A stretch of DNA of 64,000 nucleotides, from the NCBI GenBank assembly GCA_002269645.1, contig NIVC01001758.1:124001-188000 (forward strand), in the 5' to 3' direction. Positions 1 through 64,000 of the stretch are shown one piece after another. The position numbers and the translations under genes are program-made. This stretch comes from Macrostomum lignano. Its lineage: Eukaryota. Each line of letters opens with the position of its first letter. Position 1 is the stretch's first letter. The notes beneath the pieces are model-generated. The model made no database searches, was not told the origin of the DNA, and saw only the letters and a list, made by a program, of their open reading frames with translations.

Positions 1-3000
1 ATCGAATGGTATCGGACACTTACAGAGACGCCAGTCAGCATCTGTTGCGCATCCTGTTCACCAAGTATCATTTTATTGATCACCTCAAAGCGCTGCGCCG
101 CTACCTGCTGCTTGGTCAGGGCGATTTCATCTGCCACCTGATGGACCTGCTGGAGGCGGATCTGTCCTTGCCAGCTGGCCAGCTGTACGCTCACAATCTG
201 TTCGGCATTCTTGAGACTGCTAAGCGGGCCACCAATGCTCAGTTTGAGCCCAGTTACATTATTGAGAGGTGGGCGTTGCTTGTTTTTAATTGTTTTGCTT
301 CGAATCTCTTTGCTAAGGAATCAAAATCTCTCAATAAGGAATGTCGCCTGCAAAATCGGGAGACGGGCATCCTAAAATATAAAAATCTCACCCAAGCTAT
401 CAAAATCTCACCAAAGCTACCAAAATCTCACCCAAGCTATCAAAATCTCACCCATGCTACCAGAATCTCACCCATGCTACCAAAATCTCACCCAAGCTAC
501 CAAAATCTCACCCAAATCTCCCGTTCCCGCCACACAAAATCCACAGGCTGGATGTCCGCAAGCTGGACGTGTCCCCTGGCGACACCGGCTGGGACGTGTT
601 CTCACTCTACTACAACGTAGACGGCCCATTGAGCACAGTGCTCACAGACGAATGCTTAACTTCCTATTTGCGAGCGTTCAACTTTTTGTGGCGCTCCAAA
701 CGCATGGAGCACATCCTGGCCGGGCTGTCCCGCAAGAGCGTGTCCGAGGGCCGCCGGCTGGCCGCCAGGATGCCGCGGGCTGGCGGCCTGCTGCATCGCT
801 GCCAGCTGATCGGCCACGAGATGGCCCACTTTGTGCAACAGTTCCAGTACTACGTCAGCTTCGAGACGTTGGAATGCGCCTGGCTTGACCTGCTGGCCGC
901 CGTTAAAGGAGCCTGCGATCTAGACGCCGTAATCGGAGCTCATCAGCGTTTCCTAGCAACCGTAGTCACTAGGTGCCTGCTAGACGAGCGATCTAGGGAG
1001 ATTCTCACCCAACTGCGGGCGGTGTTCGACCTTATCATCCAGTATGAGCACGCACTGGGGGCAATGTTCGATGCGCTTAGCGAGGAGGCGGCTATCCGGG
1101 ATCGGTTCGAGGATGAGACTGAGAGGGCTACCAAAGCTGGTGAGCTTATTGCTGATTTATATACATTTGGGGCTGAAGGTTTGCTAATCTATGGCTCTGT
1201 GGATTGCTAATCTATGGTTCTGTGGATTGCTAATCTATGGCTCTGTGGATTGCTAATCAATGGCTCTGTGGATTGCTAATCTATGGCTCTGTGGATTGCT
1301 AATCAATGGCTCTGTGGATTGCTAATCTATGGTTTTGTGGATTGCTAATCTATGGTTCTGTGGATTGCTAATCTATGGCTCTGTGGATTGCTAATCTATG
1401 GCTCTGTGGATTGCTAATCTATGGCTCTGTGGATTGGTAATCTATGGCTAATGAATGCTGATATTAAGTGTTAAGACGCTAAGCTACGTTGTGACTCACG
1501 ACCCAATAGCCCGAGTTGACCGTCCAACCGTGCCCCAGTGCGACGCTCTTTCCCATTTGAATATATTTCTTATAAATTAAATTATATCAAAATAAGTAGA
1601 TAACGTACGAATATACTACTACAATATTACTACTGCAATGGAAAATAATATAAATACAATATAAAACTAAGAAATTCTAAATAAAGTACAATATTCAAAA
1701 TCGAGCTATAATTTCATTACAAATGCCCTCCCTGCGAAAAATAAGCCAATGTCCTCATTATACTACTGCAATACACTAAGAGCATACATTAACCACATAA
1801 TAGATGTAATAATGTTACGGATATGATGGGAAACAGAACAACAGACTACGGAACGGCAACAATGTCAAACAGCACATTTCTAACCGAAGACAAACACAAA
1901 AATATGCGCTTGGGAAAATGCAACTGCGACACACCAGCACAGAAAGCGAATCAAATGCGCTCATAAGTTGTACACCACGACCAAGAAATGGCGGGGAAAC
2001 ATTGAGGCAACGAAGCTTCAAACCGCGGAGCAAACCAACAGGGAAACGTGACAGGGAGAAAACAGACTTGCGACTCCTGCACATGCACCTGCGGTAGCAG
2101 CTCACCTCCGCAACACAACCAAAGGAAATGCTTTAAATGTAACGGTGCATACATTAAGAATTACATATAACATGAATGAGTACTCTAAACTTGACTACAA
2201 TACATACAAGTCTGTAAATTACATATAACGAAATAGTAAACGAAATCAATCGTCAACCGATCAACATCGAGATATACGAACAACATTTACGATCATATCG
2301 AACAAAATAAATGACACAGCACATAACAGAGGAACATTATACGAACTTAGCACAAAATCGAACAATTATATGTTTTATCGAACGAAAGAAAAGCGTGCAG
2401 CAGATATCAGAAAAGAGAAACAATGCATTAATTGGGGGTTAAAATATTTCAAACGAATATTTTTAACTAGTCGACAACACGAACATGAACAACGCTATCG
2501 AAAATGGTATTTGTTTGAGGTGATAAAACAAAAGGCAAATCTACGCAGCAACGCTCAGTCAATAATCAAACACTAATCATGCAGTATTTGAAACGAGTTA
2601 ATACAAAGTCAAGCAACGAAGTTCGAACCTGGAACGAAACTAGGTTAATTACTAGCAATGGGACATAAATACATATAAATCTGACCTAATTGACTAGATA
2701 ATCCCTAACCTAAAAAACCCTAACTGACAATATTTCTAAACGCTATTAGTTGTTATGATTGTTTTAAGTGGCTCTTCTTTTGACGACTTTGCGACACTCA
2801 TTCATCAGCTTCAACCTCATCTTGCCAAAGACCTGGCAGCCGAGTTGCAGGCTGCACGACCAACTTCATCGCGCCCACGTGCACAATTTTCTTCTGGCCT
2901 CGGTCTTCACCATGACGCGAAAACTTCACTACTTCATAATTCACTGGCGAGGTCCTTCGCACCACCCGGTAAGGTCCTGACCAGGGTGCGTGGTGTTTAT

Positions 3001-6000
3001 GTGACCATCTGGAGTCACGCTGTCTGAGCGCCAGCGGCGGCGTAAATATCCATACCAACGTATTCTCAGCAAACTTAATCTTCTTCACTTTACGATCGTA
3101 AAATTTCTTTTGAATTCGCTGAACGGCCTTGGTGGTCTTCCTGATCGATTCGTACGTCTCAATCAACCGTTCTTTCGTGTCCTGAGCGAACGAAGCAGGT
3201 GTCAGGGAAGGCTCCGGCTCTCTATAAACTAAATCGATCGGCAACACCATTTCACGACCAGTCAGAACGAAGTGCGGCGTAAAACCAGTCGATGCGCTAA
3301 CAGAGCTTCGGTAGGCCATCAGGCAGTGCGGGATGACGTCCTCTCAGTTTTCGGGTTCGACTTTCTGAAGGTAGCATCTCAGCACGCCATGGAGAGTGCG
3401 ATGAAAACGCTCTACCAGGCCGTCACATTGCGGATGGAATGCTGTCGTTCGAGTTTTCTGAGTTTCGAAGATCTTACACAGGTTTCTAATGTTCTTGCCG
3501 TCAATGTTCTGCCCTCGATCCGAATGTAAAACGTGCGGCGCACCATACCGACTGATCCAGTGCGTAAACAGTGCGTTCGCAATCGTTGCGGCCTTCTCAT
3601 CGGGTAATGGTAAGAGTTCGACCCATTTACTAAAATAATCGATGATTGTCAATAATCGGTCGTTGCCGTGACGGGACGTGGCAATTTTAACGACATCGAT
3701 GGCCACTCTCTGCATCGGAAATCCTGATGGCATCGGCTGAGTGGGGCTTTGGCAGCTGACGTAGGCTTCGCCCGCTGGCACTGAATACACTCCCTTACAC
3801 ACAGGTTCACATCATCCATCATCTTCGGCCAGTAGAACCGCTGCTTTATTGCTTCTGTCGTCTTAGCCACCCCAAAATGACCTTGGGCATGAATTTCCTC
3901 GATCACCTCACGTCGTCTTTCAGACGGCAAAAATAGAACTGGTTTTGTTTTAACTAATCGATGCATAATACCATTTACGAAGCACAAATCATCAACCTTA
4001 CTCTTCAAAACAAGACTTTCTGGTGACATTTTGGCCTTTTCGTCTTCCGTTAGCAGTCTCACCTCTCGCTAGTTTTCGAAATACTGGACCAATACCACCA
4101 TTCTTTAACTGTAATGTTCTCATCGATTCTTCATCTTCCTCCATCTCAGCTTCACTACCATCACCTTCGGTGTCGGACTCTTCACCATCAGATGTGCGTG
4201 CCTCAAGCTGCTGTTTCCTTCTAGTCGCACCTACTGCATTACACTCTACCTGCTCTGTACCTACGCTATCCGTCTGACATTCTGCATCTGCCTTGCCTGG
4301 CGTCTCCGGACGACACACTTCACAAAATCTTGGACAGCGCGAAAGTGCATCTGCATTGGCATGCGTTCTACCTGGACGATGGACCACTTCAAGATCAAAC
4401 TCTTGCAACGCTTCCAGCCACCTTGCTAGCTGACCGGTTGGCTCTTTAAAGCCTAGCAGGTGAGTTATGGCAGCGTGGTCAACTATAACTTGGAATTTAT
4501 GACCTGCGAGATATGACCTAAACTTTTTGCAAGATTCTACAACTGCTAGCAGCTCTCTTCTAGTGACACAGTAATTTCTCTCTGCTGCATTTAAAGCGCG
4601 GCTGCTATAAGCAATTACTTTCTCTTGTCCTCTTTACACCTGAGACAGGACACAGCCTTTACCAAAACCACTAGCATCTGTATCTAATATAAACTGGCTG
4701 CTACCACTTGCAGTTTCAGGTAGAGCTAAGACTGGTGCCGAGGTTAGGCATTGCTTTAAAGTATTAAAACTCAGTTCCTGCTCACCAGACCAAGCAAACT
4801 GCTGGTTTTTTAGAGTGATTCGGCGCAATGGTTCGGCTATGGAGGAAAAACCTTTAATAAACCTTCGGTAATAAGATGCAAGGCCCAAGAAGCTCTGTAC
4901 ATCTTTCACCGTCTGTGGTCGAGGCCACTCACGAACTGCATGAATTTTCTCCTCATCAACAGAGATACCTTCTGGAGTAATTTTATGACCTAGGATCTTT
5001 ATTGACTTAGAAGCGAATACACATTTACTGGGCTTTAATCTAAGATTAGCTTCTTTTAGACGGCGGAAGACTTTAGCAAGGTGGTTATTGTGCTCTTCTA
5101 ATGACCTTCCCATGACTACAATGTCGTCTATATAGACTAGACATGCTTCCCACTTCAGCCCTCGCAGCACCATATCCATCAGTCGTTGAAAGGTTGCTGG
5201 AGCATTTTTCAGACCAAATGGCATGACACGAAACTGATAAAGACCGTGATGGCACAGAAATGCGGTCTTTTCACTGTCCTCTTGATCAAGTTCTACCTGC
5301 CAATAACCTGACTGCATGTCCATAACAGAAAAATAAACATTACTAGCTAGAGCATCTAAGGTATCATCAATTCTTGGCAATGGATAGGCGTCTGCCTTGG
5401 TAACAGCATTAAGCTTCCTATAATCTACACAGAATCTAAAAGTTCCATCTTTCTTTCGCACTAAGACTACAGCTGCTGCCCATGGAGATGCTGATGGAAC
5501 GATCACATTGTCTTGCAACATGCTATCTATAATCTTCTTCTGCTCATTAATCGTCAGCAAATTCGTGCATCTTAACGTCTCTTTGACCGGCAATGCACCT
5601 CCGGTATCTATCTTGTGCTTTAGCAAATCTGTTCTACCTAAGTTACCATCTGAAGCAAAGACACATTCGAACTCTTTTAAAACTCTTCCTACTTCCTCAG
5701 TCTCATCTGCTGACAAATCTTTTGAAATGTTAAACTTGACCTCACTTCCTCCCTGAGTACTTTCACTCTCTAATGAACTCTCTTTTTCACTAGCGCTGCT
5801 CGCTGCACCCTGCCTAGAATCTAAACTTTCTCCTACAATGCATACCTGACCTTTCTGATCGAATGGAGTAAACTTTCTAATACTACGAGTACTTCCTGCT
5901 CGTAGTATAAGTTCTCTATCTACGTTTACATTAGCCACTCTGGTCTACATTCCTTCCTCTCTAAGTAAATCGATACCTCTAGCTACTAATAGACCTGGAA

Positions 6001-8988
6001 CACGATGATTTGGCTCTATTAAACCTGGTGCCAAGGATGCACCTGATTCTTTAGGCTTCAGCGATAATTGAACAGTTTGACCTGGAGGAATAGATATGGT
6101 CTCTGCGACAGCAAGAAGTTGGAACTTAGGAATTTCTAAAGTTTTTCTGACTGGAATTGATTTGTTTAGGTTATTAAAAGTAATTATGCCTTGTGCTGGA
6201 TGTACAGACACGTTAAATTGCTGCATAAAGTCTAAGCCTATAACCACATTCTGTTGGACATTGCTGCAGACAAATACCTCCTGCACAAAACTAAGCTGAC
6301 CAAACGAGAAAGTGACTAGTTTCTTTCCTAAGACCTTTAGATTGTTTCCATTGGCTACTGTAAGCTGAACATCTGTTTTAGTGAGATTTGATCTAGGCTG
6401 ATTAATAATGCTGCTTGAAACTATGGTAACACTAGAACCTGTATCTACAAGACAAGAAACTTTCTTAGAAAAGACGCTAGCTGACACATACATGCCTTTA
6501 TCAAAATCTAAACTAAGGTTAATTCTCTCTACCCTACTAGTAAATTGTTCTAAATTGCATTCTTCGACTTCCTCAATTACATCCTTCAGAGCTGTGGGGC
6601 CATATGAGGTCCTGGCGGGAATCTGCCCCCTGATCCAGCCATGTTGCCGTTTGGGCAGTTCCGCTTCAGGTGTCCTGGCTGTCTGCGCTTGAAGCAAACT
6701 CTGCCAGATTGGCCTGTTGGAAAGTTTGACTGCTGTCCCTGGTGAATGTTTGGACTCTGGACTGTCATCAGATTTGGCACAGGTGCACCACTATTTGGAG
6801 GAAACCTCTGAGGTCCAATATGCCTCTGGGTTGGATTTACCTTGGATTTCTGGATAGTAGGTTCAGGTGCCTTCTGACCAACTGTTTGGCAGTACTGGGT
6901 CTGGTTACCAGCCATCAGGTTTGACTTGGACTTGGCACTGGCCTGACCTAGAGGACCCTGGCTTTGAACTAGCCTTCTTGTCTCTAAGTTTTTGGGCAAT
7001 TCTAAGAGCTTATTCTGGGGATGAAACCTCCAGCATGTTGGATAGATGCTCTGTAACCTTAGGGTCATTGACACCTAGGATGAACTAGTCAAGAATCTGG
7101 TCCTGAATAATCTGACTAAATCCATCCTCAGGATAGGCCTTGGTTGCCAAATTCTGCAAACTAGTCAAGAATTGCTCAAAAGTTTAATTGTCTTGACGTG
7201 TTCGAGTACGCAATTCTCGGCGTAATGTAGTCAAGCTCTTTTGGCTACCATGACGGCTAGACAAGAACTGCAAAAGTGAGGAATAAGTGGCAGCTGGTAG
7301 TTGGTCAAGAGGAGTACCAGAAGGCTTGCTGTGCATTGCACATTGATTGGCTAACCAAGCCTGATAGGTTAGGAAAGCAGGTCCTAAAAATGCAGCCATA
7401 TTCCTGATTTTTACTATGTCTGGCTGATTAGGGAATTTGCTAATGTAATTGTCTACTCTAGCTACAAAGGTACTAAGTTCTTCTTTGCCATCAAACATAA
7501 ATGGTTTTTGAATAGATGGCATTGGCAACTGGGACTGAACCTGTGGTAGACCTAGGTTGGCTAGTCTTGGCATCTCTACCACATTTTGTTGATTATTAGG
7601 ATTTAGGCTAAGTGGAGCCCACTCCAAGTCAGATTGGAGAAGTCTACTACTTCTTGGATAAATTAGAAGTCTAGGTCTAGCTTGTTCAGGTTGCTCTGCT
7701 TGAGCTGCAGAATTTGTCTGAGCTTGAGGCAAATCTACATGATTACCAACTAGGTCTGTATCACTCTCTCCAAATCTCTCGCCACTTGAATGATTGAGAT
7801 TACCATCATTTTGAAATTGGTTAGTAGGCAAATGATGTGCTGCAAGCATATCAATAGATTCTAACTGTGAAGGAACAACATTCTCAGAACTATTGCCATT
7901 CTGATTTTGTGACCTTTGACTTTGCCATGCAGCACTAGCATCTCCAACATCATCTGGGTTAGCATTGAGTAGAGGTTGGTGTAATTCACTACTAGGCACG
8001 GCTTGGTCAATTAGTGACTCATTTCGATTAATGGTCCGGCTTCTTAGTTCTAGAGTATCCATCACTGGACAAATGCAAGTAACAAATAAATATATGAAAG
8101 TTTATTTTATTTTAACTGTGTATGGTTATTTGACAAATGTTAAATAATAAATAATCTTACAATATAACTATTAATTGATAAATAGACCTACAAAGCTACT
8201 GCTTAACCTAATTAATAAAGCAATCTTAAAATTCTAACCAACACAGAGCATGTTACAAAATTAGATCAAAATAGCAAGTAATATTGGCCATTGGCATTTC
8301 CATTGGTATTAGGCCACTATATAAAAAATCAAATTCACAATAGAGAAGATATATTTTAATGCAACAAATATTGGTCATTAAATAAATATTATAATATTAT
8401 TGATTGATTTATATACTGTCACAGAAGTTCCAGCAGAGTCAAATATGTGAATTCTGGTCCTGGCGTGGTCGCCAATGTAAAGAAAGATTTCCCCTCTTCC
8501 CCTTTCCATGCATTTCCCCTAGCTAATAATCGTCAATCAATCATTGCACAGGTAAGTGGGGCCTCGGTGCCGAGCGCGAAGAAGCTGAACGCGCCAGGCG
8601 CCGCGTTTTCGACGACAAGTCGCTATCAAAATTCGACTCGCAGCTGAAGGTGATCCAGCAGTCCTACTGGGACCTGGTCACCAGCTTCCTGCGCAGGCTG
8701 GACTCTCACGCCGACTACAGCCTCCGCTTCCTCAGCACCCGAATCGACTTCAACGGTCATTACTCTCGCCAGGCGCCGTCCGATCGACCAAGCAAGCCGA
8801 AGGGCATGAAGCACCAGCAGCACAGGCGGACTTTCAGCGGCGCCAGCGGCTCCAGCAGCGGCGGGGCAAACAGCGACGCGGCCGGGGCTGCGGCGGCGTC
8901 TTCTGCGGCCGGCAACCGATCAGGCGCGCGTCAGGCGACAAAAATGTCGACATCAAAGAGTTCGCCGCTTGTGTCTAGCGAAGTATAA
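1..8988 (+). CDS. TUBGCP3: Gamma-tubulin complex component 3 (GCP3), 3' part; exons <1-268, 547-1139, 8552-8988
   Basis: Spliced translation contains RRYLLLGQGDFICHLMDLL, LETAKRATNAQF, R/LDVRKLDVSPGDTGWDVFSLYY, YLRAFNFLWRSKRMEHIL, G/KWGLGAE and SLRFLSTRIDFNGHY, matching GCP3 motifs as I recall them. Donors GT 269 and 1140, acceptors AG 545-546 and 8550-8551; phases 2 and 1 are consistent. Stop TAA 8986-8988. Confidence 0.93.
380..530. repeat. 20-bp minisatellite (CAAAATCTCACCCAAGCTAC) in GCP3 intron
   Basis: Tandem copies directly visible; explains the repetitive tail of ORF 6..620. Confidence 0.85.
1180..1450. repeat. 23-bp minisatellite (TGCTAATCTATGGCTCTGTGGAT)
   Basis: About 11 tandem copies starting ~40 bp after the GCP3 donor at 1140. 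Confidence 0.9.
1469..1721 (-). repeat. Putative 3' LTR of the Gypsy element (TGTAAT...TAACA on minus strand)
   Basis: Begins 3 nt after a purine tract (GCAGGGAGGGC, 1725-1735) and has TG..CA ends. There is no full second copy to confirm it. Confidence 0.5.
2798..6697 (-). pseudogene. Gypsy pol (PR-RT-RH-IN), disrupted
   Basis: In-frame stops at 5945-5947, 4634-4636 and 3344-3346 (PEN*EDVIP, expected W). Frameshifts near 4055 and 3740 join the listed ORFs into one pol. Confidence 0.92.
6586..8065 (-). pseudogene. Gypsy gag, disrupted
   Basis: ORF 7184-8065 continues in frame through stops at 7184-7186, 7085-7087 and 7010-7012. A frameshift near 6950 leads into the knuckle-bearing part of ORF 6586-7074. 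Confidence 0.8.
8457..8474 (-). promoter_or_regulatory. Primer binding site TGGCGACCACGCCAGGAC, probably for tRNA-Arg(UCG)
   Basis: 18 nt starting TGG, 1 nt after ...TTACA. The complement GTCCTGGCGTGGTCGCCA resembles the 3' end of metazoan tRNA-Arg(UCG) as I recall it. Confidence 0.75.
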
Positions 8989-10168
8989 TTGCAAGCTTAT
9001 TTATAGATGATTGAGATGACATCAGCATGGACAAGTTATGTAAGACGGTACCATTCGTTTCTCAGAAAAGCTCCTATCATAGCAGTGTATTTCTAAGAAA
9101 TGGTGTGCGCGCGTCCTCGCTCTACTTTTATAACAATTCCTAACCGACAAGACTGTGGCTAACCATCGCATTTGCGCGCTTGTGTTTCCTTAATTTACCC
9201 CTTCCCTCCCTGAGATTTCGATATACACGGAAGTTCATTGTGTACTTATTTATTTATTCTATTATTATTGTTATTATTTGAATTTATAGGGTCACATGCT
9301 AAACAGCTCTACTGTAAGTAACATATAAGTAACATTTAATGAGCATTGTGCCGTGACGTTTCGCTCTTCAGTCCTGTTTTTATCAAATCGGTACGGGCTG
9401 TGTCTACCGGAATAGGCGGAGCCTATGTTGTATCATATCATTGTGCTGCGCTGTGTCTATTGTTCAACCAATGGCTTTTTGCTCCACTAAATTCTTAACA
9501 TAACCCGACCAGACTACTTGTAGTAGTGTGTAAAAATGTGCGCGTCTACTAATAGTTGAATTCATCATATTAAAAATATTATCTAATTAAAAATACGGCT
9601 CTGCTCGACCGTTACAGGTGCTCGGCGAAATTTTAAATATTTTGTCTACTAAAAGCAAAAAATTTGGTTTCTGTTCAATTCGTGTTTCATTTGCCAGTAG
9701 TAAGTAAGTACGAGAAAAACAAAGAATACAGCGAATGCTGCGGCAACATGATTGGTTAAAAAGCAGTATATGTTCATAGCGAGCATTAAGTGGCAATTGG
9801 CTAGCAGATTTTGTTAGAATATTTCCAGTATATTTATTTATATATAAAACGGTAATAAAACAATAGCAAGGCAAAACCAGTCAGTAAGAGCACTAATAGC
9901 ACTGTGTTTGAATACAAGAAAAATTTCTTTACACAAAAAACACTCCATCCCAGAGAGAATCAATTATATAAATCTTATATATCTGCTTAGATAAAATGTA
10001 AACTATTAGTTAATCTATCATGCTTTGGAGGGGAGTAAAATTATGAATAATAATGATTATAATAAGCGATGACTAGCAGGTTGGTTAATTTAATTGTGTT
10101 TTTAGCAATTACAGAATACTTCATTGAATAGGAATCGTTGATCGCACAAAAGAAACGCCGAAACAATC

Positions 10169-13100
10169 TCAGTGCCCCATCTTCTGCAGCTGCAGCTCTC
10201 GGTTAGCGAGTTCCAGCTTGATTCTCGACTCCTGCAGTTTAGTAAAATGCAACTGGGGTTCAAATGGCCGCTATTTGTGTAAGAGTAGTAGTATTACGTT
10301 ATTAGTAGTAGCAGTAATATTATTATTATTAGTAGTAGCTGTAGTACTATTACCCGTGTGGCCATCTGATCAGGTTTTTCGCCCGGTAGGCGATCGGGAT
10401 TTTTGCCCGGTTTGTAATACATTTTTTCCTATCTAAAAACCCGAAAATCCTCGGGAAAGTGGTCTCGAAAACGGACGAAGACGGCAGTTTCGTCTGGTTG
10501 TTCGTCAGGAATTTCGTAGAGGACATCAGGTATTTTCTCGGGTTTCTCTTCGGCTACTCAAACTGATGAGTACCCTGAATAAAACCCGACAAATGACCGG
10601 ATGAAAGTGCAATAGCAGAACCCAGCAAATAACCGGGGCAAAATCAGACTAAAACCTAACGAAAGCGACACGACGACCCAACCGGACGAATACCCGGAGC
10701 AAAATCAGACTAAAACCTAACGAAAGCGACACGACGACCCAACCGGACGAATACCCGGAGCAAAATCAGACTAAAACCTAACGAAAGCGACACGACGACC
10801 CAACCGGACGAATACCCGGAGCAAAATCAGACTAAAACCTAACGAAAGCGACACGACGACCCAACCGGACGAATATCTGGAGCAAAATCAGACTAAAACC
10901 TAACGAAAGCGACACGACGACCCAACCGGACGAATACTCGGAGCAAAATCAGACTAAAACCTAACGAAAGCGACACGACGATCAAACCGGACGAAAAACC
11001 CTGCATCCCTATCAAATGGTGTCTACTCTCGGAAATATGTAGTGCCGACTTAGTAAAACATCTACAGTGCGCTTCTGTCAACGGATACCGTGAAGAGTGA
11101 AGAAGTAAGACAATTGTCAGTGTTAATACAAAATATGTAACGTTCCATCTTGCAATTCATCAAACTGTTCCAAATCACCTACAAGATCAATATACTCCTC
11201 TGTTTTTTTTATTCCAAAGATGTTGTAGAATAGTCAGTAGGCGCATAGTCGCTAGTCATCTAGGCGCATAAATGCGGGAATTTAAAATCACTTCTGACTG
11301 GCCAAAAGTATGTTGGAATCCCCAAGTAGCATGCAGCCTTCAGAAATGTGTGCGATGACAGCATTAAAATGACATATTTTTATTCTCAGTTTACGTGAAC
11401 TACGCTCGTAATGTAACATACGAAGACGCTCATATGGTATATATAAAGATGAGCGGAAAAAATACTGCAAGAGAACAAAACAGGAGCACATTACAGGACA
11501 TGCAATTACAAGAAAATCTTCATGTCAATTGTCAATTATACACTGTGTCTCCCATACCATTTTCAACCCAATCCTGAATTAAAGGCTTTCATCAGCTCTT
11601 TTCTCCGGCTCTTGTCCGGTCGAAGAACCAGAGAAAGAACCGGGCAAAATTCCAGGCGGAATTGTTATTTCATCCGCTTTTACTCCGGATTTGCCTGCGT
11701 TACTAAACTGGTTCCAAACCTGGCGAAGGACCGGGTAAAAAACCAGAGCACTCGTACGGTTTTTCCTCCGGAATTTCGCCTGGTTTAGAAAGGCAGAGAA
11801 AAACCGGATAAATTCGCCTGGTTTATGTTCTTCGCCTGGAAATGGGGCAAAAAACATAGCAAGCCAGAGCAAAACCGGGCGAAAAACCTGATCGGATGGC
11901 CACACGGGTATTAGTAGAAGTATTGTTAGTAGTAGTAGTAGTAGTAGTAGCAGTAGTAGCAGTAGTAGTAAGTAGTAGTAGTAGTAGCAGTAATAGCAGT
12001 TAGTAGTAGTAGCAGTAATATTATTATTATTAGTAGCTCTGGTAGTAGTATTAGTAGCAGTATTGGTAGTATTGGAAGTAGTCGTAGTAGTAGTAACAGC
12101 AGTAGTATCAGCAGTAGTAACAGCAGCAGTAGTATCAGCAGCAGTAGTATCAGCAGTAGTAACAGCAGCAGTAGTAACAGCAGCAGTAGTATCAGCAGTA
12201 GCACTTACACTCTGTAATTTCCGTTCGAGAAAAGCAATCAAAGTGTCCCTGGCCTTGATCACCGAATAAAAGAAATAGGTGAACACCCTGCAAGATATTC
12301 GACAGGGAGTGGTTGATATTAAATTAGAAAAATGAAATTAAACTGATAAACAAGCTACTCACAGTAGTAGCAGCAGAGTGAGCAAATGAGTGGTTTGGTT
12401 GAGCACAGTGTAGGTATACACCAGCTTGGCGAAGTCCGAGTTGCTCCACATCACCCAGTTGGTGAGGGTATTGGCCATGTGGTAGTCTGACGGGGTCTGG
12501 TGGACCCGAAAAGGGCCGCAGCCTCTGGACGGGTGAAAGTGCAGTACGCAGATGGTCAGAGGCATCAGTAGCACAAAGAGGAACAGCAGCAGGACGTCTA
12601 GGAAGAAGCGCTCGAGTCGGGAAGCGCGGAAGGACTTGTTGCTGACCCGGACAAACCGGAGTGTGAACTGCGGGTTGGGCGCAATTATGAGGCTCAGAGA
12701 GTGTCTTAAAACGGATTGCAGGGGGGATCAGATCTCCAGTGGTAGAGATTTCCAATTTGGGGATCAAAATCCCAAATGGTAGAGATTTCCCGAATTTGGG
12801 GAACAAATTCCCAAATGGTAGAGATTTCCAATTTGGGGATCAAAATCCCAAATGGTAGAGATTTCCCGAATTTGGGGATCAAAATCCCAAATGGTAGAGA
12901 TTTCCCGAATTTGGGGATCAAATTCCCAAATGGTAGAGATTTCCAATTTGGGGATCAAAATCCCAAATGGTAGAGATTTCCCGAATTTGGGGATCAAAAT
13001 CCCAAATGGTAGAGATTTCCCGAATTTGGGGATCAAAATCCCAAATGGTAGAGATTTCCCGAATTTGGGGATCAAAATCCCAAATGGTAGAGATTTCCCG

Positions 13101-13692
13101 AATTTGGGGAACGAATTCCCAAATGGTAGAGATTTCTCAATTTAGGGATCAAAATCCCAAATGGTACAGATTTCCCAAATTTGGGGATCAAAATCCCAAG
13201 TGGTAGATTTCCCGAATTTGGGGATCAAAATCACAAATGGTAGATTTCCCGAATCGGAGAGTAAAAACCCCAAACATAGAAGAATAAGTTGTAAATCATC
13301 GTCAGACGAAAAAGTCACTGAGTCGACAATATTACGGGTTGGAAACACGCATCATCAGAAAAGCTTTAATCCTCACCCGTTTAACCTGGAACAGAAGGCC
13401 GTAGGACAGGCAGGCGATGGGCAGAATGACAGGGCAGAAGAATGCCCCGATGAAGCACACAGACTGGCGGTACACCAGGCCCAGGACTTCGTTGCTGATT
13501 AGCAGCTCAGACTGGGGCACCTGCGGTGTGAAAGGTTAGATAAGGAAATGACAGGAATATAAGAAAAATGAAAAGTAGTCGGCGACACAAAGCAAAGAGA
13601 CATAAGATGTAGAGGGAGTGAGGACAGAGGTAGAGCGAAAGTAAAGTGAGAGGTAGAGAAAGGGTAGAGTGAGAGGTATAGAAGGAGAGGGT

Positions 13693-13765
<73 letters not shown>

Positions 13766-16700
13766 AAGAGAGGTACAGGTACAGTGAGAGGGTAGTGAGA
13801 GTTACAGAGACAGTAAAGTGATAGGTGGAGAGGGATAGAGTTAGAGATGGAGAGATGGAGAGAAGTGGAGTGAGAGGTATACACGGCCGCACCTTGCTGC
13901 ACACCCGGCCGCCAACTTTAACGCTGAGCGCCCATCGCAGAGCATCCAGAGCGGGCGTGACCAGCAGGCAGATGAGCACATCGATGACCAGAGTCCTGTA
14001 CATCTGCTGGCCAACGTAGGTCTCCCAGCAGAGGCTCTCAACGCCCGGGCAGTTGCCGCAGCTGTCCCGCTGTTGAACAGAGCAGGACAGCACCACGCTG
14101 CCCGTTGTGATAATCAGCGTGGCGAACGACAGCAGCTTGAGGAAGACAACCCGGCCCAGCTGTACGAGGATTTCAACCGATGCCGAGTAATACTCGAATA
14201 TGATCAGCTTGCCCAGAACTAGGGGCACGGCTACGTTGATGAGGCTGATGGTGAGCTGGGGCATCAGGTCGATTAGAAGGCGGAGCGGAGCGGAGAGGTC
14301 GCGGCTGTTGGAGAAGCTGGAGTTGGGAGTTGAAGAATTATCTTATCGTCTCAGGATTTATTCCAAAAATTATTCTATCATTCCATAGGATTTATTTCCA
14401 AATTATCCCATCGTCCCATAGGATTTATTCCCCAAATTATCTCATCATCTTATAGGATTTATTTCCAAATTATCCCATCGTCCTTTATGATGATTTATTC
14501 CCCAAATTATCCCATCGTCCCATATGATGATTTATTCCCCAAATTATCCCATCGTCCCATATGATTAATTCCCCAAATTATCCCATCGTCCTATATGATT
14601 TATTCCCCAAATATCCCATCATCTTATAGGATTTATTTCCAAATTATCCCATCGTCCCATATGATTATTTATCCCCCAAATTATCCCATCGTCCCATATG
14701 ATTTATTCCCCAAATTATCCCATTGTCCCATATGATTTATTCCCCAAATTATCCCATTGTCCCATATGATTTATTCCCCAAATTATCCCATCGTCCCATA
14801 TGATTTATTCCCCAAATTATCTCATCATCCCATATTATTTATTCCCCAAATTATCTTATCGTCCCATATGATTTATTCCCCAAATTATCTCATCATCCCA
14901 TAGGATTTATTCCCCAAATTATCCCATCGTCCCATATGATTTTTTCCCCAAATTATCCCATCGTCCCATATGATTTATTCCCCAAATCATCCCATCATTC
15001 ATTGGATTTATTCCCCAAATTATCCTATCATTATTGGATTTATTCCCCAAAATACCCCATTAACTCAGTGGATTAATTTATAATCTCGTAGGATTCTATT
15101 TATCCCAAAGAAGAATTAGGGATTTTTATCCCGAACAATGTCCCCATTCCAGCCCTCACTATCTGTTCAGCCGGCTCTGCGATTCGATGGCAAAGTAGAT
15201 CAAATAGGCGGCAGCGCAGAATAATCCCACGGTTGCTAGGTTAGCCAGAGCCCTAGCAACCAGAGTAGCGGCCGATCTCGAGCGGGCTTTCAACTGCAGA
15301 TGCAGCACGACGCTGTGCAGCCGCATCGCGATGGTCCTTCGACGGAGCCGGGCCGCCTTCTCCGCTCGCAGGCCGCAGTCCCAGGCGGTGAACAGCTCGG
15401 CTGACAGCTTCGAGGCGCTGCGGGAGCTGCCGCTGCTTGAGGATGCCTGCGCGAGAGGGGTGGCTTTGCTCAGCGGGATGGCGCTCAAAATGGCACTGAT
15501 GGGGGGCAAAATAGCACTGATAAGGGATAAAATAACAATGATGGTGGTCCTAAATGGCACTGATGGTGGTCCTAAATGGCACTGATGGTGGTCCTAAATG
15601 GCACTGATGGTGGTCCTAAATGGCACTGATGGTGGCCCTAAATGGCACTGATGGTGGCCCTAATTGGCACTGATGGTGGCCCTAATTGGCACTGATGGTG
15701 GCCCTAATTGGCACTGATGGTGGTCCTAAATGGCACTGATGGTGGTCCTAAATGGCACTGATGGTGGTCCTAAATGGCACTGATGGTGGCCCTAAATGGC
15801 ACTGATGGTGGCCCTAATTGGCACTGATGGTGGCCCTAATTGGCACTGATGGTGGCCTTAATTGGCACTGATGGTGGCCCTAATTGGCACTGATGGTGGC
15901 CTTAATTGGCACTGATGGTGGCCCTAAATGGCACTGATGGTGGCCCTAAATGGCACTGATGGTGGCCTTAATTGGCACTGATGGTGGCCCTAAATGGCAC
16001 TGATGGTGGCCCTAAATGGCACTGATGGTGGCCCTAAATGGCACTGATGGTGGCCCTAATTGGCACTGATGGTGGCCCTAAATGGCACTGATGGTGGCCC
16101 TAATTGGCACTGATGGTGGTCCTAAATGGCACTGATGGTGGTCCTAAATGGCACTGATGGTGGCCCTAAATGGCACTGATGGTGGCCCTAATTGGCACTG
16201 ATGGTGGCCTTAATTGGCACTGATGGGGCAAAGTGGCACTGATAAAGGATACAATGGCACTGATAGGGAGTCAAATGGCGCTGATGGGGGTAAATGGCAC
16301 TGAAAAGGTAAAATGGCCTGATGGGGGTACAATGGCACTGATAAAGCTACAATGGCACTGATGGGGCTGGGGCAAAATGGCACTGATGGGGCTGGGGCAA
16401 AATGGCACTGATGGGGCTGGGGCAAAATGGCACTGATGGGGCTGGGGCAAAATGGCACTGATGGGGCTGGGGCAAAATGGCACTGATGGGGCTGGGGCAA
16501 AATGGCACTGATGGGGCTGGGGCAAAATGGCACTGATGGAGGAAATGGCATTGATGAAGAGGTAAAATGCCCCTGATAGGGCAGGTAAAATGGCACTGAT
16601 GGGGGGAATGGCACTAATGGGGGGGAATGGCACTGATAAAGAGGTAAAATGGCACTGATGGAGGGAATGGCACTAATGGGGGGGAATGGCACTGATAGGG

Positions 16701-18335
16701 GCGGTAAAATGGCACTGATGGGGGGAATGGCACTGATGAAGAGGTAAAATGGCACTGATGAAGTAAAATGGCACAGAGCACCGAGATTCTAAGAATGAGC
16801 AATCTAGCTTAAAGCTACAAAAGTGCTACTAAAAGTCATATAAACAATCAAATCTGATTTGGTACCTTGAGTATCTTTCGATAAAGCGAATTAGAAGTGC
16901 TCAAAGCGGCGCCGACACCGCAGGCGATCAATCCGATTAGCATAATTAGCATGGCCACGGGCGTGTTGAAATGTCCTTTATATACTACTGATTCTAAATC
17001 AGTAGAATTCTCGAACGCTGCCTCGGATTTGTTGAAATATGAGCCCAGAAATATTGGCACTGTGAGCATCCAGCCCTGCGCGTGTGTTGAGCGTTGATAA
17101 GATAGCTCGTAAGATAGATTAATGCGGCTTAATTTACTCTTAAGTCGCAATGCCATAGTTCAAACGTGTTCAACATGAGAGCCTTCCAGGAGCCTTTGTT
17201 GTCAAGAGAGGGGAGAGAACAAAAAGCAGGGCATTAACAACAGACTAGATAGCAGGGAAAAAAGAAAAGAAAACCAAGAAAAAGCACTGGTCGGTCCACG
17301 GTGGGCTGGACGGGACTGTACTTTGGGATGTACTCTAAAAATAGAAAACCAACGGGTTTCCCTTCTAGAATGTTGATTCTAGAATAAACGGTGAATCCGG
17401 TATCCTCTTGTCCAATGGCAGCGTCCCAAAACCTCACCCCTTACCCCTCTCACCCCCGTGGACCCCGAATCCTCTTGTCCTGTGGGGCATCAGCTGAGGG
17501 GGGTGACCGATGGGTGTGGGGCATCAGCTGAGTGGGGTGACCGATGGGACTGGGAGATCAGCTGAGTGGGGTGACCGATGGGTGTGGGGCATCAGCTGAG
17601 GGGGTGACCGATGGGTTTGGGGCATCAGCTGAGGGGTTGACCGATGGGTGTGGGGCATCAACTGAGGGGGGTGACCGATGGATGTGGGGCATCAGCTGAG
17701 GGGGGTGACTGATAGGTGTGGGGCATCAGCTGAGGGGGGTGACCGATGGGACAGGGGGATCAGCTGAGGAACATGGGAGAGTTTTTATCTGCCTGTCCAG
17801 TGTCCTGCATGGAAGCATTATCGTTTCATTAATACTCGTAATTATTGCAATGCAAGCCAAAAGCACCCAGCAACCAGCAAGCCCCCAGTTTGACTTATAC
17901 GCTAATATACTTGAATAATAATAATTATTATCGACTAATTTTATGACATGCTTGTGAACTTCATGTTTAGTGCTATAAATTAACTAATTTGATTTAATGC
18001 TATCTTAGCTTGTTACAACATAGTTTTGTCACATGCTATACGTTGTTTATCAAGTCGCATATTAATAAATATACTTTCATTACAAAAGAGCCTTTAGTAT
18101 TATCGTTTCTCGAAAACTGGTCCCTAATTATAATTAATCGTTTCTTAGAAATACCCAAATCGTATAAGAGAAGAAGAAAGCTACATCTCTAAACACTGGT
18201 CTTTGAAGTTGTCGATAGACGTTTTTCTACAAAATAAACTGGTGTCTTAGAAAGATGAGTTTCTATAAGACGGCTAATGTTAAAGACTTTGCATTTCATA
18301 GAAAGACAAATTTGCCAGAGAGAAGACAGAGAGAG

Positions 18336-18371
<36 letters not shown>

Positions 18372-19693
18372 CTAAGAGAGACAAAAACCCTGAGCGGGCC
18401 AGACTGCTATTGTGAAGTTTCAAAGGACCCGAGGGCCGGATTCTAAGAAAAAAGCAACACATACAGAACAACATCTCCCTCAGCTCACCCCGCCAGTGAA
18501 TAAATCGGTCACCGCAGCCAGGGCAGTCTGCTGACTGAGATTGGCAGCCCGGTCATGAACCAGCCGGGAGCACCGGACGGCCAGCCGCATGTCCGGCTGG
18601 GTGGCGGCCGCGACTGGATCGTCCAGTAGAATCTCCGCCGGCATTGTGGCCTCAAAGTTTAAATCGTTGCGCACAATCAAATAGGGGAACACGCAGCCGC
18701 CAAACACGATGCAGGACAATGCCAGGTTGAATACGAACAGCCAGCGAATGAATGAGAAATACGAGGCGCATCCGGCCCCGAATTTGCCTTCAATAGAGCG
18801 GAAACTCGACCTGTACAGGCCCAGGGTGAACATGTCGAATGCGTTAGCGAATACGTCCGACAGGCTGGTGTGAAACTTTTCAATGGACTGCCTGGCTCGC
18901 TTCCTGGCTGGCAGCTTCACGGCTATGGTGCGCATCCGGTACTGCAGGTTCTGCCTGCGCAATGGGGGGGGAGGATTGAATATCACCCAATTAGAATCTA
19001 CAAAAATTACCCCTAATTAGGAATCAACCTAAATGTTTCTAAAAAGAATCTACCTAAATCTTCCTAATTAGAAATTTACCTAAACCTCCCTAATTAGGAA
19101 CCTACCTAAATCTCCTTAATTAGGAATCTACCTAAATCTTCCATAGTTAGAAATCAACATAACTCCCCCTAATTGCAAGCTACCTAACCCCCCAACAACC
19201 AATCTAACGCTAAAGAATCCCACACCGCAAAGATCCCAATCCCCACAGCGCACCTCTCCGACCGCCGGCCCTCCATATGCGCCACCATAGACGGCAGGGC
19301 GTCGATCTGGTCCTGCACCAGCTCAGCGGCTGTCTGCTGAGCGGCCACCGTGTCTCCGCTGCCGAACTCCGCCGGCGGCGGCGGCGGCTGAGCTGCCTCG
19401 CCCTCCTCCAGCTCCGCAGGCGAGGCGGCCTCGGCCGCCGACACCAGCAGCGGCGCTGCCGACGTGCTCGCTTCGGCCTCGGCAGCATCGACAACATCGT
19501 CGACATCCTCGCCAGCCTCCAGCAGCTCCTGCAGTCGGCGCCTGTCGCGTCGTTTCTTGCGAACGCTGAGCGAATTGAGGAATTTCCTGTCTGACTCGCC
19601 TGGCAGCGCTGAGACTATCGAATCGTCCAGTTGGTCCTGCTGGTTGAGCGGACTCGAACCAACGACCTCGTTCTCGTCGGGCGAAAATTCCAT
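10169..19693 (-). CDS. Transmembrane channel-like (TMC) protein, 805 aa; exons 19693-19254, 18954-18489, 17075-16866, 15446-15160, 14316-13893, 13520-13377, 12667-12363, 12287-12209, 10231-10169
   Basis: TMC motifs IEGKFGAGCASYFSFIRWL, LFTAWD, CWETYVGQQMY, EVLGLVYRQ..IGAFFCP, KSFRAS, PSRGCGPF. All eight introns are GT-AG and the exons sum to 2418 nt with no internal stop. Paralog not assignable by eye. Confidence 0.92.
10353..11908. mobile_element. Non-autonomous TIR DNA transposon (CCCGTGTGGCCA... ends, TA flanks; CACTA/EnSpm-like)
   Basis: ~34-bp TIR CCCGTGTGGCCATCYGATCAGGTTTTTCGCCCGG at both ends; both flanks read TATTA; internal 61-bp tandem array. Superfamily assignment is inference. 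Confidence 0.8.
10640..10995. repeat. 61-bp tandem repeat, ~6 copies, inside the TIR element
   Basis: Unit starts at 10640, 10701, 10762, 10823, 10884, 10945. Confidence 0.9.
11909..12200. repeat. (TAG)n/(CAG)n-type microsatellite
   Basis: Directly visible; source of the poly-L/T/V ORFs. Confidence 0.9.
12735..13260. repeat. 39-bp quasi-palindromic minisatellite (GGTAGAGATTTCCCGAATTTGGGGATCAAAATCCCAAAT)
   Basis: About 13 tandem copies with 31-bp variants and no spacers; lies in TMC intron 6. Confidence 0.92.
13620..13870. repeat. (GA)n and GA-rich low-complexity tract
   Basis: Directly visible in TMC intron 5. Confidence 0.9.
14335..15065. repeat. 34-bp minisatellite (ATTTATTCCCCAAATTATCCCATCGTCCCATATG)
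   Basis: Tandem copies fill most of TMC intron 4. Confidence 0.9.
15490..16775. repeat. 22-bp (GGCACTGATGGTGGYCCTAAWT) then 25-bp (GGCACTGATGGGGCTGGGGCAAAAT) minisatellites sharing a core
   Basis: Tandem copies fill TMC intron 3. Confidence 0.92.
17490..17775. repeat. ~33-bp minisatellite (GGGCATCAGCTGAGGGGGTGACCGATGGGTGTG)
   Basis: About 8 copies in TMC intron 2. Confidence 0.88.
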
Positions 19694-20714
19694 AGTTAGG
19701 TTTGGCACAGCTAGGATTTACAAGACTCGGCCAGATAAACGGGGCGTCTGAAAAATGACAAAATGAACACGATTGCATCGATCTGGTTCGGATAAGATAC
19801 TACACACACGCATACATATATAGAGACTGGCGTCCTCTAGGTACGCCTTCGCTCCCTACATCTCACTACCTTTCTCTCCCTATATCTCCCCATTTTTTCT
19901 TCTATCTAACTTGTTCACAACGCATCTATCTCCCATACTCTCCCTGCACCCTCTCCTTTCCTCTCTATAAATCTTACTCTCCCTGTAATCTCCCATACTC
20001 TCCCTGCATCTGTCTCCCTTAGTCTCCCTGCATCTGTCTCCCTTAGTCTCCCTGCATCCTCTCCTTTCCTCTGTCTAAATCTCTTACTCTTCCTGCATCT
20101 GTCACCCAGCATCTCTCTTACCTGATCCCTGCATCTACTTACCCTCCCTGCATCTCTCTTACTCTCCCTACATCTCTCTTACTCTCCCTGCATCTCTCTT
20201 ACTCTCCCTGCATCTCCCTTACTTTCCCTACATCTCTCTTACTCCCCCTGCACCTCTCTCTGTCTCCATTCTCTCCGTATTAAAAATCCGAAGAAATTAA
20301 CCGAGCCAGGCCCTTATCAACGCACGTTCCAATTTGCAGTCAAATTCGAAAGTACGCAAAATAGACAGAAAATTAGTGGCAGTCAGTGAAGTCTGTAATT
20401 TTGTTATCTCCAGAACTAACTAACGTGAGTGCAGAGATTCGAGCTGTTTAGCTATAGCTAAATGGCGGTTTTGCGAACTTGGAGGCAACGCACATGCAAG
20501 AGCATTATTCCATACCCGTAAATTATATGAAGAAAGTAGTCGGTTCTCTTTTCCAGCTCACAGCTTTCAAATATTAGTAGATTCTGATATTCCATTTTTG
20601 CATTTACGTCTCACCCCCATTTCAATATCTCACTCCCCATCTCATTATCTCACCCCCATTTACCAACCTCACTATCTCAGCATCCCAACTCCCACTCAGT
20701 ACCTGATCCTACCC

Positions 20715-22230
20715 CACTATCTCACTCTCCGTCTCACTATCTCACTCTCCGTCTCACTATCTCACTCTCCGTCTCACTATCTCACTCTCCGTCTATCTCA
20801 CTCTCCGTCTCACTATCTCCCTCTCCGTCTCACTATCTCCCTCTCCGTCTCACTATCTCCCTCTCCGTCTCACTATCTCACTCTCCGTCTCACTATCTCA
20901 CTCTCCGTCTCACTATCTCACTCTCCGTCTATCTCACTCTCCGTCTCACTATCTCCCTCTCCGTCTCACTATCTCCCTCTCCGTCTCACTATCTCCCTCT
21001 CCGTCTCACTATCTCACTCTCCGTCTCACTATCTCACTCTCCGTCTCACTATCTCCCTCTCCGTCTCACTATCTCCCTCTCCGTCTCACTATCTCCCTCT
21101 CCGTCTCACTATCTCACTCTCCGTCTCACTATCTCACTCTCCGTCTCACTATCTCACTCTCCGTCTATCTCACTCTCCGTCTCACTATCTCCCTCTCCGT
21201 CTCACTATCTCCCTCTCCGTCTCACTATCTCCCTCTCCGTCTCACTATCTCACTCTCCGTCTCACTATCTCACTCTCCGTCTCACTATCTCACTCTCCGT
21301 CTATCTCACTCTCCGTCTCACTATCTCCCTCTCCGTCTCACTATCTCCCTCTCCGTCTCACTATCTCCCTCTCCGTCTCACTATCTCACTCTCCGTCTCA
21401 CTATCTCCCTCTCCGTCTCACTATCTCACTCTCTGTCTTATTATCTCACTGTCAATCTATCTCACTCTCCGTCTCTGTCTCACTATCTCACTCTCTGTCT
21501 TATTATCTCACTGTCAATCTATCTCACTGTCAATCTATCTCACTCTCTGTCTTATTATCTCACTGTCAATCTATCTCACTCTCTGTCTTATTATCTCACT
21601 GTCAATCTATCTCACTCTCTGTCTTATTATCTCACTGTCAATCTATCTCACTGTCAATCTATCTCACTCTCTGTCTTATTATCTCACTGTCAATCTATCT
21701 CACTCTCCGTCTCTGTCTCACTATCTCACTCTCTGCCTTACTATCTCATTCTCAATTTATCTCAATCTCCGTCTCACTATCTCCCTCTCCGTCTCACTAT
21801 CTCACTCTCTATCTCTGTCTCACTATCTCACTCTCTATCTCTCTATCTCTCTGTCTCACTATCTCACTCTCTATCTCTCTGTCTCACTATCTCACTCTCT
21901 GCCTTACTATCTCATTCTCAATTTATCTCAATCTCCGTCTCACTATCTCCCTCTCCGTCTCACTATCTCACTCTCTATCTCTGTCTCACTATCTCACTCT
22001 CTATCTCTCTATCTCTCTGTCTCACTATCTCACTCTCTATCTCTCTGTCTCACTATCTCACTCTCTATCTCTCTGTCTCACTATCTCACTCTCTGTCTTA
22101 CTATCTCACTCTCTGTCTATCTCACTCTCAATCCAACTAATCTCACTCTCAATCTCACTATCTCACTCTCCGTATAATTATCTCACTCTCCGTCTCACTA
22201 TCTCACTCTCCGTCTCACAGTCTCACTATC
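20715..22230. repeat. 20-bp CT-rich minisatellite (ATCTCACTCTCCGTCTCACT) with higher-order patterning
   Basis: Directly visible; generates the spurious 575-aa ORF. Confidence 0.92.
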
Positions 22231-22849
22231 TCACTCGTATACAGTATCATTCCACCTATCCGAATATTTCTAGAAAAGGCACTTATAAAAACTCAATAAA
22301 AATAATAAATGGTCAAAGATGTTAGCACTTACCAGAATTAATACTCTACTGTATGATTAGCTCGTAATTAGTAGTTATATAGCAATCTCTCGTATCATAC
22401 ACCCGTTTAGAACATACTCTTAAATTGAGTTTAAAAGCCAGACGGATACAGACAGAATCTTTCTTGGCTCTGTACAACCCAAACTAAATAAGGAGCTTTT
22501 AGACTTAAATAATGTAGGAGCGTACAGTGACGCACGAATTCTTCTACAATCTAATCCTGAAGAGATAAGGAGCGACATGTACATAAATCTAACTGGTCAA
22601 GGCAAACAAAAATGGCTAATTTGCTACTCACAAAAATCCCGGATCTCTTGAAGAAGCCAAACCGGCAAAGAGCCGGCGGCTAATCTTTAAGAGAAACAGC
22701 AGATAGCTGCGCTTCACAATCTGCTGAACTGCAATTAATAAAGGATAAAGTTTCAATAAATATGGAGCATGACTCATGCGTGTACAAATTCACTATAAAA
22801 AACTGGGAGTCGTTAGTTTTTAATGCGGAAAACTAACAACTCATGAAAT

Positions 22850-23135
22850 GCTTCAGGGATGCCACTAGCCCTCAGCCAAGCTCCTCAGGGATGTCACTAG
22901 CCCTCAGTCAAGCTCCTCAGGGATGTCACTAGCCCTCAGCCAAGCTCTTCAGGGATGTCACTAGCCCTCAGCCAAGCTCTTCAGGGATGTCACTAGCCCT
23001 CAGCCAAGCTCTTCAGGGATGCCACTAGCCCTCAGCCAAGCTCTTCAGGGATGTCACTAGCCCTCAGCTAAGCTCTTCAGGGATGCCACTAGCCCTCAGC
23101 CAAGCTCTTCAGGGATGCCACTCTCAAATCAATTA
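22850..23135. repeat. 32-bp minisatellite (CTTCAGGGATGTCACTAGCCCTCAGCCAAGCT)
   Basis: About 8 tandem copies. Confidence 0.9.
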
Positions 23136-24123
23136 CTTCAGGGATGCCATCCTCCACTTATCACTTCAAAGACGCCTACAAGCTTATAAAAAAATGAATC
23201 CACAATAATCACAAGTACATGATGTAAGTTTAAAAATCTGTTTTGTTCATTTTTTATTCAATAGTGAGTAGGTGGGAACTGAAGTCACTAATATTACTGT
23301 CTGTCACGCTCGATAAACTACACTGTATAATGTTAGTATGATATAGACCAACACAGATTTTAATTTCAATAGAGGAAATATAATATAAACATGCTAATAG
23401 ATAAAATATACAATAAACATGCATCGTCTAAAAAAACTTATTTGATCTATGAAGACACGAACTTTGTTTAACCGTAACCATAGAAACGTTGCTATCTCAA
23501 GAGTTCCAAGTAAATAAATAATAAATCAAGCAGAATATTATATAGTTTGGCACACGCTTTAATAAGTATATATCCGAAAAAGCAGCTGTCTAAATTTCTG
23601 TTTAATAAAACAAAGTTAAAAGAAAAAACAGGGTAAACAGAAAACAAATAAAGTGCAGAAAAAAGTACACTAAAAGATGAATTAATTGTTCAACTAATAA
23701 GTCACTCAATTCAGGCCTAAATATTAATATAGAGATTGTAAAATAATAAACTAATAAAACAACTGCATCAAGCAATTCGGCCAAGCACGCAATTCTTTGT
23801 GGCACTGTGAACAGAACTTTATAATAAATAGTAATAACAGGACCAGATATTTATTGGTGATGAATTTGTTTGTTCTTTAAAAGACGCTACAAAAGGCAGC
23901 AAGATGTCAGCTATGAATGAAAAAGGAAAATAAAAGGAGCAAAAGGAAGCGCAGAAGATAAGGTATTGTGACTGACTATAAATAAATTTCCTGATTAATA
24001 AGCGAACCATTTCTCTGGGAATTGATATTTATAAAAACTTTTCCTCACCAATTCACTACTCTAAGTAGGCTTTTAAGCATATTTAGAAAATCTTTCATTC
24101 AAAATCAGCCAACAGGTTGCGGC

Positions 24124-27100
24124 TCACTCGTCGACAAACAGCAGGCCCTCGGGCGGATTGCCAGACAAGTCGACACCTTCGAGACCTTCGCCTGCGTAGC
24201 TCAACAAAGGCGACACTTCGGCATAGCGACGAGAGCCGCCCAGTGAGCTGGCTGACGCGGCGGTTAGCAGCCACTTTGTATGCAGTTCGAGCACATCTCG
24301 CCGGCAAGTCTCCGGGCAGTCCGAGCTGGAGCCCGGAGCATTTTTTAACGGCGAAAATTCTTCGGAGCGAGCGGCCTCCCACAAGGCGAAACTCGAGCCG
24401 GCGGCGGGGAATACGTCGAAGACGAATTTTTCAAATTTGATAGCGTTCTCAGTTGGCGGACTATGCACCTGATTGAGCCCGGAGAACGTGAGGGGGGACA
24501 TAAAAGGACACTAATAGTATTCATCAACACTTAACCTATTGTATGCGTATAAAATGGAGCAGTCGCTACTGTAAACGTTCTGTAAATATCTTGTTCAGGT
24601 AACTCTGTTATCGTTCATTGCGACCACGTTTTGTGCCTGTTATGTTCAGGATAATTATGTTTTAAGAGTCTTGTTTAGGGTCTCTAACGCGCTGAGCTCT
24701 CTTGTACTAAGGTTCCTGATTGGTCAGCACTTTTTTCCCCAATTTTCAGCCACCCATCAGTGCTTTCAAGATGGTTTTTTGGGTCTTACAACTCGTTTCA
24801 TGTTTTATGCAAAAAAACAAAACTATGCATGCTTTTTCAAAACTGCAAACGGCTGTAAAGGTTTTTGCTTTACTGCTAAAAGCATGCGTGTTCAGGGGTC
24901 TCACTGAAGAAAAAGCTTTGACTCGCAGTCTTTGACTCTGCGCTACTACGAGCTACTATGAACATGATGGTAGGCACTGGCAAGGCTCCGCGGATTTCAT
25001 CACCTTGGTGGCTGAAGCTTTGGTATTTCCTCAATGTCAAGTCGCCGTACAAGGAAAAGGACATCAGCCAGGATCCTGTCCGTTCATCGCTTGACTGGAA
25101 GCTACGGTTTCTGGAGGAGTATGCTGACTTTCTTAACAGTGGGAGGATCAAGTCAGGCAATCCTGGCCTGTCCAAGGAGAATTTCTTCTTGTGCTCTGGC
25201 CTTCTGTGTAAGGCATTTGCTAGACAATGAAGGCTTTTCCTATGTGCTTCTTTGTGTCACCTATCTGCCTCGATATGAAAAGCATCCGGTGATCCGGCAG
25301 TCTCGATGCAAATTTTCTCCACCTGCACAGCCGGAGCTTCTGGAAAAATGGATCTCTACGATTCCCCGAAAGTGGACAGCAGCAGAGTTGGAGAAGTTGC
25401 GCAGCGATCCAAACAAAGCACAACTACCGGATATGCTCACTGCGTTTTTAGAAAGGCTATTTGTAACCAACTCACGCCTCTCGGGACTCCAAATCGAGTC
25501 GTAAGCGCTCCGCATTTGCAAATGCAGATGGACAACAAAAGCGGCTGAAAAACTTCTAATGTCGTACCCAGCATCTTTCCAAACTACTTGATTTCCAACT
25601 TGAGCATACCAACGCGCCATTCTACTTGAGCAAAACTGTTCCTGAGGAGCGACCTACCACCATGACACCTGCTCAGACTCGACGAGAGAGTGCTATGCGT
25701 CGCTGTGAGGATCATTGTTCGAAGGCGCGATGTCATTCAAGGGGGGTTTCCATGATCTACTGGCGTTGGATATGCTCGCCACAAAGGGTTGCAAAATATT
25801 TTTTGCACTAAAGAAAGGACGGTTTCGTAATAATACTACTCAAAATTGGGGATTATAGAGTAGTTTTGAAGGCTTTGCGTTATCAATTAAAGAATAATGT
25901 TGCATTTTCCTATTCATTCAATGCTTTCCAATTCAGCTTTAACCCCTAAACTTGTATGCTGCCTTGACTAGTTAGTCCCTTCCTGGGGAGCGCAGCCAGC
26001 CAATAGGATTCCCTGACAGTGCCTTCGTGTTGTCCTCCGACTCTGGCTCTGTTCGGGAATCTTTTATGTCACCGTCGCAGTTGCTTGCAAGTTCGAACAG
26101 AACCAAAAGTGTGACGAGTGCAGAGAGCTGCTTCTTGAACAGGAAGAGGTGTTACCGTTGGATGTTGATTGGGTTCTGGCAATCATCAAGATCAACCAAG
26201 GTCTGTGCCAGCCAACGGGAACTAGCTTTCGCACTTATAATGCATTGCTGGAAAATCTTCGAGGAGATTCGACGGAAGGACTCACAGCTCAAGGCATTCC
26301 TGACTGTGCAGAAGCAGCAGCAGGTCTTCTATGGCCTTGTGGATGAGATGGCCAACGATGAAGGCTTTCTGGAGTTCTTTATACAGCTGGTGATTTGCAC
26401 GCACGGCCACGATGTGAAGACGGGCCTGGAAAAGGCTTTCTGCAACTGCATTATGAAAAATCTGGCTAAGGAGAGCTCTATAAATCGTGGAAGTTGAAGG
26501 AAGCAAAAGATCGCCAAGTTGTGTGGCCTCTCGCTTACGGTTGATGAACCATTTTTAAGGCTAAATATGTTTCAGGTAGATAAATATAGGTTCAATTGCC
26601 TTATGACTTAATTTACGCATGGGTTCTGTAATTATTCCTAAATACGCTTGTTCAGAGCCTGGCCCTATTTTTTCTTTTATTTTTATAAATTCTCATAATA
26701 AAGTCAAAATTCTTAGATCAGTATTAACAATGTCTCCAAACATAGCGCTTTTGTGTTGGTGTTTAAGACTCTCGTAAGAACCCTCTGAGTGATATTACGA
26801 GTAAATGCTCTATGTTGCTCACAAAATAGCTGGGAATGGCTGCCACACTGAGGTAAATGTGTGTGGGGAGCTTCCAGTCCAGTGATGCTATTTTAATGAG
26901 TCTCTGGTCCTGATGAACTTTTTTGGGATTATGGGGAATACGCTTGTAGAGATTGTCATTCTAGTGCACGGGTGAAGGATGTACAGAAAAAAGTTACTGA
27001 ATGAAACGAGTAACAAATTACTCACTCTGACTTACTTGACTTAGCTGCAGGGCTGTCCCGGAGGGGACACAGCGGGAAGGCGCGGGCGCCCATTCCGCTA

Positions 27101-30100
27101 AATTACTCACTCAAAATTGGATACAAATGTGCAACTGTAAATTGCCGCTCCGGCAATTCCAGAAAAGAATCGCCTACATCGAAAGTTTTTTTCCACGAGC
27201 TTCCCCAACAAGAGTCGGAGCTACTCCAAGAACGGCTACGGCGCATTCAACGAGAAGACTATATTCCAACCAGAGTTCTGACTGTGCTTCCAGCACTTTA
27301 CGGATGAAAATTTTGTTACCACATCGCAGGACTTGAATAAAAGTTACAAGCGTGATAGCGAAGGCCAACAATTGAGGAAGAAAAAGCTCCAGAAAAATGC
27401 AGTTCCCTCTGTTTTCATGGAACTTTCTGACCGGCTGCAGCCATCTGTTGCTAAAGCTAGAGGAATTTCTGCCACTGGAAGACTGGAAGCCGATCAGAAA
27501 ATAATGGACAAAGAGGCCATTGAGTTTCTGGCATCAGACGAGATCAGCTCACTGACTGATATCATGGAGCAGTTTGAAGGCAACCTAATTCTGACATATT
27601 TTGTTGTCCTCCAATAGCCATCTTCAATGACGTTTTGCTGTACTGACGTTGAGTTTAAAATATGTTAAGGGAAGGTGACATTGTTTTCCCAAATTCAGAA
27701 TCTACTAGCCTTACTCAAGTCTTGGACTTCGTCGAACACAACAATAAAAAACGAAACTGCTATTGACTGTCTGGGTAATTATCTGGATTTTATTGATTCT
27801 GTGGATCCACAATTGCAGAAATTTCCGTTTATTTGAGAACAACTTGATCTTTACCTACGAGTAATTAATCTATAGTGTTTGCCATGGTGCTAAGATCCGT
27901 CAGTACATCTTGCTATCAGGCACTATTGAACAAAGCAGTGCTGACACAACCCTCCATTAGAAGGTTGATTTCAATCCCTAGTCCTCTCTTTGTGGACCCT
28001 GGCGTCTCCGACAAGCCGTACATTCACCAGCAAAGTCAGAAACTGCCAATCGCAGAGTCCAACATGAATCTAATGTTCGATGAGATTCACTTCAACAGGC
28101 ATATCGAATATTCTGCCGGAGTTGTCGGAATGTAAGACGAAAATCCAGCTTCGACAATACTCTGCTTTATGGTCAAATCGATTGCTGGAAAGTTAAGCGA
28201 TGTACGAGGGCTGCTCAATAAGTTTCCGGAAAATTGCAGTTTTTACAAGTTATCTTTTAAAGATTTTTTGGGCAGAGCGGACCACAGATGTTTATAGTAT
28301 CTGTGGAGCGGACAAATATGTTAGGATATTATGCCTAAAAATTCAGCTTTCTGCACTTATATGCTGAATCTGAAATCTCAATCTGAAAAAAAGTCATGAC
28401 TTTCTACCAAACCTGACCCGACGTGACAAGTGAGCCATGTTCCTGCTGCTGTTTCACTCGGGCAAATATCTATCACAGTGCCCGCAGCAGCTTTAAATGG
28501 CGCTTGGAAGTGAAGCGAAAAGCCAGAGCGTCGTGTACGAGTGGTATGCTTGTTTTCGAACAGCCGCATTCGGTCTTGACGACGACCCATAGGAAGTACG
28601 TCCGAACTCGGCCATCACGCCAACAACTGTGGCTGCCACCAAGCGACTGCTGAACGAAGACAAGCAAGTGAGCACTCGTGAGCTCGAGCAGAATGTGGGC
28701 GTGTCAGATGGCACAATTAATTCCATTCTGCATAATCAGCTTGGTGTCAGAAAGCTGTCAGATGGGTGCCCCATCAGAGAGGACGGCAAGCCAAAAGGAT
28801 TCCTGACTTCAGTTTACGAGGGCAAGCTCTGCAATTACATGTTTGAGATTTCACCGACAGTCTGTGTAGCATGTTACATCTGCATGGTCGAAGACCACAC
28901 TGTGAGCTGTCCTGGCAGCTGGATTTCTAGATCAAATCAGGCTTCAGACAAAATTCGCCTTTGCATGTACAAATCACTGTTGGAAGATATTTGTGGCGAT
29001 TCGACGGAATGAGTCGTTAAGGAATGACCTGATTAATTAACTTAATGCAATGAACGTGCTGCTTTTCCGGGAGCACGAGACTTTCCCGGAGGAGGTTTTC
29101 CGCCGAGGTTTGCCAGCGCGAGCTTTTTCCGCAGCGAGTTTTTGAAAGCGCAAAGCTGTCTGCGATGCTCATGAACTATTTTAAGGAAGAGATCGATTAT
29201 CAGGCCCAGCTGATGACGAGAGCAAGTGCGGGCATTGTGACCACCACTGTGCTATTTTTGGTCAGCTGGTCTATAACTTTGCCGCAAAATTGCAGCTCAA
29301 CACTTGATGCTCTTCCTCCAAATCAAGTTCAGCTGCTATTGCCAATCGTCAGACTACTTGGAATAATGAATGCTTTAATAAGATCGACAAAAATGGGCAG
29401 CGAATTGGCGATTGGTGCCGCCAAGGTGTCTGCCCTGGCGACGCGTTTTGCAATCTCTGTTCGAGAACTTTCTCTATCAACCAGCACGGAATCACTGCGG
29501 TGAATCAACATGCTGCATCTAAGGAAAAGAATCAGTATGCAGAGAGCAACGCAAGGGTGCAACGCGTAACTCGGCGATGGAACGAAAATGGCTTGTCTGA
29601 AGACTTACCGCTGAGGTCCTTCCTGCGGGGCATCGAGCATAACCTGAAGAAGTAAGGCCATCAATGGAACCACATTGAAAAGCGTAGTGACTGAGAGTTG
29701 TTTGTTGGTTAAATCGAATCCAATTTTTTCCGGCTTTTTCCCGTAGATATGTCAACTGATGGTGCCAGTGATTTTTGTGTGGTTTTACAAACGCGAAATT
29801 TCATAACCGCTAAAATTTTTGCACTAAATCATATACGGCAGTCTTTTCGCGGTTGTGAAAGCAATCCATTTTTTTCTTAGAACTCTGTGGCTGGCAGCTT
29901 ATTTTCACAAGTGTCAATCACTTTAACAAAAATGTAATTTTTCTTTGAGTATAAAATTTGCACTCGAATAAAGACTATCATTTCCAATTAATATCCAACT
30001 ATTAATTACTTCAATGAACTACACTTAGTAAATTAAATCGTATAAATTAAACTCAACTTTGAGCACTGTGTTGTAATAAGCGCGACAGAAACTGCACGGT

Positions 30101-33100
30101 TGCCAGCCAACTACGCCACCGCAGGCGTAGGCATAAGAGCCGAGCATGCGGCCGACTTGGCCAAGAGGGCAGCAGAGGCGGCAGATGCCGTTAAAGAACA
30201 TGCGACAAACTGGCTGCATTCGAACAGGCCAGACAAGCTGGTGCTTCAGCAACCGGTGACGTCATTGGTGTCATTGAAGCCCCGGCCTCGACCGACATTG
30301 TCCCCATTTGCTGGTCAACTTTTCACAGTCCCTGTCGAGCAATTTCGTCAGCCACAGCGCCTATTGGGCACACCGCTTCAATCGGCTGGCGCCCGTTTTT
30401 TACCGGCAGCTTCGTGCGGCGTACCCATTTAAGTGTGTGGACTACATAGTTCGCGTAACTGCCAATGCGCTAGTCACAAATGGGAGAATCCAGCGCATCC
30501 GGGCCGGTAAGCCTGTTATGCTTCTGCCAGCAGTCTTAGAAGACGCGACGCTCTGTCGCCCAAATAGAAGCTAGTCTTGCGCGCAATCCGGCACCCAGAA
30601 GGCGCAGAGGTGGGTTTTAGCGACAAGTCCGTTCACATGCGGACTGTCGTCCTTGCCGTGCTGGATTCAAGCGCAACTGCAAGTTACGTAACTGGCATCC
30701 CGTGCGGGAAACGGTATATTATTATTACACTATAGAAACTGATAAGTCATAAATGCGCCCTTTATTGTCACAATTCCAAAATATTCCCCCGCGCGGGATG
30801 CCAGTCGCGTAACTTGCAGTTGCGATCGGAGAGAAATGGCTCACTAGATCAGAGTGGATACTTTCATTGTCCGTGAGTGTATACATTCATCTTTTATGTT
30901 CATGTTCCGTGCTTATTTTTTGTGATTATATTCTTTGCTCGTATCTTTCATGTTTGTTTATTTTTCATGTTTTTGTTTACGTTCCATATTCATGTTTTAT
31001 GATTTATGTTTATGTTTATGTTTCGTGTTTTATGTTCCACGTTTTATTTTTATAAAATAAAATAAAATAAAATGTTTTTGAATATTTAATATTGTACGTT
31101 GCTTTTACTATTTTCTAATAAATACATGCCTTAGCGTTTTTGACGGACGACATGCTGTCATGAGATTACATGTGCACTGCGTCATCATGGATTATAAACT
31201 TAAATAATCAGCCTACCAATAAAATTTGCACATTTTTGCGCGTCACATCCTTCTACTTAAGTAGTCCGTGACAAGAAGTTGGTGAATTGCATAGAGAAAG
31301 ACATTGGCCGCAGAAAGTTGTCCCACAAAAGTTATGTGCCGTCATTGAGGACACTGGCAGACAACGACCATTGTTCAACGAAGTTTGGCGGTACTACCTG
31401 ACGCCCAACGCGGCCAGTTCAAACGAGAGCTTCGAAGTACTTGCGAATGATAAACTGCATTTGGACGCACGCTTTCTTTTTTAACGCTTTTTTGCCGTTC
31501 ATTTGTTCGGCTAACAACCCAGTAGACAGAATATGCTAACTGCATCATGGTCCTGTAGACCTTAGCAACAATTTACCAACTGCATCATGGTCCTGTAGAC
31601 CTTAGCAACAATCAACCAACTGCATCATGGTCCTGTAGACCTTAGCAACAATCAACCAACTGCATCATGGTCCTGTAGACCTTAGCAACAATCAACCAAC
31701 TGCATCATGGTCCTGTAGACCTTAGCAACAATCAACCAACTGCATCATGGTCCTGTAGACCTTAGCAACAATTATCAACTGCATCATGGTCCTGTAGACC
31801 TTAGCAACAATTTACCAACTGCATCATGGTCCTGTAGACCTTAGCAACAATTTACCAACTGCATCATGGTCCTGTAGACCTTAGCAACATTTAACCAACT
31901 GCATCATGGTCCTGTAGACCTTAGTAACAACCAACTGCATCATGGTCCTGTAGACCTTAGCAACAATTTACCAACTGCATCATGGTCATGTAGACCTTAG
32001 CAACAATCAACCAACTGCATCATGGTCCTGTAGACCTTAGCAACAATTTACCAACTGCATCATGGTCCTGTAGACCTTAGCAACAATTTACCAACTGCAT
32101 CATGGTCCTGTAGACCTTAGCAACAATTATCAACTGCATCATGGTCCTGTAGACCTTAGCAACATTTAACCAACTGCATCATGGTCCTGTAGACCTTAGT
32201 AACAACCAACTGCATCATGGTCCTGTAGACCTTAGCAACAATTTACCAACTGCATCATGGTCCTGTAGACCTTAGCAACAATTTACCAACTGCATCATGG
32301 TCCTGTAGACCTTAGCAACATTTAACCAACTGCATCATGGTCCTGTAGACCTTAGTAACAACCAACTGCATCATGGTCCTGTAGACCTTAGTAACAACCA
32401 ACTGCATCATGGTCCTGTAGACCTTAGCAACAATTTACCAACTGCATGATGAGCCTGTAGACCTTAGCAACATTTAACCAACTGCATCATGGTCCTGTAG
32501 ACCTTAGTAACAACCAACTGCATCATGGTCCTGTAGACCTTAGTAACAACCAACTGCATCATGAACCTGTAGACCTTAGCAACAATCAACCAACTGCATG
32601 ATGAACCTGTAGACCTTAGCAACAATCAACCAACTGCATCATGGACCTGTAGACCTTAGCAACAATCAACCAACTGCATCATGGACCTGTGGACCTTAGC
32701 AACAATCAACCAACTGCATCATGGACCTGTGGACCTTACGAGCGTAGCAACAATTAATCAACTGCATCAGGGTCCTGTAGTGTAGATCTTTGCAACAATT
32801 AACCGATTGTGCAGCATAATAGCTAAAAATAGGCCCTAGCAACCATTAATCGCAACTGCAACACAAATTACCATAGCAAAAAAACTCACCATCTGACCAG
32901 CATTAGCATCCCAATAAGGCACCTTCTTCTTAGCCGCATGATAAGGTAACAGTCTAACCTCATTCTCAGGCTGACAGACGGATTCTAACGATTCCAACGT
33001 GAAATAGTGCTGGCAGATATTGGCCGCACGCATCAGCAGCCGCTGACCGTCGGGCTCCCTAGCCGCGGCATCCTCCGGCCTCATCTCCGAGTACTCAACC

Positions 33101-35437
33101 ACCCGGTAGCCACCGGAGGCCGTGTCGGCGGCCACGACGCCTACTCTCTCCTCTGGCCGGGTGCGCTCAACTACTTTAGCAGCCATAGAGACGCGCTCTA
33201 ATAGGCAGTGGCCAATAAATAGAGGGTCGGCTACTCGTGTGAGGATATTGTCAACGCCGAATACCTGATGACAGTTATGAGGTATGCTACTCAAATTAGC
33301 ATTATTGCGATTTACCGATCTTCTAATCCAACTAAAAATCTTCTAATCCATCTTCCGATCTAACTGCCGATTTTCTAATCCATCTACTGATATAACTGTT
33401 GATCTTCTAATTTAATCTAACTAGAACTAGTACAAATCTTCTAACCTATCTACGGATCTAACTACCGATCTTCTAATTCATCTAACTACAGATCTTCTAG
33501 CTCATCTAACAATCTAACTACCCATCTTCTAACCCATCTAACAATCTACCAACCGATTTTCTAATATAACTACCGATCTTCTAACCCATCTACCGATATA
33601 ACTACCGTCTACCGATATTCTAACTCATCTATCGATATAACTACTAATCTTCTAATCTATCTACCAATCTCACAATCTTCCCACCGATCTTGAAAGCTCC
33701 CTCTCCTTCAAAGCTCCCATCCACATCCAGCAATGCATGCAATAGGCCTCTCTAACCTGCAGGCAGGCGATACCCCGGCGTCGCATGTCGGCCAGGGCGC
33801 CCGACTCTCTTAATGCCCTATAAAGCCCGCCGTTTCCGTCCGGACTAGTCTGGACAGCGTCCGGTCCGGCCATCAACGCGCGCCCGTCGGTGTCCACGCA
33901 TGGCACCGAGCCTTGTTCAAAGAATCTGACACAATCCGGCCGGAGACCGAAGCAGCCGGCGCCGCGGAACAGAGCCTCTGTGCCCGGTCCAGTGCTGTCC
34001 GAGGTCATCACGTACCAAGCTATGCGGCCGGGCCCGCCGCCGGCCATGGCTTCCACTCGAAGGGCTTTCTCGGCGTGCAACTGGAACAGAGACTTGCCGC
34101 TGGGCAGGCCGACATTGTAGGCGCCTTTGGGGCCGGTGGCGCCGAGGCGGGTGGCCTGGCAGGATTAGGGAAACAAGATCGTTTGTAAGATAAGTGTTTG
34201 AAGTAGTATCCTCCCGTAGCAACCAGTTGCTAAGAAATTTAACCACTCCATTGTACTGATAAATGATAAATCGAATTGTAGTTGTTGCCATAGCAACCGT
34301 TGCACAGTACTACAACCATAGCAACTAGAGTGAGACCAATTCGACGGGTTATCAAACGGATTAAGCGAAGAGTACAATACCTATTATTGCTCCATATGTT
34401 GCCATAGAAACCAGCAACAAGCCGACACCAACCCATTTTCTTTTTGGTCTGAAGCCAATCAATTTCACCCGCCACCCAGCAACCAAATAATCTCACTCAC
34501 CTGTCCCCCAGCAACCGAACAATCTCACCAATTCCCCCAGCAACCAAACAATCTCACCAATTCCCCCAGCAACCAAACAATCTCACCTGTCCCCAGCAAC
34601 CAATCAATCTCACTCACCTGTCCCCCAGCAACCAAAAAATCTCACCAATTCTCCCAGAACCAATCTCACTAATTCCCCCAGCAACCAAACAATCTCACCT
34701 GTCCCCAGCAACCAATCAATCTCACTCACCTGTCCCCCAGCAACCAGAAAATCTCACCAATTCTCCCAGAACCAATCTCACTAATTCCCCCAGCAACCAA
34801 ACAATCTCACCTGTCCCCAGCAACCAATCAATCTCAACTGTCCCCAGCAACCAAACAATCTCACCTGTCCCCAGCAACCAATCAATCTCACTCACCTGTC
34901 CCCCAGCAACCAGAAAATCTCACCAATTCTCCCAGAACCAATCTCACTAATTCCCCCAGCAACCAAACAATCTCACCTGTCCCCAGCAACCAATCAATCT
35001 CAACTGTCCCCAGCAACCAATCAATCTCACCTGTCCCCCAGCAAACAAAAAATCTCACCTGTCCCTAAGTAATTAAATAATCTCACCTGTCCCCCAGCAA
35101 CCAGCACCAGACCCACGCGTCCCTCGGCCACGGCGGCCAGACCAGCGGCTCTCAGCTCGGAGTCCCTCGGTCCGCCAGGCCCGGCGCAAACCGAGGCCGG
35201 AGGCGGCGCATAGCCTTCGCCAAGTCGCGGCGGCTGGCCGGACATGACAGCTCGGACAGCGGCGGACAAGCCCGGCCAGTCGATTCGTTCGAGTTGACGA
35301 AGCAGCCGAACCCGCTGCTCGCCGGATAGGCTCGGCCAGCCGTCAAGGAGGTGCAGCTGGCCGGCGTCGGACAGTTGGCGGCGGACTCGTTCGAGTCTGG
35401 CTTCGTCCGAGGAGGCATCGGCTGCTGCTGCTGACAT
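24124..35437 (-). CDS. UAP1: UDP-N-acetylhexosamine pyrophosphorylase, 489 aa; exons 35437-35087, 34155-33757, 33264-32890, 24468-24124
   Basis: Motifs LVAGGQ/ATRLG, YNVGLPSGKSLFQ, WYVMTS, FFEQGSVPC, SPDGNGGLYRAL, GVDNIL..VADP.FIG, VVEYSE, AANICQHYF, YHAAKKKVP, IKFEKFVFDVF, EEFSPLKNA, EVSPLLSYAGEGLE. All three introns are phase 0 GT-AG. The terminal TGA overlaps a possible GTGAG donor, so the last codons are less certain. Confidence 0.94.
24830..26540 (+). mobile_element. Degenerate P-element/THAP9-like fragments: transposase core (~24830-25255), THAP domain (~25290-25600), C-terminal piece (~26030-26540)
   Basis: WQGSADFITLV, LNVKSPYK, LRFLEEYADFL, LLDNEGFSYVLL (P-type transposase). PELLEKWISTIP, RICSLRF, NVVPSIFP (THAP). 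Multiple frameshifts. Confidence 0.7.
27028..27099 (-). mobile_element. ~72-bp retroposed LINE-3'-end fragment with 13-bp TSD
   Basis: TSD AAATTACTCACTC at 27015-27027 and 27100-27112; tail TAAGTCAAGTAAGTCA; homologous to the 53436-53641 insertion. Confidence 0.8.
27113..28204 (+). mobile_element. Second degenerate THAP/P-element (THAP domain plus transposase N-half), cut by mariner
   Basis: GYKCATVNCRSG, FFHELP, (C)SQHFTDENF, LQKNAVPSVF, then CYQALLNKAVLTQPS, LMFDEIHF, ASTILCFMVKSIAGKLSDV ending at the TA at 28203-28204. Confidence 0.8.
28205..28772 (+). mobile_element. 3'-truncated mariner (Tc1/mariner) element
   Basis: TA followed by TIR-like CGAGGGCTGCTCAATAAGTTTCCGG. Relic ORF SQSVVYEWYACF..LDDDP*EVRP..KQVSTRELEQNVGVSDGTINSILHNQLGVRKLS, then frameshifted (R)WVP. 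No right TIR found. Confidence 0.8.
30672..30824. repeat. 37-bp inverted repeat pair with AT-rich spacer (foldback/MITE-like)
   Basis: 30672-30708 is the near-perfect reverse complement of 30788-30824. Confidence 0.8.
31538..32785. repeat. 40-bp minisatellite (AACTGCATCATGGTCCTGTAGACCTTAGCAACAATCAACC), ~30 copies
   Basis: Period 40 with 37-bp variants, in UAP1 intron 3. Confidence 0.93.
34480..35103 (-). repeat. ~27-31-bp minisatellite whose unit is the UAP1 exon 1 end plus 5' splice site (TGGTTGCTGGGGGACAG/GTGAGAT)
   Basis: Plus-strand CTCACCTGTCC recurs about 12 times between 34496 and 35093; the last copy is the functional donor. Confidence 0.9.
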
Positions 35438-35509
35438 GCTCGATGGACTTTGCGCTTGAAAGTTTTAGCAATCATCGATTCGCGACTTGATAAACTCAGG
35501 CTGTCCTAG

Positions 35510-36050
35510 ATCCCCACCGTAGGTTTTAGGTCCCGACTGTAGGTCCTAGGTCCCGACTGTAGGTCCTAGATCCCCACCGTAGGTCCAAGGTCCCGACTGT
35601 AGGTCCTAGGTCCCGACTGTAGGTCCTAGATCCCGACTGTAGGTCCTATGTCCCGACTGTAGGTCCTAGATCCCCACCGTGGGTCCTAGGTCCCGACTGT
35701 AGGTTCTAGGTCCCGACTGTAGGTCCTAGGTCCCGATTGTAGGTCCTAGGTCCCCACCGTAGGTCCTAGGTCCCGACTGTAGGTCCTAGGTCCCGATTTT
35801 AGGTCCTAGGTCCCGACTGTAGGTCCTAGATCCCCACCGTAGGTCCTAGGTCCCGACTGTAGGTCCTAGATCTCGACTGTAGGTCCTAGATCGCAACTGT
35901 ACGTCCTAGGTCCCGACTGTAGGTCCTAGATCCCAACTGTACGTCCTAGGTCCCGACTGTAGGTCCTAGATCCCGACTGTAGGTCCTAGATTCCGACTGT
36001 AGGTCCTAGGTCCTGACTGTAGGTCATGGGTTCCGACTGTAGGTCCCAGT
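35510..36050. repeat. 20-bp minisatellite (AGGTCCTAGGTCCCGACTGT)
   Basis: About 27 copies immediately upstream of the UAP1 5' end. Confidence 0.92.
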
Positions 36051-36454
36051 CCTATATTTCGATTACAGCTCTGTCTTACGGACAGACCTCCATATCCTGA
36101 ATCCATGGAGTTTGATTTTGTGTACTAACTCCAGCTAGTTTCATTTGAACTATAGCCTCAATGAAAAGGAGAAGAGAAAAATGCTATCGCATATTTTACT
36201 ATTGAAATCTACACTGCATAGAAGAGTGATAATTACTCGCTAGCAATCAACCAATAAAACGGAAAATCTTTAAAATGATATATTTTATTACTAGTAGCAG
36301 TTACTACACATCATGCAACAGAATGAAAGCATGCGCAAAATTTGATTTTAATTCAAGTGATAAAAAATCTATATAAGACATGGCAGTAAATGCTGTATTC
36401 ATGAAGACGTGCACACAAAGTATAACACCTTTAAAATTTTACGACATACTATTA

Positions 36455-37395
36455 CTCCAGATTCCAACCCAGAATCCATGATCCCAATCCAGAATCCGTG
36501 ATCCCAACCAGAATCCGTGATCCTAATCCACCTAATCCAGAATCCATGATCTCAATCCAGAATCCATGATTCCAATCCAGAATCCGTGATCCCAATCCAG
36601 AATCCGTGATTCCAATCCAGAATCCGTGATCCCAATCCAGAATCCGTGATACCAATCCAGAATCCTTGATCCCAACCCAGAATCCGTGATCCTAATCCAG
36701 AATCCATGATCCCAATCCAGAATCCGTGATTCCAATCCAGAATGCCAGATTCCAATCCAGAATCCGTGATCCCAATCCAGAATCCGTGATCCCAATCCAG
36801 AATCCATGATCCCAATCCAGAATCCCATATCCTAATCCAGAATCCCATATCCCAATCCAGAATCCCATATCCCAATCCAGAATCCCATACCCCAATCCTG
36901 AATCCCATATCCTAATGCAGAATCCTATATCCCAAAAAAACATCCCAGATCCCAATCCAACATCTCAGATCCCAATTCAGCATCCCAGATCCCAATCAAG
37001 CATCTCAGATCCCAATCCAGAATCCCATATCCCAATGCAGAATCCTATATCCCAACACAACATCCCAGATCCCAATTCAACATCTCAGATCCCAATCCAG
37101 CATCCCAGATCCCAATCAAGCATCTCAGATCCCAATCCAGAATCCCATATCCCAATGCAGAATCCTATATCCCAACACAACATCCCAGATCCCAATTCAA
37201 CATCTCAGATCCCAATATAGCATCCCAGATCCCAATCCAGCATCTCAGATCCCAATCCAGAATCCCATATCCCAATGCAGAATCTTATATCCCAACACAA
37301 CATCCCAGATCCCAATCCAACATCTCAGATCCCAATCCAGCATCCCGGATCCGAATCCAGCATCCCGGATCCGAATCCAGCATCCCGGATCCCAA
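36455..37395. repeat. 20-bp minisatellite (ATCCCAATCCAGAATCCGTG) grading into a 120-bp higher-order repeat
   Basis: Higher-order units start at 36941, 37061, 37181, 37301. Confidence 0.9.
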
Positions 37396-37417
37396 CAAAC
37401 ATCAATAATCAATAAAA

Positions 37418-37983
37418 TCATATGTTCGCAGAAGAAAGCAACATCAGCAGTCCCAGAAATAGAACAGTGAATCGAACTGTTCTAACCCGCAGTTCAGCCT
37501 CCTGCTGAGTTGTCATCGGATTCGACCTGGCGTAGCGAGCCTGACGGTACCGCATGTATTGTCTGAATCGAATTTCACGCAACTGTTGGGCGAAAATTTC
37601 GTCTTCAGCAGACATCCGACGACGCCAATCGGAGTAGCTCTCGCCGTCGCCGTCGCCGCCGCCCTTCGCCGTCTGGATAGGGATTCAAGGATTTGTAAAA
37701 TTAATGCAACACATGGAATTTACGTGCCCTACTTCAAAGAGTAAAGCAGACATAATTAAGAAAGCTTGATCTGTTGCCTAAAAATATGTTTAGATAAAAA
37801 CATTTTTTATATTTGATGATCGGTCGAACTAAGAGTTAATGTGATATGAAAAAAAACAGAAAGGTGTTATGTACAGTGTACACTATATTTAGGGAGACAC
37901 TAAAGGCTCGGCTCTGGGCTTTAGAAAACTGATAATTGATGTAGCAGACAGACAGGCAGACACAGACAGACAGACAGACACTA

Positions 37984-38018
<35 letters not shown>

Positions 38019-38027
38019 GAGACACTA

Positions 38028-38104
<77 letters not shown>

Positions 38105-38115
38105 CTAAGACACTA

Positions 38116-38188
<73 letters not shown>

Positions 38189-38191
38189 CTA

Positions 38192-38226
<35 letters not shown>

Positions 38227-38243
38227 AAGACAGAAACTAAGAC

Positions 38244-38326
<83 letters not shown>

Positions 38327-38369
38327 CTAAGACAGACAGACAGACAGACAGAAAGACAGAAACTAAGAC

Positions 38370-38418
<49 letters not shown>

Positions 38419-38987
38419 GACAGAGAGAGCAAGTCATCACAGGCGCTCACTTGCTGCCGGTGCTGTCTCTGATAGCTCCTGTGCACCCTATTGGCCATTC
38501 TCTCGTACTCCTCCTGAGTCGGGAACGGGCCCTCGCCAGACCGCCTAGCCTGAGCGGCCGCCTCCTCCCAGTAGAAGCGGTAGAACCTGTCCCGTTCGGA
38601 CTGCTGCCTGCCCTGATGATAATCATAATGCCTGTGCGAGCTGAAGGCCGGATCGCTAGACGGTCCGCCGAAGCCTCCAAGCCCAAGCTGACGATCGTAG
38701 GTCCTTCGACTGTCCGGTTTGCTCAATACGCTATAGGCTTCGTTAATTTTAACAAACTGCTCGTGCGAGTCCGTACTGGCCGAATTCGAATCCGGATGCC
38801 ACAGTTTTGATTGTTGAATAAACGCTTCGCGAATTTCTTTAACAGTAGCGTTATGACTCAGGCCCAGTGTCTGGTAATGATTCTTTGACGACGCCCCATG
38901 CTGCCAGCGCCAGATGCAACGACTAGGTGGCGCCGAGGCGGCGCGGCGCCCAACAAAAACAAAAGCTGTCAATTTGTGCAGTAACAT
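37418..38987 (-). CDS. DnaJ (type C) protein with C-terminal hydrophobic segment, DNAJC4-like, 263 aa; exons 38987-38451, 37672-37418
   Basis: J domain [46 protein letters not shown]. Basic N-terminus resembles a mitochondrial presequence (inference). C-terminal [17 protein letters not shown]. Phase 0 GT-AG intron. Confidence 0.88.
37945..38425. repeat. (AGAC)n microsatellite
   Basis: Directly visible in the DnaJ intron. Confidence 0.95.
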
Positions 38988-39029
38988 TTGTCAACTTGCT
39001 GTTTTGAAGGCTTACATGGACCCCTGACC

Positions 39030-40060
39030 CCCACCCCTCAGTTCTAAGATTGACCCCTCAGTTCTAAGATTGACCCCTCAGTTCTAAGATTGACCCTTCA
39101 GTTCTAAGATTGACCCCCTCAGTTCTAAAATTGACCCCTTCAGTTCTAAGATTGACTCCTTCAGTTCTAAGATTGACCCCCTCAGTTCTAAGATTGACCC
39201 CCTCAGTTCTTAGATTGACCCCCCAGTTCTAAGATTGACCCCCTCAGTTCTTAGATTGACCCCCTCAGTTCTAAGATTGACCCCTCAGTTCTAAGATTGA
39301 CCCTTCAGTTCTAAGATTGACCCCTCAGTTCTAATATTGACCCTTCAGTTCTAAGATTGACCCCTTCAGTTCTAAGAGTGACCCTTCAGTTCTAAGATTG
39401 ACCCTTCAGTTCTAAGATTGACCCCCTCAGTTCTTAGATTGACCCCCTCAGTTCTAAGATTGACCCCTCAGTTCTAAGATTGACCCTTCAGTTCTAAGAT
39501 TGACCCCCTCAGTTCTAAGATTGACCCCCTCAGTTCTAAGATTGACCCCCTCAGTTCTAAGATTGACCCCCTCAGTTCTAAGATTGACCCTTCAGTTCTA
39601 AGATTGACCCCCTCAGTTCTAAGATTGACCCCTCAGTTCTAAGATTGACCCTTCAGTTCTAAGATTGACCCCCTCAGTTCTAAGATTGACCCCCATCAGT
39701 TCTAAGATTGAACCCCATCAGTTCTAAGATTGACCCCCATCAGTTCTAAGATTGACCCCCTCAGTTCTAAGATTGACCCTTCAGTTCTAATATTGACCCT
39801 TCAGTTCTAAGATTGACCCCTTCAGTTCTAAGATTGACCATTCAGTTCTAAGATTGACCACCCCAGTTCTAAGATTGACCCCCTCAGTTCTTAGATTGAC
39901 CCCCTCAGTTCTAAGATTGACCCCTCAGTTCTAAGATTGACCATTCAGTTCTAAGATTGACCCCCTCAGTTCTAAGATTGACCCCCATCAGTTCTAAGAT
40001 TGACCCCCTCAGTTCTAAGATTGACCCCCATCAGTTCTAAGATTGAACCCCATCAGTTCT
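39030..40060. repeat. 20-23-bp minisatellite (TTGACCCCCTCAGTTCTAAGA)
   Basis: Tandem array abutting the DnaJ 5' end. Confidence 0.93.
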
Positions 40061-40919
40061 ATCACTCCAAGTCACTCTAAGATTATGAGATAAGCATGTG
40101 AACTCTGCATGCAAGAAACTAGAAACGTATTATTTAAAAACGAGCCATGCAAGGGCCTATTATAGAAGTTTAGCAGTTTTATTTCAAATAAATGTGCATG
40201 AATATTATAATGTGAATTGAGTAGTACACAATCAATCAATCAATCAGTAAGCGTTTAGAAAAAAAAACGACGAGCCAACAAAGATTCGCAGCAGAACAAA
40301 GACATAATTATAAAAAGCTCTATAAGCATAGAGACAATCAGAAATGTTTCATATTTCTCAACATCGCAATATGTTCGATCTGCAGTTGCATCAGCTCGAT
40401 AAAAATTAATAACATAATGAGACACCGCTTCATCGAGAGTACACAATTCTCATTAACTGTCTTCGCTAATTAAGATTAAATTAAGATAGTTTTTAAATAA
40501 CAGCATCGAAACGATTTGGGTAAAGTTCGTACTAAACAAAAAACTTTTATTGTTAATTCCTTAATAAGGTTACTCTGATTACATTTTTATTGTTATTATT
40601 ATGGTATGCACAGATATTGTTAATTGAATTTGGCAACTGTTGCGTAAAAATAATTTCTTGATTAATTATTACTAATATTTTTCTTATTGAATATTATACT
40701 GAAAATATAAAGCCTACTGGAAGTAGCACAGTAGCAATATAAATAAAACACGCAGAAGAAGCCAAGCCTCTGGGATATGGGAGTTTTAATCTGGGATATT
40801 CTGTTCCTAATGCCTTTCTTGCAGTCTGGAATACAAAGGGAAAAGACTTCATTTAAAGAAATCCTGTCCGTTAATGAATGAGTGAATCGCTAGCAGACAA
40901 AACCAGTCGGATTCAATAA

Positions 40920-43900
40920 TCAGATGCGCAGGTTGGCCACCTTCTGCTCGATGGTGTCAGTGTCCCACACGACCAGGCGGCCGTCAACTCCCACGGTGCT
41001 GAATCGGCGAACACGGCTGGCGTCGCTTACAATCACGGCCAGTTGGCTGCGGGGTGACGGTTGGTGAATGAGTGGGTAAGTGAGTGAGTGAGCGGGTGAG
41101 TGAGTGAGTGAGTGAGCGAGCGAGTGAGTGAGCGAGTGAGTGAGTGAGTGAGTGAGTGAGTGAGTGAGTGAGTGAGTGAGTAAGTGAGTGTGTGAGCGAG
41201 TGAGTGAGTGAGTGAGTGAGTGAGCGAGTGAGTGAGTGAGTGAGCGAGTGAGTGAGTGAGTGAGCGAGTGAGTGAGTGAGTGAGCGAGCGAGTGAGTGAG
41301 TGAGTGAGTGAGTGAGTGAACGAGTGAGTGAGTGAGCGAGTGAGTGAGTGAGTGAGTGAGTGAGTGAGTGAGTGAGTAAGTGAGTGTGTGAGTGAGTGAG
41401 TGAGTGAGTGAGTGAACGAGTGAGTGAGCGAGTGAGTGAGTGAGTGAGCGAGTGAGTGAGTGAGTGGGTGAGTGAGTGAGTGAGTGAGTGAGTGAGTGAG
41501 TAAGTGAGTGTGTGAGCGAGTGAGTGAGTGAGTGAGTGAGTGAGCGAGTGAGTGAGTGAGTGAGCGAGTGAGTGAGTGAGTGAGCGAGTGAGTGAGTGAG
41601 TGAGCGAGTGAGTGAGTGAGTGAGCGAGCGAGTGAGTGAGTGAGTGAGTGAGTGAACGAGTGAGTGAGTGAGCGAGTGAGTGAGTGAGTGAGTGAGTGAG
41701 TGAGTGAGTGAGTGAGTAAGTGAGTGTGTGAGTGAGTGAGTGAGTGAGTGAACGAGTGAGTGAGCGAGTGAGTGAGTGAGTGAGCGAGTGAGTGAGTGAG
41801 TGGGTGAGTGAGTGAGTGAGTGAGTGAGTGAGTGAGTGAGTGAGTGAGCGAGTGAGTCAGTCAGTAAGTGAGTGAGTGTTTTAGTGAGTGTTTTAGTGAG
41901 TGAGTGAGTGAGTGAGTGAGTGTGTGAGTGAGTGAGTGAGTGAGTGAACGAGTGAGTGAGCGAGTGAGTGAGTGAGTGAGCGAGTGAGTGAGTGAGTGAG
42001 TGAGTGAGTGAGCGAGTGAGTGAGTGAGTGAGTGAGTGAGTGAGTGAGTGAGTAAGTGAGTGTGTGAGTGAGTGAGTGAGTGAGTGAACGAGTGAGTGAG
42101 CGAGTGAGTGAGTGAGTGAGCGAGTGAGTGAGTGTGTGAGTGAGTGAGTGTGTGTGTGAGTGAGTGAGTGAGTGAGTGAGTGAGTGAGTGAGCGAGTGAG
42201 TGAGTGAGTGAGTGAGTGAGTGAGTGATTGAGTGAGTGAATGAGTGAGTGAGTAGGATTGTCCGTCAGTTAATGAAGAGAGTGAGTCATAAAGTCAGTCA
42301 GTGAGTCAGTGAATTAGTCACTGTCAATGAGTCAGTTGGTCAGTAATAGCAAGAACGCGCAGAGAGGAGAAACAGATGACAAAACAGATGGAGATTGGGA
42401 AAGGAAATTTCAAGATAAAGGAGAGTGCAAGAGTGAAAAGGCAGAGGGAGAATGGAGAATAAAAGCTGAGAGAAGAGTATATGACTTCAATTCCTTAGCC
42501 AAGCCCTTACTTGATAGAGTTCTGATGAACGGTGGTCAATTTCTCAACACTATCCTCCGTGGCCATTCGGTCCATATTGCCGAACATAGTCTTAGCCGTC
42601 ATTTTGGTCGAGCCGCCAGACTGATCGGCCGACATGTTGAGCTGGCCGGCGATGGACAGACTGGCTGAGCCGGCCTCGTAGCGGAACACCACCGGGTAGC
42701 AGTCGTGTCCGGCGGCCACCAGGGCCGTGTCGCTAAGCCAGCAGCAGGTCAGCATTGGCAGCATAGCGAAACGGAGCACGGCCAAGGTTTGAGTCGAGCC
42801 ATTGGCAACGGACACGGAAGAATCGTGCGACACCCAGGCCATCAAGCTGCCGTCCCCATTGAAAGCAACGTCACGGATCCAACCGCCTTGAGTGGGCGGA
42901 AAACGGTTTTTTCTATTAAGGAAATCTGTCTAGAAAACTTAACAAAATAGCAGGCAACACCGTCATAAATGTCTTTTTTAGTCTCCCAGGATTCGCTCAA
43001 ATGGATTTCTAGTTTCCTGCGAAAATGATAGAGCTTCAAGAATTCAGCACAATGAAAACAGAATACTTTAGTGTTACTCAGTGGCCATTCTAGCTGGTCT
43101 ATCAATATCTATTCTATCTAGTCTATTCGTGTCTTTTCTATCTGTGCTATCAAAATCTTGATTCTATCTGGTCTATTCGTGTCTATTCTATCTGGTCTAT
43201 CAATATCTATTCTATCTGGTCTATTCGTGTCTATTCTATCTGGTCTATCAATATCTATTCTATCTAGTCTATTCGTGTCTTTTCTATCTGTGCTATCAAA
43301 ATCTTGATTCTATCTGGTCTATTAGTGTCTATCCTGGCTGGTCTATCAATATCTATCCTGCCTGGTCTATCAGTATCTATCCTGTCTGGTCTATCAGTAT
43401 TTTTCTATTATTTAGTATTTTTCTTTGCCTGGGCTAAACCCTCCAGTCCTTCAGTGCAAGGAACAACACACTAATTAGAAGACAGGTATAAAAACAGCAG
43501 TTTCATAATTTCATATAGGGGTGGCAATACGTCAACTGTATGAACAACACATCAGTCGCATGCAGAGGTGATTGTCGATTTTCAAAAATCTAAAAATCTA
43601 AGTACTAGAAAAGGCTGGTAAGGAACAGGTTAAAATAGACCGATGCTACGGTAATGCAAGAACCGAGCAAGCGGACACCGTTTAGATGCTTATAAAAAGA
43701 CAACATTCACTAACCGTACACGGGCTCAATAGTCCAAGAGGGGATTCGCACAGCAATAATAACTAATAATAATTTACACCTTTTTTAAAAACACAACACG
43801 TTTTAATAGGAAAGGAAATAAAAATTGTGTTATTTAACTTACCGCGATAAGTATCTGAGTCTAAACAGGTAAGGATGTCAACGTTTTATTAAAAAAAATT

Positions 43901-46049
43901 ATTTAAGATTTCCCAAGTCATTTTGGCAAGTTTAGAAACGGCTTAAATTGTTGTCCTGAGTACGAGTTGGATACTTGCAATTAAAGCTGTCAAAAATGCA
44001 AAATAACTCTAATTTGATTGACACAAGTCAACCGCTCGTTCTGAGATTCGATACCTAATCTACCGGATAAATACCCGCCTTCATTCGGGTCAATACCCTC
44101 CTTCCCTCGGGTCAATACCCTTCCCTCAGGATCGATACCCTTCCCCTCAGGATCGATAACCTTCCTCTCAGGATCGATACCCTTCCTCTCAGGATCGATA
44201 ACCTTCCCCTCAGGATCGATACCCTTCCCCTCAGGATCGATACCCTTCCTCTCAGGATCGATACCCTTCCTCTCAGGGTCGATACCCTTCCTCTTAGGGT
44301 CGATACCCCTCCCCTCAGGATCGATACCCCTCTCCTCAGGATCGATACCCCTCTCCTCAGGATCGATACCCCTCCCCTTAGGATTGATACTCTCTCCCCT
44401 CAGGATCCCTTAGGGAAAATACCCCTCGCCAGGAATAGTGGCGTTACCTCCAGTGTGATAATACCCCTTCAATGATCTATACAGATGTCGTAAGGTTACC
44501 CACTTAATTCAACTGCTTAAGATGACCATTGGCGCATTTAAAAAAACAATAGAAAATAACCCTCAGCAACTCACTGCCTCCGTTGGTGTACTCGGCCATA
44601 ACGTTGCTAAATTTCATGTTGCCGCCCCAGCAGGTGGCGGCCGGTTTCTCGTCGGCCTCTTTTAGATAGGCGCTAACAATTCTAGCTTTGAAATCGGTGG
44701 CCCCTACGGCCAATAGGCAATTGTTCGGGTGCCAGGCTAGGCAAGTCACAGTAGACTTGAACGGCTTTTTGATCTGCTTGCACACCCACCAGTTGTGCTC
44801 CTGAAGGTCAGATGTTAAGTGCTAATTAGTAGATCAAATTAGTAGATCAGGTAAGTAGTATAAAGCATCACTATTCTGCTATTCAACTGTTGGATTGTAA
44901 AAAACTTAAACAGACACAGGGATGAAAGGGAATCCAACGTAGATACAAAGGAGGATCCTAATAAAAGAGGATTCCTGGAATGCTACAGAGAAAAGGCGAT
45001 TCCTGGAATCCTACACAGATAAAAGGGGATTCCTGGAATTCTATATAAAGATAAAAAGGCATTCCTGGAATCCTACAGAGATAAAAGGGGATTCCTGGAA
45101 TCCTACAGAGATAAAAGGGGATTCCTGGAATCCCAAAGAGATATAACCTTTGGGGATTCCTGGAATCCTATATAAAGATAAAAAAGGTATTCCTGGAATC
45201 CTACAGAGATAAAATGGGATTTCTAGAATGCTACAGAGATAAAAGGGGATTCCTGGAATCCTACAGAGATAAAAGGGGATTCCTGGAATCCTACAGAGAT
45301 AAAGGGGATTCCTGGAATCCCAAAGAGATATAACCTTTGGGGATTCCTGGAATCCTATATAAAGATAAAAAAGGTATTCCTGGAATCCCACAGAGATAAA
45401 AGGGGATTCCTGGAATCCTTTATAGAGATAAAAGGGAATTCCTAGAATGCTACAGAGATAAAAGGAGATTCCTGGAAGCCTTCAGAGATAAAAGGGGATT
45501 CCTGGAATACTACAGAGATAAAAGGGGATTCCTGGAATCCTACAGAGATAAAAGGGAATTCCTGGAATCCTACAGAGATAAAAGGGAATTCTTGGAATCC
45601 TACAGAGATAAAAGGGGATTCCTGCAATCCTAAAATGAAATCAGTAATAAAGAGCTACTCACAGGTTCAAAGTGGCACACGGACACCAGTTTAGCGCCGC
45701 TGCCAACAGCAAATTTATTCTCCAATGGCGACCATTTAACCACTGTAGCGGCCCGATCAATTCGTAGCAGCACCAGGGTTGGCCGAAATTGGCCAGTGGA
45801 ATCGCGAGTCCAGACGTGGGCATTCCTATCGGCACTGGCCGTGACAATGCGGTCAGTATTGGCGGCCCAGTCGATGCTGGTGACCCGTTCGCTGTGCTCC
45901 TCCAGTGACTGGAGCTTCTCCCATTTTTGGCCAGATTTTTTATAAATGTCCACAGTGTTGGAATTGAGCGACAGGGCCAATTGGCTGCAGTCTTTATTAA
46001 AGCTGTGACAAGTGATTGGAACTGGGCCAAATGAGAGCTCTTCAATCAT
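40920..46049 (-). CDS. ARPC1A: Arp2/3 complex subunit 1 (p41, WD40), 371 aa; exons 46049-45663, 44800-44575, 42886-42511, 41046-40920
   Basis: [128 protein letters not shown]. Phases 0/1/2 are consistent. Invertebrates have one ARPC1 gene, so A versus B is nominal. Confidence 0.95.
41075..42255. repeat. (GAGT)n microsatellite, ~1.2 kb
   Basis: Directly visible in ARPC1 intron 3. Confidence 0.95.
43100..43405. repeat. Degenerate TCTATTCTATCTGG-type minisatellite
   Basis: Visible repeats in ARPC1 intron 2. Confidence 0.75.
44090..44410. repeat. 21-22-bp minisatellite (TCAGGATCGATACCCTTCCTC)
   Basis: About 14 copies in ARPC1 intron 2. Confidence 0.9.
44960..45635. repeat. ~30-bp minisatellite with palindromic core GGATTCCTGGAATCC
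   Basis: Tandem copies fill ARPC1 intron 1. Confidence 0.92.
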
Positions 46050-47682
46050 TGTTTGGCTTCTTTTTAAAAAAATTAGAGTCTCTGCAGAGTCAAAGTATGA
46101 TGTTAAATAAAAAAATTAGTATAAAATTATAATCCCCTGTATATAAACTTTAATTTCTATCACCCTGACAACAGAGACATCAAAAACTTTATTCTACTTA
46201 CTATTTGCTAGTGTCTAAACTGAGGAAAAAATCCTTGTCTATAGTACTTTTGTATGCCTCTGTCTCCAGAGTATAATGCTTATAACAAAATATAATATAT
46301 TATGCCAATGACAAATAAAAGGCTCCAATCATTATTGTCATAGCTAATACTGAATATCAAGGCACTGAAAGAGAACATTTTACCATGGCAATAATGGTCT
46401 ATTACTAAATAGAAATGTTCTCTTTTGGCAGGACATTGCTCTTGCACACAACTCAAAAGACTATCTAGTCCTTCTAAGATACTAGAATTCCTTTTTTGGC
46501 TAAAGGAGATATGGCTACCTAATAGCCTAAATGCAAACCTACTCAATTATAGCATTTAGACATTTAAAATCCCATGCAAACACTATTACCTAATAGAGTT
46601 TAAGCACACTGAAAGCTATTATTGAGATAAAATAGGCAAAAACATCTAAATACTATCTAAAAAGTTTGCTAAGCTTTTTGATAGTTGCAAGAAAAAGCAA
46701 TAGCAACCCATACTCCTGAAAATGCTGTTTTGTGGGGAAAATTCTCGCATGCAACAAGGTACCAGGCAGCCATGCGCTATGTGAACAGTGTGCAGCCAAG
46801 AGGTTGAAACTTTTTTGGCACATGCCACGTGCAACAGTTTTGGCATAAATGACAATATTTTTTTTATTTTAAACTGAATGTCTCACAATAATAGTATAAT
46901 GTACATAGTCATCTTTTTGTACATCTGCAATAAGGAAAACAATTTTTTGCCTGATGCAGTACAATTTTAAGGCATTTATAAGGCATTATATAATAAATAC
47001 AAACAATAGTATTTTGTTAAAGTAAATTTCTTTTTTGTTTCATTTTGTTAAATTGGGGGAAGAAAGAAAGGAGAGGAGGAGAAAAGGAAAAGAAAGGAAA
47101 GAGAAGAGAGAGAGGGGAAAGGGAGAGAAAGAGAAAGAGAAAAAAAGAGAAAAAGGCAAGAAAAGTAATATACAAAGTGAAAATTAAGCTACAATTGGGG
47201 GAACTAATCCACAATTAAGAGGAACTAAGTTGCAATTGGGGGAACTAAGTTGCAATTGGGAGGAACTAAGTTGCAATTGGGATGTCGATAAACTAAGTTG
47301 CACTGGACAAGTGAAATTTTGAGGTTGGGCATATATGTACCATGTTATCCAAATGGTAAGAAGACAAGACACAAATGTCTAAAGTTTGAATAGCTACTTG
47401 GATTGCATATAAGATAATTAATTAGATTAATTGAAAAAATATTAAGTATATCAAATTATATAATATTATGTAATATAGGTTTAAATATGTAAATGTAACA
47501 TTGATTGATATTAATGATATACATATACTATTTGTTGTTATATATGTATATTTATTTATATTCATTGAATTTGATTTTACATTCAATCAGATTCATATTA
47601 CTGAGTATACAAGTTCCTTATTTTTTTTCAATTTCAATTTATCCCTTAATTTCAACTATTCACTTCATAGCATTATCTGTCC

Positions 47683-50390
47683 TAATGGCTAAGGCCAGTC
47701 TGAGTCAGCCTATGCAGGCCAGCCAAGGTTGGACTTGGATCTAGAAAGGAATGGGCCAATGCCAAGATGGCCAATCTACCACTGTTAGGAACCCACCACC
47801 AGCAGATCCTCACTATTGCCTTAACTGCCTAGGTGGGCAGCCTAAGCGCAACTGCCATATGATTTGTGGTAACCAATCATCACTCAAGGGTCATTGCAAC
47901 ACCTGGCATGAAGGCCAAGGAGCAAGGCCTCCCAAGTTTGCATAAGAAGATCACCCTTACCTCCAGGGCTTCTGCAGGTGTGAAAGCTTTGATTTTATGC
48001 AAGGAACTTACCATTTTGGACAATCAGTTGAGACCATTGGCCAGTCAACCAAGGCAGCTCCTAGCCAGTCAGCCAAGGCAGCTCCTAGCCAATCAGCCAA
48101 GGCAGCTCCTAGCCAGTCAGCCAAGACAGCTCCTAGCCAGTCAGCCAAGGCAGCTCCTAGCCAATCAGCCAAGGCAGCTCCTAGCCAGTCAGCCAAGGCA
48201 GCTCCTAGACAGTCAGCCAAGGCAGCTCCTAGCCAGTCAGCCAAGGCAGCTCCTAGCCAGTCAGCCAAGGCAGCTCCTAGCCAGTCAGCCAAGGCAGCTC
48301 CTAGCCAGCCAACCGATGCAGCCTGGCCCTGACCCAGCCCAGGCCTCTAGCCTGTCAACAAGTGCAGCGGAGGTTGTGGGGCAACTAGTTCCTAGCCTTG
48401 GCTTTAGTCAAGCTCACATCTTGCAGCTCTAGTGGCATTAGCAAGGCTGCATCCTTGACTCTCATCACGCTAGCCATGATGGACCTCAAGCAACAAACTG
48501 ATGTATCCAATGAACCTCCAGCCTTAGCACTGAATGAAGGCTTTGTGAAGGACAAACTATGAGCCATCAATCAGCAGTTAGCCAATCTAATAGAAATAGT
48601 CTGGACGTTAGCCAACCAGTCTGCACTGCTGCTAGTTGATTGCAGTCATAAGACAGTGTTGAGAGCAAGAAATATGGCCAAGTTACTGGAGCATAAGCAC
48701 CTAGCTATGGTACCTTGTGGAGCAGATTACCTCATTTACTGCATGAATATGCTTTTTGCTTGCTCAACAGGCCTGGCCATTGAAGGGAAAGTGATTCATT
48801 GCAGACATCCACTGTGTATTGTGAGTTTATCATTTCATATTCTAACATGTATAGAGAGATATTTTTATTTGCTTGTTCAAAGATTCTAACCAAAAGTTTA
48901 ATTTTCACTCACTATTTCACAAAGGCACTTGCAATTCTTCACCTATTCATAGCAATCCAAGAGGCAAGGGCACCCTGGCCACCAGGTGGCTCTTGATGGC
49001 TAAGAAACTGCAGAACTTGTCCAATGATCAGAACAAGTTTAGCAAGTTCCACAACAAGATTGCAGGACACCTCTTGGGCATGACAAGAAGGGTGCATGTG
49101 GCTGCAGCTTGCAAGTACTTGGGTCACTAGAAAAAAATGTGAGTACTCATCTTGTAAAATTTTTAAATTCTAATGCAATTTTTTAAACCCATTTGCAGCA
49201 GGTACTTGGAGAAGTATGTGTGTGCCATTCATGAGGTCATGCAATCCAGGATTGGCAGGATGACTGGCTGTCACCACCAGTGAATGGTGCCATCATTGCA
49301 ATGACAGTTGTTGAAAGACCTAGGTTGAGCTCATACATGCCCAATACTTATCCAACCTGTCCAAACCAGGCAGGTGAAATGGCTGCCAGTCAAGGTAAGT
49401 TGCAAAATCAAAAATGAAAAAATGAAAATTTGGGAGAAGAAAGGAGAAGAAGAGAAATGGAAAAGAAAAGAGGGAGAAGAAAAAGAGGGAAAAGAGAAGA
49501 GAGAAAGAGAAAGAGAAGAAAAGAGAAAAGGTCATATACAAAGTGAAAATTAAGTCACAATTGGGGGAACTAAGTTGCAATTGAGAGGAACTAAGTTGCA
49601 AATCTAGACAAAACTAGGTTGCACCGGATGGTGAAATTTTGAGATTGGGCATGTATGGTTGAGCTGCAACCTTGGTCTATACCTTGAGGTAAAGACGCAG
49701 TCTGGCAGCCAGGTAGTGACAAAGCTCAATGAGGCTGCTGTGTATGCCTCAGCATATAGCGACCTGCACTTTTACAGCGGCATCGGCTGAAATGGATGTT
49801 GGCTCCTCAACTTCTTGCTCCATTGGGATAGCAGCAGTAGGTCAAATAACTTGAAAAAATGTCAATGTTTCTACTTCAAATGCTCCCAAAGCTACATGGT
49901 AGACTTACATACCAAATAGGTTTTTGGTTTGGCACTATGCCCTATATACATTTTCCTCCTAATTGCCTCCCACATCATTTTATAGAGGTTGTGGTAGAGT
50001 CCTTCTATTCCACGATGTGCTCTTAGCAGAAACATAGTGGCCAGACAAATGCCACACTCCAAGGGTGGACAAAACTGTGGTAGGTGCTGCCACTGGTTGG
50101 CAGTGGACTACAAATGCCTGCTGAAGAAGGTTGCCCAGGTGTACTTTGAAGGAGACTTAGCACGTAGCGTTGATCCCCATTGCAGCCCTTTCTTCAAAGA
50201 CATCTAGGCTACCACCTACAACGTCAGCTAGGTGGTAGACAAGCAGTCTTTTCTGCACTCTTGCTGCCCATTTCTGGGGCACTCAGAGGAGGCGGAGGTC
50301 AACTAAGAGAACAAGGACATGCCTGACTGCCCCCTAAGCACTGAGCTCATAAGTTTTAGCATAGTCACGCAGCTAGCAGCGGACTAATAG
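47683..50390 (+). pseudogene. Decayed multi-exon gene relic of unknown identity (probably transposon cargo)
   Basis: Long frames broken by single stops, intact-looking donors (ATT/GTGAGT ~48821, AAT/GTGAGT ~49139, AAG/GTAAGT ~49395), near absence of CpG. Confidence 0.45.
48040..48312. repeat. 24-bp minisatellite (AAGGCAGCTCCTAGCCAGTCAGCC), ~11 copies
   Basis: Directly visible; open in several frames. Confidence 0.92.
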
Positions 50391-51208
50391 ATGCTTTGCT
50401 GAACTTTGTTTTAACTATTGCAAATTCTGCTCCTTTTCCTAATAGTCCAAACTGGCTTAACTTGTTTATGGAATTATGGTATTTTTATAGACTTTCCTAC
50501 TTTTATCTATCAGATGCTAGGAACTCCCCTCCCTATCCCCCCAGTCATTCAGCTTGGTGTGCATGGGGTGGATTGTGGATATGTGATTTTACCTCCCATG
50601 TATAGCGTGCAAAGGCAAAAATTATTCTCATGTACATAGAGCATACTTGAGACTATGGATAGCAACCAATGATAACTATATAAAATAAAATATTAGACCT
50701 AGGCTATCTTAATATAGGCCCTATTAATAAAATATATAGCAAGTTTTACTAATATTGATTATATCATTTTTTGAGTATTCACTTTTTTGTAACACTATTT
50801 TTCTATTTAACTCTAATATATCTAGTACTAAGCTTTTGGCTTTATTTTATAATAATAAAATATAAGACAAATTAATTTTTTTAAGTTTTTATAAGTTTAT
50901 TAAATATAAATAGTGTTTTATTTGGGGTTGATGCAAAAGTTCTTTTATAAAATACTAGCTAAATATTTGACTTTGAATTTAACTTTTCAATGCTAAATTA
51001 TTACTGATATCTAGAGAAATTCATTTTTATACTTCTTAAGAATAGTGCAGGATATATATAGAAGATATAAAAATAATATATAATCCTAATTTTCAAAACA
51101 AAAAACTTTATCAAAATCAATATAGCTTAAAAAGACAAGATATCAAAGTATGGAAATTTGGTTTTTTAGAGTATTTATTCAAAATTCAATATCAATGTTT
51201 TGGTTCTT

Positions 51209-52448
51209 GGCAATTTTCCTCTTTCATTTGTTAAATTAATTTTTTGTTTGAACACAAACAGTACTAACTTTAAATGACAAAAAACGATAACAATATGTCG
51301 TGGAAACCTTTGTAGCATTTAGAAAAGCATGAAATTGAAATCGCGCCAAGGTGTGTAAGAAAGTGAAGCAACAACTGTCTTTTAGCAATTGTCTATGGTT
51401 AAAACTGCAGGGATATCATTAGAAAACTAGAAGGGGGTATGAAGAAAATAATTTACAAGTCCTTTTAAGTTTTTAGTCAGCTACAGCTCAAAAACATACA
51501 ATTATATTCAACAACATGACATGACTGGTCACCTTGCAGCACCTATATTTATAGTACCCCCTGGGCAAGTACATCTTACACTAGAGCTATGCAAGATTAA
51601 TTTCACAATGTAGGAGCTTGCCACTATCATAAAAACACCTTGAGACATTATCAACTGGATGGCAATATACCATATTATTGTAAACCAAGGAATGGTCTTG
51701 CTTGACCTGCCCTGGAGGTGGCGCCGGCAATATAATGGCACCACAAATGCGATTGCAATGGCATATGGGTGACCAATTCTTGGATGGACTGGCATGGGCA
51801 TGCACCAGCTGTCATGCCAAGTGTCAATTCAGAAAGGCTCATTTTTTGAAGCTAGTCATCTTACACTGCAGCAGCTGCTAGATCTCATTTGTGGTAGGCT
51901 ATAGAAGCAAATCAGGGTGTCAATGAAAATGCAACATTGGTTATAATGTTATTATTGACTGGCAAAACTTCATCAGGGACATCTGTTCTCAGTACCTGAT
52001 TGACCATCCAGTAGAACTAGGTAGTCCTGGTAGAGATGTAAAGATAGACAAATCCTATTTCTTTCACTGAAAGTACCACCAAGGTGCCCACTGGCCAGGA
52101 CAGTGGGTACTAGGCCAAGTTGAACATGGTACCAAGAAGTATGTGATGATTGCTATTCTTAACCGTACTGCTACAATGCTGCTACCTTTGATTCGATGAC
52201 ACGTTCTCCCTAGTACACATGTGATTACTGATGGATGGAAAGTATATGCTTCATTTGCTTCACTTTCAAGCGTTGGATGGCAAGTGTTGCTTCATTTTTT
52301 ATACGCCTTGGTGCAATTTCAATTTCAAGCTTTTCTAAATGCTACGAAGGTTTCCACAATATACTATTATCGTTTTTTGTCATTTAAAGTTGGTACTATT
52401 TGTGTTCAAACAAAAAATTAATTTAACAAATGAAAGAGGAAAATTGTT
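51209..52448 (+). mobile_element. Merlin (IS1016/IS1595-like) DNA transposon, internally deleted
   Basis: ~165-bp TIRs (51209-~51373, ~52285-52448); 8-bp TSD TGGTTCTT/AGGTTCTT (51201-51208, 52449-52456). Relic transposase SIQKGSFFEASHLTL, DWQNFIRDIC, GSPGRDVKIDKSYF..KYHQG, QWVLG, NRTATMLLPLI, VITDGWKVY. Confidence 0.88.
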
Positions 52449-52587
52449 AGGTTCTTCTTTATTTAAATAGAATGAAATATATATACAGGCCCTATATTAA
52501 ATGAAATATAGATATACAGTGCAATGTTTGTTGATTTTTTGTTTATTATTATGACTAATATATTTTATATTTTAAAAAAATAGGTTA

Positions 52588-52885
52588 AATCTATATGACT
52601 AGAATTGACTATGTCTGTCTGTTTGTTTGTTTGTTTGTGAAGTTCACATTTTAGAATGAACCACAAGACCAATTTTCACAGGACTTACACTGTTAGCTTG
52701 CAAATTTTCCGGCGGTGATGTGGCAGATTTTGCTAAAATTTCTGATAATGCAAAGGATGTTTAATTAGCAAAAAACTACTTTTTGCCATGGAATTTCCAT
52801 GGTCAATTGAAGAAAAGGCTTCTTGACTGTCAATTTGGCTGACTTGATTGAGGTTGCATCAGCAATCTGTCCTATCTCTCTAGTA
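52588..52885 (+). mobile_element. Possible non-autonomous Helitron/HINE-like element
   Basis: A|TCTATAT start, GTCT/GTTT microsatellite, ACCAATTTTCAC motif and a CTAG|T end; resemblance only. Confidence 0.3.
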
Positions 52886-53435
52886 TATTTCATTTAGCTA
52901 GGCTGATTTGTGTGCAGAAAGGAATGGGGGTTTGTTGGCTCACTTGGCAATGTGCAAAGGCGTGTATACCCCTGGCTGCAGGGCGGCGTCAAAATTTAGC
53001 TTTGGCAATAGTTGGGGAAAGAAATTCAATGACTTATTTTGCAGGCCTTCAAGTGTAGCTATGATTTTCATTCATTGATTGTGCTTCGAGTTTTTTAGAT
53101 TGGAGTGAGATAATTATATTGCCTGAAAGAGCTTGAAATGCTGAACATGGGGATATAATTTTATTGCTTCAAATCTGAAAATCAGAAGCATAGCACTAAA
53201 AAGAAGAGTGGCTTGAACAATGTACATAGGGACCAATTGAAAATGGACAGCTGTGTACATTGCTGGGGCAGGGAAGGAGAGTTGAGCTCAAATGCAATTA
53301 TCAATTGCGAGGCCTCTGGGTTGGGGGTTCAAATTTGTACACGCAAAATATTTTGTATATTTCTCTGACTGAGATTTTGGATTTTGGTTTTTGACTATTT
53401 GAAAATGGTTTTGACTATTTGAAGCATTTGAAGTC

Positions 53436-53641
53436 TTGACTTACTTGACTTAGCTGCAGGGTGGTCCGTAGACACAGCAGGGAGGCAAGGGTTGCCTATT
53501 CCGCTAGCCCCTGAAGGCCCGCAGACAGGCAGAGGCCTGGGGCCGGTCAGGGTGGTCTGCCGGTCTGTCCTGCAGCGTGATCTTCTGTTGGGAAGAAACT
53601 GGCTCGTCTAGTCACCCGAAGGAACTAGATGAGCCGTGAGG
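53436..53641 (-). mobile_element. 5'-truncated non-LTR retrotransposon (ORF2 end, 3' UTR, TAAGTCAAG tail) with 13-bp TSD
   Basis: TSD AGCATTTGAAGTC at 53423-53435 and 53642-53654. Minus frame CSSRLI*FLRVTRRASFFP resembles the L..FL..T.R end of LINE ORF2. Confidence 0.8.
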
Positions 53642-53829
53642 AGCATTTGAAGTCAGTTTTGACTATTCAAAGTCAGTTTTAACTATTCTAAGTTTGTTTT
53701 GGCCATTCAAAGTTTGCTTTGACTGTTCTAAGTTGGTCTTCACTATTTGAAGTTGGCTTTGACTATCCTATTTGTGTGTGCTGTATGTGAAGTGTGCTGC
53801 TTATTGGTGTCATTATATTGCTTTTCACT

Positions 53830-54070
53830 GCTTGATCTGTCTGTCTTCCAGCAGGTTGTCTCTGCTTGATCTGTCTGCTTTATTGTGGGCTTTCTCTGCT
53901 TGATCTGACTTTTAGCGGGCTGTTATTGCTTGATCTATCTGTCTTTTAGCGGGCTGTCTTTGCTTGATCAGTCTGTCTTCTAGCGGGCTGTCCCTGCTTG
54001 ATCTGTCTGTCTTCTAGTGGGCAGTCTCTGCTTGATCTGTCTGTCTTCTAGTGGGCAGTCTCTGCTTGAT
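53830..54070. repeat. ~33-bp degenerate minisatellite (CTGCTTGATCTGTCTGTCTTCTAGYGGGC)
   Basis: Visible tandem copies. Confidence 0.8.
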
Positions 54071-54667
54071 TGATGATTAATACTGCAAGGTGTCTATGGG
54101 TGATGTTGCCAGGTTTGGTACAATTTGAAAACTGTCTATATCCTGCGAAGTGGGTCTTTTTGCTAGTAGGCTACTATTAATAAACAATCAACAAATATAA
54201 AAAGAAACATAACCATGGTATAATTAGATAAAATATGCAAGTAAACTTTATAGGAGTCATGTATGCATGCCAACTATGTATGCTTAACTTTAGGCATGCA
54301 AAGCCAATGTATACCCAAATTTTTGGGTATATACTCTATAATCCAGTGTGTATAGGGTTTTTCTATTGTTTCAGCCAATTTAGGTGTTTTCCAAATCTTA
54401 GCTTTTTGTTTTTTTAGGTTTTTTTTAGGTTTTCCTGATTTCAAACATTCTGCCTTTCATCAAAAGCAGTAGGCCTAACAATTTTCATGCTAAAAAATAA
54501 AATTATTATATACATATTTAAAAAATTGAAAAATATGAAAATAATTTTTTTTTCAATGAAATTTGCTTCTTAAACTTTTCCAAGAATTATAGTTTCTTGT
54601 CTATCTAGGCCCTACTTGGTCTAGATAGTAGGGCCTAATCTGATACTGATAGGCCCTACCCAAAAGG

Positions 54668-56291
54668 GGCAGCCGATCAAAAGGGCGACAGATGAAAAGG
54701 GCGACAGTTAAAAGGGCGACAGTCAAAAGGGCGACAGTCAAAAGGGCGACAGGGTATTAGACCAAGAACTACTTAAGTGGAAGGACGGGAAACCTCGTTT
54801 CTTAGAAAATCTTAGAATCTTAGCAATAACAATTTTCGTGCTGACAATTACCAGCAAGTACTTGAGCTAGGTAAGAAAATTACATGTATACATGTACATG
54901 TAGAATGAAAAGAATGAGAAGTAAAAGCTAACCATTGTCATAATTCCTTCCTACATGTATACATGCAAGGCACTTAAGGCCATCGTCCCGCACGCGAAAC
55001 CAGAAGGCTTTGTCGTTGACTTTGAGGCTGCAGTTTGGAGAGCCATCTGAACTGTCTTCCCACAAGCATCTATTCGCGGATGTGTCTTCCACTACACGCA
55101 GGCTGTTTGGCGTCACATTCAGCAGCTAGGCTTGCAGCCAGCATACTGTGACGATGATGGAACTCAGCGATTCTGCCGAAAGCTGATGGCGCTCCCCTTC
55201 CTGCCACCTCAGCATATTGCGATGACATTTTACTGTCTCCGCGTTGAGACTACTCTAACACCTCTCCTGTCTGCCCTGTGCGACTATGTCCAAGTGACGT
55301 GGATCACCAGCTCCATCTGGAACATCCATGACATCTCCGTATACAGACAGGTGAAGTTATGAAAAAAATCTGTTATATACCCAGAAAAATATCATTGCAA
55401 TCTTGGAGAGAACTTGGAAAAGACAGTACAATGCATGTAAAAAGTACATGTACAAGTAAAGTGCACATGTAGGAGTAAAAGTGCACATGTAAAAGTGCAC
55501 TTACATGTACATGTAGGAGTAAAAGTGTACTTAGGCACTGTTGCGGATCCAGAAATTTTTTAACGGGGCCGGGGGACACAGAGTACTAATTAAGGTGCAT
55601 GTTTATGCATATCATGGTGTACATGTATATGTACCTGAAAATGTGTACTTTCCATAGAAAAAAAGAAAAAATCAAACTCGACAGGGTGCGCGCGCCCTAT
55701 GCACCCCCTTTAAATCCGCTACTGCTAGGCAGCCAGAAAAAATATATTTTTCTTTACTTCAATAGGCGGTTAGGACCAACAACAACTTAGAGAGCTAGCA
55801 TCGCGCTTTAAACTACAGAGCCCAGCGAGGAAACATCCAATTCTACCTGCTCATCAAGCTCCTATTCAATGAAGCGCGAATGATCCCCGTAGAGGTGCAG
55901 CTCCTCTCCCAAGGAGTAATGCGCCGCGTACAGCGCAACAGATACCAAAGTATGTAGGCCCAGTACTTCAAATACTGGAGAGAATTCAGGCGTAGCAACC
56001 ACTCAGCGGATGATCTACTGAAGGCAGTTAGTGAAATAAATGGACCTCACTGAACCACATTTTAACATTTAATAGTGTGTCCAATATGTGTCCAGCTTTT
56101 ATACAACCCCATTTTAACTGCTCGTACAATTTTAACAATGCATTTTAACAAATACAAGTATGATACATGTTTACTGCTTTTAACAAATACTTTTAATGTA
56201 CGTGGAACTCGTATTTTTGATATAAATACACTGTAACTGTCGCCCTTTTGACTGTCGCCCTTTTGATCTGTCGCCCTTTTGACCTGTAGCC
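54668..56291 (+). mobile_element. Mutator-like (MULE) element, internally deleted, with an intron in the transposase (55351-55765)
   Basis: 9-bp TSD CCCAAAAGG (54659-54667, 56292-56300); TIRs made of AAAAGGGCGACAG repeats. Relic VVDFEAAVWRAI*TVFP..IRGCVFHYTQAVWRHIQQLGL..FCRKLMALPFLP..SVYRQ/AVRTNNNLES*H. Confidence 0.9.
55538..55724. mobile_element. Small hAT-like MITE nested in the MULE intron
   Basis: Imperfect TIRs CTGTTGCGGAT / ATCCGCTACTG; flanks share TAGGCA. Confidence 0.45.
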
Positions 56292-57469
56292 CCCAAAAGG
56301 TATTGCTAGGCCTAGGCCTAATAGTGATAAAATTGAACATCAAAGTATTGAAATTGTGCCCAACATGACACTGATCTAACCCAAGGCCTCTATTATATTT
56401 TATAACATTTTCACTTGGCCACTAACAATCACTAAGCTTAAGGCTAGGCCTAACTTGGCTAAGCTATATCATTATATTTATATCACAACTCAGTAGTAGT
56501 GCTATTGTATTGCTCACTCAGTATTGATTGTAGGCCCTATCACTTAATTATTATTAGCATACTTATCAATATCAGTTATTATTATTAATAGATAGACAAT
56601 ATCATTATCACTATACTATAGTATCAGTGACAGTGAGTGACAATAACATGGCATTGCCATTGGCATTAGGCCTACCAGATTGATCAGAAAAAATTGAGAA
56701 ATAATAAAGAAGTGATATACTTATAACACGATACTATTGCTTACTCTATAGGCTCATAGAGTAAGCAATAGTTACTTAGAAGAGATAGGGAATAGGAATG
56801 GCGGATAGTGTTATAATCTCCTCCAAGACAAACCAACGTAAAAAAATTACACTAGTTTGTCTCATTTGAATACGCACGCAATTTAACGTCTAACGTTCAC
56901 AGTCGAACTTCACTCAACTCTAGCGTGCCCAATCAGTCAATGTGCATGGTGACAATTCTCACTATTATCACTATAGAAAAACACATCATTGCTAATTTTC
57001 TACCACTTTGTTTTTTTTCATTATTGTCTCTTGTGACTACGAGTTAAAAAAAACTGCGCTGCCTCTGTTTATTGAATCTGAATCTCGTGCAACAGCTTGT
57101 TGCATTATTAATTAATACACATGTAACATTGCATTACGTACTTAGTTGTGCTGCACTCGAGCGTACGTATTACCCCCCGGACACAACTTGGCTCCCCCAA
57201 TCTTTGTTACATTGGTGGGAAGTGCGCTTTATAGTGCTTCGTAAAATTTCAGAAATTACATCGAAATGATTGAATACAATCTTACATGAAATATTTATAA
57301 TGAATAGAGAGCTATAGATTCGCTCAGGAAAGTTATCCCGGCTAAAAGATGCGATTTCTCTAGAGTATGTGTATACATATATGATGCCCAGCCAAAGGCG
57401 GATTTTGAAATATGATAAAAAGATACGCGGAAACCCGGCCGGTCGATCGCACTCAGCTTTCTATAGATA

Positions 57470-57860
57470 AGGGGGCCGGATTTTAACCATCAGAGTGGGA
57501 GCGCCATATTATACAGTAGAGAGGCGCCATAAATACACTAGAGGGGCGCCATTATTATGCACACAAGAGGGGCGCAAAATACACTTGAGGGCCCGGGCGT
57601 CATGCATATATTAATACACTATATAGAGGGGCGCCAAACTATACACTATATAGAGGGCGCCATACACTGACGGGCGCCATAAGTTATACACAAGAGGGGC
57701 GCCATGGCCATACACTGAGGGGACGCCATGCATAATACACTATGGGGCGCCATACTGAGCAAAATTAACTGAGGGCGGTAAGTTATTAGGACTTTTTTTG
57801 GATTCAATCGGGGCGCCATCATCGCCCACGCCCCCCATAAATCATGGCCGGAGGCCAGGG
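57470..57860. repeat. GGGGCGCCAT-motif repeat cluster, possibly a non-autonomous hAT-like element
   Basis: About 10 spaced RGGGGCGCCA motifs after a GGGCCGGATTTT start. Confidence 0.45.
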
Positions 57861-58049
57861 CCCAGCCCAGCCCATCCAGCCACTGCACCGCCGTGCAAGT
57901 GGCAGCTTACTCTTATCTCACATTGACATCCACAATGGATTTTGGTCATGATGACTCACACGCAGCCGTTCCTAAAATCCCTTAAATTATTGAATCTCAT
58001 CCTCTCATGCATGCAACTTTCGATCGTTTCACGTGTCACCCCTGACCCC

Positions 58050-58101
58050 TTAGCGGAATGGGCGACTCTCGCCTCCCCGCTGCGTCTTCGGACTGCCCCC
58101 C
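58050..58101 (+). mobile_element. Third copy of the LINE-3'-end stem-loop, tail-less, with 11-bp direct-repeat flanks
   Basis: TAGCGGAATGGGCGACTCTCGCCTCCCCGCTGCGTCTTCGGAC flanked by CCCCTGACCCC (58039-58049, 58102-58112). Confidence 0.65.
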
Positions 58102-58211
58102 CCCCTGACCCCCCAGTCTAGAGATGATGTTTGACCGCTTAGGAAAAATTCCAGGCAAACCAAGGTACAAAGGTATCCTTTAAATATTTATCGATTTAGA
58201 CGCCAGCTTCA

Positions 58212-58283
58212 AGCAGAGTGGCGCAGTGGAAGCGTGCTGGGCCCATAACCCAGAGGTCCGTGGATCGAAACCACGCTCTGCTA
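58212..58283 (+). tRNA. Initiator tRNA-Met (CAT)
   Basis: 72 nt AGCAGAGTGGCGCAGTGGAAGCGTGCTGGGCCCATAACCCAGAGGTCCGTGGATCGAAACCACGCTCTGCTA. A1-U72 pair, GGG/CCC anticodon stem and AUCG T-loop are initiator hallmarks. Confidence 0.97.
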
Positions 58284-58286
58284 ACA

Positions 58287-58292
58287 TTTTTT
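58287..58292 (+). terminator. RNA polymerase III terminator (T6)
   Basis: TTTTTT 3 nt after the tRNA. Confidence 0.85.
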
Positions 58293-60084
58293 AAAAACAA
58301 TTTTCAGTTTCAGATAAATCGTGCTAATAAAGTCAAAACGTTTTAAAAGGAATATTTTTTTAGTATTGTCATCAAAACTAGTTTTTTTTATACTCTAGTC
58401 TAGAGTGGTAACGAACGTATCTACTGCATGGAATGTAACATTATGCAGCTTTTTTAAATGCTCAAAGCCATGCTTTCTATACATATCGGCAATATTGCGC
58501 GCTGGGCGCTGCGCTATGGGTCGAGTGGGAATAATGAATTGTTGGTAATGGAAAATCAAAATCAGATTGTGAGTATTTTTGGATCTATTATCAAAAGGAG
58601 TATTAAACACTTAATATTTAGGAAATACATTAAAATAACAATTTTAGTTCCGTTCAGATAAGATAAAGAAAACGGTTTAGAATAAAAAAAATTTAAGGAA
58701 ACTAGTAATTGAAGATTAATATTCTTTTGTTGCTACTTTTAGTACAGTGGATTAGCAATGTGGAGTTTGAGAAAAAATTACTTCGTTTCAACAAGGATTT
58801 TGGCAAAGAAACACTTTCGACAATACAATTAAACACGCGTTTTGGGCGTTTGTGTTTCAAAATGTGTGCTTTTGTTCAACAATGGTCCCCTTCTTAGGAC
58901 GCAGATTGCAGCGATAGAGGCTACGGTAGTAGTCTTTAAACGAAAATACATTAAACAAAAGCACACCTTCCTTTCATTCTTCAAATTAATTTGAGAAACT
59001 AGGGTACTCTGTGGCGTTTAAAAACAATACTTTAGACAAGCGACTTCAAATATTTCTACTAAATTTTGTTTTAACGAAACCATTTTTACATTAGAGAGGG
59101 AAAGGGACCGTGCAATTAAGGGTTTTTTGCCAATTCAAGATTGGCATAAAATATAGCATGCTCAACAATGAATACAGCCAACAATTTCATTAACATTTGA
59201 TTCTCGCATTGAGAGTTGAGCTCGCAATATAAGCTATCTGAGACGACAAATGAGGCATGCAATGTCTTGCTGTTGCTCTAAGCTACCTATTTACCTCTGT
59301 TTCTTGATTTAGGCTCAAGTTTTAGTGCAGAGAAACTAGCATTATCGCCCCGTTGTATTATTTACACTGAAAAGCTCAGCTCAGGAGAGCAGATAGAGGT
59401 TAACGCGAACAGTTGAGTAATTGTCAATTGCTTCGTCGGTCGCAATCGAGCTTCTCAAGATGAGAGAGGTAATGAAGAGGTGATGAGGGGGCAGGCGGGG
59501 GCTGTCCAACCCTCTCTCCCTTACTCAGCAGTTTGTACATGGAATAATAGGCGGCGTGGAGCCAGCCATGCAGCCTCGAGGGCATGGGGGTTTGTTTTAT
59601 GCTTGCTGCTCGAAAACTCGAAAACAGAGAGAGGAGGGGGTTCGGGTTACGAAATAGAAAAAACGAGCGAGAGATGGTTGAGACCAACGGAGACGAAGTT
59701 ATAAAGATCGAGAGCGCGAGAGAGAGAATCAAGAAAATAGCAGCCCCAGTTCTCTGCGTCATTTCTTTCTCTCATTTTCAGTTTACGTCAGCCTCGTCTT
59801 CACAAAAAAGCACGCTTCTCTTCATCTTGGTCAGTTCTCATTCGCTAGCAGCATTGGACACAACCTCACGGCCCTGCTCTACTCGGGTTCTCGACAAACG
59901 AGAGGAGAGCGCGGGCAGAGAGTCGGGCTTACTCCATTGTCAAATACTCAGCAGCAGTTGCAGACTCTCCGTTCGGGCCTGACTTCGGAACCGTTGTAAG
60001 CCGCTCTTGCTACCCTAGAAAAGTAAGAGACTTACTGCTAAGTTCAACCGATTGTCAGCTTTAAAAAACGTTGGCAGTCCCTGA

Positions 60085-60673
60085 ATGGCGGCCTCTTCTT
60101 CTCAGAGTCCAGCTGAATCGCCGATGATGCCGTCCCTGCGACGTCGCGCCGAAGTGCGCGTCGGCCAACTACCGGCGTTCGGCAACTTTCAAGACTTCCC
60201 AGACGATGACAGCAGCTCAGCCGAGACTGCCGCTTCGATGCCAGCCTCATGTCGGCGCTACCAGCACAGACGAGCCGCCGCGGAGGCCAATCAGCAACAG
60301 TCGCGACGACCGCGGGCGGTGCCAACCCGGCGGCTGACGGTTCGTAGGCGGTGCTCCGAGTGGACGTCAATGACATTCTCAGCAACTGTGCAGTTGGACC
60401 TCACCGGGGTGAGCGACATTCGTGCCGAGGTAGCCTATCACGGACAGGCCAGCGGTTGTCCTAAGAGCGACTCGAGCAAGAACCAGTCTGATGATGTCGA
60501 AGACAGGGAGCGCAAACCGACGTCAGGCTTAACGTCTGCAACGACGTCGACAAGCTCCTGGGGCGGCCGGAGTCGATTTGTACAGGTGCGAAATCCGCTG
60601 TGCGTGCCGCGCTGCAGCGACAATTTGGGCACCTGGCGCACCTGCATGGTGCCTATTGCCGATTTGGAAAGAT
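60085..60673 (+). CDS. Probable first coding exon of an unidentified gene that continues downstream
   Basis: GC-rich 196-codon frame from ATG ending at a consensus donor AGAT/GTGAGT (60674), followed by a minisatellite-bearing intron-like region as in the other genes. No family motif recognised. Confidence 0.55.
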
Positions 60674-61029
60674 GTGAGTCTAATTAACGAGCATGGGATA
60701 ATTGTAATTATGATTAGCTCCCAGCGATAGGTCTTTATTGTAATTATCGTGACTATATTTAATAAATTTTCTATCTAGGACAGCTGAAACAGAAGGGCAC
60801 TGCTTGCAAAAAATGCTTTCTCGAAAATTGGATTTTTTCAATTTTTTGAACACCGAATCACCGTCTAGACTGAGGATTTCAAATAAAGCAGGCAAGTGTT
60901 TAGTCCGAACCGAAGGTGCGCTCACAAATTTGTCAAGAAAAATTTAGACAGAATATTATTGGATAGCGGCAACGCTAAAAAAATAGAAATGAAATGATGA
61001 TGTGAAGTGTCGTGAATGTGAAGTGTATG

Positions 61030-61875
61030 ATATGATATGAAGTGTCGGAGATATGAGGTGTCGGAGATATGAAGTGTCGGAGATATGAGGTGTCGGAGAT
61101 ATGAAGTGTCGGAGATATGAAGTGTCGGAGATATGAGGTGTCGGAGATATGAAGTGTCGGAGATATGAAGTGTCGGAGATATAAGGTGTCGGACTGTCGG
61201 AGATATGAAGTGTCGGAGAGATGAAGTGTCGGAGATATGAAGTGTCGGAGATATGAAGTGTCGGAGATATGAAGTGTCGGAGATATGAAGTGTCGGAGAT
61301 ATGAAGTGTCGGAGATATGAAGTGTCGGAGATATGAAGTGTCGGAGATATGAAGTGTCGGAGATATGAAGTGTCGGAGATATGAAGTGTCGGAGATATGA
61401 AGTGTCGGCGATATGAGGTGTCGGAGATATGAAGTGTCGGCGATATGAGGTGTCGGAGATATGAAGTGTCGGAGAAATGAGGTGTCGGAGATATGAAGTG
61501 TCGGCGATATGAGGTGTCGGAGATATGAAGTGTCGGAGATATGAGGTGTCGGAGATATGAAGTGTCGGAGATATGAGGTGTCGGAGATATGAAGTGTCGG
61601 AGAAATAAGGTGTCGGAGATATGAAGTGTCGGAGATATGAAGTGTCGGAGATATGAAGTGTCGGAGATATGAAGTGTCGGAGAAATGAGGTGTCGGAGAT
61701 ATGAAGTGTCGGAGATATGAAGTGTCGGAGATATGAGGTGTCGGAGATATGAAGTGTCGGAGATATGAGGTGTCGGAGATATGAAGTGTCGGAGAAATAA
61801 GGTGTCGGAGATATGAAGTGTCGGAGATATAAGGTGTCGGAGTTATGAAGTGTCAGAGATGTAAAGTGTCGGAGT
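61030..61875. repeat. 16-bp minisatellite (ATGAAGTGTCGGAGAT)
   Basis: About 50 copies; source of the spurious ORF 60975..61889. Confidence 0.94.
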
Positions 61876-63912
61876 GCAATGCTTTCCATGCTTTCTAATT
61901 TTTTAGTTTCTTATTCTAAGAGCTCAACGAAAATTATGATTGGTTAGCAGCAGACGATGCTGGTTTAGTGAACGACCGAACTCCGATCCATGGTATTTCG
62001 TTGTTCTCTATAGTGTAGCTTTGCCCAAAGCCCCTGGATTTTGCACGCATGACTTAATTAATTAGTTTTTTACTGTCTCAACCCCAAAACTGATCTTGTT
62101 CTCGACAATTTTTAAAGAGAAAAAAACCTACGACATGCAGACTCCACGCAGTGGCTGGAGTAGCTACGAGAGTCAAGTTTTCCTGTATCCTCTGCTGCAG
62201 CGGTCGTGTCTGATCGAGTGCAAGAATCGCATTGCACTCGGGATGGTTGCGCATTTAGCAGCCTTTTACTTCCTTCTTTCTATTTAATTAATCAGCTTTA
62301 TTCGTCTCTCTAGCTTAGTGCCTTCTCTAGACGCATAAAAGACAGACATGAAAAGGTGCGCTAATTAAAACTTGCGGGCCTAAAACTAACGCAATTGTTT
62401 TGAAAGCTGGTTTTCAACTTTAATTGATGGATTATTAGCTTGTAATTATACTGTAAACTACGCTCTTCTTGGAATATACTAGCAGTCAAACTTAAGAGAC
62501 TTCATCTGAATGGCTCCCCAGAGCAACAGACACGAAGATACGTTAGTTTTTTTGCGTCGTGCCTCGGGAGCTGTTTAGCCGTTGAGCTATCTATTTGCTC
62601 AAGTACATGTCCACAAACGAACATGAAAGTGTGAGCTAACAGGAAATCAGACACTAACAAACTGGAGGGGTTGACATGACTAAAGCGGTCCTCGGACGGT
62701 ACCTCTTTCTGCTCAAGTAGCACTGATGGCACTGACTGCCGCAACCGGCTATCGCCCGGACAGCTCCTAGAGCCGAGCCACCCGCTGCAGCAGAGTCTGC
62801 AAGCTGTAGGTCTCTGCATTCTCTGCCTTGAGTAGGTTGTCACGTCAGTCCGGGGTAGCTGCAGGATTTTAAAGTGGATGTCTCGGCGAGTTTTGCCAAC
62901 ACGGGATTCTCGGAATCAATCATTCACGATCGAAAGCGTTCATTTTATCAATCGTTAACGATAGAAAATCGATTAGAATAAAAACGATTCACCGCCGAAG
63001 GGACATGGCAGATTTTAAAATGTGCAGAGCCGTATGCGCAAAAGAGCACGTGTGGAAAAAACGATAGCAAACACAAGCACAAAGGCGCAACCCGGCCTCA
63101 CACGCAAACCTCACAAAACTAAAGCTGGGAATTAGACTGAGTCGGCAGAATATCAAAGTTTTGCTATAGCAAGGGGTCGGCAAACATTTGGACCGCGAAG
63201 CCTCTCTATCCGGTCCTCGGGTCCGTTTAAACTTCACAATAGCAAACCGGCCAGCATATGGTTTACACTCAGCAACATTTAAAGTTTCCACCTTAAAACC
63301 AGCTGGGGTCAACCAGTGGCTGCTTTAATCCAATTCTAGCCATAACCCTCCACTCTCTCCTCACCAGCCTATGCTGGGCATTGTGACGCAAATTGCATCA
63401 CCCACAATTGAGACGAGTAAATCACGTCGCTTGGGGTTGAGATCTGAGACAAGTTGACCACTGGTTTCTTTAGCATGTTGCTGAGTGTACATGTACGAGC
63501 GTATGTCTCTTCTTGGCTCTCTCTTCAATTCTTCCCCTCTACTCTTCTCTCTCTCCTCTTTCCCCGCTTCTCTCCTCTCCCCTCTCATCTCTCTCCCTTT
63601 AAGCTGCCGGCGCTTCCACGATGGTGTCCCTTCCGATCTGGCTGCGCCCCTGACTTAAAATACTTCAGAGTAGCTACGATCAAGACGTAACTGTCAAGTT
63701 ATCCCTCATATCGGTCTATCTGATTTGTACCGATCTGTGTCTGCATAACGCAAGACAGCGACATTGCTAACCGCTCCAAGCTCTTTAAGCACTGTAATTT
63801 GCGAATTTCCCCAACAACAACTATTTCTGTGGCTCTCTAAAAAGGGACGCTATAAAGAGGAAAAGGAGAAAGATGACGAGGGGGGAAGGTGGCATCAAGG
63901 CTACTGACTAAG

Positions 63913-63915
<3 letters not shown>

Positions 63916-64000
<85 letters not shown>
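63916..64000. repeat. (GA)n microsatellite running off the window
   Basis: Directly visible. Confidence 0.97.

Follow-up and report, generated by a model that had tools for sequence, protein, structure and literature searches.

We are inclined, at slightly better than even chances, to read three adjacent genes of Macrostomum lignano, ARPC1, DnaJ and UAP1, as one trans-spliced operon, with the neighbouring TMC gene separate. What is observed directly is how the genes are built and spaced, how much repeat the locus contains, and that annotated 5' boundaries lie against AG dinucleotides; spliced-leader (SL) addition at the AGs, co-transcription and a single promoter are inferred. The window, that is the whole stretch of 64,000 nucleotides that we analyzed, comprises bases 124001-188000 of contig NIVC01001758.1 and is 100% identical to the GenBank contig. 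Its minus strand carries four co-oriented genes in the order ARPC1, DnaJ, UAP1, TMC, as the first-pass annotation had claimed, and all four are confirmed; the chance of one common orientation for four genes is 1/8.

The coding region of ARPC1 (Arp2/3 complex 41 kDa subunit; 40920-46049, minus strand, as are all features below) encodes 371 aa in four exons (46049-45663, 44800-44575, 42886-42511 and 41046-40920), and all three of its introns consist of 39-84% tandem repeat. The J-domain protein gene (37418-38987; exons 38987-38451 and 37672-37418) encodes 263 aa with a Pfam DnaJ match, the J domain being accompanied by a C-terminal hydrophobic segment, and its intron is a (CAGA)n array. UAP1 (UDP-N-acetylglucosamine pyrophosphorylase; 24124-35437) has four exons (35437-35087, 34155-33757, 33264-32890 and 24468-24124) and 489 aa; our model is 100% identical to GenBank PAA64360.1, and the third intron spans 8.4 kb, is filled with transposons and contains 16% tandem repeat. 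The TMC-family gene extends from the ATG at 19693 to an approximate 3' limit at 8500. It was identified through PF07810 matches in the exons near 14000 and 13450, and its paralog is annotated as an 805-aa TMC.

An exact look-up in the database returned identical sequences for the predicted N-termini of ARPC1, DnaJ and UAP1. By homology search, ARPC1 exon 1 as query matched no M. lignano protein, and the TMC N-terminus gave no matches, low-complexity words having probably swamped the candidate list. The GenBank proteins of UAP1, DnaJ and ARPC1 bear consecutive accessions (PAA64360, PAA64361 and PAA64362) and are all 5'-partial; no mention of the gene ids Mlig032797, Mlig028627 and Mlig006292 was found in published text or supplements. 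No further CDS is called by GenBank between the three genes, and an ORF scan of the gaps returned no additional gene. ARPC1, DnaJ and UAP1 are therefore adjacent in the sense used for M. lignano operons, on the same strand and with no opposite-strand gene between them. GenBank lists no CDS within 10 kb upstream of ARPC1. Rfam and tRNA scans of the window detected a tRNA-Met only, and the SL sequence itself (suffix ...TTATTGCATG) is absent from the window.

A second paralogous locus keeps the order ARPC1-DnaJ-UAP1(-TMC). Since the copies differ by 1-3% throughout (exons are 99-100% and unique gap parts 96-99% identical), this conservation of gene order is uninformative about selection, and a paralog comparison for promoter-like conserved blocks had no power.

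The stop-to-ATG gaps, first given as about 1.9, 2.0 and 4.4 kb and largely filled with minisatellite, measure 1,932, 1,980 and 4,430 nt, of which tandem repeats occupy 56%, 76% and 50%. To count as an operon in M. lignano, trans-spliced genes must be neighbours on the same strand and lie less than 1 kb apart once repeats are subtracted; the paper that uses this limit also states that repeats inflate the operon spacers of this species and split assembled transcriptional units (PMC8629364). Measured from the ARPC1 stop to the AG at 39000-38999, gap 1 (39001-40919) spans 1,919 nt and retains 843 nt of non-repeat sequence; gap 2, from the DnaJ stop to the AG at 35456-55 (35457-37417), spans 1,961 nt and retains 477 nt. 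Both values, obtained by subtracting only tandem repeats found by TRF, are upper bounds, as they include the 3' UTRs, and both fall below 1 kb. Gap 3, from the UAP1 stop to the CAG at 19750-48 (19750-24123), spans 4,374 nt and retains 2,193 nt, or about 1.9 kb past a 3' UTR that would end near the AATAAA at 23855; no interspersed repeat was detectable in its unique parts in a low-power search. The four-gene trans-spliced operon that was originally proposed thus stands on spacing for ARPC1-DnaJ-UAP1 and fails for TMC. The threshold of 1 kb is a statistical classification, not a proof.

Gap 1 hosts a 21-mer array at 39034-40061 and poly(A) hexamers at 40790, 40591, 40551 and 40183. Gap 2 hosts 20-mer arrays at 36456-37395 and 35503-36046, and its sole poly(A) hexamers lie at 36352 and 36289. 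When the 3' UTRs are removed, the unique spacer shrinks to roughly 100-700 nt in gap 1 and about 270 nt in gap 2, which places both on the shoulder of the published mode at about 100 nt and not on the mode itself. Judged by raw distance, all three gaps exceed the spacers typical of parasitic-flatworm or Caenorhabditis elegans operons, which measure some 100-300 nt and at most 1 kb. We also noted that the unique 843 and 477 nt could house internal promoters.

These figures bear on a second reading, which we consider clearly less probable but still a sizeable possibility, namely that the locus consists of three or four independent SL-trans-spliced genes, each driven by a separate promoter located in the unique sequence of its upstream gap, the array and its flank acting as outron and no polycistron being formed. 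About 60% of trans-spliced M. lignano genes lie outside operons, which hold about 15% of the genes of the species (PMC8629364), and at most 2 kb of upstream sequence is enough for promoter activity in this animal (PMC5730564). The raw gaps of 1.9-2.0 kb are also far above the mode, and the unique sequence left after subtraction adds to this case. However, each terminator and promoter would have to share the few hundred unique nucleotides that remain beyond the 3' UTRs, and the published distance distribution, which is bimodal, puts such pairs in the operon mode (PMC8629364). Repeat density points in the same direction. In gaps 1 and 2 it is like that of six out of seven measured introns (39-84%) and unlike that of the 18 kb upstream of ARPC1 (11-16%), so that the gaps resemble introns and not intergenic sequence.

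In support of trans-splicing, the first-pass annotation had pointed to an AG just upstream of each ATG. All the AGs it listed are present where it placed them, at the spacings it gave. As a sign of SL acceptors, however, they are not above chance: an AG occurs 5-20 nt upstream of 641 of the 981 minus-strand ATGs, a fraction of 0.65, and all four genes are expected to have one with a probability of 0.18. Because it is found at 65% of the ATGs of the strand, such an AG is uninformative. The published motif [T/C]TNCAG is fitted by CTGCAG of ARPC1 and TTTCAG of TMC (19753-48), and not by TTCAAG of UAP1, AAACAG and TGACAG of DnaJ, or TCCTAG, the acceptor first chosen for TMC. Only some 44% of M. 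lignano SL sites carry this motif (PMC8629364), so a site lacking it may still be an SL site.

More telling are the annotated transcript ends, as the TBONE pipeline set the gene boundaries of this assembly where SL-trimmed reads form peaks (PMC5730564, PMC8629364). The ARPC1 protein PAA64362.1 (381 aa) is 5'-partial, and its CDS starts at 46079, 2 nt past the AG at 46083-82. The reading frame is open further upstream; the transcript end is therefore fixed to a window of 3 nt abutting the AG (46079-46081, with 46081 being the first base past the AG). This 5' boundary is identical in both paralog copies. The probable SL acceptor of ARPC1 is thus the one at 46082-46083 (gactCTGCAG|AGACTC), initially listed as an alternative, and not the AAAAAG at 46061-60 that had been preferred. 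For UAP1, the proposed acceptor at 35455-35456 (aaactttcAAG|CGCAAAG) is the one that the annotation favours: PAA64360.1 is 494 aa long, 5'-partial and begins QSPSSM, which places its CDS start at 35452, again 2 nt past the AG, and the transcript end within 35452-35454 (the first base past the AG is 35454); here too the frame is open further upstream, and the boundary recurs in the paralog copies. The acceptor is AAG, departing from the usual CAG. The chance of a transcript end being pinned against an AG in this way is about 0.19 per gene, or about 0.036 for ARPC1 and UAP1 jointly. The 5'-partial boundaries of these two genes beside AGs have the look of SL-defined transcript ends in this assembly, and from sequence and annotation SL acceptors are very probably present directly upstream of both ATGs. 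These boundaries fit independent trans-spliced genes equally well as an operon.

They fit poorly with conventional genes that have their own capped TSS and a short unspliced 5' UTR or a cis-spliced non-coding exon, and no SL. This account may draw on the chance-level frequency of the AGs, and it could find possible cis donors in GTAAG at 39015 and GTRAG at 36079. However, the annotated ARPC1 and UAP1 transcripts end within 3 nt of the AG with no upstream exon, GTAAG 39015 is separated from the AG by no more than some 10 nt, which leaves no room for an intron, and the donor at 36079 is deleted in the paralogous copy L002. Gaps 1 and 2 contain one sense-strand GTRAG donor each, and this near-absence counts against cis-spliced 5'-UTR exons. 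The core promoter would, moreover, need to sit within repeat sequence, since the minisatellite extends to 47-66 nt from the ATG. We regard conventional genes as highly improbable. The claim that arrays lie close to the acceptors held up: the distance from array to AG is 33 nt for DnaJ and 47 nt for UAP1, with the arrays on the upstream side, and several true splice sites likewise have an array nearby.

The 5' end of DnaJ is less clear-cut. The acceptor first assigned to it, at 38999-39000 (ttcaaaaCAG|CAAGTT), finds no support in the annotation, although no other near-upstream AG would leave ATG 38987 of the genomic sequence within this copy's mRNA. The annotated 5' end lies at 38966-68, 19-21 nt downstream of that ATG. 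The protein PAA64361.1 (256 aa, 5'-partial) begins AFVFVG, giving a CDS start at 38966, and the AG at this boundary (38966-38967, aaattgaCAG|CTTTTG) lies inside the ORF first proposed. The boundary is ragged, shifting by a few nt among three copies: the L002 paralog begins FVFVG, exactly past the AG equivalent to 38966-38967, and in the present copy no AG directly precedes it. Splicing at 38966-38967 would leave an mRNA with no in-frame AUG, as the sole one is removed.

The 3'-terminal AUG of the flatworm SL reportedly serves as initiator methionine, according to Cheng et al. 2006. That study is cited in PMC12582326 and PMC9851317. Splicing at TTACAG, which both DnaJ paralogs carry, would put the SL AUG in frame (M-HKLTAFV...); the present copy has CTG at that position, hence no acceptor. 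Joined at the ARPC1 acceptor, the SL AUG would open a 3-codon uORF, and at the UAP1 acceptor a 101-codon out-of-frame ORF.

TMC is most likely a separate transcription unit, 4.4 kb beyond UAP1. The proposal that it is the fourth cistron, resolved at the AG just upstream of ATG 19693, seems improbable to us. In its favour, TMC is co-oriented, the UAP1-TMC order is kept in the paralogous locus, half of gap 3 is tandem repeat, and in parasitic flatworms chimeric gene models point to cistrons lying as much as several kb apart (PMC12582326). Against it are a repeat-adjusted gap of about 1.9-2.2 kb, above the limit of 1 kb, and the structure of the paralog, whose CDS (L002 25135) begins at an ATG and is not 5'-partial. 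Because this CDS is complete at the 5' end, the transcript model includes the in-frame TAA located 27 nt upstream (window 19720-18). The model therefore reaches beyond the AG at 19711-19712 (aaatccTAG|CTGTGCC) and is uncut at CCTAG, leaving the acceptor initially suggested for TMC unsupported. A better candidate, for cis- or trans-splicing, is the AG at 19748-19749 (gtcatttttCAG|ACGCC), which is pyrimidine-rich, fits the motif and sits 54 nt upstream of the ATG. Furthermore, GenBank has no TMC CDS in this copy, whereas every intact copy of the locus has annotations for the three housekeeping genes. A TMC channel is expected to be narrowly expressed, unlike ARPC1 or UAP1, which also counts against a four-gene operon.

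If ARPC1, DnaJ and UAP1 form one unit, RNA polymerase II would start somewhere upstream of ARPC1 and traverse all three genes. Cleavage and polyadenylation of the upstream cistrons would take place in the unique sequence of each gap, and the 35-nt SL, which ends in AUG, would be spliced onto the AG just before each coding region, capping the downstream mRNAs. The spacers of 1.9-2.0 kb would then be ordinary short intercistronic regions swollen by arrays, which are tolerated there as they are in introns.

Such a unit would not differ in kind from the operons described in the same species, which uses a single 35-nt SL (Wudarski et al. 2017, PMC5730564; Ustyantsev & Berezikov 2021, PMC8629364). 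These likewise contain conserved housekeeping genes that follow one another on a single strand and have their 5' ends at AGs, and their spacers are inflated by tandem repeats and shorter than 1 kb after subtraction; operons of three genes are the second commonest size (18% of operons; PMC8629364). The AAG acceptor of UAP1 departs from their [T/C]TNCAG motif. Parasitic flatworms (Schistosoma mansoni and cestodes) also have a single, non-specialised SL that ends in AUG, and their operons, mostly of two genes, are defined by raw spacers of at most 300 bp (with 1,000 bp as the upper extreme), the S. mansoni median being 99 bp (PMC12582326), as compared to raw spacers of 1.9-2.0 kb here. These operons are treated in Protasio 2012, Tsai 2013 and Calvelo et al. 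2025 (PMC12582326). The SL2 operons of Caenorhabditis elegans follow a like logic, with 3'-end formation upstream and trans-splicing of the downstream cistron, but they rely on a dedicated SL2 and have spacers of about 100 nt. As M. lignano has one SL, SL type cannot mark downstream cistrons. Wide spacers in C. elegans operons, hybrid operons included, are frequently a sign of internal promoters, the main rival explanation at the present locus.

SL trans-splicing, operons and repeat-inflated spacers are already published for M. lignano, and the ARPC1 and UAP1 models in the public annotation already stop at the acceptors described above, so that the locus adds little new biology. It serves as a worked example of two points: where flatworm genomes are rich in repeats, operons are poorly recognized by raw intergenic distance, and 5'-partial CDS boundaries in GenBank records of Mlig_3_7 can stand in for SL sites. 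Should the three-gene unit be real, it would offer a convenient locus, as its three genes are well conserved, arrays fill both spacers and the paralogs provide natural acceptor variants, where M. lignano transgenesis could probe the coupling of 3'-end formation and trans-splicing across kilobase repeats.

We also considered the 123 sense-strand GTRAG in the gap 3 array as a bar to read-through and rejected them, as the true UAP1 intron 1 has 23. A function for the kilobase minisatellites within the polycistronic pre-mRNA, in place of a role as passive filler, is very doubtful. If they had one, an array could act as a spacer and make trans-splicing independent of upstream 3'-end formation over a distance of more than 1 kb. 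Alternatively, the 20-mer array ahead of the weak UAP1 acceptor could offer an SL-recruiting or decoy platform, as 18 tandem sense-strand CTACAG motifs, which fit the SL-acceptor consensus, are found within 35503-36046.

Four minus-strand gene models were built by joining stop-to-stop reading frames at GT..AG junctions: ARPC1 (46049-40920; 4 exons, 371 aa), a J-domain protein (DnaJ; 38987-37418; 2 exons, 263 aa; Pfam DnaJ, 1.6e-20), UAP1 (35437-24124; 4 exons, 489 aa; Pfam UDPGP) and a TMC-family gene (ATG at 19693; TMC domain in exons near 14000 and 13450). The window is metazoan DNA and identical to its GenBank locus, NIVC01001758.1:124001-188000 of assembly Mlig_3_7; the full-length UAP1 protein is a 100% match to Macrostomum lignano PAA64360.1. 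The first-pass annotation had read some or all of these genes as a candidate trans-spliced operon, with a spliced-leader (SL) acceptor AG just upstream of each ATG. We confirmed the four co-oriented genes, the gap sizes (stop-to-ATG distances of 1,932 nt for ARPC1-DnaJ, 1,980 nt for DnaJ-UAP1 and 4,430 nt for UAP1-TMC) and all AG positions that it listed. As a signal, however, co-orientation and AGs near ATGs are within chance: four genes share an orientation with a probability of 1/8, and an AG lies 5-20 nt upstream of 65% of all minus-strand ATGs, which gives an 18% chance that all four have one. Of seven cis acceptors here, six are CAG and one is AAG; their C-rich tracts are weak. The proposed AAAAAG, CAAG and CCTAG are not especially acceptor-like.

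M. lignano has a single SL of 35 nt (CGGTCTCTTACTGCGAAGACTCAATTTATTGCATG) with the acceptor motif [T/C]TNCAG; 30% of its genes are trans-spliced and ~15% lie in operons (PMC8629364). Because operon genes in this species are spread apart by repeats, an operon is called where the repeat-subtracted distance is < 1 kb; the mode of these distances is ~100 nt (PMC8629364). After removal of TRF arrays, the stop-to-acceptor distances, which include 3' UTRs, fall from 1,919 to 843 nt (ARPC1-DnaJ), from 1,961 to 477 nt (DnaJ-UAP1) and from 4,374 to 2,193 nt (UAP1-TMC). The intercistronic parts estimated from poly(A) hexamers are roughly 100-700 nt, ~270 nt and ~1.9 kb, respectively. The first two gaps are therefore inside the published rule at any UTR length and the third is outside it. 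In the GenBank annotation, the spaces between ARPC1, DnaJ and UAP1 and the 10 kb before ARPC1 contain no CDS.

Tandem repeats make up 26% of the window and are unevenly distributed. They cover 39-84% of six of the seven measured introns (16% of UAP1 intron 3) and 50-76% of the three gaps (56% of the first, 76% of the second), compared with 11-16% of the 18 kb upstream of ARPC1 and 5% of the retroelement region. The first two gaps thus have an intron-like repeat density, unlike the region upstream of ARPC1, which leans toward an operon. Sense-strand consensus donors are nearly absent from these gaps, and the single donor of the second is deleted in the paralogous copy at locus L002. This scarcity weakens the alternative of cis-5'-UTR exons, and conventional genes without SL are very unlikely. 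A candidate three-gene operon, ARPC1-DnaJ-UAP1, with TMC separate, is the most likely reading, in which we have moderate confidence. Genome-wide catalogues of M. lignano already include units of this type, and multi-gene precursors are 7% of assembled units there (PMC5730564); the operon idea was a reasonable inference from raw sequence, and leads to known biology in an annotated genome.

Gene boundaries in Mlig_3_7 were cut by the TBONE pipeline at SL-trimmed read peaks (PMC5730564). The annotated products have 381, 256 and 494 aa (ARPC1, DnaJ and UAP1), versus 371, 263 and 489 aa as rebuilt. We predicted that they are 5'-partial ORFs extending to the transcript end, and wrote out the N-termini beforehand. 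All predicted sequences (ten residues plus ARPC1; DnaJ from AFVFVG; QSPSS plus UAP1) matched exactly, to PAA64362.1, PAA64361.1 and PAA64360.1, all three labelled 'partial'. As the frame is open upstream of the first annotated codon in all three genes, each transcript 5' end is fixed to a 3-nt window, which an AG adjoins by chance with a probability of ~0.19 per gene. For ARPC1 (46079-81, minus strand) the end adjoins CTGCAG (AG 46083-82), which fits the published motif; this had been listed as the alternative, and the preferred AAAAAG (46060-61) is not at the boundary. For UAP1 (35452-54, minus strand) it directly follows the proposed CAAG (AG 35456-55). Both boundaries are annotated identically in the paralog copies. 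We regard this as good but second-hand evidence of SL trans-splicing of ARPC1 and UAP1 at these AGs. It is equally compatible with three independently promoted, SL-trans-spliced genes, the main rival, which we consider possible but less probable than the three-gene operon.

In the L002 UAP1 copy (~9996-10000, against 35455-35458 in the window) CAAG is changed to CATG and the AG is lost, with the annotated boundary unchanged, probably an effect of multi-mapped SL-trimmed reads; this copy may not be trans-spliced at the site. The last four bases of the SL are also CATG. The consensus SL-acceptor motif, as CTACAG, occurs 18 times on the sense strand of a 20-mer array directly upstream of UAP1 (35503-36046), which precedes the weak AAG used by the annotation.

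The DnaJ CDS is annotated from 38966, 21 nt downstream of the ATG at 38987, and starts TAFV.. and FVFV.. in the other two copies; the AG of TTGACAG|C (38967-66) lies exactly at the boundary in the L002 copy only. Splicing at this AG would leave the mRNA without an in-frame AUG, and the SL AUG would open a 36-codon out-of-frame ORF. A productive mRNA of this copy would therefore have to retain ATG 38987, being spliced at AG 39000-38999 or starting further upstream. The proposed acceptor is compatible with this, although the annotated boundary lies elsewhere; the latter may be a minor internal acceptor, as described in other flatworms. Both paralogs differ from this copy by a single base (ATGTTACAGCAC versus ATGTTACTGCAC): the triplet is CTG here (38979-38981) and CAG at L002 (~6778-6780) and at L003 (~16723-16725), a second paralogous locus. 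The paralogs carry ATGTTACAG|CAC, in which TTACAG is a consensus SL acceptor. We offer only as a hypothesis that it would place the terminal SL AUG in frame (M-HKLTAFV...), consistent with initiation at the SL AUG, which is known in flatworms; the CTG copy would have to depend on its genomic ATG. UniProt models from an older assembly start LQHKLT. A consensus donor, GTAAG, is present in all three copies (39011-39015), only ~10 nt upstream of the DnaJ AG, a distance too short for an intron between them.

At a paralogous locus, TMC lies 4.8 kb after UAP1 and its CDS begins at the ATG without being 5'-partial. Its transcript model must hence extend at least as far as the in-frame stop (TAA) 27 nt before the ATG, past the proposed CCTAG (19711-12), which argues against that acceptor. 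A much better candidate acceptor, judged by its motif, is TCATTTTTCAG (AG 19749-48), 54 nt upstream of the ATG, which may take either the SL or a cis exon. Nothing that we saw positively supports membership of TMC in the operon and, with 2,193 nt left after repeat removal, a four-gene unit is improbable. The GenBank annotation of this copy has no TMC CDS, which might be explained by an LTR retrotransposon (~2800-8065, minus strand; protease, reverse transcriptase, RNase H and integrase in Ty3/gypsy order, with Pfam matches on separate pieces). The element lies directly downstream of TMC or within its 3' part.

An inverted second ARPC1-DnaJ(-UAP1) copy, L003, lies ~90 kb away at the contig end (NIVC01001758.1:275724-300466). 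It is 98-100% identical, with small indels throughout its UAP1 exons, and could be a genuine recent duplication, or else a haplotig or an artefact of assembly. In UAP1 intron 1, an array (34455-35100) that begins at the donor site of exon 1 contains 23 sense-strand copies of this donor (CAGGTGAGA), so a real intron tolerates serial consensus 5' splice sites. Intron 3 (24469-32889; 8.4 kb), described as transposon-filled, contains, besides a 40-mer array (31538-32778), remnants of plus-strand ORFs that may be decayed DNA transposons. Its THAP-domain match (27282-27614) is weak and sub-threshold (E 0.0025; 19 bits versus a 23.9-bit cut-off), and 28593-29009 resembles a mariner-type helix-turn-helix by eye, without a Pfam match. 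The sole Rfam/ARAGORN match in the window is a plus-strand tRNA-Met (CAT) at 58212-58283.
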